Assembly (NCBI GenBank): GCA_026770705.1
Contig: JANJGN010000009.1
Location: 163,680,001-163,744,000, forward strand
From: Isurus oxyrinchus
Lineage: Eukaryota
Direction: 5' to 3'
DNA: 64,000 bases
Numbering within the stretch: position 1 is the first letter of the stretch; the number at the start of each line of letters is the position of its first letter. The position numbers and the translations under genes are program-made. Under the pieces are notes generated by a model. That model was given only the letters and a program-made list of their open reading frames with translations. It was not told the origin of the DNA and did no database searches. Shown here piece by piece: positions 1 through 64,000 of this stretch.

Positions 1-2820
1 GGCTCTTGGAACCCGGCCGTATCCTCTGTCCACGTTAGCGGGAAAGCACGCCGACGTGATTCACAACAGCACACAGGCAATTTGTACCTGGTGGCCTTGA
101 CTCTGGGGGAAATGGGGTGAGTGAGCAGCAGCGTTCTCCACAGCTTGCCTGTTGTTTACAGGCTTCAGGGATGCCTGACCCCGGATGTGACTGCTGAGAG
201 GGGGGTCTCCGGGGGGGGTAAGTGCTGGCCAGCCTTGAAATGCTGAGGGCAAGGTGTCTAGTGGCAAGTGCTGGCTGCCTTGGAGGTGGATACTGAGGGG
301 GAGATGTCCAGGGTCATGTGATGACCAACCTCAGAGGCGAATGGTGTCGGTGGCTCCATGCTCAGGACCATCTCAGATGCAGCCATTAAACTTAAGACAC
401 ATCTGGTGCTGTGTCCTCCTTCAGCACCTCAGCCCATTCAGGAGCTGGTGCGCAGTATCACTGGTCACAGATGCTGGTGTGATGGGGGTCAGTCCCACCT
501 TAAAGATGCTGAGAGCTCACAGAGAGAATGAGAGAACTCTGTGGGGCCTGCCCACTCCATTCTGGCAGCAATGCCCAGCTCCGCCGAGGTGCGGGCATCA
601 GTAATGTGTCCAGGGAGTGTGAGGCTGGACCATCACTGTTATCTGAAGGTTGCACAGAGCACAGGGAAAAGGCCCTGGACTCATACACCTGCCCTTTATC
701 TTGCACAGGAAGGTTTCACATCTGAGTGACAAGAACACTGCTCATCAGAACAAGGAGCCACAGGCAGGGTGACGTTCTTAGGAGTTTACTGACAATAGTG
801 AACAATATGTACATGTGACCAACACCCGTACCCAGGCTGTGCAACTACATTTCCCTAACTTTCCTAACCCTGCCACTACATCTTGCTGCTCCCCGGACAT
901 CCACAGCAGAGGTGGAGCTAACCTGCTGATTGTGACGCCCTGTCTGTGATGACACTGGTGGGCGTCCTCTGGAGGGCTGAGACTTGGTGGGCCCCGGCCT
1001 GCTTTCGGGGTCCTGCTGTGTGGTAGTGGCCCCCTCCTCGGCCTGGGGGGCTGGAGCTGCCGAGATCCTAGGAAGAGGGGAGTCGGGTTGGCCAGTCACT
1101 CCCAGAACCTCCTGAGTCGATGGCCCCGGAGTGTGTACCTGCTGCTCCTCCTCCCTATCGGTGTCTGAGTGCCCCAGGCTGACTCGGAGAGTGGAGGATG
1201 TAGCTGGAGTGAGATTGAGCTAATTGTAACCCCTCTCTCATACACACTGTTGGAGGCCAAATATAGCATCAGCGATGGAGTAAACCATGCACAGGAGTGA
1301 CGTCCTGGGCCAAGGTCTCCATGGCAGCTGCCATCCTGCCAGTGTTGACCTCAGTGTATTGCAGCACCGGAGTTATCACATCAGCCTGAAGATAGACAGA
1401 CCCCTCCATCATGCCTTGCAATCTGAGGAGTGCAGCGGGCATCCCTTCCTGATGTTCCCGAGCTTGCCTTTGCAATTCCAGTAACTGTGACATGACCGAG
1501 CCCAGAGGCTGTCATCTGACTCGGACTCAGCAACATTGTGGCCTCCAGCAGTCCTCTGAGGGGCAGGGGACCTGGGAAGTCCCTGCCTCCACCTGCTGTA
1601 GATCAAACAGTGCGATGTGCTCCCAGATTGTGATCCTCAGGCTACTCTAAAGCTAGGTCCCACTGAGGTGTGTGTCTCTGCGCTGGCAGAGGCTGTGGGT
1701 GAGCTCTGTGACAGAACTTCAGGGAGAGTGCCTTCCGATTCCTCTTCAGAGGTTTCTTCAGGAGACCCTGGGTCATGGACTCTGTCGGCTGCTTCCCAGA
1801 TGTGTCTGTGAAAGCAAGGGGAGATAATGAGTGCATGGCAGTGGCCTGTGATAAAGGACACATCACTCACAGCATGGTTATCTGATGGGTGTTGCACTGC
1901 TGGACCCTCACTTGATAGGGCAGTGCCAACCTTACCATCAGCACAGGACTGGCCCCGATCATTGCCGGTCAGCTGGATGGCTCTGCTTTCGAATTCTGTC
2001 AGAACTTTGATCTCCGGCATCCCTCCACCTGTCTCTGACCTTTCCCCCCTGTTGTGTGCCAGTTTGTCCTGTGTGGATATGGATGGGGACAGTGTGTCAG
2101 GATGCCTGCAGGGGACAGATGATAAGTATGCCTGGCCTGTGTGGGTGGGGAGTGGTCCCGTGGACAGGGTGAGAACAATGAAGGTGTATGTGAACAGGTG
2201 AATGGTGACGTCCCTTGCACTGGCAGTGAGTGAGGGCCCTGTAGATGTGTGATGGGTTTGTGAGTGTGTGAGTTGGGTTTGTGAAAAGAGTGACTTACCC
2301 TGGAGGAACGGAGGAGATCATTCATCCTTTTGCGGTACTGGGTGACTGTCCTCCTCTGCAGGACGTTCACACTGACCACCGCTGCCTCCACCTCCCAAGC
2401 CGGGTTGGGTACTTTGCTGCCCACCCTGCGGTCAGAGCGTGGGTTAGAGCACATGCCGGTGCCCCTCCACGGCATCCAGCAGTCGCTTGAGGGACCCATC
2501 AATGAAGCAGGGGTCTGCAGTCTTTTTTCCCTCTGTTGGCCATGTCTCCCAGGCAGGGGTGGTGAGCTGGTGGCGATGAGCGCTTTGATGGTAGCTGCCT
2601 TTTAAAGATGGTGGCCAGCGTGATGTAACAGCGGGGTGATGGTGCGTGGGCGAATGAGAGCCCGCTTGCCATGGAAACGGTGTGTTTCACGGGGGTGAAT
2701 AAATAATGAGCCGGGTTCGGGATGATATGGTGTGAAAACCCGTCATCTTCGTCGGCAGGTAGGACTCCATTTTACCCACCCGCTACCGCACTTAGTGCAA
2801 TTCTGGGAAAATTCTGCCCA
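1..2820 (-). mobile_element. Unit A copy of the Harbinger-like element (left end outside the window)
   Basis: Colinear with 37587-40393; ends in ggaaaattctgccc-a-cag at 2806-2823. Confidence 0.75.
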
Positions 2821-3506
2821 CAGATACAGACACCACTAAAACTCTCATTTAAAATAATTTCCAATAACATTATAAACATTAATATAATGCTTCACACTTC
2901 AATAATATGTGTAACATGGGATGGAACCTTTATAACTGTAGAATGGGAGACCCACAGGTATAATAAAGAAGGTGTTTTCCTTTTAGAAACCTGATATGAT
3001 CTTAATGTTATTATGTTATGATTTTTATCCATATTTTAGCAAATACAATCTACACTTGTGAGGAATTCCCTGTTTCCTAATGACCACAAGCGCAGTTTCA
3101 AGCACGAAGCCTGATTCCCTGTTTGACCACCTCCTCTCTTGCCCCCTCCATTGTCTCTGTGCTGTCAGACTGCCTGTCCAGCTTCTTGTCCAACAGCCAG
3201 TCCCAGATTACAACTGAACATTGTGAAGACTGAAGCCACTGTCTTTGTCCCCACTACAAACACTTTTCCTTATAGCCACTGATTGTATCCACCTCCCTGT
3301 CCAATTGAGTTTTCATCCAATGTTGTTCTTACCTACAAATTCGACTGTTCCAATACCATCCGAGTTGACCTTACATCTTCCACCCTGAACCAACTTAAGC
3401 TCATCAAAACCTTTGCTGCCAGTTTAACGATGAGTAAGGCTCTATATCAATGCAAGTTATTGTTCTTGTGCTCCACACTTCCCAGTAGGAAATAACATGT
3501 TGGACC

Positions 3507-3962
3507 AGAAAGTGCAGGAGAGGTTTAGAGGAATGGTTCCAAGAAGAAGCAACTTCAGTTACGAAGATAAATTGGAGAGATTGGGACTGTTCTCCTTGGG
3601 GAGGAGAAGGCTAAGAGGAGATTTAATCGAGGTGTTCAGAATCATGACGGGGCTGGATAGAGTAGAGAGGGAGAAACTGTTCCCGCTCGTAAAAGTGTCA
3701 AGAACAAGAGTGCACAGATTTAAAGAGATTTGCAACAGAAGCAACTGTGATGTGAGAAATGAACTTTTCCACATGAGTAGCTCGAGTTTGGAAAGCGCTG
3801 CCTAGAAGTGTGGTGGATACAAGTTTAATTGAGTCTTTCAACGCAGCATTAGATTATTATTTGAAAAAAACAATGTGCAAGGATACAGGGAAAAATCAGG
3901 AGAATGGCACAAAGTCATATTGCTCATTTGGAGAGCCGGTGCACACACGATCGGCCAGGTGG
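3507..3962 (+). mobile_element. CR1 3' fragment (copy at about 41079-41530)
   Basis: SYEDKLERLGLFSLGRRRLRGDLIEVFRIM. Confidence 0.85.
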
Positions 3963-4382
3963 TCTCTACTGGATTCTACTGGACTCATCAGAAATCCAGT
4001 AGGGATTCCAGTTGCTTCAGCTAAATTGAGCTGGAACCACAGCACCTGTTCCCAATTGGACTAGGAGTCAGAGAGGGACAATGCAAGAACTGGGGCATAA
4101 ACTCTCATTCAGTGGGTGGTGCAGTCTGAGGAGGACCTGAGAAGGCTTCGAGAGAAAGGTGGGAAAGTGGGAGAAAGGGAGACAGAGACAGAAGCATCCT
4201 TACATTGTCCCCAGAGTTGGTCACTCTGGCAGAATCAGCATCAGCCTCAGGGAAGGAGGCAACTGTGGAGGAGATGGCAGTGGCGGAGGTGGAGGTGGCA
4301 GATACGGTACATGGCAGAGGAGGTGGCGATAGCAGCGGAACTGAAGGTTGCAGTGAAGTCGGCAACAATAGTGGAGAAGGAT

Positions 4383-5030
4383 GAGGTGGAGGCAGTGACT
4401 GAGGAGGCTGAGGTGGAGGCAGTGACTGAGGAGGTTGTTGGAGGCTGAGGTGGAGGCAGAGAGTGAGGAGGCTGAGGTGGAGGTGGTGGCTGAGGAGGCT
4501 GAAGTGGAGGCAGTGACTGAGGAGGCTGAGGTGGAGGCAGTGACTGAGGAGGCTGAGGAAGAGGCAGTGACTGAGGAGGCTGAGGTGGAGGCAGTGACTG
4601 AGGAGGCTGAGGTGGAGGCAGTGACTGAGGAGGCTGAGGTGGAGGCAGTGACTGAGGAGGCTGAGGTGGAGGTGGTGAATGAGGAGGCTGAGGTGGAGGT
4701 GGTGGTTGAGGAGGCTGAGGTGGAGGCAGTGACTGAGAAGGTTGAGGTGGAGGCAGTGACTGAGGAGGCTGTGGTGGAGGTGGTGGTTGAGGAGGCTGAG
4801 GTGGAGGCAGTGACTGAGGAGGCTGATGTGGAAATGGTGACTGAGGAGGCTGAGGTGGAGCCAGTGACTGAGGAGGCTGAGGTGGAGGCAGTGACTGAGG
4901 AGGCTGAGGTGGAGGCAGTGACTGAGGAGGCTGAGGTGGAGGCAGTGGCTGAGGAGGCTGAGGTGGAGGTGGTGCCTGAGGAGGTTGAGGTGGAGGCAGT
5001 GACTGAGGAGGCTGAGGTGGAGGTGGTTGC
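4383..5030. repeat. 27-bp minisatellite (gaggaggctgaggtggaggcagtgact), about 24 units
   Basis: Directly visible; explains the EEAEVEAVT, VTASTSASS and QSLPPPQPP ORFs. Confidence 0.95.
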
Positions 5031-5954
5031 CGAGGCGATGGAGGTAGTGAATGTGGGGGTGGAGGAGGAGACATCAGCAGCGGCAGCAGCAGAGACAGTG
5101 ACTGAGGCTGAGGAGGGGGAGGCAGCGGCTGTGACAGTGACAGAGGGAGAAGCAGCGAAGGCGGCAGCAGCAAAGGCTGAGGCCACAGTGAGGGAGGCTG
5201 TGGAGAGGGAGCTGGAGGTGGGGCAGACGCAGCGAGGAGACGGTACGAGACCAGGAGCAGCAACAAAACCTGCCTTGTGGTTGTGAGGCTCAGGGCAATG
5301 GCGACTGTGAGTTGATATCTTCCATGTGCCATGTGTGTGTCTCCGAGTCAGCGCACCGGACCACACTGCTTCTGCCCGATTAGGGCGCTTCAGTGGAGTC
5401 CGACACCAGTCCAGTGCCACCCAGCTCCCATTCCCGAGGACAGGTGATGGAACCTGCCCAGTGCCAGGATGAGCTGCTTGGTAAGATCGGGAGGTGGGAA
5501 GTAGAGAAGGCAGCCGACCAGGAAAAGCTGGAGGATATCTCCAGGATTACTGACTGTCTCCAAGAAGAAACTCTTGTAGCCTTCAGGCAGGGTATATATA
5601 TGTTTATATAGCTGCAATTTAAAGTTACCTGCCACATCCCTTTTAACACTTTCTAATGCAGCATCGCTCTGATCAGAATCAGATTTATTGGGGTTGTGCA
5701 AATGTCTCCCCAGCCTCTGATATAACAATAAAAAGCTGCTTTTTCCTTTCCAGTTGCAGTAAGAGGACTGTCCCAGCCTCTCAATGTGACAGGGCAGCCC
5801 AGGACTATGTCTCTCAGTGCAACACCCAGGAACACACACAGTGCAGCCCCCACATTGATTGTTCCAGTTGTGCGGGGAAAGCGTGCATGTGGAGTAAGTG
5901 TACAATTGGGAAGATATTGATTCTCACAACATTTCCACGGCTTTAAATCAAATT

Positions 5955-6058
5955 GAGTTCTGTTGAAGGGTCATGAGGACTCGAAACTTCAACTTTGCTC
6001 TTCTCCGCCGATGCTGACAGACCTGCTGAGTTTTTCCACTTATTTCTGTTTTTGTTTT
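5955..6058 (+). mobile_element. Older Penelope 3'-end fragment (copy at 43738-43841)
   Basis: gttctgttgaagggtcatgaggactcgaaac...ctgctgagtttttcc is a diverged match to the reverse complement of 10717-10816. Present in both units. Confidence 0.8.
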
Positions 6059-6111
6059 ATTCTGAATGTTTTGTCTGGAGTCAATTACAAGCAGCGTAGA
6101 CAATGTCTGTG

Positions 6112-6354
6112 ATAAAAACAAAGAGAACTGCGGATGCTGGAAATGCAAAACAAAAACAGAATTACCTGGAAAAACTCAGCAGGTCTGGCAGCATCGGCGG
6201 AGAAGAAAAGAGTTGACGTTTCGAGTCTTCATGACCCTTCGACAGAACTGGACTGTCGAAGTCGAAGGGTCATGAAGACTCGAAACGTCAACTCTTTTCT
6301 TCTCCGCCGATGCTGCCAGACCTGCTGAGTTTTTCCAGGTAATTCTGTTTTTGT
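6112..6354. mobile_element. Fold-back mini-Penelope: two inverted 3' ends, 15-bp TSD, unit A only
   Basis: Perfect inverted arms 6149-6242 and 6262-6355. TSD tagacaatgtctgtg at 6097-6111 and 6355-6369; empty site at 43881-43895. The arms match the Penelope end at 10717-10810. Confidence 0.92.
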
Positions 6355-6497
6355 TAGACAATGTCTGTGTTTTAATTGTGTGTGGCTGTCCTCGTTTTTC
6401 ACAATAAAATTTGCCAGGCTTTTACTCAACTTTTATTCTGAGTGTTTTTTCTGAGTTTATGGAGATATAACCTCATATTCTGCTGAAATGCACTTTA

Positions 6498-6830
6498 NNN
6501 NNNNNNNNNNNNNNNNNNNNNNNNNNNNNNNNNNNNNNNNNNNNNNNNNNNNNNNNNNNNNNNNNNNNNNNNNNNNNNNNNNNNNNNNNNNNNNNNNNNN
6601 NNNNNNNNNNNNNNNNNNNNNNNNNNNNNNNNNNNNNNNNNNNNNNNNNNNNNNNNNNNNNNNNNNNNNNNNNNNNNNNNNNNNNNNNNNNNNNNNNNNN
6701 NNNNNNNNNNNNNNNNNNNNNNNNNNNNNNNNNNNNNNNNNNNNNNNNNNNNNNNNNNNNNNNNNNNNNNNNNNNNNNNNNNNNNNNNNNNNNNNNNNNN
6801 NNNNNNNNNNNNNNNNNNNNNNNNNNNNNN
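6498..6830. other. N run (333 nt)
   Basis: Undetermined bases. Confidence 0.99.
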
Positions 6831-6996
6831 CCCACACACACAAACAAACACAGTCAAACATATGCACACACACAAATATCCTCAATAACCCCACAAACAC
6901 CGATACGCACAGACAGCAATATCGTCCATCACCCCACACACACACACAGAAACCTAAGCACACACAGTAATATCCTCAATCACCCCCACACATACA

Positions 6997-7030
<34 letters not shown>

Positions 7031-7449
7031 AACCTAAGCACACACAGTAATATCCTCAATCACCCCCACACACACACACACATACACACACACACACAAA
7101 CCTAAGCACACACAATAATATCCTCAATCACCCCCCCCACACACACACATACACACACACACACACAAACCTAAGCACACACAGTAATATCCTCAATCAC
7201 CCACACACACACACACACACATACACACACACATACACACACACACACACAAACATAAGCACACATAGTAATATCCTCAATCACCCCCACACACACACAC
7301 ACATTCACACACACACACACATACACACACACACACACAAACCTAAGCACACACAGTAATATCCTCAATCACCCCCACACACACACACATACACACACAC
7401 ACACACACAAACATAAGCACACACAGTAATATCCTCAATTACCACCCAC

Positions 7450-7490
<41 letters not shown>

Positions 7491-7550
7491 GCACACACAA
7501 ACATAAGCACACACACTAATATCCTCAATCACATACACACACACACAAAC
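6831..7550. repeat. Compound minisatellite aaac(c/a)taagcacacacagtaatatcctcaatcaccc+(CA)n
   Basis: About 10 units of 50-80 bp with a variable CA tract. Confidence 0.93.
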
Positions 7551-9498
7551 ATGGGAATGCGTGATTCAGTTCATTGTTGACATTCTTGATCCTCATTTGG
7601 CCCTGCAATATATCAGTGCACCAGCAATAAACACCAACAGATAAATGGGAAAAGTAACCAGTTTGGACCAGTACTACTTACATCACCAGTATTTCTGGCT
7701 GTTCCTACTGGGCGACCGGTAATAACGGTGATATTGACAGTTTTACTGGTCCTACCTAGTTCAGAACTGGTCTTCATTTACCAGTTTGGAATTGGGATCT
7801 ACTGGTGTCAGTATTACAGGGACTTCCTTCTGGGAATGACAATAAATGAATGTGCTTCTCAACTCACTGCATTGTCAACCTGAGGTCCATTGCTTTAGAC
7901 ATGTAAGAGTGAAGACTTTACCCATGTGGAACAGATTGCCTTTAGAGGCCTGAGTTTCTTTCCGGTTCCAATGGTTGAAAACTTTTTGTTGTGTACAGAA
8001 TGGTGAGGGTGGATGTTCAATCCCAAATGAACATAGTTCAGTTTCAGTGCAATTCATTAACTCCACAACTAATTTAACAATTGATGACCAACGTAAATAG
8101 AGTTAAACTCTGAAAAAAATGTTTTCAAAGCTGTTGCACCTTGTCATGTAGATGGTGGCTTGAAACCACAAGAAAAATGTGCTGCTATTGTTAGGATTGA
8201 GGTGTGACAGAAAGCTGTGAATGTACAACAGGTGTTAGTCACAAAATGAAGGGTTGTGTTTGCAAATGCGAGAAGAAGAAGAATTGCATTGTTACAGGGC
8301 AAACACGTTGGCAGTAAGTGTTTGAAGGTTAAGCAGCTTCAGCTCAGAACAGACACTGCGACGCATCAGGGAGAAGGAAAGTTACCTGGATTCTTTGTGC
8401 CAGGAGGCAATCACAGCTCTTAGGACAGGGTGAGTGTGACTGCGAGTGCGGCAGGTAAAGGGACCCAGAGGGCAGGAGCGCAGGAGCCTCAGCCTTTACA
8501 ATTGTTCTACAGGTCTGAACTTTTCTCAGCTTGTTTGGACAAGAGCAGCGGGTGAGCAGGGGGGATGAGCGAACTGACCTTGGCACCATGGCACAGGAAG
8601 CCATCCAAGTGGGGGGAGCAAACAGGAATGTAGCGGGAGTGAGGGATAGTATAGTCAGAGGGATTGACACCGTTCTCTGCAGCAAACAGCGTGAGTCCAC
8701 ACGAACATGTTGCCTGCCCGGTGCCAGGGTGTGGGACGTCGGCTCGGGGCTGGGGAGGAACTTGCATTGGGAGGGGGAGCACCCAGTCATCATGGTCCAT
8801 GTAAGCACCAACGACATAGGCAGCACAGAGAAGGAGATTCTGCACAATCAGTGTGAGGAACGAGGCACCAGATTAAGAAGCAGAACCTCAAAGGTCATAA
8901 CCGATGGATTATTACCTGAGCCATGTGCAAATTGCCACAGGACAAATCAGACTCAGGAGGTGAATGTGGCTCAAAGGCTGGTGTGGAAGAAGTGGGTTCT
9001 GGTTTGTAGGGCACAACAACCAGTACTGGGGAAAGTGGGATCTGTACCATTGGGATGGTCTACACCTGAACCGTGCTGGGACCAGTGTTCTTGCAAGCCA
9101 CATAACTAGGGATGTAAAGAGGTTTTTAAACTAAATAGTGGACAACAGATCATATTCGGGATAATGTTGTAATTCAATGAGCAGAGACAAGTCAAAAGAT
9201 AAAGGTATTATTAGGAAAAATGAAAACCAGACACTGACAAGGGGGTATAGTGAGAACAAATCTAACAGTAAATCAACAGATAGCCTAGCTGAGGAGTACA
9301 TTGAATGTTTTCAAGATAGTTTCTGAGAACGGCATGTACTGGATTCAACCAGACAGCAGGCTATACTAGACCTGCTATTGTGCAATGAGATGGGAGGAAT
9401 TAACGATCTCACCATGAAGATACCCCTAGGAAATAGTGACCATAATAGGATGAATTTTACATTCAGTTTGTAGGAGAGAGGAGTGGGTCTGAGTCTAA

Positions 9499-9624
9499 GG
9501 CGGGGATTTTTGGGCCCTGCTGCTGGTGGGACTCGCTGTGGGGGAGGCAGTTCCCCAGTCAGAAGCCCCACTGACTTGCGACAGGACAGGAAGGGCCGGC
9601 GAGCGGGTGTGGAAAATCCCATTG
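9499..9624. mobile_element. 126-bp Harbinger/Tourist-type MITE inside the CR1 (copy at 47297-47422)
   Basis: gggatttt...aaaatccc inverted ends flanked by TAA on both sides; GC-rich island in the CR1 frame. Confidence 0.55.
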
Positions 9625-10778
9625 TAAGTTTTTAAACTTTATTAAGTGCAATTATAAGGACATGAAAGCTGGGATGGCTAAAGTGAATTGGCAAAATAGG
9701 TTAAGGGACAGGTCAATCGAGATGCAATGGCTCATATTTAAGGGGATATTTCAGAATGCACATTCCAACGAGTAAGAAAAAGTCTAAGTGACGGACACAC
9801 CATCCGTGGTTAACTTGAATGTTTAAACATAGTATCAAACTCAAAGGAAAAGTATATAATTCTGCAAAGACAGGTGGCAGGTCAGAAGATTGGACAGAAT
9901 AAAAGGAACAGAAAAGAATGACTAACAGACTAATAAGAAGGGAAAATTTAGTTTATGAGAGAATATAACAGGAATATAACAACAGATAGGAAGAGTCTTT
10001 ATAAGCACGTAAAAAAGAAAAGAGTGAACAAAGTGTGTGCTGGTCCTATAGAAGGTGAGCCTGGAGAATTGATAATGGAAAACAAGGAGATGGCAGATGA
10101 ATTGAACAGGCATTTTGCACCAGTCATATTGAAAATGTTAGAAGCTATTATTAAAGAAATTATAGCAGGACACTTGGATAAGGTCATGGTCATCAGGCAG
10201 AATCAACATGGTTTTGTGAAAGGGAAATCTGTTTATCCAGTTTTTTGGAGTTCTTTGAGGAAGTAACATGTGCTGTGGAGAAAGGGGATCTGGTGGATGT
10301 ACTGTACTGAGGTTTATAGAAGGCGTTTCATAAGTTATTGTGGAAAATAAAAGCTCATGGTATAGGGGGTCACATACTGGTATGGATAGAAAATTGTCTG
10401 GCTAACAAGAAACAGAGAGTAGGCATGAATGAGCCTTTGTTAGTTTGGCAAGATATAAGAGTGTTGTGGCACAGGGATCATTGCTGGGACCTCAACAGTT
10501 TGCACTTAATATCAACGACTTGGATGAAGGGTTTGAAGGGATGGTTTCTGAATTTGCTGATGACACAAAGATAGGTAGAAAGTAACTTGTGAGGGGGACA
10601 TAAGGAGGCTACAAAGAGATATAGATAGGTTTAGACAGTGGGCACTGATCTGGAAAATGGAGTATAATGTGGGAAAATGTAAAATTGTCCATTTTGGCAG
10701 GAAGAGTAAAAGAGAAAACAAAAACAGAATTACCTGGAAAAACTCAGCAGGTCTGGCAGCATCGGCGGAGAAGAAAAG

Positions 10779-10817
10779 AGTTGACGTTTCGAGTCCTCAT
10801 GACCCTTCGACAGAACT
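10779..10817 (-). ncRNA. Minimal type I hammerhead-ribozyme-like motif in the Penelope 3' end
   Basis: Minus strand agtt-CTGTCGA-a-gggtc-atgag-gactc-GAAA-c-GTC-aact: stem I agtt/aact, stem II gggtc/gactc, ACGT palindrome at stem III, GUC triplet. The core has U instead of A at position 6. Confidence 0.6.
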
Positions 10818-11207
10818 TGATTTCGAGTCCAAGAAAGAGTTGAAATATAAACTGATTTAAGGTGTGTGTGTGGGGGGCGGAGAGATAGAGAGAGAGAGAG
10901 GTGGCTGTGTAGACAAACAAGCAGTGATAGAAGCAGATCATCAAAAGATGTCAGCGACAATGGTACAATAGAACACATAGGTGTTAAAGTTAAAGTTGGT
11001 GATATTATCTAAACGAATGTGCTAATTAAGAATGGAAGGTAGGGCACTCAAGGTACAGCTCTAGTGGGGGTGGGGGGAGCATAAAAGATTTTAAAATATT
11101 TAAAAATAATGGAAATAGGTGGGAAAAGAAAAATCTATATAATTTATAGGGAAAAAAAAGGGGGAAAAAGGGGGAAACAGAAAGGGGGTGGGGATGGGGG
11201 AAGGAGC

Positions 11208-13340
11208 TCACGACCTAAATTTGTTGAATTCAATATTCAGACCGGAAGGCTGTAAGGTGCCTAGTCGGAAGATGAGATGTTGTTCCTCCAGTTTGCGTTG
11301 GGCTTCACTGGAACAATGCAGCAAGCCAAGGACAGACATGTGGGCAAGAGAGCAGGGTGGAGTGTTAAAATGGCAAGCGACAGGGAGGTTTGGGTCATTC
11401 TTGCGGACAGACCGCAGGTGTTCTGCAAAGCGGTCGCCCAGTTTACGTTTGGTCTCTCCAATGTAGAGGAGACCACATTGGGAGCAACGAATGCAGTAGG
11501 CTAAGTTGGGGGAAATGCAAATGAAATGCTGCTTCACTTGAAAGGAGTGTTTGGGCCCTTGGACGGTGAGGAGAGAGGAAGTGAAGGGGCAGGTGTTACA
11601 TCTTTTGCGTGGGCATGGGGTGGTGCCATAGGAGGGGGTTGAGGAGTAGGGGGTGATGGAGGAGTGGACCAGGGTGTCCCGGAGGGAGCGATCCCTACGG
11701 AATGCCGATAAGGGGGGTGAAGGGAAGATGTGTTTGGTGGTGGCATCATGCTGGAGTTGGCGGAAATGGCGGAGGATGATCCTTTGAATGCGGAGGCTGG
11801 TGGGGTGATAAGTGAGGACAAGGGGGACCCTATCATGTTTCTGGGAGGGAGGAGAAGGCGTGAGGGCGGATGCGCGGGAGATGGGCCGGACACGGTTGAG
11901 GGCCCTGTCAACGACCGTGGGTGGAAAACCTCGGTTAAGGAAGAAGGAGGACATGTCAGAGGAACCGTTTTTGAAGGTAGCATCATCGGAACAGATGCGA
12001 CGAAGGCGAAGGAACTGGGAGAATGGGATGGAGTCCTTACAGGAAGCGGGGTGTGAGGAGCTGTAGTCGAGGTAGCTGTGGGAGTCGGTGGGTTTGTAAT
12101 GGATATTGGTGGACAGTCTATCACCAGAGATTGAGACAGAGAGGTCAAGGAAGGGAAGGGAAGTGTCAGAGATGGACCACGTGAAAATGATGGAGGGGTG
12201 GAGATTGGAAGCAAAATTAATAAATTTTTCCAAGTCCCGACGAGAGCATGAAGCGGCACCGAAGTAATCATCGATGTACCAGAGAAAAAGTTGTGGAAGG
12301 GGGCCGGAGTAGGACTGCAACAAGGAATGTTCCACATACCCCATAAAGAGACAGGCATAGCTGGGGCCCGTGCGGGTACCCATAGCCACACCTTTTATTT
12401 GGAGAAAGTGAGAGGAGTTGAAGGAGAAATTGTTCAACGTGAGAACAAGTTCAGCCAGACGGAGGAGAGTAGTGGTGGATGGGGATTGTTCGGGCCTCTG
12501 TTCGAGGAAGAAGCTAAGGGCCCTCAGACCATCCTGGTGGGGGATGGAGGTGTAGAGGGATTGGACGTCCATGGTGAAGAGGAAGCGGTTGGAGCCAGGG
12601 AACTGGAAATTGTTGATGTGACGTAAGGTGTCAGAGGAATCACGGATGTAGGTGGGAAGGGACTGGACAAGGGGAGAGAGAAGGGAGTCAAGATAATGAG
12701 AAATGAGTTCTGTGGGGCAGGAGCAAGCTGAGACGATCGGTCTACCGGGGCAGTTCTGTTTGTGGATTTTGGGTAGGAGATAGAAGCGGGCCATCCGAGG
12801 TTGGGCGACTATCAGGTTGGAAGCTGTGGGAGGGAGATCCCCAGAGGATATGAGGTCAGTGACAGTCCTGGAAACAATGGCTTGATGTTCAGTGGTGGGG
12901 TCATGGTCCAGGGAGAGGTAGGAGGAAGTGTCTGCGAGTTGACGCTCAGCCTCCGCGAGGTAGAGGTCAGTGCGCCAGACAACAACAGCACCACCCTTGT
13001 CAGCGGGTTTGATGACAATGTCAGGGTTGGACCTGAGAGAATGGAGTGCAGTAAGTTCAGAGAGAGACAGGTTAGAATGGGTGAGAGGAGCAGAGAAATT
13101 GAGACGACTAATGTCGCGCCGACAGTTCTCAATGAAAAGATCAAGAGAAGGTAAGAATCCAGAGGGAGGGGTCCAGGTGGAGGGAGAATATTGGAGATGG
13201 GTAAAAGGATCCGTTGAACTGGGAGAGGACTCCTGCCCGAAGAAGTGAGCCCGGAGACGAAGACGGCGAAAGAAGAGTTCAGTATCATGCCGAGCCCGAA
13301 ATTCATTGAGGTGAGGGCGTAAGGGTATGAAACTAAATAA
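11208..13340 (-). CDS. Penelope ORF: reverse transcriptase + GIY-YIG endonuclease (about 710 aa, N-terminus missing)
   Basis: KPADKGG, FYLLPKIHK, PGRPIVS, MDVQSLYTSIP, QIKGVAMG, YIDD, FLDL, YKPT, then AYCIRCSQCGLLYIGET, RFAEH and GLN. No internal stop. The track's start at 13361 lies in the CR1 flank. Confidence 0.95.
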   Translation of the reverse strand, partial: LFSFIPLRPHLNEFRARHDTELFFRRLRLRAHFFGQESSPSSTDPFTHLQYSPSTWTPPSGFLPSLDLFIENCRRDISRLNFSAPLTHSNLSLSELTALHSLRSNPDIVIKPADKGGAVVVWRTDLYLAEAERQLADTSSYLSLDHDPTTEHQAIVSRTVTDLISSGDLPPTASNLIVAQPRMARFYLLPKIHKQNCPGRPIVSACSCPTELISHYLDSLLSPLVQSLPTYIRDSSDTLRHINNFQFPGSNRFLFTMDVQSLYTSIPHQDGLRALSFFLEQRPEQSPSTTTLLRLAELVLTLNNFSFNSSHFLQIKGVAMGTRTGPSYACLFMGYVEHSLLQSYSGPLPQLFLWYIDDYFGAASCSRRDLEKFINFASNLHPSIIFTWSISDTSLPFLDLSVSISGDRLSTNIHYKPTDSHSYLDYSSSHPASCKDSIPFSQFLRLRRICSDDATFKNGSSDMSSFFLNRGFPPTVVDRALNRVRPISRASALTPSPPSQKHDRVPLVLTYHPTSLRIQRIILRHFRQLQHDATTKHIFPSPPLSAFRRDRSLRDTLVHSSITPYSSTPSYGTTPCPRKRCNTCPFTSSLLTVQGPKHSFQVKQHFICISPNLAYCIRCSQCGLLYIGETKRKLGDRFAEHLRSVRKNDPNLPVACHFNTPPCSLAHMSVLGLLHCSSEAQRKLEEQHLIFRLGTLQPSGLNIEFNKFRS

Positions 13341-14987
13341 AATAGAATAAAAGAGAAGCATGTTATCTTAATGGTGAGAGATTGCAGAGCACTGAGGTGC
13401 AGAGGGATCTGGCTGTCCTAGTGCATGAATCATAAAAGGTTAGTATGGAGATACCGCAAGTAATTAGGAAAGCTAATAGAATGATTTCATTTATTGTGAG
13501 GGAGATTGAATTCAAAAGTAGAGAAGTTATTCTTCATCTGCATAGGGCACGAGTGAGACTACATTTGGAGGACTCTGTACAGTATTGGTCACAATATTTA
13601 AGGAAGGATGAAATGCATTGGAAGCAGTTCAGAGAAGGTTTACCAGGCTAATACCAGGCATGGGTGGATTGTCTAATGAGGAAAGGTTGGACAAACTAGG
13701 CTTCTATCTGCTGGAGTTTAGAAGAGTAAGAAGCGAATTGATTGAAACATATAAGTTCCTGAGGGGACTTGACAGGGTGAGTGCAGAGAGGATGTTTCCT
13801 CTTGTGGGAAAATGAGAGGTCACCAATTTAGAACAGAGATTAGGTGATTTTTTTTAACTCAGAGGCTCGTGAGTCTTTGGAAATCTCTTCCTGAAAAGGT
13901 GGTGAAGGGGAGGCTTCGAATATTTTTAAGGCAGAGGTGGAGTGGCACAAATCAGCAGTAACTTGTGGCGATTCACGATTCATTGGCTTTTCTCTTCATC
14001 GTCAAAAGTTGCTGATGATTTTCACATTAAAAGAGGTGTTTGTTGTTCATACCCCATTATATTTTCAGTAAGTTCTAGCCCATTGTTATAGAATTGATTT
14101 TCCAGGCAACTTTTCTGGGTGGAAACATTGAACTTTATTTACAAGACAGCAGCAGCAGCTACATGTGTGTATCTAACTCTATAACTAAAGGACAATTCCC
14201 CGTGGAGGTTCCCCATGCTGCAAATTGGTTGGTTTACACAGATCATGTTTCTTACAACAAAGGATTATTCTTAATGTTACAGTCCTACATTGATCAAAAC
14301 TATAATTATTACATTCCTCACCCTTTACCTTTTCTGTACATTTGTATTTACAAGGATGTTGATCTCATGACATTAAAATACTTCCACAGGTCATGAAATT
14401 ATAAGCTTGGTCTTTCAAGTGGTTCCATGTGGAACGTTTTAGTTTCATGACCTCAGATTCTCTGACAGGAACCACAGTCTCTGCAATAACATCAGGTACC
14501 TCATTAGGCACAGGCAGATCAGTGTCGTCCACTCCGACAGAGACATCGGGCATGACTATCCTTGGCTGTACAATTTTAAAAGGAACAACAGGTTCAACAA
14601 TGGCTACAGGTGGAAAATTATTTTGTGGGGTATCTCCATTCTTTTTAAATCAATCAGGAGCTTACCGGTGATCTACAAAGATTAGTAAATAAAACCAAAA
14701 TATTAAGAAATCTCTGTATTCAATTTGACAACTAAATTTCAGAAATGAAAAAAATACTTCTGTTCCTGTGGGGTTTGTGGAAATTGGGAGGGGGTTCCTG
14801 TTCTAAATCACTTCACAATTCAGTATAAATACTAGCTCAGCTCATCATTATCCATATGTTCTAACTTTTTAACATTCTTGTTTTCAGGATTTTATATCCT
14901 TTCAATGAAAATTAGTTTAGTTCTTTTGTTAAATATAACTGACAGAAGTTCAAGTTCTCAGGGGTCAGATTTCATCAGCTGCCTTAA

Positions 14988-15030
14988 TGTGGTTTCATGA
15001 CCTGGCTTCCTGCTATCTTCTTCCTCATTT
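14988..15030 (+). promoter_or_regulatory. Candidate leukocyte promoter module of gene A (RUNX + two ETS/PU.1-like sites)
   Basis: TGTGGTT 14988-14994, CTTCCTG 15006-15012 and CTTCCTCATTT 15020-15030 lie 100-140 bp upstream of the ATG. A TATAAATA lies at 14824-14831. Motif matches only. Confidence 0.4.
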
Positions 15031-15126
15031 AAATTCCTTGTATCATTTATATTAGACACATATTCGATGTGAGAAACAAGAGCTGAGTGTCTGGAAACAA
15101 GTTCTGTCCTGATCTTTGTGAACAAA

Positions 15127-15166
15127 ATGATGTGGATTTTGATTCTCCTCATTAGTTCTCTGCCCG
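15127..15166 (+). CDS. Gene A exon 1, signal peptide MMWILILLISSLP
   Basis: ATG at 15127, hydrophobic core, strong phase-1 donor G|GTGAGT at 15166/15167; joins in frame to VSGALW of the IgV exon. Identical in unit B. Confidence 0.88.
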
Positions 15167-18100
15167 GTGAGTGACAGACAGAGCTGGATGTTCCGATATT
15201 CTGAGTTGGTTTAACTCTCGTGCGCTGGTTATACAGGAGATGTTTAAATATTTGGAGACATGCAAAGGCACAAGAGAGGTCTTGGACACAGTGGGTAGCG
15301 TCACTGTATCTGAGCCAGAAGCTCTGTGTTTGAGTCCCACTTCTGTTCTTGTTGAGAATGGAAGGCGCGTTCTAACCAGGACCAACAGGTTGATTATCAA
15401 CCTGAAAATCTTCCAACAGACCGAAGGCTGGTGGGAAGAGGGTTTAAGATCCCAGTCCAACATGTTTGATGTGGAGTGGTGCCACTCATTCTGTTGTCTC
15501 CGGAGGTTAGTGACCTGTTCCGGGGAAAACAAGCTTTGGAAAGCAAAAGTAAACATGTGCTTTGTCTGCCGCATCCGTCTCTAGATGTGGGAAGTCTCCT
15601 AAGTCTAAAGGCACAAAATAGTCAGCAAAACCAAATGAGTAATAATTGTGAAGTATTTTATTACCCTGTGAATTAACTATCACACCATGGGAATAGTTAA
15701 CAAATAAACTGAACTGCATTATTAATTATGAATGATAAGTAAAGGAGAATTTAATTTTCAGAAAGCTATGCAAGCAACATTTTGAAAATGAAAACCTTTT
15801 TTAATTGGTAATTTTCAATATAATCTGATGTCCAGTATAGACTGAAGACTGCAGCGGTAATAATCCCACAAATAAAACATGTCCCAAGTTGGCAAATATT
15901 TCTGTTTTTGAAAGTACAGTTGATGAAATATTGTGTTATGAGGCTCTCTCAGTGACACTGTTCCTCACTGGTAGATGATTGGTCTACATCACTCTTCTCA
16001 TAAGTAGCCTTTTCTTGTTCATTCTTTAACTTTAAGAAACTAGATTTTGCTCATCACTCAGTATTGCCACCTCTCCATCATTTCGATGAATGTATTTTAT
16101 AACACACAATGTTAAACTCCCAGACCCATCTGCTCTTAACCACCTCCCCAAAATATTTTGCACCTCTAGCTGATCAATTTTATGCAGAATACTTGATGTA
16201 CTTATGGACAGGAAACTGAATCATGTTTCTGTCTGTTTGGCAATCTTCTTCTTTTCAATCCTTCCTCTTTCTGATCTGATCTCTTTCCCATTCCCTTTAC
16301 ATCTGTAACTTTCCCTGTATCTTTTTCCTTTTCTTCATTTCTCTCTAGCCATTTAATTATTTTCAATCTCTCTTTTGTTATTTTAGTGCAAACTCTTTCC
16401 CCACAGCATGAGTTTCTCTCCCAGCAAGGCCATTGGTCTCATGAATGTTCAAGTCAAGGCATCCAAATCCCTACCTCAGGAATCCATCCATACTGTAAGG
16501 CCACCTATCACACAACCTCGCAAACATTCAAGACCTTCAAATCCTACCTTTGGACATCCCTAACTCATTCAAGATCTGAACAACCCCTCCTGCAAGGACA
16601 CAAACCTCCTCTGCACCTCACCCACCTCAGATCAGAGCAGGGAACTGTCGGCTCCTGTGACCACCTCCACACTGCTCCCCAGCCGACTGCAAATCAGGCC
16701 TGTCAATCAGACTGGTTTCTGGCCGTGGAACCTCCTGATGATGTCAAACGCAGTCTAGGGTGAAACCTCAAAATATGAGGCAGAACCCCAATTTCCAGGT
16801 TCCCTCACTCTACCAGCCCCTGCCAATATGTCAAGAAAATGTCCCAATTATCTCACGAGTATATCATTGTCTGAGACGTGCTTTGGAACCACAGTGAGGC
16901 TCTGATAAGTGTCTATATGAATGATTACTCTCATCACAAACTTGATGGAATTTAACTCATTAAAATGCATCTGTTTGAATTAAGCAGTTATTTCCTGTTC
17001 AATTCCTGAAATGTTGTCTCCTCAGTTTCAGGTGCATTGTGGGCAAAAGAGAGAGTAACAGGAGTTGTGGGAAGAGCGATCACAATAGAATGTCACTATG
17101 ATGCACAGTGGTACAAGTCACATATAAAATATTGGTGTCGCGGCTGGACTCGCCAGTGTAATGTTGTAGCATCGACAAATTGGCGAAATGGAAGAATATC
17201 GGTCACAGATAACAAGTCACAAGGAATATTTATTGTTACTATGGAGAATCTTCACTCAGGAGATACAGGATGGTACAGCTGTGGTATTGAAGTAACTGGC
17301 CACAATCCAATGTTTAATGTAAAGCTACAAATATCTTACGGTACATTTCTTACTGTTTTTCTTTATTACTCTCGACTGAAATGTCTGCTCAATGTTTTAT
17401 CTGGGAGGAAACATGACAGCTCCGATATCCCGAGGCTCCACAGCAATGCAGAGTCTTAAACGTAAAGGGCAGTGGTCGGGAAATCCGACTCATGTTACCC
17501 AAACCCAATTCATGGCCTGTCCAACATGTCAGAATTGAACGTTACAAGTGAACTAAACGGAAATTGAGAAGTTGTTTTGATGGTAAAAGAAGCCTCTTTA
17601 TTAATTGTTGAGACATTGGGCTGGATATTCAGCCTCAAAGCGGGTAGGGGCAATTCGGAAAATTCCCCACTCGGCCTTGGAAGAAAGTGCCCACAAAGGT
17701 GGGATTCCCATTGCTGGGAGCTGTGCCCGGGCTGCAGTCTGGCCAGCCACACCAGGAAGAAATGCAGAGGCAGCCACAGGGGCTGCCGGCTGCGGAGACG
17801 GGCTGTTGAAAAGGCCCCTCCTTAATGCCCTTGGACTTTGTAACAGCTAAACTCAAAACACAAAGGCCCTTCACCCCTCACCCCTCACAGCCCACAAAGG
17901 GGGTGGATGTGAGGGGAAAATTTGTCATGAGGGGGCTTGGAGGTGGGTGGAAGTGTACAGCTTGAAGTCAGGAGCATGAGGGGGTATAAGGCGTGGGTAT
18001 AGCGATAGAGGGGGAACGAAGGGCCAAGCGGGTTGGATGGGGGTGTGACTTGACATAGCGGGCATGAGATGCACCTTTTGAACTTAGCTGTTAAAAGATC

Positions 18101-21100
18101 CCCTCATGCAGACCATTGTTTACAGCTCCTCTGAGGGGCTTTGGATTACGACTCATTCAAAACCTGGTCCGAGTCCATGAAAATTGCAGAGGAGTCGGAC
18201 GTCACTTTGGTCTGAAGGCTGCACAAAGCACAGGGTAGAGGCCCTGGACTGAGACACCAGCCTTTATCTTGTACAGAAAGTGTTCACATGTGAGTGACAT
18301 GAACATTGCTCATCAAAACAAGGAGCGATAGGCAGGGAGACATTCTTTGGAGGTTATTGACAATAATGAACAGTATGTACAAGTGATTAACACCCGTGCC
18401 CAGGACGTGAAACTACATCTCCTCAACCACGCGGTGTCTGGCGGCACCGTCGAGACCTTCTGTGCTCGGTGGGTGACCACGGGTGTTGGGGTCCTTTATC
18501 CAGCCTCTTAATCACATTTTGGTTTGATGTTGTAAGTGTCCTTTAAATCATGTCTTTGGTTTTGCAGTGACCCTAACTTAGGGGCTGCGTTTTATATTAT
18601 CCCTCATTTTGTTAATTTAGTTTATTGGGTTGGCTTTAAAAGAGCTACATCTTCTCAACTTTCCTAATCCTCCCGCTACATCTTGGTGCTCCGCAGACAT
18701 CCACAGTGGAGGTAAAGACAGTCTGCTGACTGCTATGCTCTGTCTGTGATAACTTTGGCGGGCGTCCTCTGGAGGCCTGAGGCCTGGAGGGCCCCGGCTT
18801 CCTTTCGAGGTCCTACTGTGTGGCATTAGCACCCTCCTTGTCCTGTGGACTGGGAGCTGTCAAGGTCACAGTAAGAGGGGAGTTACCAGGATGAATGGCC
18901 CCGGAGGGTACACATGTTGATCCTTCTCGCTATGGGTACCCAATGACCATTGGCTGAATCCTTGAGGAGCAGGTGTAGCTGGAGTGAGATCGAGCTGCCT
19001 GCACCCCTCTCGCATACACACTGTCAGGGGCCAACTATACATCAGCAATGGAGTTCAGCCCCGCAGCAGTGTAGGAACGATGCCCTGGACCAACGTCTCC
19101 ATTGCAGCTGCCATCCTACCAGTGTTGACCTCAGTGCATTGACATGCCGGCGCTATCACCTCAGAGGGCAGGCGGACGGACTCCTCCATTGTGCCTTGCA
19201 ATCTGAGGGGTGCAGCAGATATCCCTTCCTGATGTTCCCACGTTGGCCTTTCCAGTTCCTGCAACGGTGACATGACCAAATCCAGAAACGCGTCACCTGA
19301 CTCGACCTCAGCAAGTTTATGGCCTCCAGCTGCCCACTGAGTGCCGGACACCTGGGAAGCCCCTACCGCTGCCAGCTGTGGATCAGGCAGTGCGATTTGC
19401 TCACCAGCTGTGACCCTGAGTCTACTCTAAAGCTAGATCTCACCGAGGGGTGTGCCTCTGCGCTGGTGGAGGGTGTGGGTGAGGGCAGTGACGGTACATC
19501 AAGGAGGGTCCCTCCAGGTTCCTCTTCAGAGATTTCTTTGGGGATTACTTGGTGTCCCTGGGTCTCCATCGGCTGTTACCCAGATGTGCGTGTGGAAGCA
19601 AGTGGAAATATTTTGTGCATGGCAGTGGCCTGTGAAACAGGACACATCACTCACAGCATGGTTGTCTGATGGATGTTGCACTGCTGGACCCTCACTTGGC
19701 TGAGCACCGCCGACCTCACCGTCAGCACAGGATTGGTCCAGGCCGTTGCCGGCCAGCTGGATGGCTCTGTTTACAAAGTACTAGTACTGTTCAGGAACAT
19801 GATGTTCATATTTTCATACATGTCGCTGAATTTGTCAGTCACATTTACGCCTCTATTATCAACCAAAGAGCGGGATTGTCCCCGATTTGCACTAAGTGCG
19901 TTAGTGGGCGGGGGAATCGATGTTTTACCCACCGGCCACAATGGGGGGTTTTCAGGCTGCATCGTCCCAAACCCAACGCATTAGTTATGCATTCCCGGGA
20001 AACATACCATTTCCATGGTGAGTGGGATCTCATTCACCCCAAACACCATCATTTCACTGCTTCATCAGGCCCAGCACCATATGTAAAGTCCAGCCTCGTG
20101 CACACATCTCAGTGTTTCCAACCCAGGACCACTGCAGGGCAGATATCCCCAAGAGGCAAAAAGACTGTAGCTCCCAGGTTTAGTGAGCTGTCACTGCAAC
20201 ACATTGTGTACACTGTGGGGGCCCTGCTGTGATGTCCTCTACTCCCACTCTGGCTGCAGTATGGACAGCGCTGTGACCAACCAGGCCTGGGAGGCGGGGG
20301 CAGCAGTGGTATACCCACTGAATTTTATTAAGTTAACCCTCACTGTCAGATAATGTAGACAGTATGAAAAGTGTGGATGAGAAACCCTTAGAAACTGTCC
20401 TTGCTGGATGGAAACAAATACTGGAGAGATTGGAAATTTCTAAATGAAATGAGTGGATGCCTGATTGTTTTAGAGAATGAAATGCAGGTACAACAAATTT
20501 TTTAGGGATCTGAGGAGAGGGCTATCTTGCAATATGATGAAGTATAGAATATTGAGATTTTTAATTCAATTTACTTCACACTTTTTGGTCACCATATTAA
20601 CTGAAAATTTTATTTAAATGAGAGAAGGTCATCACCTAATCGTTTACTAATTGTGTTTAATTGTATGCAGTGGTGGCATTAATTGGTGATTCACTTGTGC
20701 ACCTATAAACAGATGCAGACTGAAACTGCGGGTGGTGGATTTAATTAGAATCACACAGTAAACAGCACTTTAAAACAGTTCCACAAGTCTTAACCTATCT
20801 AACCTCAGAGCTAATCTTTCTCTTTTCCGTTCAGCAACTAACACTATAGATTTAAAAAGCTATAGAAGTCCAATAATTTTACCACACAGTGCTTTCACAT
20901 TGGGGTGTCCACTGACAGCAACTGGGTCTTCAGATCTGGGCCTTGTTCACACTGTCTCCTGGGAATTCTGACCAGCTACCCTGCTGTCTTCAGGGAGATC
21001 TGGCCAACCATCCTGCTGTGTTCTGGGAGATCTAAGCAGCTACCCCCTCACATAGGCTTCAGTATTCCCTTAAATGTGTTTCTTCTCTTTCATCTCTCTT

Positions 21101-24100
21101 TGTCGTACCCAGTCTGTTCAGAAATGCTTTTATCCCAGGATTGATTAAATCAATCTTCACTTTAATTCTTAGACTTGTAAAAACAAACGTACCCTATCTT
21201 TATGTCACTTCATGACACCTTTTTACAACCTGCATATATCCCCCTTTGAACTAAAACAACTTAATTCAAACTATTCCTGTTATTGCTTCATGTACAAATC
21301 TGTTGAAGTTCTTTTGTGTTCATTAACATATCAAAACCACTTCTTACTGTTGACTTTTGACCCTATCCACTGATGAGGCAGTCCACGTCATGGAACCATA
21401 ACCTTAAATCTGGAGATAGGCTCGTCAGGGATGTCGGGAAGCACTTCTTCACGCAAAGTATAGCGGAAATCAGGAACACTCTCCTCAAAAAAGCTCTTTC
21501 GCTCAATTGAAAATTTCAAAACTGATTGACAGATTTTATCTGGTAGCAATATTCGGGTTATGGGACCCAGGTAGGTAAATGGACAGAAGATACTGGTCAG
21601 TTGGGATTTAATTGAATTGTGGAACAGGCTGAAGGGGCTGCATGTCCGAATCCCTTTTCCATGTTCTGGAGCCCCAGTTAATTTTTCAGTGGTCTGGGCC
21701 TTGTGAGTAACAATGTGCTGTGAAACAAGCTCACAAACAGTTAGCATTTCAAAGAGACACTTTCCAATCACCAGGCAAACTGTGACCTGTGTTGTTTCAG
21801 AGTACAGTTTGTGACAGTGAAAGCAGTGAAGGCCTGCCAAACCTCACTAAAAATGTTGGTGAAAGTGTCACTTTTCTCTGGCTAATCCCTTGATCAAAGA
21901 GGGAATTTTAATTCCCCTCCCCCATCCTGCATCGTGTTGAAGCATGATGGGATTTGCTGGATCCAGAACCTTCTCCAGCACGGCTTGTGATTCAGGAGAC
22001 ACACGAAAGCTTCACCCCCACCCCCAGGCAAATGTTTCATACAATTTCTCCCTCCCCATGATTGGCCAATCCTGCCCCAAGCAGCAAAGTCACCCTGACT
22101 CCCTCCTCGCTGCTGTGCTCCGAGGCAACATTCCCACCAATTTCCAAATTTTTACCATAACGTTCCTACTTGGAAACCAGCCAAACATTCAATCAGTGTG
22201 CAAGAATTCTGGTAAGATTTTGCTGCTAAATTCAGCACAAACTCAACATTCCTGGTATTTCCAGCTTTCTCACCACCCCACACACAGTCCCCCCTCTCGT
22301 CTCCACGTACCAGGGTTGAAGTGTTCTATCGCAGCATGCAGAGAACCAGAGCCAATCGCATTTACATTCTTATCCAAAGCCACAAAACATGTAACCGATA
22401 TCTGACAACATTTTGCCCTCATTTTACCCTTTGCTTTTCTAAGATTCTCTCCAACTAATTCACATTCAACTCACAAACAATGAAACAGCATTGGAGGCTC
22501 ACTACCAGCTACGAAGAGATATTGTTCACCATGATATTCATGTTAACATACTCTCAGTATCATAGCTGCTGTTCTGATCTGGAGACCTGATTTGTTCTGA
22601 TATAATGGCTGAAAGGGTAACTCAGGCCTCTAAGAGGATGGAGAGATATGGGGATGGATTTTTAAAAAGTATGCTATCAGGATTAGAGATGGGTGGGTGT
22701 GAAATTTGACACCGCTGGTCTCCATGCCAATTTACTGTTACAATCTCAAGCCCGAAACATTTAGAAAGCGAGCGGCTTGCAGTCAAGTGGTGGGCAGCTA
22801 ACTTAGGAAATAACATTTACCAAAGGGGCCAATTAAAGACCCATTCCTGCACCCACTGGGATTTCATTCAGCAATGATAGCAGACCACATTGCCCCTTCA
22901 GGATCATGGCCCGGCAGTTGCCGGGTTTTGAAACATAAAATAAACTTACCTGGACTTTCCCCTTGCTGTCTCCATGCTCAGGTCAGCAACTCCCACCTCA
23001 CCTGGTGAGGCCCTCTAGCATCAGGAGCCCGCCCACTGTCCCTGATTGGGTGGTGAGCCCAGTTCCAGGCTTTTGATTGGCTGGAACATTGAAAATTGTA
23101 TTGGGCATGCCTAAAGAATGGTGAATGGTGTCAGGACCTGAAACTATCTCCCATGTCCAGTTCGCAAACCCAAATTTAACATCCACCCCATAGAGTGGTA
23201 GATGTGTTGGTGAGATTCCAACATGACAGAGCCTGGCTGAGATGAAGTGCAAAGTTTGAAGAGTATTTGATTATTAAATGTTCAGTACTTGAATGTTTCT
23301 TTGTTTCCAACAGAACCCGTGTCTGTTCCTGTGCTTAGATTTTCATCACCACCACATGTCTCATGTTCTGGTGGTTCAGTGTCCGACTCCTGTGAGTCTG
23401 TCCAGGGATCCCTTCCCATTCAGTACACATGGTATGAAAAGACCCTGTCTGAAGATTCAAAGATCTCTGACAGCAATAAACTGGATCTACATTGTCAATC
23501 CTTCAAACAGCAACATCATCAATATTACTGTAGAGCCTCGAATAATCAGGGAGTAAAATCCAGTGACACTGTCACTGTTAACTTAACACTCATGAATGTA
23601 ACAACGAAAAGCTGCAGTTATGTGATACAAATTGGAAACATTGGTAAGTGTTACTTTCTACAAACAATGTGGTGAATGAATGTTTTAAATTCATGTCTAT
23701 CCAAACTGGTCACTGTTTCAGTTCCTTCAGTCAATCTGAGAAATTGCAACTGGCCAAATTCACTCTCTCTGGTTCCTCAAACATTCTGAACAAGGTCACT
23801 AAGTTGCATTTTTCATGAAAAATGGACAGGATCAGAAAATATCCCCAAAACATGCAAAAATATTGCCGAATCTCCAATAAACCCATCGAATCAAAATAGC
23901 ATTTGATTGACAGAGCTTTCATAAAGCAATTTGTCTATTTCCAGCAGATGGAATTGTGAAATGCAACCTCCAACTGTTGTGTCCTAGTTTGGGAAGGATA
24001 TCACTGATAGAATAGAGAAGAATTGAATTAAAATGAACCCTTGGATGAGAGGCTTTAGTCATGAGGAAAGTATCATCACAACTGAGGTGAATGACCAGCT

Positions 24101-27100
24101 GGAGGGCGTGGAAATTGTTAGAAATTTGGATAAGGTAACTCTAACTATTTCCACTAGTCAGTGAGTCAACAACAAGAGAGCATTAACTTTAAAATTATCA
24201 CTAAAAGGACAAAGGGAGAAATTTGGAGAATTTTATTGATGCAAACTGTTTTTAGGACATGGAATGCCCAACTGAAATAAGTTTACAAACAAATTTAATA
24301 ATAGATTTTAAAAGGGAAACAAATGTATGAGGGTGTGGGAAAAGGACAATGAAATGGAATTAAATGAGGAGATCATTCAGAGAACCAGCATTCGAGCGAT
24401 GGGCTGAATTCCCTCCCCTGTGTTGTAAAAATTCCATCACTCCAGACAAAATCTCAACTTATCCTGTATAAAAAATTAACTATTCCTTCCCCATAAAACA
24501 ATGACCCTGGTTCTGAAACAAGGAGGACTTTAGCCTATTTGAATGTAGCGGTTCAATTTTCTGCAGAGTGGGTGCAGCATGTTCACCGAGAAACACCAAC
24601 ATGGGCACAAAACAAAGAGAATCACATTTTCCCCTGAGCAGCAGGAGACAGGAATTTACATATGCAAATATATTGACTCTGGTCATGTGGTCTCTTGCCT
24701 CAGTTGTCAGGGAAGAAGGGTGGAATTTTACACCCCCATTGCGCCAGGGACTGGGCTGTAAAATGCAGCCAGCCATTCTAAACTCCATGCACTCCAGCAG
24801 GACCATAAAATCCCACTGTCACAAGCCTCAGACCAAAGGCTGTCAGCAGCAGGTAGAAATTACACCTGTAAACTGTGTTTGTACTGGAGTTGTCAGCAGG
24901 GACTCAGTCGCACTCTGACCTTTGATGACAGTATTTTGTAGGTTCAAGTTTCCCTTAAGAGTTAAAATTCAGGCTGATACCACTGTCCAGCACTGAGGTA
25001 GTGCTATACTGGTGGTGGTGCTGCTGTGTAGATGAGGTGTTAAACTGAGGATCCACATCCCCCTTAGGTAGATGTAAACAATTCCAGGGTATTATTCACA
25101 GAATAGGGAAGTTCTCCTGGTGTCCTTGAAGCCTTTATTCCTCAACCAATACACACAAATTGGGAGCAGGAGCAGGCTATTTGGTCTTTTGAGCCTGTTA
25201 ATGTCACTAAAAACAGATCATCTAGTGAATGTTTTACTGATGTTTGTGGGGCTTTGTTGTGTACGAATTAACTTTCACGTTTTCCGATATTAAAACTTTG
25301 GCTTTACTTCAGAAAAGTACTTAATAGGCTCTGAAGCACTTTGGGATATCTCAAGGTTGTGAAAGGTGATGAATCAACACAACTGATTTCTTACCTTTTG
25401 AAACAAACGACTTATTAAAATACATCTGAACCATATGCAAACTGGAGGGGGGGGGAGGGGGAGGGAGGAGCCAGTCCCAGCAGCAAGGTGGGTCATTATT
25501 TTTAAATGGACAGAAAATCACTGGCAGGTTTGAGACATTCAGCATCAGTGGGTGAAGATTCCCATCTTTACTGCAAGCTCAGAAAACTGCCCCCAAAGGA
25601 CAGAAAGTGACCATTGCCAGTATTTGGATGTGACTGTTTAATGTGTTCACATGAAATTCTTGTCAAGAAAGTGTATCTCTGATTGTAGTCCACCAACCTG
25701 AGCCCTTACCTGGCCCACTTCTAACTCTGTCCCACCAACTCTCAGATATAGGAAAGAAAGTGGAATTACCAGTAAAGATAGACCACCAGGTATCAGCAAA
25801 CTCTCCACTTGTGACCAGAGAGGGGTAAATTACACAGAAATCAATTCTACCAGCCAGTCTTTTCCTCAAGTAATGAGGTTCCATTTGACAATGATGCTCT
25901 CTCAGTTGAATACAAGTGAAAATGAGGTGAATCTCAATGTTATTCTCTTGTTTCAACAGGACCTGAGTATTGTTACGAAGCTTGTACAACAGTATCACCA
26001 ACTATCACACAACCCAGGAACGCAGTTGGGAATCCCAGAATTAGGACACATCCGCCATTTTTAAAGGGCTCTTGAATCAACCCAAGTTGGTGAAATCCAG
26101 GCCGTCACTTTGGTCTGAAGGCTGCACAAAGCACAGGGTAGAGGTCCTGGACTGAGACACCTGCCTTTATCTTGTACAGAAAGTTTTCACATGTGAGTGA
26201 CATGAACATTGCTCATCAAAACAAGGAGCGATAGGCAGGGAGACATTCTTTGGAGTTTATTGACAATAATGAACAGTATGTACAAGTGATTAACACCCGT
26301 GCCCAGGACGTGAAACTACATCTCCTCAACCAGGCGGTGTCTGGCGGCACCGTCGAGACCTTCTGTGCTCGGTGGGTGACCATGGGGGGTTGGGATGCTT
26401 TATCCACCCTCTTAATCACACTTTAGTTTGATGTTGTAAGTTTCCTTTAAATCCTGTCTTTGGTTTTGCAGTGACCCTAACTTAGGGGCTGCGTTTTATT
26501 TTGTCCCTCATTTTGTTAATTTAGTTTATTTGGTTGACTTTAAAAGAGCTACATCTTCTCAACTTTCCTAATCCTCCCGCTACATCTTGGTGCTGCACAG
26601 ACATCCACAGTGGAGGTAAAGACAGTCTGCTGACTGCTATGCTCTGTCTGTGATAACTTTGGCGGGCGTCCTCTGGAGGCCTGAGGCCTGGAGGGCCCCG
26701 GCTTCCTTTCGAGGTCCTACTGTGTGGCATTAGCACCCTCCTTGTCCTGTGGACTTGGAGCTGTCAAGGTCACAGTAAGAGTGGAGTTACCAGGATGAAT
26801 GGCCCCAGAGGGTACACATGTTGATCCTTCTCGCTATGGGTACCCAAGGGCCCGTGTCTGAATTCTTGAGGAGCAGGGGTAGCTGGAGTGAGATCGAGCT
26901 GCCCGCACCCCTCTCACATACACACTGTCAGGGGCCAACTATGCATCAGCAATGGAGTTCAACCCCACAGCAGTGTAGGAACGGTGCCCTGGACCAACGT
27001 CTCCATGGCACCTGCCATCCTACCAGTGTTGACCTTGGTGCAATGACATGCCAGCGCTATCACCTCAGACTGCAAGTGGACGGATTCCTCCATATTAACT

Positions 27101-30100
27101 GAAAATTTTATTTAAAAAGAGAGAAGGTCACCATCTAATCCTTTATTAACTGTGTTTAATTGTATGCAGTGGTAGCATTAAACAGATGTCTTCAGGTCTG
27201 GGCCTTGTACACACTGTCTCCTGGGAGTTCTGACCAGCTACCCTGCTGTCTTCAGGGAGATCTGGCCAACCATTCTGCTGTGTTCTGGGAGATCTAAGCA
27301 GCTACCCCCTCACATAGGCTTCAGTATTCCCTTAAATGTGTTTCTTCTCTTTCATCTCTCTTTGTTGAAACCAGTCTGTACAGAAATGCTTTTTTCCCAG
27401 GATTGATTAAATCAATCTTTACCTCTTAAACTTGTAAAAACAAACTTACCCTATCTTTATGTCAATTCCTTACACCTTTTTACAACCTGCATAAAGCTCC
27501 CTTTGAACTAAAACAACTCAATTCAAACTATTCCTGTTATTGCTTCATGAACTAATCTGTTGAAGTTCTTTTTTGTTCATTAACATATCAAAACAACTTC
27601 TTACTGTTGACTTTTGACCCTACCCACTGATGAAGCAGTCCACGTCATGGAACCATAACCTTAAATCTGGAGATAGGCTCGTTAGGGATGTCAGGAATCA
27701 CTTCTTCACGCAAAGTATAGTGGAAATCAGGAACACTCTCCTCAAAAAAGCTCTTGAACTTAAATGAAAATTTCAAAACTGATTGACAGATTTTATCTGG
27801 TAGCAATATTCGGGTTATGGGACCCAGGTAGGTAAATGGACAGAAGATACTGGTCAGTTGGGATTTAATTGAATTGTGGAACAGGCTGAAGGGGCTGCAT
27901 GTCCGAATCCCTTTTCCATGTTCTGGAGCCCCAGTTAATTTTTCAGTGGTCTGGGCCTTGTGAGTAACAATGTGCTGTGAAACAAGCTCACAAACAGTTA
28001 GCATTTCAAAGAGACACTTTCCAATCACCAGGCAAACTGTGACCTGTGTTGTGTCAGAGGACAGTTTGTGACAGTGAAAGCAGTGAAGGCCTGCCAAACC
28101 TCATTAAAAATATTGGTGAAAGTGTCACTTTTCTCTGGTTAATCCCTTGACCAAAGAGGGAATTTTAATTCCCCTCCCCCATCCTGAATCCAGTTGAAGC
28201 ATGATGGGATTTGCTGGATCCAGAACCTTCTCCAGCACGGCTTGTGATCCAGGAGACACACGAAAGCTTCACCCCCACCCCCAGGCAAATGTTTTATACA
28301 ATTTCTCCCTCCCCATGATTGGCCAATCCTGCCCCAAGCAGCAAAGTCACCCTGACTCCCTCCTCGCTGCTGTGCTCCGAGGCAACATTCCCACCAATTT
28401 CTCCCATGTCCAGTTCCCAAACCCAAATTTAACATCCACCCCATAGAGTGGTAGATGTGTTGGTGAGATTCCAACATGGCAGAGCCTGGCTGAGATGAAG
28501 TGCAAAGTTTGAAGAGTATTTGATTATTAAATGTTCAGTATCTGAATGTTTCTTTCTTTCCAACAGAACCCGTGTCTGTTCCTGTGCTTAGATTTTCATC
28601 ACCAGCAAATGTCTCATGTTCTGGGGGTTCAGTGTCCGTCTCCTGTGAGTCTGTCCAGGGATCCCTTCCCATTCAGTACACATGGTATGAAAAGACCCTG
28701 TCTGAAGATTCAAAGATCTCTGACACCAATAAACTGGATCTACATTGTCAATCCTTCAAACAGCAACATCATCAATATTACTGCACAGCCTCAAATAATC
28801 AGGGAGTAAAATCCAGTGACACTGTCACTGTTAACTCAACACTCATGAATGTAACAACGAAAAGCTGCAGTTATGTGATACAAATTGGAAACATTGGTAA
28901 GTGTTACTTTCTACAAACAACGTGGCGAATGAATGTTTTAAATTCATGTCTATCCAAACTGGTCACTGGTTCAGTTCCTTCAGTTTATCTGAGAAATTGC
29001 AACTGGCCAAATTCACTCTCTCTGGTTCCTCAAACATTCTGAACAAGGTCACTAAGTTGCATTTTTCATGAAAAATGGACAGGATCAGAAAATATCCCCA
29101 AAACATGCAAAAATATTGCAGAATCTCCAACAAACCCATCGAATCAAAATAGCATTTGATTGACAGAGCTTTCATAAAGCAATTTGTCTATTTCCAGCAG
29201 ATAGAATTGTGAAATGCAACCTCCAACTGTTGTGTCCTAGTTTGGGAAGGATATCACTGATAGAATAGAGAAGAATTGAATTAAAATGAACCCTTGGATG
29301 AGAGGCTTTAGTCATGAGGAAAGTATCATCACAACTGAGGTGAATGACCAGCTGGAGGACGTGGAAATTGTTAGAAATTTGGATAAGGTAACTCTAACTA
29401 TTTCCACTAGTCAGTGAGTCAACAACAAGAGAGCATTAACTTTAAAATTATCACTAAAAGGACAAAGGGAGAAATTTGGAGAATTTTATTGATGCAAACT
29501 GTTTTTAGGACATGGAATGCCCAACTGAAATAAGTTTACAAACAAATTTAATAATAGATTTTAAAAGGGAAACAAATGTATGAGGGTGTGGGAAAAGGAC
29601 AATGAAATGGAATTAAATGAGGAGATCATTCAGAGAACCAGCATTGGAGCGATGGGCTGAATTCCCTCCCCATGTTGTAAAAATTCCATCATTCCAGACA
29701 AAATCTCAAATTATCCTGTATAAAAAATTAACTATTCCCTCCCCATAAAACAATGACCCTGGTTCTGAAACAAGGAGGACTTTAGCCTATTTGAATGTAG
29801 CGGTTCAATTTTCTGCAGAGTGGGTGCAGCATGTTCACCGAGAAACACCAACATGGGCACAAAACAAAGAGAATCACATTTTCCCCTGAGCAGCAGGAGA
29901 CAGGAATTTACATATGCAAATATATTGACTCTGGTCATGTGGTCTCTTGCCTCAGTTGTCAGGGAAGAAGGGTGGAATTTTACACCCCCATTGCGCCAGG
30001 GACTGGGCTGTAAAATGCAGCCAGCCATTCTAAACTCCATGCACTCCAGCAGGACCATAAAATCCCACTGTCACAAGCCTCAGACCAAAGGCTGTCAGCA

Positions 30101-33100
30101 GCAGGTAGAAATTACACCTGTAAACTGTGTTTGTACTGGAGTTGTCAGCAGGGACTCAGTCGCACTCTGACCTTTGATGACAGTCTTTTTTAGGTTCAAG
30201 TTCCCCTTAAGAGTTAAAATTCAAGCTGATACCACTGTCCAGCACTGAGGTAGTGCTATACTGGTGGTGGTGCTGCTGTGTAGATGAGGTGTTAAACTGA
30301 GGATCCACATCCCCCTTAGGTAGATGTAAACAATTCCAGGGTATTATTCACAGAATAGGGAAGTTCTCCTGGTGTCCTTGACGCCTTTATTCCTCAACCA
30401 ATACACACAAATTGGGAGCAGGAGCAGGCCACTTGGTCTTTTGAGCCTGTTAATGTCACTACAAAACAGATCATCTAGTGAATGTTTTACTGATGTTTGT
30501 GGGGCTTTGCTGTGTACGAATTAACTTCCACGTTTCCTGATATTAAAACTTTGGCTTTATTTCAAAAAAGTACTTCATAGGCTCTGAAGCACTTTGGGAT
30601 ATCCCAAGGTTGTGAATGGTGATGAATCAACACACATTGTTTCTTACATTTTGAAACAAACGATTCATTAAAATACATCTGAACCAATTATCTGAGTGCA
30701 AACTGGAGGGGGGTAAGGGGAGGGAGGAGCCAGTCCCAGCAGCAAGGTGGGTCATTATAATTAAATGTTCAGAAAATCACTGGCAGGTTTGAGACATTCA
30801 TGGTCAGTGGGTGAAGATTCTCATCTTTACTGCAAGCTCAGAAAACTGTCCCCAAAGGGCAGAAAGTGACCATTGCCAGTATTAAGATGTGACTGTTTAA
30901 TGTGTTCACATGAAATTCATGTCAAGAAAGTGTATCTCTGGATTGTAGTCCACCAACGTGAGCCCTTAACTGGCCCACTTCTAACTCTGTCCCACCAACT
31001 CTCAGATATAGGAAAGAAAGTGGAATTACCAGTAAAGATAGGTCACCACCAGGTATCAGCAAACTCTCCACTTGTGACCAGAGAGGGGTAAATTACACAG
31101 AAATCAATTCTACCAGCCAGGCATTTCCTCAATTAATGAGGTTCCATTTGACAATGATGCTCTCTCAGTTGACTACAAGTGAAAATGAGGTGAATCTGAC
31201 TGTTATTCCCTTGTTTCAACAGGACCGGAGTATTTTTGTGAAGATTCTGCAACAGTATCACCAACTATACATTTGACAAGTACAGATATAATTTCCACTA
31301 CCAGTCGATCCACACCTTCAGATCCCGAAAATCCTGAAAGGTACAATGTTCTCATGGATTGGTACTGCTTCCATATGTGAGAGATACGATTGGCCAAAGG
31401 AGTGAAAGTTGTTCATTAATTTGGAAAGTAGCTCATCAGAATGGAAATGGTGGCTGGGTTTATATCATGCTGTTGTGTTAGCTTCTTAATGAGGGTGCAT
31501 TTTTCTGTTGGAAAATACAAGCAAGGAGTGAGCTTTTCCATTGTGTTGCCGCTCAGATGGTGTTTTTAGCCTTATTCACCTTAATTACTTCACCGCTAAG
31601 GTAACCTCACAGTGTGTGAGGAGTTGTACTTGTCAAACTTACCTTGCTGCTGTCTACACTGACAGAGTACTTGTATTTGGGCTGATGAAAAGGAAGAATT
31701 AGCGTGAGCTGCTGAATGTTTCCAGAATCTTCTGTTTTCCATTCATATTTCTAGCACATGCAGTGCTCTTACTTTTATCCAGATTATTGTCAATGATTTA
31801 AAAAGTATTGAAAGTCTATGGTCTGAATTTTCCGCTCGGCGGGGGTGGGGCTGGGGTAGAGCGGGAGCGAGCACGGGCAGCTGTGGACCCGTTCACCATC
31901 CACCATCGGGTTTTTGACGCCATTTTGCGCGGGCGGCCAATTTAGGCCATCCCAGCGTATTTCCCGACTCCCGAGGATAGCGGGAGTGGGCGAGCAGCGG
32001 GGGGTGTGCACAGACAACCGAGTCCAATGGTGACCCAGCGGCCTGTTTAAATGAAGGCCTGGCAGCCTGTTCCAGCTGCTCACAATGGCCAGTGCAAAGA
32101 ATTTTCACTTACAATTTAGCTTTGTATTACAGTTAGACATTATGGACATGCTAAAGAAATTTGCTTCGTTTGATTTTTATCTAATGATCATGAAGTTGAT
32201 AAGTAGAACTTTAGTTGATTCTTTCAGCTAAAGTCCCTTGTCTACTTTATGTTGCTGCAAAAAATTACAGTGTAAAGCGGAGAGTCATGTTTCAAAAATG
32301 AAACAGTCTCATTTCATTTAAATGGTTTGATATTTCTTCTCTTTTGCTCAGTTGCATTATCTGGGATGTGATACGCTGGGTGCTCTTTACTCTCCTGGTG
32401 ATTTGTGCTGTTTCGGGCACATGGTGTACGAGAAAATCTAAGGTGAGAGTTATGGACTGTATAAGAATCATTATGGGCAGTTTGCAATGTTATGATGTGG
32501 CAGATGATGTGTGTCAGGCAGACCAAATCCACGAGTGAAACTTGGTCGAGCTGTCACAACGGTTTTGCAATTTATATTTATTATGAGATGCATGCACTGA
32601 ATTCAGACACCATAAGTCTACCAAACTTTTAGAGATTTAAAAAATATATCGTTAAATATATTTATTAGCAAAAGATAGATTTCAATTACATACATAAGTC
32701 TACTAATTTCTTCTATAATAACTCGTAAAATTCCTAATTAGCCTCACTCCCAGTTACACCTCCTTTAAGGCAACTGTACAAAGAATAGATATTAGGTTTC
32801 AAGCAGATCCAGCAAATTGACACAATGATCTAGACAGTGGAATTCCAAATGGCTTTCACCAGCTTCAGTTTCGTTAGACAGCAGGCTTATGCACAAATGC
32901 TGGAGGCTTCATTAAGGCTACTTCAAACACATCTGTTAGGTCTCATATGGACTTCTCCTGACACATAGCCTCATTCTCCTTTATATATGTTTCCCTCTAT
33001 TTAACATGTAAACCCTATTGTTTCAGATACCTTTGAAACTGTGTCTTCCTCACAATGTAAAAACTTTCATGTCGATACTATATATTGTCAGTAACCTTTG

Positions 33101-36100
33101 AGATAAAGAAACACATTCCTTCATCTTGCTTAGCTGCCTAATTGTAAAGAGACTAAAATACTTTTGAAATCCAAATCTCCCTTCATTTATCTAAAAAGGC
33201 AAATTCCCTTTACACTTTACTTGCTAAACCAGTATCCATGTTTACTCATTAGCATGTCAAATACCTAGCTTCTTTTGTTGAGTTATATCATGCCATCTAC
33301 CTGATTCCAAATGTAATTAAATCTCACACAGACAGACCCAAACACTTACCCCCATAAACCGACTCCACAATAAAGCAGAAAATATTATGAAAATTATTAT
33401 ACTTTCATGACAGTAAATTCTCCATCAATTATTTCAAAAACATTGATCACAGATATTGTCAAGAAAAACTTGCATTGATGTTAAGGTCCACAGATTGAAA
33501 CAAGGTGTTTTACAGATTCTATGGGCAGAATCATCTGAGATTTGCACAAAATGCCGTAGTGAGTGGGAAAAAGGACATCCCGGGTGTGAAAAAACAGCAC
33601 AGACCAAGACCCTGATTTCCCAGTTTTTACTGGTGTTCCATGTTAAAGTATATGAGCCCCACTCAGGCCCGTATTCTTATTTCCCATTTTTTACTGTTTG
33701 TCCCTTCTGGGATATTATCCGCCGGCTGCAATGGCAGATTTTCACACCTTATTATCCTATTCCTGGCACATCCCACCTCATTAATTATGCGTTCACTGGA
33801 AACACACCGGGTCGCTGGTGGGAAGGCCTCTGACGCGCCACCCCACCGTCACCTCAGGCCTTCATTTATCCAGACGCCCTATTTAAAGGCCGTTCCTGCA
33901 GAGAGATAGCTCTCTCTAAGGCATCAGAAACTGCTAGGAATTCATAGCTGCCAAAGGGAGGAAACATGTTGCATCCAAAATTGAGCACTGCCTCCCTCAG
34001 CCTACTGGGCACTGTGAGAGCTGCCGTGAAGTCCTCTACCCCAATTCTAGGCGAAGACCAACAAGCACAGCAACAAATCTAGCATGGGTGGTGGTGGCAG
34101 CAGTGGTCAGTGCCAATGCACTGCTAAAGAGGACAGCCACCCAGCGCTGAAAGAGGATGAATGGTCACCTTCTTTTTGCTAGGTTAAATCACTTTTCTCA
34201 TCACTCACAACTCAAAAACCCATCACACATTCACTGGGATCTCACTCAATACCAGTTCAAGGGACATCACCATTCTCCCTCTCACACACACCTTCCTCTG
34301 CCCTGCCGATCCTGTCTTCATCCATGGCACCACTTACCACCCACACGTGCCGGGTGCCCTCCTCATGTGGCCTGGCAGGCACCCTGCTTACGCTCTCTCC
34401 ATCTGTTTTCCTGCAGAACAAGCTGGATGATGTCAGGGATCTGACACTTACTGAGAATATAGGAGTCACGGACACTCCCTTGGAATCGCACGCAGACCCG
34501 TGGAAGCTCTTGCTGTTTGTTTAAATATTTCTTGCCATTCCATCTCATAATCATCTTTCTCCCTCTTTATTCATTTTTTGGTCATCCGCTGCTGGTTCCT
34601 AAAAAGTTCCTAATCCTCAAGCATACCATTAGTTTTCCCCCCTTTTTATACTTTAGTTGTTGATTGGATACTCTCCTTGACTGCCGTCGTTAACCATGGG
34701 TGGTTCATCCTTCTCATCAAGTCCTTCCTTTTGAGCGGGATAAATTTTTTCTGAGCGTTATGAAATATTTACTTAAATGTCTGCCACTGCTCACCCACTG
34801 ACCTTCCTGTTAGTCTATTCTCCCAGCCAACTCTTCCTTCATAACTCTGTAATTGGCCTTATTTAGGTTGAGGACACTGGTTTTAGAGACGAGCTGCTCA
34901 CCCTCAAACAGAATTTCAAATTCTACAATGTTGTGTGATCGCTATCCCCTAGAGGATCCCTAACTACACGATCTCTTATGAATCCTACCTCATTACGCAT
35001 TGCTAGATGCAAAATAGCCTGTTCCCAAGTAGGTTATGCAACATATTGCTGAAAGAAACTATCCTTGGTACACTCTACAAATTTGTCTTCCAAGTTAGCC
35101 CTGCCTATCTGATTTCTCCAGTCAATATGCAGATTAAAATAATCCATGACAATTGTAGAACCCTTCTTACATGCCTACATTATTTCCCAATTTATGCTTT
35201 GTCCTACAGTGAGCAAACTCTTTGGAGGCCCATAGATGAGTCCAACGCATGGCTCGTTCCCCTTACTAATTGTTATTTCTACCCAAACTGATTCCACATC
35301 ACGATCTCTGCCAGCTATATCACCACCGCACTGATACCTTCATTTATTAACAAAGCTACCCCACCTCCTTTTCCTTTTTGCCATTTTTTTCGGATTGTCG
35401 AATACCCTTGAATATTGAATTCCCAGTCTTGGTCACCCTGCAACCATGTCTCTGTCATGGCTATCAAGTCATATCCATATATTTCTATTTGTGCCGTCAA
35501 CTCATCTGCGTGCATTCAGATAACAAGCCTTAAGCTTGGATTGTTTACCATTATTGCCCATTCTGGTTCTCATTTCTGCTGCACTCTTCTGCTCCTTGTT
35601 CTGCCCCTTCTCATCATACTTTGATTACCATTCGGCTCTTCACTACCCAGCACCTCTGCTCTCTCATTTCCTTTAGATGTTTTAAACTTCCCTTCAATTG
35701 TCCCTGTTACTATGATCCCATGTAACCCATCCATAATAGAAACATTCCATAGTTTAATCTAATCTTACAAAATAATCGATACAAGAAAAGGAAGCGAGGA
35801 AATGAAGGCAGAATCTAACAGAGCACCAGAGATGATTGTTTGTCAACAAGAACACAAGGAGACGTAAAATTATACAGACTGCAACAGGAGACTGAGATAC
35901 AGACCCAAGAGAATTGTTACTGGAAGCAGCAATTGCACTGTATAAAATATATTTAATAAAGTAGCCACAGCAATCAATTTCTACCCATAACGCCAGTTGC
36001 AGGGGAACATTAGTTACCCATGAGAAAATGGTGTTACATCTCTTCAAGAGGGGCACAACTGATAACTTTTCCCAGCACATATGCAATGGGTGAGGAGTGT

Positions 36101-36262
36101 GATGTTGCCACAGCTCCAGTTCATCACATGCTTTGCCTCGATTTGCTGGCATAGCCAGAATTCTGTTCACATGTAAAATAATGCATCGTTCTCAGTCTCA
36201 ATTAATCTGGTGATTTTCAGTTCCAGACACTCAACGGATCAGATCCTCAGAGCTTGACCTAA
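15127..36262 (+). CDS. Gene A: CD300/CMRF35/pIgR-like IgSF receptor. Predicted exons 15127-15166, 17026-17340, 23314-23643, 28567-28896, 31223-31340, 32352-32442, 36221-36262 (421 aa with both IgC2 exons, 311 aa with one)
   Basis: GT/AG-bounded exons with compatible phases (1,1,1,1,2,0) join without a stop: MMWILILLISSLP/VSGALWAKERV..IgV/EPVSVP..IgC2/stalk/TM/short tail. The last exon is the least certain. Confidence 0.85.
15275..15570 (+). mobile_element. tRNA-derived SINE remnant in intron 1 (copy at about 50432-50727)
   Basis: A-box-like cagtgggtagcg and B-box-like gtttgagtccc at tRNA spacing. Confidence 0.45.
17026..17340 (+). CDS. Gene A exon 2, IgV domain of CD300/pIgR type
   Basis: Acceptor ctcctcag, donor G|GTACAT. 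Motifs ITIECHY, KYWC-x6-C (the extra C-C' disulfide typical of CD300/pIgR/TREM V domains), GRISVTDN and DTGWYSC. Confidence 0.93.
18200..19775 (-). mobile_element. Diverged Harbinger Myb-like gene fragment in intron 2 (copies at 26103-27093 and 53357-54932)
   Basis: Peptides ELERPTWEHQEGISAAPLRLQGTMEES and EVNTGRMAAAMETL are homologous to 1269-1493. Confidence 0.7.
18428..18644 (+). mobile_element. 217-bp 5'-truncated non-LTR retroposon end (Tx1/L1-like) with 15-bp TSD; copies at 26331-26548 and 53585-53801
   Basis: TSD ctacatctcctcaac (18413-18427) and ctacatcttctcaac (18645-18659); absent from the related element at about 845-860. Reads HAVSGGTVETFCARW, then a T-rich UTR. Clade assignment is from recall. 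Confidence 0.6.
19868..20320 (+). mobile_element. Harbinger end plus Myb-like N-terminus in the opposite orientation (copy at 55025-55477)
   Basis: gatttgcactaagtgcg matches the reverse complement of the element end near 2790-2800; RGKKTVAPRFSELSL. Confidence 0.6.
23314..23643 (+). CDS. Gene A exon 3a, IgC2 domain (FcR-like/PECAM type)
   Basis: Acceptor tttccaacag, donor G|GTAAGT, 330 nt, phase 1/1. Motifs PVSVPVL, C-ESVQGSLPIQYTWY and YYCRASN. Confidence 0.85.
23960..24430 (+). mobile_element. Old CR1 3' fragment (copies at about 29210-29680 and 59120-59590)
   Basis: Degenerate similarity to the CR1 3' ends at 3507-3962 and 13600-13940. Confidence 0.55.
24895..25385 (+). mobile_element. 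Deu-domain (SacSINE/AmnSINE-like) SINE; copies at about 30150-30640 and 60055-60545
   Basis: B-box-like ggttcaag, then aggctgatacc..cagcactgaggtagtgct..gatgaggtgttaaactgagg, and a tail aagcactttgggat. Recognised from memory of the family consensus. Confidence 0.6.
25960..26075 (+). pseudogene. Gene A exon 4a, truncated stalk exon reading into a stop (GPEYCYEACTTVSPT-ITQPRNAVGNPRIRTHPPFLKGS*)
   Basis: Intact acceptor tttcaacag. Homology with the full stalk exon ends at 26005; the frame continues in unrelated filler to TGA 26073-26075. The normal donor is lost. Confidence 0.8.
26103..31268 (+). repeat. Intragenic direct duplication of 18200-26005 (part of intron 2, IgC2 exon, intron 3, start of stalk exon), gene A only
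   Basis: cgtcactttggtctgaagg at 18200 and 26103; homology ends at ccaactat (26005/31268). The second copy has deletions of about 1.4 kb, 25 bp, 0.2 kb and 1.0 kb. Confidence 0.93.
28567..28896 (+). CDS. Gene A exon 3b, duplicated IgC2 domain
   Basis: Near-identical copy of 23314-23643 with intact splice sites and an open 330-nt frame. Confidence 0.88.
31223..31340 (+). CDS. Gene A exon 4b, Ser/Thr/Pro-rich stalk (GPEYFCEDSATVSPTIHLTSTDIISTTSRSTPSDPENPE)
   Basis: Acceptor tttcaacag, donor AAG|GTACAA, 118 nt, phase 1 to phase 2, matching the TM exon. Confidence 0.85.
32352..32442 (+). CDS. Gene A exon 5, transmembrane segment (SCIIWDVIRWVLFTLLVICAVSGTWCTRKSK)
   Basis: Long polypyrimidine acceptor, donor AAG|GTGAGA, hydrophobic helix followed by the basic stop-transfer RKSK. 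Confidence 0.88.
32488..33412. mobile_element. Solo-LTR-like element, 925 bp (copy at 62724-63648)
   Basis: TGTTATGA...TCATGACA termini (7/8 inverted match); flanks GCAA and GTAA. Confidence 0.6.
33522..34440 (+). mobile_element. Another decayed Harbinger end with Myb-like exon 1 (partial copy at 63758-64000)
   Basis: Starts tgggcagaat...gatttgcac; contains ANALLKRTATQR*KRMN followed by a donor-like site. Confidence 0.6.
34470..35700 (-). mobile_element. Decayed CR1 ORF2 endonuclease fragment
   Basis: ADELTAQIEIYGYDLIAMTETWLQ...GKGGGVALLIN. Confidence 0.85.
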
Positions 36263-36375
36263 GAGGGAAAATGAAGATTCCGGGGTTACATCTACATTGA
36301 TGGAATTTTTCATCCTGACAAAATATTCATTATTCGTCGAGCTTTGAATTTCTTTTAATAATTCTACAGAATAAA
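36221..36375 (+). CDS. Gene A candidate last exon: tail FQTLNGSDPQSLT*, short 3' UTR and AATAAA
   Basis: Acceptor tgattttcag in non-repetitive DNA, phase-0 frame to TAA 36260-36262, AATAAA at 36370-36375. The unit B equivalent lies outside the window. Confidence 0.5.
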
Positions 36376-36596
36376 AATCGATTTTCTCATCAAATAATTT
36401 TGACCATTAAATTAGTGGAGCAATCAAAAAGCAAAATGATGGCTGCGAACTTCAATTTGTATATCTACATCCTGACAATAATTTCTCTGTTTGCTGCCTT
36501 AGTGTCTACACAACTTTATTTCTTGTTTTAAGACTATCAAATTCTTTAAGAAATAAGCAACTTGAAAGGTTCATTTATTGGAAACCAATCGCTTCA

Positions 36597-39500
36597 TATT
36601 ATGATGCAGCTGAGCTAAATGCTGAGCGGTTCAAATCCAGGAGGGAAACTTGAACCAACTGTCATAACTAACTGTTGCAATTTGTATGATTGAAGATGCA
36701 GGCTTTAAATTCAGTAGTAATAAGACGACTGAGTCTCAACAGGTTTTTATAAAACTAAATTAAACATTTATTAATACAAGAAAGATTGTGAGCACATGCA
36801 TATGTTGACAAAATTACTACTATAATGTCTACAAAAATCCCCTAATTAATCTGGCTCCAAGTTATACCTCCGTTAAGGCATCAGTAAAACACATGGATTT
36901 AAACAGACCCCGGGCAAAGCTCACTCTGGACGGTCACATTCAAATTGAGTTTCTTTCAGCTCTGGGTCTTTGCAGACAGCGGCTTGAGGCTTACGGACTG
37001 GAGGCTTTAGTTCTTAGAATCGCTCTCCTTTTTACCAACAGCCTTCTAATCCTTTTTACATATTTTTCTCTTTGAATGCAATTTTCATTCTACCACTATT
37101 TCTTTTGAAATTTTAACTCTTCAAATAATAAGACACTTTCATACGACCCACTTTATTAGTAATCCTTGGGAAAAATAAACAAACACACAGTTTCTGAGCT
37201 TCACCTGGTTAGGTGTAATATTTCACACCATCTCTGAACCCAAGGTAGGGGAGTTAGTTTAAAGAAAAAATGCAAATTGCCCCCATATTTACCTAATTAA
37301 CATTTCAAACCTATCCTTTTCTATACATCAAAGCCTCTAGACAAGCTGGCTTTAATCCAATTAGGACACACACACACACAGAGGGCAGGATTTTCCGAGC
37401 CCGCTGGCAGCAGGTGTAATAAGTGGCATGTGTGGATAATATGGTGTGAGCTGCTTCACAATGGCAGCATGAAGGCAGGTTGTGATCGTCCGCTCAGCCC
37501 ACCTACAGCGGGTCGTGCTTCCCGCTATCGGTCAGCGGGGAGCTAATTGTTATACATCAGCATGTAATTAAAAGGCCATCCTGCCAGGCTCTTGGAACCC
37601 GGCCGTATCCTCTGTCCACGTTAGCGGGAAAGCACGCCGACGTGATTCACAACAGCACACAGGCAATTTGTACCTGGTGGCCTTGACTCTGGGGGAAATG
37701 GGGTGAGTGAGCAGCAGCGTTCTCCACAGCTTGCCTGTTGTTTACAGGCTTCAGGGATGCCTGACCCCGGATGTGACTGCTGAGAGGGGGGTCTCCGGGG
37801 GGGGTAAGAGCTGGCCAGCCTTGAAATGCTGAGGGCAAGGTGTCTAGTGGCAAGTGCTGGCTGCCTTGGAGGTGGATACTGAGGGGGAGATGTCCAGGGT
37901 CATGTGATGACCAACCTCAGAGGCGAATGGTGTCGGTGGCTCCATGCTCAGGACCATCTCAGATGCAGCCATTAAACTTAAGACACATCTGGTGCTGTGT
38001 CCTCCTTCAGCACCTCAGCCCATTCAGGAGCTGGTGCGCAGTATCACTGGTCACAGATGCTGGTGTGATGGGGTTCAGTCCCACCTTAAAGATGCTGAGA
38101 GCTCACAGTGAGAATGAGAGAACTCTGTGGGGCCTGCCCACTCCATTCTGGCAGCAATGCCCAGCACCGCCGAGGTGCAGGCATCAGTAATGTGTCCAGG
38201 GAGTGTGAGGCTGGACCATCACTGTTATCTGAAGGTTGCACAGAGCACAGGGAAAAGGCCCTGGACTCATACACCTGCCCTTTATCTTGCACAGGAAGGT
38301 TTCACATCTGAGTGACAAGAACACTGCTCATCAGAACAAGGAGCCACAGGCAGGGTGACGTTCTTAGGAGTTTACTGACAATAGTGAACATTATGTACAT
38401 GTGACCAACACCCGTACCCAGGCTGTGCAACTACTTTTCCCTAACTTTCCTAACCCTGCCACTACATCTTGCTGCTCCCCAGACATCCACAGCAGAGGTG
38501 GAGCTAACCCGCTGCATGTGACGCCCTGTCTGTGATGACACTGGTGGGCGTCCTCTGGAGGGCTGAGACTTGGTGGGCCCCGGCCTGCTTTCGGGGTCCT
38601 GCTGTGTGGTAGTGGCCCCCTCCTCGGCCTGGGGGGCTGGAGCTGCTGAGATCCTAGGAAGAGGGGAGTCGGGTTGGCCAGTCACTCCCAGAACCTCCTG
38701 AGTCAATGGCCCCGGAGTGTGTACCTGCTGCTCCTCCTCCCTATCGGTGTCTGAGGGCCCCTGGCTGACTCTGAGAGCGGAGGATGTAGCTGGAGTGAGA
38801 CTTAGCTAATTGTAACCCCTCTCTCATATACACTGTTGGAGGCTAAATATAGCATCAGCGATGGAGTTCACAGTGCACAGCAGCACAGGAGTGACGTCCT
38901 GGGCCAAGGTCTCCATGGCAGCTGCCATCCTGCCATTGTTGACCTCAGTGTATTGCAGCGCCGGAGTTATCACATCAGCCTGAAGATAGACAGTCCCCTC
39001 CATCATGCCTTGCAATCTGAGGAGTGCAGCGGGCATCCCTTCCTGATGTTCCCGAGCTTGCCTTTGCAATTCCAGTAACTGTGACATGACCGAGCCCAGA
39101 GGCTGTCATCTGACTCGGACTCAGCAACATTGTGGCCTCCAGCAGTCCTCTGAGGGGCAGGGGACCTGGGAAGTCCCTGCCTCCACCTGCTGTAGATCAA
39201 ACAGTGCGATGTGCTCCCAGATTGTGATCCTCAGGCTACTCTAAAGCTAGGTCCCACTGAGGTGTGTGTCTCTGCGCTGGCAGAGGCTGTGGGTGAGCTC
39301 TGTGACGGAACTTCAGGGAGAGTGCCTTCAGATTCCTCTTCAGAGGTTTCTTCAGGAGACCCTGGGTCATGGACTCTGTCGGCTGCTTCCCAGATGTGTC
39401 TGTGAAAGCAAGGGGAGATAATGAGTGCATGGCAGTGGCCTGTGATAAAGGACACATCACTCACAGCATGGTTATCTGATGGGTGTTGCACTGCTGGACC

Positions 39501-40468
39501 CTCACTTGATAGGGCAGTGCCAACCTTACCATCAGCACAGGACCGGCCCCGATCATTGCCGGTCAGCTGGATGTCTCTGCTTTCGAATTCTGTCAGAACT
39601 TTGATCTCCGGCATCCCTCCACCTGTCTCTGACCTTTCCCCCCTGTTGTGTGCCAGTTTGTCCTGTGTGGATATGGATGGGGACAGTGTGTCAGGATGCC
39701 TGCAGGGGACAGATGATAAGTATGCCTGGCCTGTGTGGGTGGGGAGTGGTCCCGTGGACAGGGTGAGAACAATGAAGGTGTATGTGAACAGGTGAATGGT
39801 GATGTCCCTTGCACTGGCAGTGAGTGAGGGCCCTGTAGATGTGTGATGGGTTTGTGAAAAGAGTGACTTACCCTGGAGGAACGGAGGAGATCATTCATCC
39901 TTTTGCGGTACTGGGTGACTGTCCTCCTCTGCAGGACGTTCACACTGACCACCGCTGCCTCCACCTCCCAAGCCGGGTTGGGTACTTTGCTGCCCACCCT
40001 GCGGTCAGAGCGTGGGGTAGAGCACATGCCGGTGCCCCTCCACGGCATCCAGCAGTCGCTTGAGGGACCCATCAATGAAGCAGGGGTCTGCAGTCTTTTT
40101 TCCCTCTGTTGGCCATGTCTCCCAGGCAGGGGTGGTGAGCTGGTGGCGATGAGCGCTTTGATGGTAGCTGCCTTTTAAAGATGGTGGTCAGCGTGATGTA
40201 ACAGCGGGGTGATGGTGCGTGGGCGAATGAGAGCCCGCTTGCCATGGAAACGGTGTGGTTCACGGGGGTGAATAAATAATGAGCCGGGTTCGGGATGATA
40301 TGGTGTGAAAACCCGTCATCTTCGTCGGCAGGTAGGACTCCATTTTACCCACCCGCTACCGCACTTAGTGCAATTCTGGGAAAATTCTGCCCACAGGTAC
40401 AGACACCACTAAACTCTCATTTAAAATAATTTCCAATAACATTATAAACATTAATATAACGCTTCACA
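36597..40468. mobile_element. Related solo-LTR-like element (about 860 bp) split by the Harbinger insertion; unit A right part at 2821-2896
   Basis: The start tattatgatg..caaatccaggagggaaacttg..ctgtcataac is homologous to 32488 onward. It ends in ..ttcaca and is flanked by cttca at 36592-36596 and 40469-40473. Confidence 0.6.
37382..40393 (-). mobile_element. Non-autonomous PIF/Harbinger-like DNA transposon carrying a decayed, spliced Myb/SANT-like gene
   Basis: TIRs gggcaggattttcc and ggaaaattctgccc (13/14), flanked by CAG on both sides. Minus-strand trihelix motif PAWEVEAAVVSVNVLQRRTVTQYRKRMNDL, further exons (DKLAHN..GGGMPEIKVLTEFE) and frameshifts. No DDE transposase recognised. Confidence 0.75.
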
Positions 40469-41919
40469 CTTCAATAATATGTTTTACATGGGATGGAACC
40501 TTTATAACAGTAGAATGGGAGACCCACAGGTATAATAAAGAAGGTGTTTTCCTTTTTGAAACCTGATATGATCTTAATGTTATTATGTTATGACTTTTAT
40601 CCATATTTTAGCAAATACAATCTACACTTTTGAGGAATTTCCTGTTTCCTAATGACCACAAGCGCAGTTTCAAGCACGAAGCCTGATTCCCTGTTTGACC
40701 ACCTCCTCTCTTGCCCCCTCCATTGCCTCTGTGCTGTCAGACTGCCTGTCCAGCTGTTTGTCCAACAGCCAGTCCCAGATTACAACTGAACATTGTGAAG
40801 ACTGAAGCCACTGTCTTTGTCCCCACTACAAACACTTTTCCTTATAGCCACTGATTCTATCCACCTCCCTGTCCAATTGAGTTTTCATCCAATGTTGTTC
40901 TTACCTACAAATTCGACTGCTCCAATACCATCCTAGTTGACCTTACATCTTCCACCCTGAACCAACTTAAGCTCATCAAAACCTTTGCTGCCAGTTTTAC
41001 GATGAGTAAGGCTCTATATCAATGCAAGTTATTGTTCTTGTGCTCCACACTTCCCGGTAGGAAGTAACATGTTGGACCAGAAAGTGCAGGAGGGGTTTAG
41101 AGGAATGGTTCCACGAATAAGCAACTTCAGTTACGAAGATAAAGTGGAGAGATTGGGACTGTTCTCCTTGGGGAGGAGAAGGCTAAGAGGAGATTTAATC
41201 GAGGTGTTCAGAATCATGAGGGGGCTGGATAGAGTAGAGAAGGAGAAACTGTTCCCACTCGTAAAAGGGTTGAGAACAAGAGGGCACAGATTTAATGAGA
41301 TTTGCAACAGAAGCAACTGTGATGTGAGAAATGAACATTTCCACATGAGTAGCTCGAGTTTGGAAAGCGCTGCCTAGAGTGTGGTGGATGCAAGTTTAAT
41401 TGAGGCTTTCAACGCTTTCTATTATTTGAATAGAAACAATGTGCAAGGATACAGGGAAAAATCAGGAGAATGGCACAAAGTCATATTGCTCATTTGGAGA
41501 GCCGGTGCACACACGATCGGCCAGGTGGTCTCTACTGGATTCTACTGGACATCAGAAATCCAGTAGGGATTCCAGTTGCTTCAGCTAAATTGAGCTGGAA
41601 CCACAGCACCTGTTCCCAATTGGACTAGGAGTCAGAGAGGGACAATGCAAGAACTGGGGCATAAACTCTCATTCAGTGGGTGGTGCAGTCTGAGGAGGAC
41701 CTGAGAAGGCTTCGAGAGAAAGGTGGGAAAATGGGAGAAAGGGAGACAGAGTCAGAAGCATCCATTACATTGTCCCCAGAGTTGGTCACTCTGGCAGAAT
41801 CAGCATCAGCCTCAGGGAAGGAGGCAACAGTGGAGGAGACGACAGTGGTGGAGGTGGAGGTGGCGATAGCAGCGGAACTGAAGGTTGCAGTGAAGTCGGC
41901 AAAAACAGTGGAGAAGGAT

Positions 41920-42810
41920 GAGGTGGAGCTGGTGACTGAGGAGGCTGAGGTGGAGGTGGTGACTGAGGAGGTTGAGGTGGAGGCAGTGACTGAGGAGGCT
42001 GAGGTGGCGGCAGTGACTGAGGAGGTTGAGGTGGATGCTGAGGTGGAGACGGTGACTGAGGAGGCTGAGGTGGAGGTGGTGGCAGAGGAGGCTGAGGTGG
42101 AGGCAGTGACTGAGGAGGCTGAGGAAGAGGCAGTGACTGAGGAGGCTGAGGTGGAGGCAGTGACTGAGGAGGCAGAGGTGGAGGCAGTGACTGAGGAGGC
42201 TGAGGTGGAGGTGGTGGTTGAGGAGGCTGAGGTGGAGGCAGTGACTGAGGAGGCTGAGGTGGAGGTGGTGGTTGAGGAGGCTGAGGTGGAGGCAGTGACT
42301 GAGGAGGCTGAGGTGGAGGCAGTGACTGAGGAGGCTGAGGTGGAGGTGGTGGTTGAGGAGGCTGAGGTGGAGTTGGTGGTTGAGGAGGTTGAGGTGGAGG
42401 CAGTGACTGAGGAGGCTGAGGTGGAGGTGGTGGTTGAGGAGGCTGAGGTGGAGGCAGTGACTGAGGAGGCTGAGGTGGAGGTGGTGGTTGAGGAGGCTGA
42501 GGTGGAGGCAGTGACTGAGGAGGCTGAGGTGGAGGCAGTGACTGAGGAGGCTGAGGTGGAGGCAGTGGCTGAGGAGGCTGAGGTAGAGGTAGTGGTTGAG
42601 GAGGCTGAGGTGGAGTTGGTGGTTGAGGAGGTTGAGGTGGAGGCAGTGACTGAGGAGGCTGAGGTGGAGGCAGTGACTGAGGAGGCTGAGGTGGAGGCAG
42701 TGACTGAGGAGGTTGAGGAGGAGGCAGTGACTGAGGAGGTTGAGGAGGAGGCAGTGACTGAGGAGGCTGAGGTGGAGGCAGTGACTGAGGAGGCTGAGGT
42801 GGAGGTGGTT
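41920..42810. repeat. 27-bp minisatellite, about 33 units
   Basis: Same unit as in A, with a longer array and a different variant order. Confidence 0.95.
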
Positions 42811-44023
42811 GCCGAGGCGATGGAGGTAGTGAATGTGGGGGTGGAGGAGGAGACATCAGCAGCGGCAGCAGCAGAGACAGTGACTGAGGCTGAGGAGGGG
42901 GAGGCAGCGGCTGTGACAGTGACAGAGGGAGAAGCAGCGAAGGCGGCAGCAGCAAAGGCTGAGGCCACAGTGAGGGAGGCTGTGGAGAGGGAGCTGGAGG
43001 TGGGGCAGAGGCAGCGAGGAGACGGTACGAGACCAGGAGCAGCAACAAAACCTGCCTTGTGGTTTGTGAGGCTCAGGGCAATGGCGACTGTGAGTTGATA
43101 TCTTCCATGTGCCATGTGTGTGTCTCCGAGTCAGCGCACCGGACCACACTGCTTCTGCCCGATTAGGGCGCTTCAGTGGAGTCCGACACCAGTCCAGTGC
43201 CACCCAGCTCCCATTCCCGAGGACAGGTGATGGAACCTGCCCAGTGCCAGGATGAGCTGCTTGGTAAGATCGGGAGGTGGGAAGTAGAGAAGGCAGCCGA
43301 CCAGGAAAAGCTGGAGGATATCTCTAGGATTACTGACTGTCTCCAAGAAGAAACTCTTGTAGCCTTCAGGCAGGGTATATATATGTTTATATAGCTGCAA
43401 TTTACAGTTACCTGCCACATCCCTTTTAACACTTTCTAATGCAGCATCGCTCTGATCAGAATCAGATTTATTGGGGTTGTGCAAATGTCTCCCCAGCCTC
43501 TGATATAACAATAAAAAGCTGCTTTTTCCTTTCCAGTTGCAGTAAGAGGAATGTCCCAGCCTCTCAATGTGACAGGGCAGCCCAGGACTATGTCTCTCAG
43601 TGCAACACCCAGGAACACACACAGTGCAGCCCCCACATTGATTGTTCCAGTTAGGGAGGGGAAAGCGTGCATGTGGAGTAAGTGTACAATTGGGAAGATA
43701 TTGATTCTCACAACATCTCCACGGCTTTAAATCAAATTGAGTTCTGTTGAAGGGTCATGAGGACTCGAAACTTCAACTTTGCTCTTCTCCGCCGATGCTG
43801 ACAGACCTGCTGAGTTTTTCCACTTATTTCTGTTTTTGTTTTATTCTGAATGTTTTGTCTGGAGTCAATTACAAGCAGCGTAGACAATGTCTGTGTTTTA
43901 ATTGTGTGTGGCTGTCCTCGTTTTTCACAAGAAAATTTGCCAGGCTTTTACTCAACTTTTATTCTGAGTGTTTTTTCTGAGTTTATGGAGATATAACCTC
44001 ATATTCTGCTGAAATGCACTTTA

Positions 44024-44190
44024 NNNNNNNNNNNNNNNNNNNNNNNNNNNNNNNNNNNNNNNNNNNNNNNNNNNNNNNNNNNNNNNNNNNNNNNNNNNNN
44101 NNNNNNNNNNNNNNNNNNNNNNNNNNNNNNNNNNNNNNNNNNNNNNNNNNNNNNNNNNNNNNNNNNNNNNNNNNNNNNNNNNNNNNNNNN
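44024..44190. other. N run (167 nt)
   Basis: Undetermined bases. Confidence 0.99.
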
Positions 44191-44861
44191 CCTCAATCAC
44201 CCACACACAAATATCCTCAATCACCCACACACACACACACAAACGCAGTCAAACATATGCACACACACAAATATCCTCAATAACCCCACAAACACACATA
44301 CGCATAGACAGCAATATCGTCAATCACCCCACACACACACACAGAAACCTAAGCACACACAGTAATATCCTCAATCACCCACACACACACACACACATAC
44401 ACACACACACACAAACATAAGCACACACAGTAATATCCTCAATCACCCCCACACACACACACACATACACACACACACAAACCTAAGCACACACAATAAT
44501 ATCCTCAATCACCCCCCCACACACACACATACACACACACACACACAAACCTAAGCACACACAGTAATATCCTCAATCACCCCCACACACACACACACAC
44601 ACATACACACACACATACACACACACACACACAAACATAAGCACACATAGTAATATCCTCAATCACCCCCCCACACACACACACATTCACACACACACAC
44701 ACACATTCACACACACACACACATACACACACACACACACAAACATAAGCACACACAGTAATATCCTCAATCACCCACACACACACACACACACATTCAC
44801 ACACACACACACAAACATAAGCACACACAGTAATATCCTCAATTAACCCCCCCCACACACA

Positions 44862-44908
<47 letters not shown>

Positions 44909-44988
44909 GCACACACACACACACACAAACATAAGCACACACACTAATATCCTCAATCACCCACACACATACACACACACACACAAAC
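44191..44988. repeat. Unit B copy of the CA-rich compound minisatellite
   Basis: Same unit structure as 6831-7550. Confidence 0.93.
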
Positions 44989-45689
44989 ATGGGAATGCGT
45001 GATTCAGTTCATTGTTGACTTTCTTGATCCTCATTTGGCCCTGCAATATATCAGTGCACCAGCAATAAACACCAACAGATAAACGGGAAAAGTAACCAGT
45101 TTGGACCAGTACTACTTACATCACCAGTATTTCTGGCTGTTCCTACCGGGCGACCGGTAATACAGCTGATTTTGACAGTTTTACTGGTCCTACCTAGTTC
45201 AGAACTGGTCTTGATTTACCAGTTTGGAATTGGGATCGACTGGTACCAGTATTACAGGGACTTCCTTCGGGAATGACAATAAATGAATGTGCTTCTCAAC
45301 TCATTGCATTGTCAACCTGAGGTCCATTGCTTTAGACATGTAAGAGTGAAGACTTTACCCATGTGGAACAGATTGCCTTTAGAGGCCTGAGTTTCCTTCC
45401 GGTTTCAATGGTTGAAAACTTTTTGTTGTGTACAGAATGGTGAGGGTGGATGTTCAATCCTAAATGAACGTAGTTCAGTTTCAGCGCAGTTCATTAACTC
45501 CACAAATAATTTAACGGTTGATGACCAACGTAAATAAAGAGTTGAACTCTGAAAAAAATGTTTTCAAAGCTGTTGCACCTTGTCATGTAGATGGTGGCTT
45601 GAAACCACAAGAAAAATGTGCTGCTATTGTTAGGATTGAGGTGTGACAGAAAGCTGTGAATGTACAACAGGTGTTAGTCACAAAATGAA

Positions 45690-48600
45690 GGGTTGTGTTT
45701 GCAAATGGGAGAAGAAGAAGAATTGCATTGTTACAGGGCAAACACGTTGGCAGTAAGTGTTTGAAGGTTAAGCAGCTTCAGCTCAGAACAGACACTGCGA
45801 CGCATCAGGGAGAAGGAAAGTTACCTGGATTCTTTGTGCCAGGAGGCAATCACAGCTCTTAGGACAGGGTGAGTGTGACTGCGAATGCGGCAGGTAAAGA
45901 GACCCAGAGGGCAGGAGCGCAGGAGCCTCAGCCTTTACAATTGTTCTACAGGTCTGAACTTTTCTCAGCTTGTTTGGACAAGAGCAGCGGGTGAGCAGGG
46001 GGGATGAGCTAACTGACCATGGCACCATGGCACAGGAAGCCATCCAAGTGGGGGGAGCAAACAGGAATGTAGCGGGAGTGAGGGATAGTATAGTCAGAGG
46101 GATTGACACCGTTCTCTGCAGCAAACAGCGTGAGTCCACACGAACATGTTGCCTGCCCGGTGCCAGGGTGTGGGATGTCGGCTCAGGGCTGGGGAGGAAC
46201 TTGCATTGGGAGGGGGAGCACCCAGTCATCGTGGTCCATGTAAGCACCAACGACATAGGCAGCACAGAGAAGGAGATTCTGCACAATCAGTGTGAGGAAT
46301 GAGGCACCAGATTAAGAAGCAGAACCACAAAGGTCATAACCGATGGATTATTACCTGAGCCATGTGCAAATTGCCACAGGACAAATCAGACTCAGGAGGT
46401 GAATGTGGCTCAAAGGCTGGTGTGGAAGAAGTGGGTTCTGGTTTGTAGGGCACAAGAACCAGTACTGGGGAAAGTGGGATCTGTACCATTGGGATGGTCT
46501 ACATCTGAACCGTGCTGGGACCAGTGTTCTTGCAAGCCACATAACTAGGGAAGTAGAGAGGGTTTTAAACTAAATAGTGGACAACAGATCATATTCGGGA
46601 TAATGTTGTAATTCAAGGAGCAGAGACAAGTCAAAAGATGAAGGTATTATTAGGAAAGATGAAAAACAGACACTGACAAGGGGGTATAGTGAGAACAAAT
46701 CTAATAGTAAATCAACCGATGAAACTAAAAGTTATAAAAGCATAAAAGGATAAAACTAAAAGCTCTGTATCTGAATGCACGTAGCATTCAAAACAAAACA
46801 GATGAACTGAGAGCGCACATAGAAATCAATAATTACAATTTGATAGCCATTACGGAGACATGGCTGCAGGAGGACATGGATTGGGATGTGAATATTGAAG
46901 GGTACAGGGTACTTAGGAAAGACAGGAAGCGAGGAAAAGGTGTAGCGGTGGCTCTGTTAGTGAATGATGGTATTAGTACAAGAGAGGAAGAAATAATTGG
47001 AGCTTGTCAGAAAGTCATGGTGATAATCATGGGAGACTTTAATTTACATATAGAATGGAAAAGTCAGATGGGCAAAGATAGCCTAACAGAGGAGTACATT
47101 GAATGTTTTCAAGATAGTTTCTGAGAACGGCATGTTCTGGATTCAGCCAGACAGCAGGCTATACTAGACCTGCTATTGTGCAGTGAGATGGGAGGAATTA
47201 ACGATCTCACCATGAAGATGCCCCTAGGAAACAGTGACCATAATAGGATGAATTTTACATTCAGTTTGAAGGAGAGAGGAGTGGGTCTGTGTCTAAGGCG
47301 GGGATTTTTGGGCCCTGCTGCTGGTGGGACTCGCTGTGGGGGAGGCAGTTCCCCAGTCAGAAGCCCCAGTGACTTGCGACAGGACAGGAAGGGCCGGCGA
47401 GCGGGTGTGGAAAATCCCACTGTAAGTTTTTAAACTTTAATAAGGGCAATTATAAGGACATGAAAGCTGGGATGGCTAAAGTGAATTGGCAAAATAGGTT
47501 AAGGGACAGGTCAATCGAGATGCAATGGCTCATATTTGAGGGGATATTTCAGAATGCACGTTCCAACGAGTAAGAAAAAGTCTAAGTGACGGACACACCA
47601 TCCGTGGTTAACTTGAATGTTTAAACATAGTATCAACCTCGAAGGAAAAGTATATAATTCTGCAAAGACAGGTGGCAGGTCAGAAGATTGGACAGAATAA
47701 AAGGAACAGAAAAGAATGACTAAAAGACTAATAAGAAGGGAAAATTTACTCTATGAGAGAATATAACAGGAATATAACAACAGATAGGAAGTCTTTATAA
47801 GCACGTAAAAAAGAAAAGAGTGAACAAAGTGTGTGCTGGTCCTATAGAAGGTGAGCCTGGAGAATTGATAATGGAAAACAAGGAGATGGCAGATGAATTG
47901 AACAGGCATTTTGCACCAGTCATATTGAAAATGTTAGAAGCTATTATTAAAGAAATTATAGCAGGACACTTGGATAAGGTCATGGTCATCAGGCAGAATC
48001 AACATGGTTTTGTGAAAGGGAAATCTGTTCAACCAGTTTTTTGGAGTTCTTTGAGGAAGTAACATGTGCTGTGGAGAAAGGGGAACTGGTGGATGTACTG
48101 TACTGAGGTTTCTAGAAGGCATTTCATAAGTTATTGTGGAAAATAAAAGCTCATGGTATAGGGGGTCACATACTGGTATGGATAGAAAATTGTCTGGCTA
48201 ACAAGAAACAGAGAGTAGGCATGAATGAGTCTTTTTTAGTTTGGCAAGATATAAGAGTGTTGTGGCACAGGGATCATTGCTGGGACCTCAACAGTTTACA
48301 CTTAATATCAACGACTTGGATGAAGGGTTTGAAGGGATGGTTTCTGAATGTGCTGATGACACAAAGATAGGTAGAAAGTAAGTTGTGAAGAGGACATAAG
48401 GAGGCTACAAAAAGATATAGATAGGTTTAGACAGTGGGCAAAGATCTGGAAAATGGAGTATAATGTGGGAAAATGTAAAATTGTCCATTTTGGCAGGAAG
48501 AATAAAAGAGAAGCATGTTATCTTAATGGTGAGAGATTGCAGAGCTCTGAGGTGCAGAGGGATCTGGCTGTCCTAGTGCATGAATCACAAAAGGTTAGTA

Positions 48601-49100
48601 TGGAGATACCGCAAGTAATTAGGAAAGCTGATAGAATGATTTCATTTATTGTGAAGGAGATTGAATTCAAAAGTAGGGAAGTTATTCTTCATCTGCATAA
48701 GGCACGAGTGAGACTACATTTGGAGGACTCTGTACAGTATTGGTCACATTATTTAAGGAAGGATGAAATGCATTGGAAGCAGTTCAGAGAAGGTTTACCA
48801 GGCTAATACCAGGAATGGGTGGATTGTCTAATGAGGAAAGGTTGGACAGACTAGGCTTCTATCTGCTGGAGTTTAGAAGAGTAAGAAGCGAATTGATTGA
48901 AACATATAAGTTCCTGAGGGGTCTTGACAGGGTGAGTGCAGAGAGGATGTTTCCTCTTGTGGGAAAATGAGGGGTCACCAATTTAGAACAGAGATTAGGT
49001 GATTTTTTTGAACTCAGAGGCTCGTGAGTCTTTGGAAATCTCTTCCTGAAAAGGTGGTGAAGGGGAGGCTTCGAATATTTTTAAGGTAGAGGTGGATTGG
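45690..49100 (+). mobile_element. Unit B copy of the CR1 LINE, uninterrupted
   Basis: Also keeps endonuclease motifs LYLNARSI, IAITETWL and MGDFN (46721-47079), which are deleted in unit A. Confidence 0.9.
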
Positions 49101-50143
49101 TACAAATCAGCAGTAACTTGTGGCAATTCACGATTCATTGGCTTTTTTTTTCATCGTCAAAAGTTGCTGATGATTTTCACATTAAAAGAGGTGTTTGTTG
49201 TTCATACCCCATTATATTTTCAGTACGTTCTAGCCCATTGTTATAGAGTTGGTTTTCCAGGCAACTTTTCTGGGTGGAAACATTGAACTTTATTTACAAG
49301 ACAGCAGCAGCAGCTACATGTGTGTATCTAACTCTATAACTAAAGGACAATTCCCCGTGGAGGTTCCCCATGCTCCAAATTGGTTGGTTTACACAGATCA
49401 TGTTCTCTTACAACAAAGGATTATTCTTAATGTTACAGTCCTACATTGATCAAAACTATAATTATTACATTCCTCACCCTTTACCTTTTCTGTACATTTG
49501 TATTTACAAGGATGTTGATCTCATGACATTAAAATACTTCCACAGGTCATGAAATTATAAGCTTGGTCTTTCAAGTGGTTCCATGTGGAACGTTTTAGTT
49601 TCATGACCTCAGATTCTCTGACAGGAACCACAGTCTCTGCAATAACATCAGGTACCTCATTAGGCACAGGCTGATCAGTGTCGTCCACTCCGACAGAGAC
49701 ATCGGGCATGACTATCCTTGGCTGTACAATTTTAACAGGAACAACAGGTTCAACAATGGCTACAGGTGGAAAATTATTTTGTGCGATATCTCCATTCTTT
49801 TTAAATCAATCAGGAGCTTACCGGTGATCTACAAAGATTAGTAAATAAAACCAAAATATTAAGAAATCTCTGTATTCAATTTGACAACTAAATTTCAGAA
49901 ATGAAAAAAATACCTCTGTTCCTGTGGGGTTTGTGGAAATTGGGAGGGGGTTCCTGTTCTAAATCACTTCACAATTCAGTATAAATACTAGTTCAGCTCA
50001 TCGTTATCCATATGCTCTAACTTTTTAACATTCTTGTTTTCAGGATTTTATATCCTTTCAATGAAAATTAGTTTAGTTCTTTTGTTAAATATAACTGACA
50101 GAAGTTCAAGTTCTCAGGGGTCAGATTTCATCAGCTGCCTTAA

Positions 50144-50186
50144 TGTGGTTTCATGACCTGGCTTCCTGCTATCTTCTTCCTCATTT
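50144..50186 (+). promoter_or_regulatory. Same candidate promoter module for gene B
   Basis: Identical RUNX/ETS motifs upstream of the ATG at 50284. Confidence 0.4.
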
Positions 50187-50283
50187 AAATTCCTTGTATC
50201 ATTTATATTAGACAATTATTTCAACGTGAGAAACAAGAGCTGAGTGTCTGGAAACAAGTTCTGTCCTGATCTTTGTGAACAAA

Positions 50284-50323
50284 ATGATGTGGATTTTGAT
50301 TCTCCTCATTAGTTCTCTGCCCG
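50284..50323 (+). CDS. Gene B exon 1, signal peptide
   Basis: Identical to 15127-15166, donor GTGAGT. Confidence 0.88.
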
Positions 50324-53300
50324 GTGAGTGACAGCCAGAGCTGGATGTTCCGATATTCTGAGTTGGTTTAACTCTCGTGCGCTGGTTATACAGGAGATGT
50401 TTAAATATTTGGAGACATGCAAAGGCACAAGAGAGGTCTTGGGCACAGTGGGTAGTGTCTCTGTATCTGAGCCAAAAGCTCTGTGTTTGAGTCCCACTTC
50501 TGTTCTTGTTGAGAATGGAAGGCGCGTTCTAACCAGGACCAACAGATTGATTATCAACCTGAAAATCTTCCAACAGACCGAAGGCTGGTGGTAAGAGGGT
50601 TTAAGATCCCAGTCCAACATGTTTGATGTGGAGTGGTGCCGCTCATTCTGTTGTCTCCGGAGGTTAGTGACCTGTTCCAGGGAAAACAAGCTTTGGAAAG
50701 CAAAAGTAAACATGTGCTTTGTCTGCCGCATCCGTCTCTAGATGTGGGAAGTCTCCTAAGTCTAAAGGCACAAAATAGTCAGCAAAACCAAATGAGTAAT
50801 AATTGTGAAGTATTTTATTACCCTGTGAATTAACTATCACACCATGGGAATAGTTAACAAATAAACTGAACTGCATTATTAATTATGAATGATAAGTAAA
50901 GGAGAATTAAATTTTCAGAATGCTATGCAAGCAACATTTTGAAAATGAAAACCTTTTTTAATTGGTAATTTTCAATATAATCTGATGTCCAGTATAGACT
51001 GAAGACTGCAGCGGTAATAATCCCACAAATAAAACATGTCCCAAGTTGGCGAATATTTCTGTTTTTTAAAGTACAGTTGATGAAATATTGTGTTATGAGG
51101 CTCTCTCAGTGACACTGTTCCTCACTGGTAGATGGTTGGTCTACATCACTCTTCTCATAAGTAGCCTTTTCTTGTTCATTCTTTAACTTTAAGAAACTAG
51201 ATTTTGCTCATCACTCAGTATTGCCACCTCTCCATCATTTCGATGAATCTATTTTATAACACACAATGTTAAACTCCCAGCCCCATCTGCTCTTAACCAC
51301 CTCCCCAAAATAGTTTGTGCCTCTAGCTGATCAATTTAATGCAGAATACTCGATGTACTTATGGACAGGAAACTGAATCATGTTTCTGTCTGTTTGGCAA
51401 TCTTCTTCTTTTCAATCCTTCCTCTTTCTGATCTGATCTCTTTCCCATTCCCTTTTCATCTGTAACTTTTCCTGTATCTTTTTCCTTTTCTTCACTTCTC
51501 TCTAGCCATTTAATTATTTTCAATCTCTCTTTTGTTATTTTAGTGCAAACTCTTTCCCCACAGCATGAGTTTCTCTCCCAGCAAGGCCATTGGTCTCATG
51601 AAAGTTCAAGTCAAGGCATCCAAATCCCTACCTCAGGAATCCATCCATACTGTAAGGCCACCTATCACACAACCTCGCAAACCTTCAAGACCTTCAAATC
51701 CTACCTTTGGACATCCCTAACTCATTCAAGATCTGAACAACCCCTCCTGCAAGGACACAAACCTACCCCGCACCCCACCCATCTCAGATCAGAGCAGGGA
51801 ACTGTCGGATCCTGTGACCCCCTCCACACTGCTCCCCAGCCGACTGCAAATCAGGCCTGTCAATCAGGCTGGTTTCTGGCTGTGGAACCTCCTGATGATG
51901 TCAAACGCAGTCTAGGGTGAAACCCCAAAATATGAGGCAGAACCCCAATTTCCAGGTTCCCTCACTCTACCAGCCCCTGCCAATATGTCAAGAAAATGTC
52001 CCAATTATCTCACGAGTATATCATTGTCTGAGACGTGCTTTGGAACCACAGTGAGGCTCTGATAAGTGTCTATATGAATGATTACTCTCATCACAAACTT
52101 GATGGAATTTAACTCATTAAAATGCATCTGTTTGAATTAAGCAGTTATTTCCTGTTCAATTCCTGAAATGTTGTCTCCTCAGTTTCAGGTGCATTGTGGG
52201 CAAAAGAGAGAGTAACAGGAGTTGTGGGAAGAGCGATCACAATAGAATGTCACTATGATGCATGGAGGTACAAGTCACATATAAAATATTGGTGTCGCGG
52301 CTGGACTCGCCAGTGTAATGTTGTAGCATCAACAAATAGGCCAAATGGAAGAATATCGGTCACAGATAACAAGTCACAAGGAATATTTATTGTTACTATG
52401 AAGGATCTTCACTCAGGAGATACAGGATGGTACAGCTGTGGTATTGAAGCAACTGGCCACGATCCAATGTTTAATGTAAAGCTACAAATATCTTACGGTA
52501 CATTTCTTACTGTTTTTCTTTATTACTCTCGACTGAAATGTCTGCTCAATGTTTTATCTGGGAGGAAACATGACAGCTCCGATATCCCGAGGCTCCACAG
52601 CAATGCAGAGTCTTAAAGGTAAAGGGCAGAGGTCGGGAAATCCGACTCATGTTACCCAAACCCAATTCATGGCCTGTCAAACATGTCAGAATTGAACGTT
52701 ACAAGTGAACTAAACGGAAATTGAGAAGTTGTTTTGATGGTAAAAGAAGCCTCTTTATTAATTGTTGAGACATTGGGCTGGATATTCAGCCTCAAAGCGG
52801 GTAGGGGCAATTCAGAAAATTCCCCGCTCGGCCTTGGAAGAAAGTGCCCACAAAGGTGGGATTCCCATTGCTGGGAGCTGTGCCCGGGCTGCAGTCTGGC
52901 CAGCCACACCAGGAAGAAATGCAGAGGCAGCCACAGGGGCTGCCGGCTGCGGAGACGGGCTGTTTAAAAGGCCCCTCCTTAATGCCCTTGGACTTTGTAA
53001 CAGCTAAACTCAAAACACAAAGGCCCTTCACCCCTCACCCCTCACAGCCCCCAAAGGGGGTGGATGTGAGGGGAAAATTTGTCATGAGGGGGCTTGGAGG
53101 TGGGTGGAAGTGTACAGCTTGAAGTCAGGAGCATGAGGGGCTATAAGGCGTGGGTATAGGGATAGAGGGGGAACGAAGGGCCAAGCGGGTTGGATGGGGG
53201 TGTGACTTGACATAGCGGGCATGAGATGCACCTTTTGAACTTAGTTGTTAAAAGATCCCCTCATGCAGACCAGTGTTTACAGCTCCTCTGAGGGGCTTTG

Positions 53301-56300
53301 GACTACGACTCAATCAAAACCTGGCCCGAGTCCATGAAAATTGCAGAGGAGTCGGACGTCACTTTGGTCTGAAGGCTGCACAAAGCACAGGGTAGAGGCC
53401 CTGGACTAAGACACCTGCCTTTATCTTGTACAGAAAGTGTTCACATGTGAGTGACATGAACATTGCTCATCAAAACAAGGAGCGATAGGCAGGGAGACAT
53501 TCTTTGGAGTTTATTGACAATAATGAACAGTATGTACAAGTGATTAACACCCGTGCCCAGGACGTGAAACTACTTCTCCTCAACCACGCGGTGTCTGGCA
53601 GCACTGTTGAGACCTTCTGTGCTCGGTGGGTGACCACGGGGGTTGGGGTCCTTTATCCAGCCTCTTAATCACATTTTGGTTTGATGTTGTAAGTGTCCTT
53701 TAAATCATGTCTTTGGTTTTGCAGTGACCCTAACTTAGGGGCTGCGTTTTATATTATCCCTCATTTTGTTAATTTAGTTTATTGGGTTGGCTTTAAAAGA
53801 GCTACATCTTCTCAACTTTCCTAATCCTCCCGCTACATCTTGGTGCTCCGCAGACATCCACAGTGGAGGTAAAGACAGTCTGCTGACTGCTATGCTCTGT
53901 CTGTGATAACTTTGGCGGGCATCCTCTGGAGGCCTGAGGCCTGGAGGGCCCCGGCTTCCTTTCGAGGTCCTACTGTGTGGCATTAGCACCCTCCTTGTCC
54001 TGTGGACTGGGAGCTGTCAAGGTCACAGTAAGAGGGGAGTTACCAGGATGAATGGCCCCGGAGGGTACACATGTTGATCCTTCTCGCTATGGGTACCCAA
54101 TGGCCATTGGCTGAATCCTTGAGGAGCAGGTGTAGCTGGAGTGAGATCGAGCTGCCTGCACCCCTCTCGCATACACACTGTCAGGGGCCAACTATACATC
54201 AGCAATGGAGTTCAGCCCCGCAGCAGTGTAGGAACAATGCCCTGGACCAACGTCTCCATGGCAGCTGCCATCCTACCAGTGTTGACCTCGGTGCAGTGAC
54301 ATGCCGGCGCTATCACCTCAGAGTGCAGGCGGATGGACTCCTCCATTGTGCCTTGCAATCTGAGGGGTGCAGCAGATATCCCTTCCTGATGTTCCCGCGT
54401 TGGCCTTTCCAGCTCCAGCAACTGTGACATGACCAAATCCAGAAACGCGTCACCTGACTCGAACTCAGCAAATTTATGGCCTCCAGCTGCCCACTGAGTG
54501 CCGGACACCTGGGAAGCCCCTGCCGCTGCCAGTTGTGGATCAGGCAGTGCAATTTGCTCACCAGCTGTGACCCTGAGTCTACTCTAAAGCTAGATCTCAC
54601 CGAGGGGTGTGCCTCTGCACTGGTGGAGGGTGTGGGTGAGGGCAGTGATGGTACAGCAAGGAGGGTCCCTCCAGGTTCCTCTTCAGAGATTTCTTTGGGG
54701 ATTACTTGGTGTCCCTGGTTCTCCATCGGCTGTTTCCCAGATGTGCGTGTGGAAGCAAGTGGAAATATTTTGTGCATGGCAGTGGCCTGTGAAACAGGAC
54801 ACATCACTCACAGCATGGTTGTCTGATGGATGTTGCACTGCTGGACCCTCACTTGGCTGAGCAACGCAGACCTCACCGTCAGAACAGGATTGGTCCAGGC
54901 CGTTGCCGGCCAGCTGGATGGCTCTGTTTACAAAGTACTAGTACTGTTCAGGAACATGATGTTCATATTTTCATACATGTCGCTGAATTTGTCAGTCACA
55001 TTTACGCCTCTATTATCAACCAAAGAGCGGGATTGTCCCCGATTTGCACTAAGTGCGTTAGTGGGCGGGGGAATTGATGTTTTACCCACCGGCCACAATG
55101 GGGGGTTTTCAGGCCGCATCGTCCCAAACCCAACGCATTAGTTATGCATTCCCGGGAAACATACCATTTCCATGGTGAGTGGGATCTCATTCACCCCAAA
55201 CACCATCATTTCACTGCTTCATCAGGCCCAGCACCATATGTAAAGTCCAGCCTCGTGCACACATGTCAGTGTTTCCAACCCAGGACCACTGCAGGGAAGA
55301 TATCCCCAAGAGGCAAAAAGACTGTAGCTCCCAGGTTTAGTGAGCTGTCACTGCAACACAATGTGTACACTGTGGGGGCCCTGCTGTGATGTCCTCTACT
55401 CCCACTCTGGCTGCAGTATGGACAGCGCTGTGACCAACCAGGCCTGGGAGGCGGGGGCAGCGGTGGTATACCCACTGAATGTTATTAAGTTAACCCTCAC
55501 TGTCAGATAATGTAAACAGTATGAAAAGTGTGGATGAGAAACCCTTAGAAACTTCCTTGCTGGATGGAAACAAATACTGGAGAGATTGGAAATTTCTAAA
55601 TGAAATGAGTGGATGCCTGATTGTTTTAGAGAATGAAATGCAGGTACAACAAATTTTTTAGGGATCTGAGGAGAGGGCTATCTTGCAATATGATGAAGTA
55701 TAGAATATTGAGATTTTTAATTCAATTTGTTTCACACTTTTTGGTCACCATATTAACTGAAAATTTTATTTAAATGAGAGAAGGTCATCACCTAATCGTT
55801 TACTAATTGTGTTTTATTGTATGCAGTGGTGGCATTAATTGGTGATTCACTTGTGCACCTATAATCAGATGCAGACTGAAACTGCGGGTGGTGGATTTGA
55901 TTAGATTCACACAGTAAACAGCACTTTAAAACAGTTCCACAAGTCTTAACCTATCTAACCTCAGAGCTAATCTTTCTATTTTCCGTTCAGCAACGAACAC
56001 TGTAGATTTAAAAAGCTATAGAAGTCCAATAATTTTACCACACAGTGCTTTCACATTGGGGTGTCCACTGACAGCAACTGGGTCTTCAGATCTGGGCCTT
56101 GTTCACACTGTCTCCTGGGAATTCTGACCAGCTACTCTGCTGTCTTCAGGGAGATCTGGCCAACCATCCTGCTGTGTTCTGGGAGATCTAAGCAGCTACC
56201 CCCTCACATAGGCTTCAGTATTCCCTTAAATGTGTTTCTTCTCTTTCATCTCTCTTTGTCGTACCCAGTCTGTTCAGAAATGCTTTTTTCCCAGGATTGA

Positions 56301-59300
56301 TTAAATCAATCTTTACTTTAATTCTTAGACTTGTAAAAACAAACTTACCCTATCTTTATGTCACTTCATGACACCTTTTTACAACCTGCATATATCCCCC
56401 TTTGAACTAAAACAACTCAATTCAAACTATTCCTGTTATTGCTTCATGTACAAATCTGTTGAAGTTCTTTTTTGTTTATTAACATATCAAAACCACATCT
56501 TATTGTTGACTTTTGACCCTATCCACTGATGAGGCAGTCCACGTCATGGAACCATAACCTTAAATCTGGAGATAGGCTCGTCAGGGATGTCAGGAAGCAC
56601 TTCTTCACGCAAAGTATAGTGGAAATCAGGAACACTCTCCTCAAAAAAGCTCTTTAGTTCAATTGAAAATTTCAAAACTGAATGACAGATTTTATCTGGT
56701 AGCAATATTCGGGTTATGGGACCCAGGTAGGTAAATGGACAGAAGATACTGGTCAGTTGGGATTTAATTGAATTGTGGAACAGGCTGAAGGGGCTGCATG
56801 TCCGAATCCCTTTTCCATGTTCTGGAGCCCCAGTTAATTTTTCAGTGGTCTGGGCCTTGTGAGTAACAATGTGCTGTGAAACAAGCTCACAAACAGTTAG
56901 CATTTCAAAGAGACACTTTCCAATCACCAGGCAAACTGTGACCTGTGTTGTTTCAGAGGACAGTTTGTGACAGTGAAAGCAGTGAAAGCCTGCCAAACCT
57001 CATTAAAAATGTTGGTGAAAGTGTCACTTTTCTCTGGCTAATCCCTTGACCAAAGAGGGAATTTTAATTCCCCTCCCCCATCCTGCATCGTGTTGAAGCA
57101 TGATGGGATTTGCTGGATCCAGAACCTTCTCCAGCACGGCTTGTGATCCAGGAGACACACGAAAGCTTCACCCCCACCCCCAGGCAAATGTTTTATACAA
57201 TTTCTCCCTCCCCATGATTGGCCAATCCTGCCCCAAGCAGCAAAGTCACCCTGACTCCCTCCTCGCTGCTGTGCTCCGAGGCAACATTCCCACCAATTTC
57301 CAAACTTTTACCATAACGTTCCTACTTGGAAACCAGCCAAACATTCAATCAGTGTGCAAGAATTCTGGTGAGATTTTGCTGTTAAATTCGGCACAAACTC
57401 AACATTCCTGGTATTTCCAGCTTTCTCACCACCCCACACACAGTCCCCCCTCTCGTCTCCACGTACCAGGGTTGAAGTGTTCTATCGCAGCATGCAGAGA
57501 ACCAGAGCCAATCACATTTACATTCTTATCCAAAGCTACAAAACATGTAACCGATATCTGACAACATTTTGCCCTCATTTTACCCTTTGCTTTTCTAAGA
57601 TTCTCTCCAACTAATTCACATTTAACTCACAAACAATGAAACAGCATTGGAGGCTCACTACCAGCTACGAAGAGATATTGTTCACCATGATATTCATGTT
57701 AACATACTCTCAGTATCAGAGCTGCTGTTCTGATCTGGAGACCTGATTTGTTCTGATATAATGGCTGAAAGGGTAACTCAGGCCTCTAAGAGGATGGAGA
57801 GATATGGGGATGGATTTTTAAAAAGTATGGGGTCAGGATTAGAGATGGGTGGGTATGAAATTTGACACCGCTGGTCTCCATGCCAACTTACCATTACAAT
57901 CTCAAGCCCGAAACATTTAGAAAGCGGGTGGCTTGCAGTCAAGTGGTGGGCAGCTAACTTAGGAAATAACATTTACCAAAGGGGCCAATTAAAGACCCAT
58001 TCCTGCACCCACTGGGATTTCATTCAGCAATGCAAGCAGACCACATTGCCCCTTCAGGATCATGGCCCGGCAGCTGCCGGGTTTTGAAACATAAAATAAA
58101 CTTACCTGGACTTTCCCCTTGCTGTCTCCATGCTCAGGTCAGCAACTCCCACCTCACCTGGTGAGGCCCTCTAGCATCAGGAGCCCGCCCTCTGTCCCTG
58201 ATTGGATGGTGAGCCCAGTTCCAGTCTTTTGATTGGCTAGAACATTGAAAATTGCAGTGGGCATGCCTAAAGAATGGTGAATGGTGTCAGGACCTGAAAC
58301 TATCTCCCATGTCCAGTTCCCAAACCCAAATTTAACATCCACCCCATAGAGTGGTAGATGTGTTGGTGAGATTCCAACATGGCAGAGCCTGGCTGAGATG
58401 AAGTGCAAAGTTTGAAGAGTATTTGATTATTAAATGTTCAGTATCTGAATGTTTCTTTCTTTCCAACAGAACCCGTGTCTGTTCCTGTGCTTAGATTTTC
58501 ATCACCGCTAAATGTCTCATGTTCTGGGAGTTCAGTGTCCGTCTCCTGTGAGTCTGTCCAGGGATCCCTTCCCATTCCGTACACATGGTATGAAAAGACC
58601 CTGTCTGAAGATTCAAAGATCTCTGACACCAATAAACTGGATCTACATTGTCAATCCTTCAAACAGCAACATCATCAATATTACTGCACAGCCTCAAATA
58701 ATCAGGGAGTAAAATCCAGTGATACTGTCACTGTTAACTTAACACTCATGAATGTAACAACGAAAAGCTGCAGTTATGTGATACAAATTGGAAACATTGG
58801 TAAGTGTTACTTTCTACAAACAATGTGGCGAATGAATGTTTTAAATTCATGTCTATCCAAACTGGTCACTGGTTCAGTTCCTTCAGTTTATCTGAGAAAT
58901 TGCAACTGGCCAAATTCACTCTCTCTGGTTCCTCAAACATTCTGAACAAGGTCACTAAGTTGCATTTTTCATGAAAAATGGACAGGATCAGAAAATATCC
59001 CCAAAACATGCAAAAATATTGCCGAATCTCCAATAAACCCATCGAATCAAAATAGCATTTGATTGACAGAGCTTTCATAAAGCAATTTGTCTATTTCCAG
59101 CAGATGGAATTGTGAAATGCAACCTCCAACTGTTGTGTCCTAGTTTGGGAAGGATATCACTGATAGAATAGAGAAGAATTGAATTAAAATGAACCCTTGG
59201 ACGAGAGGTTTTAGTCATGAGGAAAGTATCATCACAACTGAGGTGAATGACCAGCTGGAGGACGTGGAAATTGTTCGAAATTTGGATAAGGTAACTCTAA

Positions 59301-62300
59301 CTATTTCCACTAGTCAGTGAGTCAGCAACAAGAGAGCATTAACTTTAAAATTATCACTAAAAGGACAAAGGGAGAAATTTGGAGAATTTTATTGATGCAA
59401 ACTGTTTTTAGGACATGAAATACCCAACTGAAATAAGTTTACAAACAAATTTAATAATAGATTTTAAAAGGGAAACAAATGTATGAGGGTGTGGGAAAAG
59501 GACAATGAAATGGAATTAAATGAGGAGATCATTCAGAGAACCAGCATTCGAGTGATGGGCTGAATTCCCTCCCCTGTGTTGTAAAAATTCCATCACTCCA
59601 GACAAAATCTCAACTTATCCTGTCTAAAAAATTAACTATTCCCTCCCCATAAAACAGTGACCCTGGTTCTGAAACAAGGAGGACTTTAGCCTATTTGAAT
59701 GTAACGGTTCAATTTTCTGCAGAGTGGGTGCAGCATGTTCACCGAGAAACACCAACATGGGCACAAAACAAAGAGAATCACATTTTCACCTGAGCAGCAG
59801 GAGACAGGAATTTACATATGCAAATATATTGACTCTGGTCATGTGGTCTCTTGCCTCAGTTGTCAGGGAAGAAGGGTGGAATTTTACACCCCCATTGCGG
59901 CAGGGACTGGGCTGTAAAATGCAGCCAGCCATTCTAAACTCCATGCACTCCAGCAGGACCATAAAATCCCACTGTCACAAGGCTCAGACCAAAGGCTGTC
60001 AGCAGCAGGTAGAAATTACACCTGTAAACTGTGTTTGTACTGGAGTTGTCAGCAGGGACTCAGTTGCACTCTGACCTTTGATGCCAGTCTTTTGTAGTTA
60101 CAAGTTCCCCTTAAGAGTTAAAATTCAAGCTGATACCATGATCCAGCACTGAGGTAGTGCTATACTGGTGGTGGTGCTGCTGTGTAGATGAGGTATTAAA
60201 CTGAGGATCCACATCCCCCTTAGGTAGATGTAAACAATTCCAGGGTATTATTCACAGAATAGGGAAGTTCTCCTGGCGTCCTTGAAGCCTTTATTCCTCA
60301 ACCAATACACACAAATAGGGAGCAGGAGCAGGCCATTTGGTCTTTTGAGCCTGTTAATGTCACTACAAAACAGATCATCTAGTGAATGTTTTACTGATGT
60401 TTGTGGGGCTTTGCTGTGTACGAATTAACTTCCACGTTTCTTGATATTAAAACTGTGGCTTTACTTCAAAAAAGTACTTCATAGGCTCTGAAGCACTTTG
60501 GAATATCCCAAGGTTGTGAAAGGTGATGAATCAACACAACTTGTTTCTTACTTTTTGAAACAAACCATTTATTAAAATACATCTGAACCAATTATCTGAG
60601 TGCAAACTGCAGGGGGGGGAGGGGGAGGGAGGAGCCAGTCCCAGCAGCAAGGTGGTCATTATAATTAAATGGTCAGAAAATCACTGGCAGGTTTGAGACA
60701 TTCATGGTCAGTGGGTGAAGGTTGTCATCTTTACTGCAAGCTCAGAAAACTGCCCCCAAAGTGCAGAAAGTGACCATTGCCAGTATTAGGATGTGACTGT
60801 TTAATGTGTTCACATGAAATTCATGTCAAGAAAGTGTATCTCTGGATTGCAGTCCACCAACTTGAGCCCTTATCAGGCCCACTAGTAACTCTGTCCCACC
60901 AACTCTCAGATATAGGACAGAAAGTGAAATTACCAGTAAAGATAGATCACCATCAGGTATCAGCAACCTCTCCACTTGTGACCAGAGAGGGGTAAATTAC
61001 ACAGAAATCAATTCTACCAGCCAGGCTTTTCCTCAATTAATGAGGTTCCATTTGACAATGATGCTCTCTCAGTTGAATACAAGTGAAAATGAGGTGAATC
61101 TCAATGTTATTCCCTTGTGTCAACAGGACGTGAGTATTGTTGTGAAGCTTGTACAAGAGTATCACCAACTACATATTTGACAAGTACAGATATAATTTCC
61201 ACTACCAATCGAGCCACAACTTCAGATCCCGAAAATGCTGAAAGGTACAATGTTCTCATGGATTGGCATTGCTTCCATATGTGAGAGATACAATTGGCCA
61301 AAGGAGTGAAAGTTGTTCATTAATTGTAAAGTAGCTCATCAGAATGGAAATGGTGGCTGGGTTTATATCATGCTGTTGTGTTAGCTTCTTAATGAGGCTG
61401 CATTTTTCTGTTGGAAAATACAAGCAAGGAGTGAGCTTTTCCATTGTGTTGCCGCTCAGATGGTGTTTTTTGCCTTATTCACCTTGATTACTTCACCGCT
61501 AAGGTAATCTCACAGTGTGTGAGGAGTTGTACTTGTCAAACTTACCTTGCTGCTGTCTACACTGACAGAGTACTTGTATTTGGGCTGATGAAAAGGAAGA
61601 ATTAGCGTGATATATCTGCACATCCCTTGGTTTCACTAATGAGAGACATCTTGCAACTCTGGTCCCATTTCCATATTATTAGCCTAAGCTGTTGACAATA
61701 AGTAGCAGAAATTGTAGTCCGATGTAAACACTCAGGAATCAGGTCTTTGAAGTTACAATGGTGATAAAGAGAAAATGCCAACTAAATGTCAAACAGAAAG
61801 AGGGACAGTTGGAAATGGACAGCAGGTATGTCCGCAGCTGTGGAGAAAATAAACACGTTCATGGTTTGGGTGCAGACACTTCTTCAGAATTCTAGTCCAC
61901 ACACGAAGCGAAGCAGGTCCACTCACCCCACAGATCCCAACTGAGCTGCTGAATGTTTCCAGAATCTTCTGTTTTCCATTCATATTTCTAGCACATGCAG
62001 TGCTCTTACTTTTATCCAGATTATTGTCAATGATTTAAAAAGGATTGAAAGTCTATGGTCTGAATTTTCCGCTCGGCGGGGGTGGGGGTGGGTAGAGCGG
62101 GAGCGAGCACGGGCAGCTGTGGACCCCATCGCCATCCACCATCGGGTTTTTGACGCCATTTTGCGCGGGCGGCCAATTTAGGCCATCCCAGCGTATTTCC
62201 CGGCTCCCGAGGATAGCGGCAGTGGGCGAGAAGCGGGGAGTGTGCACAGACAACCGGGTCCAATGGTGACCCAGCGGCCTGTTTAAATGAAGGCCTGGCA

Positions 62301-62678
62301 GCCTGTTCCAGCTGCTCACAATGGCCAGTGCAAAGAATTTTCACTTACAATTTAGCTTAATATTACAGTTAGACATTATGGACATGCTAAAGAAATTTGC
62401 TTCGTTTGATTTTTATCTAATGATCATGAAGTTGATAAGTAAAACTTTAGCTGATTCTTTCAGCTAAAGTCCCTTGTCTACTTTATGTTGCTGCAAAAAA
62501 TTACAGTGTAAAGCAGAGAGTCATGTTTCAAAAATGAAACAGTCTCATTTCATTTAAATGGTTTGATATTTCTTCTCTTTTGCTCAGTTACATTATCTGG
62601 GATGTGATACGCTGGGTGCTCTTTACTCTCCTGGTGATTTGTGCTGTTTCAGGCACATGGTGTACGAGAAAATCTAAG
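50284..62678 (+). CDS. Gene B: paralogous CD300/pIgR-like receptor (V-C2-stalk-TM). Exons 50284-50323, 52183-52497, 58470-58799, 61127-61244, 62588-62678; last exon beyond the window
   Basis: All five exons are open, with splice sites and phases conserved relative to gene A. Only one IgC2 exon. Confidence 0.88.
52183..52497 (+). CDS. Gene B exon 2, IgV domain
   Basis: Same motifs as gene A; 10 nt and 8 aa differences. Confidence 0.93.
58470..58799 (+). CDS. Gene B exon 3, IgC2 domain
   Basis: 330-nt open exon, AG/GTAAGT boundaries, YYCTASN. Confidence 0.9.
61127..61244 (+). CDS. Gene B exon 4, stalk (GREYCCEACTRVSPTTYLTSTDIISTTNRATTSDPENAE)
   Basis: 118 nt, same splice sites as 31223-31340. 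Confidence 0.85.
62588..62678 (+). CDS. Gene B exon 5, transmembrane segment (SYIIWDVIRWVLFTLLVICAVSGTWCTRKSK)
   Basis: Copy of 32352-32442 with one Cys-to-Tyr change. Confidence 0.88.
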
Positions 62679-64000
62679 GTGAGAGTTATGGACTGTATAA
62701 GAATCATTATGGGCAGTTTGCAATGTTATGATGTGGCAGATGATGTGTGTCAGGCAGACCAAATCCACGAGTGAAACTTGGTCGAGCTGTCACAACGGTT
62801 TTGCAATTTATATTTATTATGAGATGCATGCACTGAATTCAGACACCATAAGTCTACCAAACTTTTAGAGATTTAAAAAATATATCGTTAAATATATTTA
62901 TTAGCAAAAGATAGATTTCAATTACATACATAAGTCTACTAATTTCTTCGATAATAACTCGTAAAATTCCTAATTAGCCTTACTCCCAGTTACACCTCCT
63001 TTAAGGCAACTGTACAAAGAATAGATATTAGGTTTCAAGCAGATCCAGCAAATTGACACAATGATCTAGACAGTGGAATTCCAAATGGCTTTCACCAGCT
63101 TCAGTTTCGTTAGACAGCAGGCTTATGCACAAATGCTGGAGGCTTCATTAAGGCTACTTCAAACACATCTGTTAGGTCTCATATGGACTTCTCCTGACAC
63201 ATAGCCTCATTCTCCTTTATATATGTTTCCCTCTATTTAACATGTAAACCCTATTGTTTCAGATACCTTTGAAACTGTGTCTTCCTCACAATGTAAAAAC
63301 TTTCATGTCGATACTATATATTGTCAGTAACCTTTGAGATAAAGAAACACATTCCTTCATCTTGCTTAGCTGCCTAATTGTGAAGAGACTAAAATACTTT
63401 TGAAATCCAAATCTCCCTTCATTTATCTAAAAAGGCAAATTCCCTTTACACTTTACTTGCTAAACCAGTATCCATGTTTACTCATTAGCATGTCAAATAC
63501 CTAGCTTCTTTTGTTGAGTTATATCATGCCATCTACCTGATTCCAAATGTAATTAAATCTCACACAGACAGACCCAAACACTTACCCCCATAAACCTACT
63601 CCACAATAAAGCAGAAAATATTATGAAAATTATTATACTTTCATGACAGTAAATTCTCCATCAATTATTTCAAAAACATTGATCACAGATATTGTCAAGA
63701 AAAACTTGCATTGATGTTAAGGTCCACAGATTGAAACAAGGTGTTTTACAGATTCTATGGGCAGAATCATCTGAGATTTGCACAAAGTGCAGTAGTGAGT
63801 GGGAAAAAGGACATCCCGGGTGTGAAAAAACAGCACAGACCAAGACCCTGATTTCCCAGTTTTTACTGGTGTTCCATGTTAAAGTATATGAGCCCCACTC
63901 AGGCCCGTATTCTTATTTCCCATTTTTTACTGTTTTTCCCTTCTGGGATATTATCCGCCGGCTGCAATGGCAGATTTTCACACCTTATTATCCTATTCCT

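Follow-up and report, generated by a model that had tools for sequence, protein, structure and literature searches.

Modular domain immune-type receptors (MDIR) were reportedly described from cDNAs of the clearnose skate by Cannon et al. in 2006. The MDIR2 and MDIR5 cDNAs are said to have been deposited with that paper, and MDIR5, which bears the transmembrane (TM) motif W-x-V-x-R-W, was reportedly classed there as a member without typical signalling motifs. CD300 proteins have one Ig domain, of V type, and lack C2 domains; the activating CD300 forms combine a charged TM residue with a short tail and have ITIM-bearing counterparts. pIgR is built from two to five V-type domains and, likewise lacking C2 domains, continues into an uncharged TM segment and a long sorting tail. 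FCRL proteins, whose tails are of ITAM or ITIM type, do not begin with a pIgR/CD300-type V domain. Coupling to an adaptor via a TM Arg is the mode of mammalian Fc-alpha-RI, the LILRA receptors and activating CD300/TREM. For the MDIR classes the SITR paper was used as source (PMC3031540). A 2014 survey did not find pIgR and FcRL homologues in sharks and, on older genomes, detected no FcR-gamma chain in them (PMC4016189). Here we analysed a 64-kb stretch of DNA (the window) holding two copies of a receptor gene, A and B, and we put at roughly 85% the probability that these are tandem copies of a shark MDIR-family gene that would be of an adaptor-coupled, activating type.

Domain types and family membership

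Exons were searched singly, and full-length comparisons were made with database proteins instead. The V domain carries the canonical Cys20-Cys83 pair together with Cys35-x6-Cys42 and the KYWC motif. Its best relatives of solved structure, by sequence search of the PDB, are pIgR D1/D5 and CLM-1/CD300, and for the gene A IgV the matches reach 4.6e-40 for pIgR and 7.6e-17 for CLM-1 (CLM-1/CD300 range 1e-12 to 1e-17). Both the Cys pairs and these matches agree with the CD300/pIgR type that had been read from the sequence before. With CD300/CMRF35 (CLM) the V domain has in common the (K)YWC motif and an additional disulphide, C-x6-C, but V identity is low, and rather than encoding the only Ig domain the V exon is followed in frame by one or two C2 exons. 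D1 and D5 of pIgR are the best solved-structure match and V-only pIgR-like proteins the next nearest relatives (35-41% identity), but each gene has one V exon and a tail of ∼18 residues in place of the two to five V domains and long sorting tail.

The C2 exons were assigned by Pfam to Ig_2, Ig_3 and Ig_C17orf99 with scores at or slightly below the cut-offs, and an atlas search leads from the C2 domain to Ig_C17orf99 and FCRL2 clusters. Among PDB sequences, C2b best matches FCRL5 (3.3e-47 overall, 5e-8 for the best domain), the likeness being to its membrane-proximal domains with the shared GSLPI..Y and YYC.A.N motifs; the FcR-like character claimed for this domain is therefore upheld in sequence. 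The AlphaFold model of C2b (pLDDT 84) has a C2-set fold. Its neighbours in VIA-align are generic C2-set domains (CD22 d3 best, Z 9.8; FCRLA D2, Z 7.7), and Foldseek returned nothing for the model at E <= 0.001. Thus, as modelled, the domain is C2-set by structure without specific FcR-likeness, FcR domains being no closer by structure alone than CD22 d3, and its closeness to FCRL lies in sequence. Further differences from FCRL are the N-terminal pIgR/CD300-type V-set domain in place of an ectodomain of FcR-type C2/I-set domains only, and a tail, FQTLNGSDPQSLT, without the tyrosines of ITAM-like or ITIM motifs.

The same V and C2 types in the same order are found in MDIR. With skate MDIR2 (P0173), the V exon shares 61% identity over residues 16-118 (E 2e-44) and the C2 exon 61% over residues 122-220 (E 7e-41); both MDIR2 and MDIR5 (P0156) were recovered by the family homology searches. 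Like MDIR, the window genes join a CD300/pIgR-like with an FcR-homologue-like domain subtype and are modular in domain number, gene B encoding V-C2 and gene A having exons for V-C2-C2. Charged-TM members (the window genes and MDIR5) likewise stand beside members with an uncharged TM segment and ITIM-like tyrosines (MDIR2 and shark paralogues such as P0205 and P0209), and MDIR2 provides an ITIM-bearing partner within the family. V and C2 are combined in 91 of the 232 proteins retrieved, in the architectures VC, VCC, VCV, VCVC and VCVCVC, and the V-C2 module was found in RefSeq proteins of 23 shark, skate and ray species under the inconsistent labels pIgR-like, CMRF35-like, FCRL5, CXADR-like and uncharacterised. 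In a quick V-domain tree (103 columns, inner branches weak), a clade of 61 elasmobranch V domains (SH-aLRT 97) holds the window Vs together with MDIR2 and MDIR5, and V-only pIgR-like proteins lie outside it. Within this clade, shark and batoid sequences occupy separate subclades and the window Vs have Carcharodon P0210 as their sister (support 96). The C2 tree agrees. These comparisons establish the domain types and the family membership, and with 61% identity over both domains it is implausible, as judged from sequence, that MDIR is a convergent look-alike.

The proteins nearest to the window genes come from Carcharodon and Cetorhinus, confirming the suspected shark origin; in a homologue search with P0111, no listed protein was marked as encoded by the window. 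P0210, a Carcharodon carcharias RefSeq entry (XP-type Gnomon, 275 aa) automatically labelled ‘Fc receptor-like protein 6’, is the nearest database protein. It is 84% identical in V, 81% in C2a, 85% in C2b and 76% in the stalk, and its exon-junction residues are identical (QISY-E-P.., IGNIG-PEY..). It differs in representing another species or a paralogue, and its model breaks off behind the stalk, the last residues being RHSRNQILRA, and includes no TM segment. From the skate MDIR the window genes differ by host (shark versus skate, in separate subclades) and by the residue three positions before the TM Arg, which is Asp in sharks and Lys, Thr or Asn in batoids; their genomic structure and recent tandem duplication have no part in the cDNA-based description. 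Two claims of the earlier note do not stand. The family cannot be called possibly uncharacterised, given the V-C2 order of skate MDIR2 and the TM motif shared by MDIR5, nor is it a lineage-specific hybrid, as the module is spread over the 23 elasmobranch species and the A/B duplication is the sole part specific to this shark lineage.

Exons, splicing and transcripts

The exons of both genes (all seven of gene A) have AG acceptors and GT donors and are open in the needed frame, with compatible phases throughout (Table 1). This establishes the exons and the fit of their splice phases, and bears out the earlier statement that leader, IgV, IgC2, stalk and TM exons can be spliced in frame in both genes; the limits given for the pair, i.e. 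the gene A ATG (15127) and the end of the gene B TM exon (62678), are exact. The leader also matches those of P0111 and P0228. In gene A, the intron between V and C2a measures 5973 bases, and the 3′ UTR extends to about 36387, just beyond an AATAAA. When 11 family proteins were compared with the window by tblastn, the matches were confined to the listed exons of genes A and B.

Table 1. Features of the 64-kb window.
Feature	Position	Strand	Remarks
Unit A	1-37586		self-BLAST
Gap in unit A	6498-6830		
Gene A leader	15127-15166	+	MMWILILLISSLP then one base; phase 1; ATG 15127, GT donor 15167
Gene A IgV	17032-17340	+	phases 1-1; Pfam V-set E 1e-9
Gene A C2a (first IgC2)	23314-23643	+	phases 1-1; Pfam Ig_3, Ig_2, Ig_C17orf99
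Partial stalk-exon copy	25960-26009	+	breakpoint of internal duplication in gene A (self-BLAST)
Internal duplication (5.3 kb)	26005-31271		unit A only (self-BLAST)
Gene A C2b (second IgC2)	28567-28896	+	phases 1-1; inside the 5.3 kb internal duplication
Gene A stalk	31223-31340	+	phases 1-2; Ser/Thr/Pro-rich, one Cys
Gene A TM	32352-32442	+	CIIWDVIRWVLFTLLVICAVSGTWCTRKSK; phases 2-0; Asp and Arg within hydrophobic span
Gene A tail	36221-36262	+	FQTLNGSDPQSLT then stop
Unit B	37587-64000		truncated by window end (self-BLAST)
Assembly gap (N run)	44024-44190	.	between genes A and B, intergenic
Gene B leader	50284-50323	+	identical to gene A leader
Gene B IgV	52189-52497	+	Pfam V-set E 1e-10
Gene B C2 (only one)	58470-58799	+	Pfam Ig_C17orf99, Ig_3, Ig_2
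Gene B stalk	61127-61244	+	three Cys
Gene B TM	62588-62678	+	tail exon past window end

Transcripts were sought in four small RNA runs that had been picked by only 26 sampled words, and contigs from two of the four cover the TM and tail exons. In RNA contig X5 record 17 (1117 nt), stalk, TM and tail are joined exactly at the predicted GT..AG sites (31222-31338 and 36219-36387 covered, with joints from 31338 to 32350 and from 32440 to 36219). Both junctions are seen again in run X9, where record 29 covers 36225-36333, and the splicing of stalk to TM to tail is thus established. The X5 contig extends 740 nt 5′ of the stalk, leaving room for a 5′ UTR, leader, V and one C2. The leader-to-V and V-to-C2 junctions are predicted from homology and from this contig-length arithmetic.

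The X5 stalk has the gene B letters at all four listed differences; hence the expression of gene A and the use of both its C2 exons are only predicted. The same observation, with the room for a single C2 in this sole long contig, would fit gene A being a decaying copy, in which splicing is disturbed by the internal duplication and the truncated stalk exon and all transcripts are of gene B type. The partial stalk copy retains its acceptor, lacks the matching donor and runs into an in-frame stop after 37 codons; no transcript support for it was found in the RNA contigs. Against decay, none of the seven gene A exons has lost its reading frame or its splice sites, V-C2-C2 proteins exist among the relatives (e.g. 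P0081), and the RNA runs are small and thinly sampled. We consider decay of gene A unlikely, although of all the alternatives it survives best. As to its origin, the second C2 may have been gained in unit A or lost in unit B, since the informative sites of the three C2 repeats (two in A, one in B) are mosaic and star-like and compatible with both.

Transmembrane segment, tail and proposed signalling

In the TM segment, D5 and R8 fall within the windows of 19 to 23 residues that score as most hydrophobic. W-x-V-x-R-W was counted 36 times across 35 proteins of the family (MDIR5 is one of them), mostly proteins with short tails, and its Arg is invariant, suggesting constraint across sharks and rays. 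The cytoplasmic part consists of TRKSK from the TM exon and the 13-codon tail exon (∼18 residues, no tyrosine), and a short acidic tail is likewise shared with MDIR5. Paralogues with an uncharged TM segment and several ITIM-like tyrosines are present in the family (P0205, P0209, P0075, P0068 and P0173). The activating-type appearance noted earlier is supported at the level of sequence, with TM and tail exons that are transcript-supported.

On this evidence, each gene copy would give rise to a type I membrane protein with a signal peptide, in which one pIgR/CD300-type V domain is the presumed ligand-binding head, followed in gene B by a single C2-set domain and in gene A by potentially two, all FCRL-like in sequence, then by a Ser/Thr/Pro-rich stalk of variable cysteine count and a TM helix with the invariant Arg close to its outer end that leads into the ∼18 residues without tyrosine. 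The CDR-like loops of V would bind a putative ligand and the signal would, by analogy, be passed via an Asp-bearing ITAM adaptor pairing with the TM Arg, the ITIM-bearing paralogues being the likely inhibitory counterparts. Searchable literature yielded no ligand, adaptor or signalling test for any family member. The 2014 survey, which used older genomes and detected no FcR-gamma chain in sharks, speaks against such coupling (PMC4016189).

Alternatively, the genes may be MDIR members that are not adaptor-coupled, with Arg and Asp at the membrane boundary of a non-signalling binder or decoy, or of a receptor signalling via its SDPxSL-like tail. Only about 3-8 residues separate the Arg from the outer end of the hydrophobic span, partial snorkelling is conceivable, and the residue three upstream of it varies freely across the family (D, K, T, N, S, M). 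The acidic-Ser-Pro tail motif, in turn, is kept across sharks and batoids, and MDIR5 was reportedly not classed as activating in the MDIR paper. The invariance of the Arg in all 36 motif occurrences argues against this reading, as do its presence in the best hydrophobic windows and the division into mostly short-tailed motif forms and uncharged-TM ITIM-like forms, which is the usual paired-receptor pattern. We regard the lack of coupling as slightly less likely than decay of gene A, and retain the adaptor-coupled MDIR reading.

Tandem duplication, divergence and meaning for the family

Self-BLAST resolves the window into two units of a ∼37.6 kb tandem duplication that are 95-98% identical. The copies are recent paralogues, as the earlier note had recognized; they are the product of a recent segmental duplication and differ in domain number. 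Unit homology is already present at window base 1, suggesting that the array continues upstream, and within the window the receptor gene is present twice. Apart from the 5.3 kb internal duplication, unit A alone has a 2.6 kb Penelope-like insertion, and unit B has a ∼330 bp piece extra to unit A. The assembly gap between the genes lies directly 3′ of ...CTGCTGAAATGCACTTTA at the head of a CA-rich minisatellite, 7.8 kb past the gene A stop and 6.1 kb before the gene B ATG. It is crossed by no exon or coding frame, so the uncertainty concerns intergenic distance alone. The homologous spot in unit A is a gap too, with flanks in the same order and orientation. This coincidence, and the low recovery (0.69 at best) of sampled gene A V-exon words in the DNA runs, could suggest an assembly artefact in which two divergent haplotypes of one locus were placed end to end; such an artefact is very improbable, as the 2-5% divergence is high, the structural differences are large, the sequence is unbroken across the A-to-B junction (37586/37587) and homology starts at the first base. 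Most improbable of all is a new family in which a CD300/pIgR V exon and an FcR-like C2 exon were joined in this shark lineage, for although the relatives' names are inconsistent and the 2014 survey lacked pIgR and FcRL homologues in sharks (PMC4016189), MDIR2 and MDIR5 possess the module at 61% identity per domain and the window Vs are nested in a clade of shark and batoid sequences, and novelty as a new kind of receptor is refuted by these MDIR matches.

Divergence after duplication would have proceeded by internal C2-exon duplication, transposon insertions and mostly amino-acid-changing substitutions in V loops and stalk. The two IgV exons differ at 10 nucleotides, nine of them in eight replaced codons and one silent, and variability is greatest in the CDR-like loops. 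The stalk exon has diverged by 11.4% and is the only exon standing out from its flanks (11% versus about 4%, p 0.006; V exon p 0.065). For A against B, dN/dS comes to 1.6 overall, with 2.4 in V and 4.2 in the stalk, and is not significant (p 0.5). Birth-and-death evolution, as proposed earlier, is plausible, but diversifying selection is without statistical support.

A bolder reading is that the Arg-TM short-tail MDIR forms are a conserved elasmobranch activating subfamily, that W-x-V-x-R-W and the SDPxSL-like tail mark coupling to a signalling partner new to cartilaginous fish, and that the fast-changing V loops and Cys-variable stalks track pathogens or polymeric Ig. We hold this to be improbable; if true, the arrangement ancestral to pIgR/CD300 (V) and FCRL (C2) would live on in the V-C2 module. 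As it stands, the finding is a sound gene annotation that leaves the view of this kind of receptor unchanged. It provides a transcript-supported genomic model of activating-type shark MDIR genes with their exon phases and 37.6 kb tandem duplication, and documents in a gene model how domain number changes through exon duplication. The RefSeq labels pIgR-like, CMRF35-like, FCRL5 and CXADR-like cover one elasmobranch-wide family, and pIgR/CD300-type V and FCRL-like C2 domains do occur in cartilaginous fish, contrary to the 2014 survey (PMC4016189). For functional studies these genes are a reasonable choice.

Structure of the duplicated locus

Self-comparison of the window reveals a tandem segmental duplication, with unit A (1-37586) followed by unit B (37587-64000, truncated at the end of the window) in blocks that are 95-98% identical. 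Homology is already present at base 1 of the window, so the receptor array probably continues upstream. Each unit carries one receptor gene, and all exons are bounded by AG/GT borders in compatible phases (1, 1-1, 1-1, 1-2, 2-0 and 0). The earlier note had placed two recent paralogues, with leader, IgV, IgC2, stalk and transmembrane (TM) exons splicing in frame, at 15127-62678; the gene models reproduce this span exactly, and the borders, phases and identity of the units fit the description. A tblastn search of eleven family proteins against the window returned the listed exons and nothing else. Searches were run with single exons, and full-length comparisons used database proteins.

Features of the two receptor genes and of the region between them
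Feature	Position	Strand	Remarks
Gene A leader	15127-15166	+	MMWILILLISSLP, phase 1
Gene A IgV	17032-17340	+	phases 1-1
Gene A C2a (first IgC2)	23314-23643	+	phases 1-1
Partial stalk exon copy	25960-26120	+	stalk-like part 25960-26009; at internal-duplication breakpoint
Gene A C2b (second IgC2)	28567-28896	+	phases 1-1
Gene A stalk	31223-31340	+	phases 1-2
Gene A TM	32352-32442	+	phases 2-0
Gene A tail	36221-36262	+	FQTLNGSDPQSLT then stop; AATAAA ~110 bases downstream
Assembly gap (N run)	44024-44190	.	starts directly after ...CTGCTGAAATGCACTTTA; CA-rich minisatellite follows
Gene B leader	50284-50323	+
Gene B IgV	52189-52497	+
Gene B C2	58470-58799	+
Gene B stalk	61127-61244	+
Gene B TM	62588-62678	+	tail beyond window end

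The self-comparison also shows where the units differ. Unit A has a 2.6 kb insertion (10716-13344), holding a reverse-transcriptase plus GIY-YIG ORF, for which unit B has the empty site, as well as an internal 5.3 kb duplication (26005-31271) that is absent from unit B, whereas ~330 bases of unit B (61610-61942) are missing from unit A. The 717-aa ORF at 11208-13361 (minus strand) matches both RVT_1 and GIY-YIG, a combination that marks Penelope-like retroelements. The partial stalk copy keeps its acceptor, runs on into former intron sequence and reaches a stop after 37 codons (PEYCYEACTTVSPTITQPRNAVGNPRIRTHPPFLKGS); if spliced after C2a, it would yield a secreted V-C2 form. The three C2-bearing repeats are approximately equidistant and form a mosaic of shared sites, which fits either a gain in A or a loss in B.

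The assembly gap lies 7.8 kb past the stop codon of gene A and 6.1 kb ahead of the start codon of gene B, at exactly the point homologous to unit A's own N run (6498-6830), whose flanking sequences and their order it shares. It is crossed by no exon or reading frame and leaves just the intergenic distance uncertain. A dispersed ~1.15 kb repeat (845-1989, 18645-19772, 26100-27093, 38431-39583 and 53802-54929) sits upstream of the genes and within the V-C2 intron, intergenic and intronic copies being 76-77% identical. Both strands of a 27-bp minisatellite (4370-5070 and 41900-42850, the array of unit B being the longer) contain long ORFs (EAEVEAVTEE..., SASSVTAST..., PPQPPQSL...) that are most likely spurious.

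Domain types and family membership

The assignment of the V domain to the CD300/pIgR type and of the C2 domain to an FcR-like type, as proposed earlier, is borne out by Pfam, by the cysteines and by sequence matches to solved structures. Pfam assigns the V exons to V-set (E 1e-10), and they carry the canonical Cys20-Cys83 pair together with Cys35-x6-Cys42 behind KYWC; against solved structures pIgR is best (4.6e-40 overall, D1 and D5 at the top), followed by CLM-1/CD300 and TREM2. In Pfam, the C2 exons score at or just under the cut-offs of Ig_3, Ig_2 and Ig_C17orf99; they lie near the Ig_C17orf99 and FCRL2 clusters in the protein atlas, and among solved structures they match FCRL5 (3.3e-47 overall and 5e-8 for the top single domain), with which they have GSLPI-Y and YYCTA-N in common. 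Modelled with AlphaFold (pLDDT 84), the C2 exon is a C2-set sandwich with generic structural neighbours (CD22 d3, Z 9.8; FCRLA D2, Z 7.7; Fc-gamma-RI, Z 7.5), and the label 'FcR-like' thus has sequence similarity, not fold, as its basis.

Gene A and gene B are two new members of the family of modular domain immune-type receptors (MDIR) known from the clearnose skate, an annotation that is correct and well-supported. The V exon gave 2276 matches among 1.84 billion representative proteins, the nearest being elasmobranch proteins of 60-69% identity, many of them built V-C2-stalk-TM, and two further searches returned MDIR2 (P0173) and MDIR5 (P0156) among the matches. MDIR2 aligns with the V exon and the C2 exon in the same order, at 61% identity each, and the window V domains fall inside the MDIR clade, so that the earlier suggestion of a possibly uncharacterised receptor does not hold. 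MDIR5 is arranged V-C2-V-C2, followed by the transmembrane sequence SWKVGRWLLF... and a short tail. Both domain types are combined in 91 of the 232 retrieved proteins (VC 52, VCVC 15, VCC 4, and others), and those with a traceable source all come from sharks, skates or rays (23 species); among the labels that these relatives bear in RefSeq are pIgR-like, CMRF35-like molecule, Fc receptor-like 2/5/6, CXADR-like, A33-like and 'uncharacterized'. In the V-domain tree, with which the C2 tree agrees, the two genes are sisters adjoining P0210, a Carcharodon carcharias model named 'Fc receptor-like protein 6' (support 96). They belong to a 61-member clade of elasmobranch V domains (support 97) in which MDIR2 and MDIR5 also fall; pIgR-like proteins with V domains only, from rays, bichirs and a turtle, lie outside it. 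With 84% identity in V, 85% in C2b and 76% in the stalk, P0210 is the nearest protein, and at the predicted exon junctions it has the same residues as the window genes. This relationship marks the genome as that of a shark, probably lamniform or near that order. A literature search gave almost nothing on MDIR beyond one citing paper, and no functional study of this named family.

Transcripts and divergence of the two genes

Four small sequencing runs, presumed to be RNA, supplied contigs for alignment to 30450-36449. Record 17 of run X5 (1117 nt) joins stalk (31222-31338), TM (32350-32440) and tail (36219-36387) through GT..AG joints at the predicted sites, and run X9, from a second organism, has the same two junctions; spliced transcripts, on which the earlier proposal depended, therefore exist. 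The 740 nt upstream of the stalk in record 17 equal, by arithmetic and not alignment, leader (40), V (309), one C2 (330) and ~61 nt of 5' UTR. Its stalk has the letters of gene B at 4/4 listed differences, and it is thus most likely the mRNA of gene B or of a B-like allele. The leader>V and V>C2 junctions (the latter across an intron of 5973 bases) are predicted from homology to RefSeq models and cloned skate cDNAs. An X9 contig also joins the TM donor (32442) to 33514 (GT..AG) within a highly expressed repeat; such a joint would create a final exon that is alternative or aberrant. Contig depth at 33450-33650 is very high in 4/4 RNA-like runs, reaching 11768 in X9, and presumably reflects an expressed repeat; elsewhere in 30450-36449 intron coverage consists of repeat fragments only.

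The exon differences between A and B are mostly replacements (non-synonymous/synonymous: V 9/1, C2 5/2, stalk 12/1, TM 1/1), with an overall dN/dS of 1.6 that is not significant. Of the V residues that are replaced, eight in all, six (25, 26, 50, 51, 87 and 91) lie in stretches aligned to CDR1-3 of pIgR D1, with loop limits set after the data were seen, which is suggestive of a concentration in CDR-like loops. Within the genes, divergence peaks in the stalk exon (11% vs ~4% in the flanks, p 0.006), which has one cysteine in A, three in B and two in the partial copy; the changed count could alter the formation of disulphide-linked dimers.

Transmembrane arginine and predicted signalling

The TM exon reads CIIWDVIRWVLFTLLVICAVSGTWCTRKSK, and its windows of 19 to 23 residues with the highest hydrophobicity contain both Asp5 and Arg8. 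Among the retrieved shark and ray proteins, 35 carry the motif W-x-V-x-R-W-(V/L)-L-F (36 occurrences), MDIR5 being one of them. The arginine is invariant, and the position three residues before it varies freely, with D in sharks and K, T, N, S or M in batoids. Tails in this set are mostly 11-20 residues long, and many show an acidic-Ser-Asp-Pro-x-Ser-Leu pattern, as does the gene A tail (NGSDPQSL). Similar tail motifs run from sharks to rays (the gene A tail, P0178, P0154, P0157 and P0156). W-x-V-L-R-W is also found in P0061 and in the pIgR-like cluster of P0238 (Narcine), the representative of which, P0008, reads as five V domains with no C2; the arginine helix may thus be older than the V-C2 module.

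No adaptor is encoded within the 64-kb window, and sharks yielded no FcR-gamma in a 2014 survey (PMC4016189). Paralogues with an uncharged helix and several ITIM-like tyrosines occur as well (P0205, P0209, P0075, P0068 and MDIR2), and arginine-helix forms beside ITIM-like forms are the usual paired-receptor picture. Fc-alpha-RI, LILRA and OSCAR pair with FcR-gamma through an arginine near the outer end of the helix. As the arginine of the window genes is placed in the same way, we read them as putative activating receptors that would signal via an adaptor coupled to this residue.

What the first reader, a model, noticed from the sequence alone, without database searches (positions are those of the whole stretch)
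17026..17340. IgV exons differ almost only by replacement changes in loop regions while adjacent introns are identical
A versus B (52183-52497): 10 substitutions, 9 non-synonymous and 1 synonymous, giving 8 aa changes. They are QW>WR after the B-strand Cys (CDR1-like), WR>RP (CDR2-like), EN>KD, and V>A plus N>D after the F-strand Cys (CDR3-like). By eye, the 225 bp upstream and 120 bp downstream show no differences. An exon more divergent than its introns suggests diversifying selection on ligand binding, or exon-targeted gene conversion.
Basis: partly seen in the sequence, partly recalled or inferred. Interest (0 to 1): 0.8.

Follow-up and report, generated by a model that had tools for sequence, protein, structure and literature searches.

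The report
Shark immune-receptor duplicates differing in binding loops
Two neighbouring copies of a shark immune-receptor gene differ in their ligand-binding domain mostly by amino-acid changes in the surface loops, a pattern that is common in such gene families and is only weakly supported statistically for this one pair.

Summary
Exon A (17026-17340) and exon B (52183-52497) differ at 10 bases: 9 replacement and 1 silent, giving 8 residue changes. The flanks are identical for 257 bp upstream and 120 bp downstream.

The exon is a V-set domain like those of pIgR and CD300. It belongs to two tandem genes of the elasmobranch MDIR family; the closest relative is a great white shark protein, 85% identical. 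A spliced RNA contig confirms the exon borders.

- **Exon versus duplicon:** the exon (3.2%) is not more divergent than the 12.7 kb duplicon (2.3%; p=0.25). 21% of 315-bp windows hold 10 or more changes.
- **Whole-exon pN/pS:** the ratio is 2.46 but not significant (p=0.70).
- **C2 exon:** it has more changes than the V exon, 12 in all (7 replacement, 5 silent).
- **Clean flanks:** they are two of several homogenised patches along the duplicon.
- **Loop codons:** replacement change runs at 5.1 times the non-coding rate (p=0.0005 if the changes are independent, 0.05 if they are four events).
- **Family variation:** the changed sites are variable across the family (p about 0.01).

Selection, short-tract conversion and relaxed constraint cannot be separated here. 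The scan found the same pattern 202 kb away (note s1-866035). This is a new member of a known kind.

The parts
15130..15166 (+). Leader (signal peptide) exon of gene A. It is phase 1, with donor G|GTGAGT. The ATG at 15127 is probably not used.
   Evidence: One search found a hydrophobic ORF with a strong donor, identical in copy B. The X17 RNA-type contig joins 15071-15165 to 17025-17340. 15128 T>C is the only letter seen in runs X1, X5 and X18. Relatives start with the same leader sequence.
17026..17340 (+). V-set (pIgR/CD300-like) exon of gene A, phase 1-1. This is the finding.
   Evidence: The borders are confirmed by the spliced contig.
16769..17025 (.). Upstream intron stretch identical between A and B. 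With the first 80 bp of the exon it forms the longest difference-free tract (338 bp).
17341..17460 (.). Downstream intron stretch identical between A and B.
23314..23643 (+). First C2-type Ig exon of gene A (inferred borders: acceptor cag, donor G|GTAAGT; phase 1-1).
   Evidence: It is 60-67% identical to the C2 domains of skate MDIR2/3/5 and 85% to P0224.
28567..28896 (+). Second C2 exon of gene A, made by an internal duplication of about 5.25 kb.
31223..31340 (+). Stalk exon of gene A (inferred borders).
   Evidence: Its translation matches the stalk of the great white shark protein P0224.
32352..32442 (+). Transmembrane exon of gene A, with Asp and Arg in the helix (activating type). The borders are inferred.
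   Evidence: The helix is nearly the same as in P0006 of Hemiscyllium ocellatum.
50287..50323 (+). Leader exon of gene B, identical to A.
52183..52497 (+). V-set exon of gene B.
58470..58799 (+). Single C2 exon of gene B.
13344..26004 (.). Longest collinear block of the tandem duplication (partner 48499-61171), 97.7% identical. It was used as the neutral yardstick.

Best explanation
A and B are the V exons of two young tandem duplicates of a shark MDIR-type receptor gene. Each gene has a leader, one pIgR/CD300-like V domain, one or two C2 domains, a stalk and a transmembrane helix with charged residues, so it is an activating form. Since the duplication, the ligand-facing loops of the V domain have taken up amino-acid changes faster than the surrounding non-coding DNA, while the framework changed more slowly. 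The likely cause is diversifying selection on ligand or pathogen recognition. It would act on changes that arise by point mutation or are copied in as very short patches from other family members. The difference-free intron flanks are patches homogenised between A and B, like several others along the duplicon. Shown here: the differences, the domain type, family membership, splicing, the loop positions and the loop excess. Inferred: selection as the cause, the ligand-binding role of the loops, and activating signalling.
For: Loop codons 23-33, 50-54 and 87-95 carry 7 replacement changes in 61 replacement sites (0.115). That is 5.1 times the non-coding rate of 0.0226, with p=4.5e-4 if the changes are independent. 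Framework codons run at 0.011, or 0.48 times that rate. The 8 changed positions have a mean family entropy of 2.05 bits against 1.25 for the other 96 positions (188 unique V domains); permutation gives p=0.010, or 0.016 when adjacency is kept. Among 135 pairs of V-C2 units whose C2 domains are at least 90% identical, the V domain is the less identical one in 97%. Other copies hit the same codons again. One X1 DNA contig has a 3-base deletion inside codons 27-28. Another has T at 17245 and G at 17247, a third state at codons 73-74. The closest relative, P0224, carries A's residues in CDR1 and CDR2 but a different and longer CDR3. A spliced RNA-type contig shows that a copy of this gene is expressed. 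Five difference-free tracts of 277 bp or more occurred in 0 of 20,000 uniform simulations.
Against: Whole-exon pN/pS of 2.46 is not significant (Fisher p=0.70). Nine or more of 10 changes being replacement has p=0.23 under neutrality. pN against the intron rate gives p=0.11. The exon as a whole is no more divergent than the duplicon (p=0.25), and 21% of windows hold 10 or more changes. The changes fall into four tight clusters; if each cluster is one event, the loop excess drops to p=0.05. The loop borders were set after seeing the data. Concentration in variable loops is also what relaxed constraint gives. The C2 exon has 12 changes, 7 replacement and 5 silent. The V-versus-C2 pairs mix species, isoforms and paralogues, are not independent, and compare proteins only. 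The table of other letters was cut (191 rows not shown). In the runs laid, B's letters within the exon are therefore confirmed only at 17247.
Confidence: 0.45

Rival explanations
1. Patchy gene conversion alone. The duplicon is a mosaic of stretches homogenised between A and B and stretches that are not, or that were overwritten from third paralogues. The core of the V exon (17106-17304) is an unhomogenised or imported patch lying between two homogenised patches. The replacement bias only reflects what the donor paralogues look like.
For: Five difference-free tracts of 277 bp or more, four of them away from this exon, occurred in 0 of 20,000 uniform simulations. Counts per 315-bp window are overdispersed, with variance 15.9 against mean 7.1. 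Six of the 10 changes, including the only silent one, lie within 80 bp (17106-17185). The residues there that differ from the great white shark relative P0224 are B's. Other copies are about 8% divergent over the same part of the exon (11 other letters plus a 3-base deletion in 140 bp), so a short imported tract would bring this many changes. The followed-up scan note s1-866035 reports a divergent island over a V exon plus 338 bp of intron in the same gene cluster.
Against: No donor was seen. Among the 259 family proteins held (none from this genome) B's CDR2 motif is absent, and B's CDR1 motif occurs once, in a distant protein. The framework between the clusters is nearly clean, so several very short tracts would be needed rather than one. 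Conversion does not explain why paralogues differ mainly in loops in the first place.
Confidence: 0.27
2. Neutral drift with purifying selection on the framework, and no positive selection. The ten changes are what a 2-3% diverged duplicate is expected to carry. Replacement changes survive only where the fold tolerates them (the loops and the E-F turn), and the clean flanks are chance.
For: Exon against duplicon gives p=0.25, pN/pS p=0.70, and 9 of 10 replacement p=0.23. The longest clean tract alone has p=0.11. The changed sites are tolerant sites in the family. Close pairs of substitutions are common outside the exon too: 50 of 279 gaps are 5 bp or less.
Against: Drift cannot push the loop replacement rate above the neutral rate, yet it is 5.1 times the non-coding rate. 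The same codons differ again in further copies. The local contrast has p=0.0006 by gap shuffling, although it was chosen post hoc.
Confidence: 0.22
3. Assembly artefact. A and B are the two haplotypes of one locus wrongly placed in tandem, so the differences are allelic polymorphism.
For: The two units are 95-99% identical, with N gaps at matching places. In run X1, contigs specific to one version have depth about 70 and shared ones about 140-160. This fits two alleles as well as it fits two loci.
Against: The units differ in structure: there is an extra internal duplication of about 5.25 kb, and a stretch at 10716-13344 has no counterpart in B. Run X1 holds at least one more V-exon version besides the exact A version. 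Scan notes report further units 15 kb upstream and 202 kb downstream. Related sharks and rays have many tandem family members, some annotated as fused multi-V models.
Confidence: 0.06

Closest known systems
Modular domain immune-type receptors (MDIR) of cartilaginous fish. Skate MDIR2, 3 and 5 appear as UniRef names. Passages of PMC3031540 describe them; the original paper (Cannon et al. 2006, Immunogenetics 58:362) is cited there but is not held, so I did not read it.
   Same: The leader, the V domain (55-61% identity to the V domains of MDIR2/3/5) and the C2 domain (56-67%) match in the same order. Both are multigene families with activating and inhibitory forms, and both occur in cartilaginous fish (PMC3031540 passages).
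   Different: This is a lamniform shark copy with a charged transmembrane helix and a short tail, and with one or two C2 exons. I found no published test of loop diversification for MDIRs in the held library (searches; 1 relevant paper).
CD300 / CMRF35-like molecules of mammals
   Same: The V domain is of the same type: PDB matches to CLM-1/CD300 have E 7e-17 to 2e-12. Both have paired activating and inhibitory genes in clusters. [quoted passage not shown]
   Different: CD300 proteins have a single V domain and no C2 domain. Lipid binding, as known for CD300 (recalled), is untested here.
Polymeric immunoglobulin receptor (pIgR) domain 1
   Same: This is the best structural relative: 5d4k and 7jg2 domain hits have E about 1e-9 to 1e-10 per domain. 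It shares the extra C-C' disulfide pattern and a helical CDR1 capped by a conserved lysine (PMC4786434 passages). In pIgR D1, CDR1 to CDR3 make the ligand contacts.
   Different: pIgR has two to five such V-type domains in a row and no C2 domain. It is a single-copy transport receptor, not a diversified multigene family.
Other rapidly diversifying germline receptor families with variable V or Ig domains (KIR, NITR, NILT, DICP), recalled. NITR and NILT are named in PMC3031540 passages.
   Same: They are tandem multigene clusters of paired activating and inhibitory forms. The ligand-binding domain diverges faster than the rest, and gene conversion and positive selection are both invoked.
   Different: They have different domain types and occur in different lineages. 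None is a sequence relative at family level.

Membership tests
MDIR (modular domain immune-type receptors) | Sequence similarity to the named skate MDIR proteins over both Ig domains, in the same order | tested here: met
   V exon A is 61% identical to P0230 (MDIR2) over 106 columns and 55-59% to the V domains of MDIR3 and MDIR5. The C2 exon is 56-67% identical (E 1e-34 to 1e-44). The names come from UniRef.
MDIR (modular domain immune-type receptors) | N-terminal Ig domain of the CD300/TREM/pIgR type | tested here: met
   Pfam V-set E 1e-9. PDB hits are pIgR, CLM-1/CD300 and TREM2. The feature is as stated in PMC3031540 passages.
MDIR (modular domain immune-type receptors) | Multigene family with activating (charged transmembrane helix) and inhibitory (ITIM tail) members | tested here: met
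   The window has two tandem genes whose transmembrane exon (32352-32442) carries Asp and Arg. Relatives P0066, P0071 and P0230 have uncharged helices and long tails with tyrosine motifs. Signalling itself cannot be tested here.
MDIR (modular domain immune-type receptors) | Found in cartilaginous fish | tested here: met
   All named close relatives are sharks, rays, skates or a chimaera. The closest is from Carcharodon carcharias.
CD300 / CMRF35-like | Ectodomain made of a single V domain only | tested here: not met
   C2 exons follow the V exon. Relatives have V plus C2.
pIgR | Two or more tandem pIgR-type V domains in one chain, and binding of polymeric Ig | tested here: not met
   tblastn finds only one V exon per unit in the window. 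Ig binding cannot be tested here.
Genes under diversifying selection (dN/dS above 1) | Replacement rate significantly above the silent or neutral rate | tested here: inconclusive
   The whole exon gives pN/pS 2.46, p=0.70. Loop codons run at 5.1 times the non-coding rate, with p=4.5e-4 or 0.05 depending on whether clustered changes count singly. Family-wide codon models were not possible without DNA of other copies.
Gene-conversion tract | A donor copy carrying the same patch, with tract ends marked by linked sites | tested here: inconclusive
   No donor is present in the window. B's CDR2 motif is absent and B's CDR1 motif occurs once among the 259 family proteins held, none of which is from this genome. 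Mosaic clean tracts are present.

The most novel reading that the evidence does not exclude
The MDIR cluster of this shark may run a germline loop-rewriting process. Patches of only a few bases would be copied among the many V exons, so the same CDR codons (27-28, 52-53, also 73-74) are rewritten again and again, while the framework and nearby intron are kept uniform by longer homogenising tracts. This would give a non-rearranging receptor family a combinatorial loop repertoire.
Probability: 0.12. Interest if true: 0.55.

Novelty: new member of a known kind. Interest (0 to 1): 0.3.

Why it matters
If loop-directed diversification is real here, the shark MDIR cluster would be one more germline-encoded, fast-evolving recognition system in the oldest jawed vertebrates. 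Pairs such as A and B, which differ by 8 residues, would be convenient natural loop-swap reagents for finding the still unknown MDIR ligands. As it stands, the pair is an ordinary example of how tandem immune-receptor genes diverge. Its main value is as one data point for a cluster-wide test.

Tried and rejected
**Searches that gave nothing or could not run**
- The word-based protein search with the V exon alone found nothing. The tool only sees proteins of 57-182 aa for a query of this length.
- The AlphaFold model built from the two-row alignment A1 was poor (mean pLDDT 59.6). I did not use it for mapping or for fold searches. The loops were placed by alignment to human pIgR D1 instead.
- I intended to fetch DNA of paralogues in other sharks, starting with P0006, for dN/dS and conversion tests.
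- The third word search, with P0224, returned no protein of the window's own species.
- Two older papers by Cannon et al. are not held.
- I did not scan the metagenome, bacterial-genome or viral collections. They cannot be expected to hold shark loci.

**Readings considered and rejected**
- AID-like targeted mutation: 1 of 10 exon changes lies in a WRC/GYW motif, against 82 of 279 outside the exon. Tandem clustering is not clearly exon-specific either: gaps of 3 bp or less number 3 of 9 inside against 39 of 279 outside, p=0.13.
- Constraint on the intron flanks as splicing signals: similar clean tracts lie far from exons.
- The CDR1 change as a codon shift (one codon lost, one gained): the A/B alignment needs no gap, so I left it as three substitutions.

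**Limits of the evidence**
- laid only Logan contigs, not raw reads. Its table of other letters was cut to 40 rows (191 not shown). It therefore cannot confirm or deny nine of B's ten letters or the copy number.
- I did not ask for supplementary files. Supplements of PMC12447643 and PMC4786434 might hold site lists or alignments that bear on the comparison.
Full report
**What is at the coordinates**

Exon A (17026-17340) and exon B (52183-52497) are 315 bp each and align without gaps. They differ at ten positions: 17106, 17107, 17109, 17174, 17181, 17185, 17244, 17247, 17293 and 17304. With codons starting at 17028, nine changes are replacement and one is silent (17174). The flanks are identical from 16769 to 17025 (257 bp) and from 17341 to 17460 (120 bp).

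**What the exon is**

- **Domain type.** Both exons match the Pfam V-set domain (E 1e-9 and 1.3e-10). The nearest solved structures are domains of the polymeric immunoglobulin receptor, then CD300/CMRF35-like molecules and TREM2.
- **Copy number in the window.** tblastn finds only these two copies.
- **Gene model.** The parts, with inferred borders except where stated, are:
  - a leader exon at 15130-15166;
  - the V exon;
  - a C2-type Ig exon at 23314-23643, with a second copy at 28567-28896 made by an internal duplication of about 5.25 kb in gene A;
  - a stalk exon at 31223-31340;
  - a transmembrane exon at 32352-32442 whose helix holds an Asp and an Arg.
- **Gene B.** It has the same parts, with one C2 exon at 58470-58799.
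- **Expression and splicing.** A contig of run X17, which the tool guesses to be RNA, lies on 15071-15165 and then directly on 17025-17340, and its remaining 706 letters lie beyond the stretch laid. This confirms the leader-to-V splice and the donor at 17340. It also shows that a copy is transcribed. That contig has 5 other letters in the V exon, so it is neither the reference A nor the reference B.

**Which family**

- **Relatives found.** A full HMMER scan with the V exon found 2,290 proteins at E of 0.001 or less. The best single-domain matches are 60-70% identical.
- **Who they are.** Cluster look-up and two word searches with relatives show that they are all from sharks, rays, skates and a chimaera.
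- **How they are named.** The source names vary: 'polymeric immunoglobulin receptor-like', 'CMRF35-like molecule 8', 'Fc receptor-like protein 5' or 'uncharacterized'. They include the clearnose skate proteins that UniRef names Modular domain immune-type receptor 2, 3 and 5.
- **Identity to the skate MDIRs.** V exon A is 55-61% identical to the V domains of those three proteins. The C2 exon is 56-67% identical to their C2 domains.
- **Closest protein.** It is P0224 of Carcharodon carcharias: 85% identical in V and 85% in C2, with a matching stalk. The window is therefore from a lamniform shark or a close relative. No tool names the species.
- **Literature.** Passages of PMC3031540 describe MDIRs as multigene activating/inhibitory receptors of skate and zebrafish with CD300-, TREM- and pIgR-like domains. 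The original description (Cannon et al. 2006) is cited there but is not held, so I did not read it.
- **Search method.** I searched exon by exon and left out the step of joining exons into a spliced protein.

**Is the exon more divergent than its surroundings?**

A and B lie in a tandem duplication of about 35 kb. The longest collinear block, 13344-26004 against 48499-61171, has 289 substitutions in 12,658 aligned bases, or 2.28%.

- **Exon against duplicon.** The exon has 10 in 315, or 3.2%. Against the rest of the block this is not significant (Fisher p=0.25).
- **Windows of the same size.** 21% of all 315-bp windows in the block hold ten or more substitutions.
- **The C2 exon.** It has 12 substitutions between copy a and B (7 replacement, 5 silent) and 7 between copy b and B (5 and 2).

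What is unusual is the cleanliness of the flanks, not the exon.

- **The tract next to the exon.** The tract 16768-17106 (338 bp) is the longest difference-free tract in the block. As a longest tract it is not exceptional (p=0.11 under uniform placement).
- **The other clean tracts.** The block holds five such tracts of 277 bp or more, which none of 20,000 uniform simulations reached. The other four lie at 14220-14516, 18484-18764, 21526-21803 and 23733-24046.
- **The local contrast.** Shuffling the gaps gives p=0.0006 for 'flanks empty and 10 or more in the exon' at this fixed place. The flank lengths were chosen after the fact, however. With a looser contrast score, 0.5% of positions do as well.

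I read this as a mosaic of patches homogenised between A and B. Two of these patches happen to bracket the core of the V exon.

**Is there evidence for selection?**

- **Whole exon.** There are 67 silent and 245 replacement sites, with 1 and 9 changes. This gives pN/pS of 2.46 with Fisher p=0.70. The chance of nine or more replacement changes among ten neutral ones is 0.23. pN against the non-coding rate gives p=0.11. The pair alone has no power.
- **Placing the loops.** I split the exon by structure, using the alignment to human pIgR D1 and the residue landmarks in passages of PMC4786434. Those landmarks are Tyr24-Asn30 and Arg34 in CDR1, Glu53 at the centre of the two-residue CDR2, and Asn97 and Arg99-Leu101 in CDR3. 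I took codons 23-33, 50-54 and 87-95 as loop codons.
- **Loops against framework.** The loop codons hold 7 replacement changes in 61 replacement sites (0.115). That is 5.1 times the non-coding rate. The 79 framework codons hold 2 in 184 (0.011), or 0.48 times that rate.
- **Significance of the loop excess.** It has p=4.5e-4 if the seven changes are independent. It falls to p=0.05 if the four tight clusters are single events.
- **The EN>KD change.** It lies at the end of strand E and the E-F turn, not in a CDR.

**Family-level context (proteins only)**

- **Variability at the changed sites.** From the 259 proteins fetched I cut out 197 V domains that cover nearly the whole exon at 50% identity or more. 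Of these, 188 are unique. The eight A/B positions have a mean column entropy of 2.05 bits against 1.25 for the other 96. All eight rank in the more variable half, and position 27 is an insertion present in only 15% of domains. Permutation gives p=0.010 for eight independent sites, and 0.016 for three adjacent pairs plus two singles.
- **Recurrent states.** All four combinations at residues 73-74 recur in the family: EN 50, ED 61, KD 11 and KN 11 occurrences.
- **V against C2.** I compared 169 V-C2 units plus the three window units, giving 14,700 pairs. Of these, 135 pairs have C2 domains at least 90% identical, and in 97% of them the V domain is the less identical one. These pairs mix species, isoforms and paralogues and are not independent. 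The result could reflect selection on V, weaker constraint on V, or homogenisation of C2.
- **How this pair compares.** For A and B themselves, V (92% identical) and C2 (about 94-95%) are similar, so this pair is a mild case.

**Direction of change and further copies**

- **Comparison with P0224.** P0224 shares A's residues at 27-28, 52-53 and 73, but B's residue at 74. This suggests that most CDR1 and CDR2 changes arose on B's side and that A's residue at 74 arose on A's side. The reads agree on the last point: 17247 A>G is the only letter seen at that place in all four runs laid.
- **Support for A's letters.** In DNA run X1, one contig matches A exactly over 17077-17225, which supports A's letters at six of the ten sites.
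- **Other versions in X1.** Another X1 contig over 17077-17216 has 11 other letters plus a 3-base deletion inside codons 27-28. Another carries T at 17245 and G at 17247, a third state at codons 73-74.
- **Other versions in X18.** Run X18, guessed to be RNA and from the second organism label, has three V-exon contigs with 2, 6 and 12 other letters.
- **What this shows.** More versions of this exon exist, and the same codons vary again.
- **Limits.** All four runs were Logan contigs rather than raw reads. The table of other letters was cut (191 rows not shown). B's other nine letters, the depth and the copy number therefore could not be checked.

**Mechanism and rivals**

- **Best reading (0.45).** The ligand-facing loops of a young pair of activating MDIR genes are diverging faster than neutral, under diversifying selection. 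Raw material comes from point mutation or very short copied patches. The clean flanks are homogenised patches.
- **Conversion alone (0.27).** This fits the mosaic and the 80-bp cluster of six changes on B's side. No donor was seen, and several tiny tracts would be needed.
- **Drift with framework constraint (0.22).** This fits every whole-exon test but not the five-fold loop excess.
- **Haplotype misassembly (0.06).** This is unlikely given the structural differences between the units and the extra versions found in one individual.
- **AID-type targeted mutation.** It is not supported: 1 of 10 exon changes lies in WRC/GYW against 82 of 279 outside.

**Comparison and novelty**

The genes are new members of the MDIR family, which is related to CD300 and pIgR. 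They are not members of those two families, because they carry C2 domains and only one V domain. Faster divergence of the ligand-binding domain, with conversion and selection intertwined, is the usual picture for clustered paired receptors. For CD300A/C in primates, conversion is reported in the abstract of PMC12447643.

The scan had already met the same pattern in this genome. Note s1-866035, 202 kb downstream and followed up, calls it MDIR and judges it 'patchy copying plus moderate selection', an ordinary pattern. Note s1-865416 makes the same claim for a V exon 15 kb upstream. In the held library I found one paper that mentions MDIRs and none that tests their loops for selection.

**Verdict**

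This is a new member of a known kind, with interest of about 0.3.

Noticed in passing
window 15127-15129: The first of two adjacent ATG codons of the leader reads ACG (15128 T>C) in every contig of runs X1, X5 and X18 that covers it. The second ATG (15130) is therefore the likely start, as in the relatives.
   Followed up: partly
window 18052-20415: Contig depth rises from about 100 to between 10,000 and 500,000 in the DNA runs, with many internal joints. This is a very high-copy repeat inside the intron after the V exon. Part of it (18645-19772) is 77% identical to 845-1989 and 38431-39583.
   Followed up: no
window 23147-26009 and 28400-31271: An internal duplication of about 5.25 kb (96.6% identical) gives gene A a second C2 exon that gene B lacks. 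B's single C2 region aligns with both copies.
   Followed up: partly
window 10716-13344: This stretch has no counterpart in unit B. Long ORFs around 10000-10860 and 11700-13250 look like a retroelement insertion.
   Followed up: no
window 4370-5131, 6833-7551, 41907-42913, 44202-44989: Staggered self-matches at 82-89% identity mark tandem arrays at matching places in both units, next to the two N gaps (6498-6830 and 44024-44190).
   Followed up: no
proteins P0224, P0178, P0164, P0181, P0239, P0242, P0248 (lamniform sharks): The core of the C2 domain is almost invariant among lamniform family members, while their V domains differ widely, including CDR length changes. C2 may be homogenised or strongly constrained.
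   Followed up: partly
window 16092-17669, run X1: At many places where A and B differ outside the exon, run X1 shows only B's letter at about double depth. A's non-coding letters may be private to the reference individual or haplotype.
   Followed up: no
proteins P0001, P0006, P0164, P0178: Several annotated shark proteins of this family hold two to five V-C2 units, and P0006 holds two complete receptors in a row. These look like tandem genes fused by automatic annotation.
   Followed up: no

Follow-up and report, generated by a model that had tools for sequence, protein, structure and literature searches.

Gene organization of the locus

The window analysed here, a 64,000-nt stretch of shark DNA, holds two receptor genes in the same orientation, gene A and gene B, the latter with its tail beyond the end of the window. 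Coordinates without a prefix are positions in this window, and coordinates prefixed C9 are positions in the contig. The exons are as follows.

15127..15166, + strand: gene A exon 1, leader (MMWILILLISSLP), ending in phase 1, with the leader start as in skate MDIR3 and MDIR5
17026..17340, + strand: gene A exon 2 (315 nt, phase 1/1), a V-set Ig domain belonging to the array's V type I
23314..23643, + strand: gene A exon 3a, first C2 domain (330 nt, open, AG..GT flanked, phase 1/1)
28567..28896, + strand: gene A exon 3b, second C2 domain, with the sequence typical of the array (330 nt, open, AG..GT flanked, phase 1/1)
31223..31340, + strand: gene A, complete stalk exon (118 nt, phase 1/2)
32352..32442, + strand: gene A, activating-type transmembrane exon (phase 2/0), bearing Asp and Arg
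36221..36262, + strand: gene A, putative last coding exon, short tail without tyrosine (predicted boundaries)
50284..62678, + strand: gene B, tail beyond the window
50284-50323, + strand: gene B leader
52183-52497, + strand: gene B V
58470-58799, + strand: gene B C2, the single one within the window
61127-61244, + strand: gene B stalk
62588-62678, + strand: gene B transmembrane exon, activating type

The gene A V exon matches the Pfam V-set model at E 9.8e-10; it has another in-frame AG 6 nt downstream. An AATAAA lies at 36370, and the region of the putative last coding exon is present 3' of all activating-type transmembrane exons in the array. Homology places gene A, with its two intact C2 exons, among the shark MDIR (CD300/pIgR-like) receptor genes: its V domain is 54-59% identical to five V domains of skate MDIR3 and MDIR5 (E 1e-33 or better), its C2 sequence is 56-67% identical to four of their C2 domains, and its Arg-bearing transmembrane segment is 55% identical to the transmembrane stretch of MDIR5. 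In activating receptors a charged transmembrane residue binds the ITAM adaptor FcR-gamma or DAP12, and the charged membrane anchor predicted for gene A is likely of this activating type.

Gene A sits in an MDIR paired-receptor array with 23 plus-strand genes, 13 of which carry an Asp/Arg transmembrane exon and a short tail, and 10 a neutral transmembrane exon together with a tail exon whose motifs (ITYAAV, VIYSGV) resemble ITIMs. Paralogues here reach 97-99% similarity. Exon orders in the cluster are V-only, V-C2, V-C2-C2 and V-C2-V-C2, and more than 30 domain strings occur among 120 related protein models. The 5' and 3' halves of genes are shuffled across the array. No description of this cluster appears among the literature matches listed for MDIR or shark CD300-like receptors.

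A non-homologous junction and a stalk-exon stub separate the two C2 exons

The two C2 exons of gene A lie in a repeat, 18197-26005 against 26100-31268, that aligns at 91-97% identity in four pieces with three indels between them. Its parts are as follows.

18197..26004, + strand: segment 1, comprising intron, C2a, intron and stalk stub, with a type I intron at its 5' end
25960..26004, + strand: stalk-exon stub, with the acceptor intact, the first 45 nt of the stalk exon, and the donor lost
26004..26005, no strand: non-homologous junction, with 1 nt common to both sides, identical in gene A' (C9:164132050)
25960..26192, + strand: candidate stop-containing exon formed by the junction (233 nt; predicted)
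26005..26099, no strand: V-C2 intron piece of 95 bp, present in 12 other cluster genes (10 type II, 2 older)
26005..31268, + strand: segment 2, comprising intron of the type II/older lineage, C2b, intron and the start of the stalk exon

A preliminary description of this DNA had reported both C2 exons as open, 330 nt long and in phase 1/1, with gene B encoding a single C2, and our coordinates, flanks and phases agree on each point. It had not recognised that 26005-26099 is no spacer but intron sequence that recurs elsewhere in the cluster, and it had overlooked the stub, where the junction cuts the stalk exon 45 nt past the intact acceptor at 25960.

The two C2 exons of gene A are real. A 118-nt short-read contig from DNA run X1 spans the junction with 0 differences, although with 29 nt on the right it falls short of a 31-nt bridging rule, and the same junction occurs in two of the 23 plus-strand genes, A and A', which lie 426 kb apart and are 99.1-99.3% alike around it. 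In organism B, contigs of runs X5, X6 and X11 end or begin at 26004 and none among those listed spans the junction, but contigs cannot prove absence and we gave this result no weight.

The first C2 domain is probably defective

Exons 3a and 3b differ at 9 of 330 nt (97.3% alike), and relative to 3b the first exon carries A13P, N14H, V24D, T53S, T73R and S90L. The combination P13/H14/D24 occurs in two of the 25 C2 exons of the array, those of A and A' only, and the Pfam Ig_3 score falls from 30.0 bits in 3b to 25.3 bits in 3a. The replacement of SVSVSC by SVSDSC, to which the preliminary description had drawn attention, gains in weight from a wider comparison: of 265 homologous domains, 261 have V, I, L or M at position 24, two residues before the B-strand Cys, and none has Asp, while the aligned FCRL5 domains have V or L there. 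Ig topology, taken together with the alignment, suggests that residue 24 is buried. It falls within strand 21-30 of an alignment-based model of C2a (pLDDT 77.6, with one of five models above 70), which is informative on strand positions only and blind to the effects of point changes; a fold search with this model found nothing at or below E 0.001, and a single-sequence fold (pLDDT 37.5) was unusable. The sequon loss described earlier is also real (PHVS in 3a, ANVS in 3b) but means little: 61 of the 265 homologous domains likewise have no sequon, and we discarded it as a sign of decay.

Overall, the sequence of exon 3a points to a copy that is likely decaying and a first C2 domain that is likely defective. 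Against decay stand the open frame of exon 3a and the retention of D24 in both A and A', where the changes are too few for a selection test.

Origin of the double C2

The preliminary description attributed the second C2 exon to an intragenic duplication. Our tree tests asked, in five regions, whether one clade holds the four segments (segments 1 and 2 of A and of A'). On the presumption of recombination-free blocks, and with distal and mid windows that were picked after the rare-allele comparison had been seen, a single clade was rejected in four regions, namely intron block 1 (p-AU 8e-4), intron block 2 (p-AU 1.5e-5), the distal intron plus stub (p-AU 9e-6) and the whole 2.87-kb shared region (p-AU 0.003), and was not rejected for 24049-24944 (p-AU 0.56), where the four segments have 4 rare alleles in common, 1 of these being private to them. 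Segments 1 and 2 are thus not each other's closest relatives in four of the five regions. The 3' end of segment 1 is closest to an inverted fragment at C9:163461-163464 kb, with which segment 1 has 20 rare alleles in common, and segments 1 and 2 have 5 in common. The intron layout of segment 2, including the 95-bp piece, is that of type II and older genes and unlike gene A's own V-C2 (first) intron, from which this piece is missing; segment 2 forms a branch of its own beside type II and older genes. This separate branch makes it too simple to derive segment 2 from a type II gene of the present day.

The different closest relatives of the two halves, together with the lineage-specific indels, favour a fusion of two paralogues, and on this evidence a deletion-fusion of two neighbouring paralogues is likely the best fit. 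In such an event a deletion would join the 5' part of one gene copy to the 3' part of its neighbour through a non-homologous join with a 1-nt overlap, which would take out the stalk end, transmembrane exon and tail of the upstream gene, and the leader and V exon of the downstream gene; gene conversion would subsequently patch both halves, including the 0.9-kb tract common to both. We believe that this explanation as a whole, in which a deletion fused two gene copies and left a first C2 domain that is probably defective, has a little better than an even chance of being right.

The earlier idea is weakened rather than overturned. On that view some 7.9 kb (intron, C2, intron and stalk start) was duplicated in tandem within one gene, after which crossovers or conversions put sequence from other paralogues in place of the 5' portion of segment 1 and the 3' portion of segment 2. 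We judge such a duplication rather less probable, yet it is the strongest competitor. It would leave the same type of junction. The pattern at 24049-24944, where the inverted fragment joins segments 1 and 2 in one group with support 94, is what an intragenic duplication would leave and counts against fusion, as does the closeness of the two segments across 23749-25243 (1-5 differences per 300 columns); the heavy recombination of the array, where shuffled gene halves are visible, could have replaced both ends after such a duplication. On the other hand, at least two additional exchanges are required, four of the five clade tests reject it, and the 3' intron of segment 2 is a branch of its own with 8 private alleles and 49 differences from segment 1 over about 760 sites.

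Predicted products and the standing of gene A

That gene A could encode V-C2-C2 or V-C2, as proposed earlier, is permitted by the exon phases, but the list is incomplete, with a stub bearing a live-looking acceptor between the C2 exons. With its normal splice sites kept, exon 3a would usually be included. If the stub exon were then taken up, translation would stop at 26073, leading to decay or to a secreted V-C2; if splicing went on to 3b, the product would be a V-C2-C2 with Asp in the first C2 core, which would likely fold poorly. A normal V-C2 receptor would require skipping of exon 3a. The components of the candidate exon (stub acceptor, TGA at 26073, and donor CAT/GTGAGT) are all present in A and A', and the donor at 26192 matches the consensus at 8 of 9 positions, where the true stalk donor matches at 6. 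Equally good donors nevertheless lie 50-300 nt downstream of 17% of intron places, and the candidate exon may never be used in splicing.

Because its predicted outputs are an early stop or a poorly folding V-C2-C2, gene A is likely a weakened by-product of array turnover, not a new receptor class. Rather unlikely, in our estimate, is a working variant of whatever origin, retained as a long V-C2-C2 activating receptor or as a secreted V-C2 decoy. The phases that permit V-C2-C2 are in its favour, as are the preservation in both A and A' of open frames in 3a, 3b and the 37-codon stub read-through, and three ATTAAA hexamers 1.1-2.0 kb past the stub stop. Asp24 is nonetheless without counterpart among the homologous domains, and the stretch from the stub stop to exon 3b contains no AATAAA. 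V-C2-C2 models with the same transmembrane type are annotated in 3 of the 120 related proteins, but these are V-C2-V-C2 models minus the second V and hold two old C2 types that are 61-70% alike, so they are not equivalent to gene A. More doubtful still is a newborn receptor architecture with its own splice switch, in which one fusion would have supplied both the second C2 and the stop exon and the result would have been kept and copied within the array; if true, splicing would pick among a long activating receptor, a normal receptor, and a secreted decoy or decayed message.

An assembly artefact, in which near-identical paralogues were mis-joined, is unlikely because the X1 contig crosses the junction without a difference, and we regard it as very improbable even in so repetitive an array, where five other gene pairs are 99.75-99.94% alike in mostly conserved order and two haplotypes may have been placed end to end, with A' perhaps an allele of A, given that the junction is non-homologous and recurs in copies about 1% different that have private alleles in common in both segments (11 in segment 1 and 8 in segment 2).

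Comparison with known systems

Variable domain number is already known in the MDIR family, and in this respect gene A is real but ordinary; the domain-number variation between neighbours stressed in the preliminary description exists but was overrated, being routine among MDIR. Only if the V-C2-C2 or the secreted form turns out to be produced and to work would the family picture change. What the locus offers is a base-level example of a change in domain number, by a putative non-homologous join of copies in a fast-recombining shark paired-receptor array, and, with its exact junctions, a guide to the annotation of MDIR clusters, whose gene models may be fusions or splice-skips.

The MDIR of the clearnose skate, described by Cannon et al. 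2006, are reportedly modular, with varying numbers of V and C2 domains. The array here has V homology, C2 homology, activating and inhibitory members and variable V/C2 strings, as MDIR do, and the likeness of gene A to skate MDIR runs from the leader start through the V (54-59%), C2 (56-67%) and MDIR5 transmembrane (55%) sequences. MDIR5 (P0067) reads V-C2-V-C2, and MDIR3 (P0073) reads V-V-C2-V-C2, whereas in gene A a single V precedes a pair of C2 exons that are 94% identical and enclose a stalk stub; in five compared C2-C2 models of other sharks and rays, the C2 pairs are 54-70% alike. PMC3031540 describes MDIR as a multigene family with activating-type and inhibitory-type members.

The relation to mammalian CD300 and pIgR lies in a V-set domain of CD300/pIgR type, as judged by the source names of relatives, and does not imply orthology; among solved structures, the C2 sequence matches FCRL5 best (E 3.3e-47 when the repeated domains are summed, 5e-08 for the best single one). 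A parallel in genome dynamics is offered by KIR and related NK-receptor clusters, which PMC1193534 presents as tandem paired-receptor arrays where recombination yields hybrid genes with swapped ectodomain and signalling halves. These belong to an unrelated family, and the titles cited in that paper invoke unequal crossing over and domain shuffling, whereas the event suggested here is a non-homologous join that added a domain.

Gene A and its junction

Gene A carries two open 330-nt C2 exons of phase 1/1 and its neighbour, gene B, a single one, as the preliminary description had stated. Exons 3a and 3b (domains C2a and C2b) have AG/GT flanks and are open in the same frame, with 9 differences over their 330 nucleotides, and phases are consistent across the whole gene model, from the leader to an inferred tail exon.

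Exons of gene A (window coordinates)
15127-15166, plus strand, leader (phase-consistent gene model)
17026-17340, plus strand, V exon (gene model)
23314-23643, plus strand, exon 3a (C2a; 330 nt, open)
28567-28896, plus strand, exon 3b (C2b; 330 nt, open)
31223-31340, plus strand, stalk exon (gene model)
32352-32442, plus strand, transmembrane (TM) exon (gene model)
36221-36262, plus strand, tail exon (inferred)

In a self-comparison of the window, 18197-26005 recurs at 26100-31268 in four pieces of 91-97% identity; segment 1 denotes 18197-26004, with C2a and a stalk stub, and segment 2 denotes 26005-31268, with C2b. That the doubling might be an assembly artefact, a possibility raised earlier, is made unlikely by two observations. 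A 401-nt stretch across the junction has one further full-length match, at C9:164131896 (C9 being the contig that holds the window, at 163680001-163744000), in A', a second copy of gene A with the same exon order, V-C2-stub-C2-stalk-TM; and a 118-nt contig of a DNA sequencing run, X1, spans 25916-26033 with no differences, leaving 29 nt on the right of the join, two fewer than the 31-nt bridging rule asks, and 89 nt on the left. We read the end of this contig as the point at which the sequence becomes shared with type II introns, those of genes with the second of two V types, and the animal of X1 may be the assembled one. Identity between A and A' is 98.8% over 18.4 kb, rising to 99.1-99.3% near the junction and falling to 97.9% in leader-V. 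A further five gene pairs share 99.75-99.94% identity and are largely collinear with A/A' (C9:163516512-163654833 vs 163939242-164113548; four at offsets of 423-462 kb, in the same order), so that A' may have come from a recent block duplication, as a paralogue, or may be the allele of a second haplotype assembled in tandem. Regardless of which, the junction exists as DNA.

The stalk-TM intron of gene A lacks ~330 bp, at window 31707, that A' and gene B retain. The stalk donor is weak (6/9; window 31341-31379), an additional same-phase GT lies behind the exon at 31376, and in each of the 23 complete stalk exons listed read-through stays open for 13 codons before it meets a stop; secreted or longer-stalk products are conceivable on these grounds across the whole family. 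Upstream of gene A, on the minus strand at 11211-13367, a 719-codon ORF matches reverse transcriptase (Pfam RVT_1, E 1.1e-6, slightly below the curated cut-off); it is a retroelement, and related pieces sit in type II introns. A 27-bp tandem repeat within a repeated element (4371-5131 and 41665-43095) yields long Glu/Ala/Val-rich ORFs, for which a Pfam search returned no match.

The surrounding receptor cluster

The genome contains 34 C2 matches (all 103 candidates scored) and at least 39 V matches (150 of 591 candidates scored), 32 of those 39 within 163.13-164.26 Mb. Over the 1.06 Mb of cluster mapped, the plus-strand part comprises 23 genes spaced 29-43 kb apart, 13 with an Asp- and Arg-bearing TM and a short tail at the 3' end (activating type) and 10 with a neutral TM and an exon carrying ITIM-like motifs (inhibitory type). 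V type I is paired with 10 activating-type and 3 inhibitory-type ends, V type II with 3 and 7; because both V types are found with both 3' ends, 5' and 3' halves must have been swapped often. Within the array (C9:163.48-164.28 Mb) the switch point between activating and ITIM ends lies ~3.6 kb behind the C2 start, inside the stalk-TM intron.

Exon orders V-only and V-C2-V-C2 also occur in this cluster. An older member (C9:163254723-163289100) is ordered V-C2-V-C2, its TM is neutral, and its ITIM-like exon contains stops in the aligned frame; members at C9:163359561-163363540 and 163228885-163231404 (minus) have a V exon and then an activating-type TM, with no C2 hit between the two. A V-less C2-stalk-TM-ITIM fragment (C9:163456500-163467000, minus), apparently severed by inversion, is the closest relative of segment 1's 3' end. 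The nearest named proteins are those of Carcharodon and Cetorhinus (85-88% in C2), which puts the genome among the sharks.

Origin of the double C2

The second C2 had been attributed to an intragenic duplication; the doubling stands, while its halves prove to differ in ancestry. At the join, nucleotide 45 of a stalk exon meets a point in a V-C2 intron, with 1 base common to both. An intragenic backward copy and a between-gene deletion leave the same type of join, and ancestry separates them. The 95 bp after the join are present in 10 type II and 2 older genes and absent from gene A's own first intron, and over ~1.8-2.1 kb segment 2 has the intron layout seen both in type II and in the minus-strand gene at 163415 kb. 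Trees built from 28-29 copies rejected a clade of the four segments (both halves of A and A') for intron block 1 (p-AU, the p of the one-clade test, 8e-4), intron block 2 (1.5e-5), the distal intron taken together with the stub (9e-6) and the entire 2.87-kb shared region (0.003), values that serve as guides only, since the distal and mid windows were chosen after the rare-allele comparison and recombination violates the tree model. Segment 1 has 20 rare alleles in common with the V-less inverted fragment (163461-163464 kb) vs 5 with segment 2. We read this mixed ancestry as two paralogues that were probably fused, with a conversion tract added later. It is possible instead that an intragenic duplication was later overwritten at both ends, and the four segments are indeed compatible with one clade in 24049-24944 (p-AU 0.56), but the four rejections elsewhere count against it.

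Condition of C2a and a candidate stop exon

C2a has Asp at position 24, which falls in strand 21-30 of the C2a model and which, by Ig topology, we take to be core-facing. Among 265 homologous C2 domains, from 120 of 144 proteins found, this position is V in 212, I in 29, L in 11, M in 9, A in 2 and G in 1, a gap in 1 and Asp in none; the aligned FCRL5 domains carry V or L. Pfam Ig_3 gives C2a 25.3 bits vs 30.0 for C2b. Of the 25 C2 exons of the array, two have P13, H14 and D24, those of A and A', and these residues are thus older than the A/A' split; C2a holds too few changes for a selection test. The earlier suggestion that exon 3a may be decaying draws support from Asp24; the sequon loss also cited is unremarkable, since 61 of the 265 homologues are without it and 4 have His14. 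Judged by its sequence, the extra C2 domain is likely defective.

Between the two C2 exons lies the stalk stub, overlooked in the preliminary description, whose acceptor resembles that of the working stalk exon. Its read-through runs for 37 codons to TGA at 26073, and no GT between acceptor and stop has above 4/9 consensus matches. The GT at 26192 has 8/9, vs 6/9 in the true stalk donor, by a simple count of matches to the donor consensus; it is old intron sequence, found in all 28 copies listed, which the join placed within 233 nt of the stub acceptor. Because a comparable donor lies 50-300 nt behind 17% of intron places, its presence alone is weak evidence. Were this candidate exon spliced in, its stop would lie ~117 nt ahead of the splice junction, and as stops more than 50-55 nt before a junction trigger decay, decay would be expected.

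Exon 3a has a donor identical to that of 3b and a nearly identical acceptor, from which we infer that it would usually be included. A message with 3a would either take the stub exon and stop, or go on to 3b and encode V-C2(Asp24)-C2-stalk-TM, likely poorly folding; were 3a skipped, the outcome would be an ordinary V-C2 receptor of activating type, as in gene B.

Comparison with known systems

Overall, gene A belongs to a known family of paired receptors, and its double C2 is real and was probably born by fusion. Its V, C2 and TM match those of the skate MDIRs (modular domain immune-type receptors) MDIR3 and MDIR5; in PMC3031540 MDIRs are described as relatives of CD300, TREM, FCAR and pIgR that form multigene families with activating and inhibitory members. 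Domain strings vary highly among 120 related protein models, with V-C2-C2-TM in 3 and V-C2-C2 in 1. The three V-C2-C2-TM models correspond to V-C2-V-C2 models minus the second V, and five C2-C2 pairs compared are just 54-70% alike, so the models checked include no recent C2 doubling. Gene A carries a likely defective extra domain and a stop-exon candidate. KIR-type clusters are well known for hybrid genes and for the shuffling of domains (PMC1193534).
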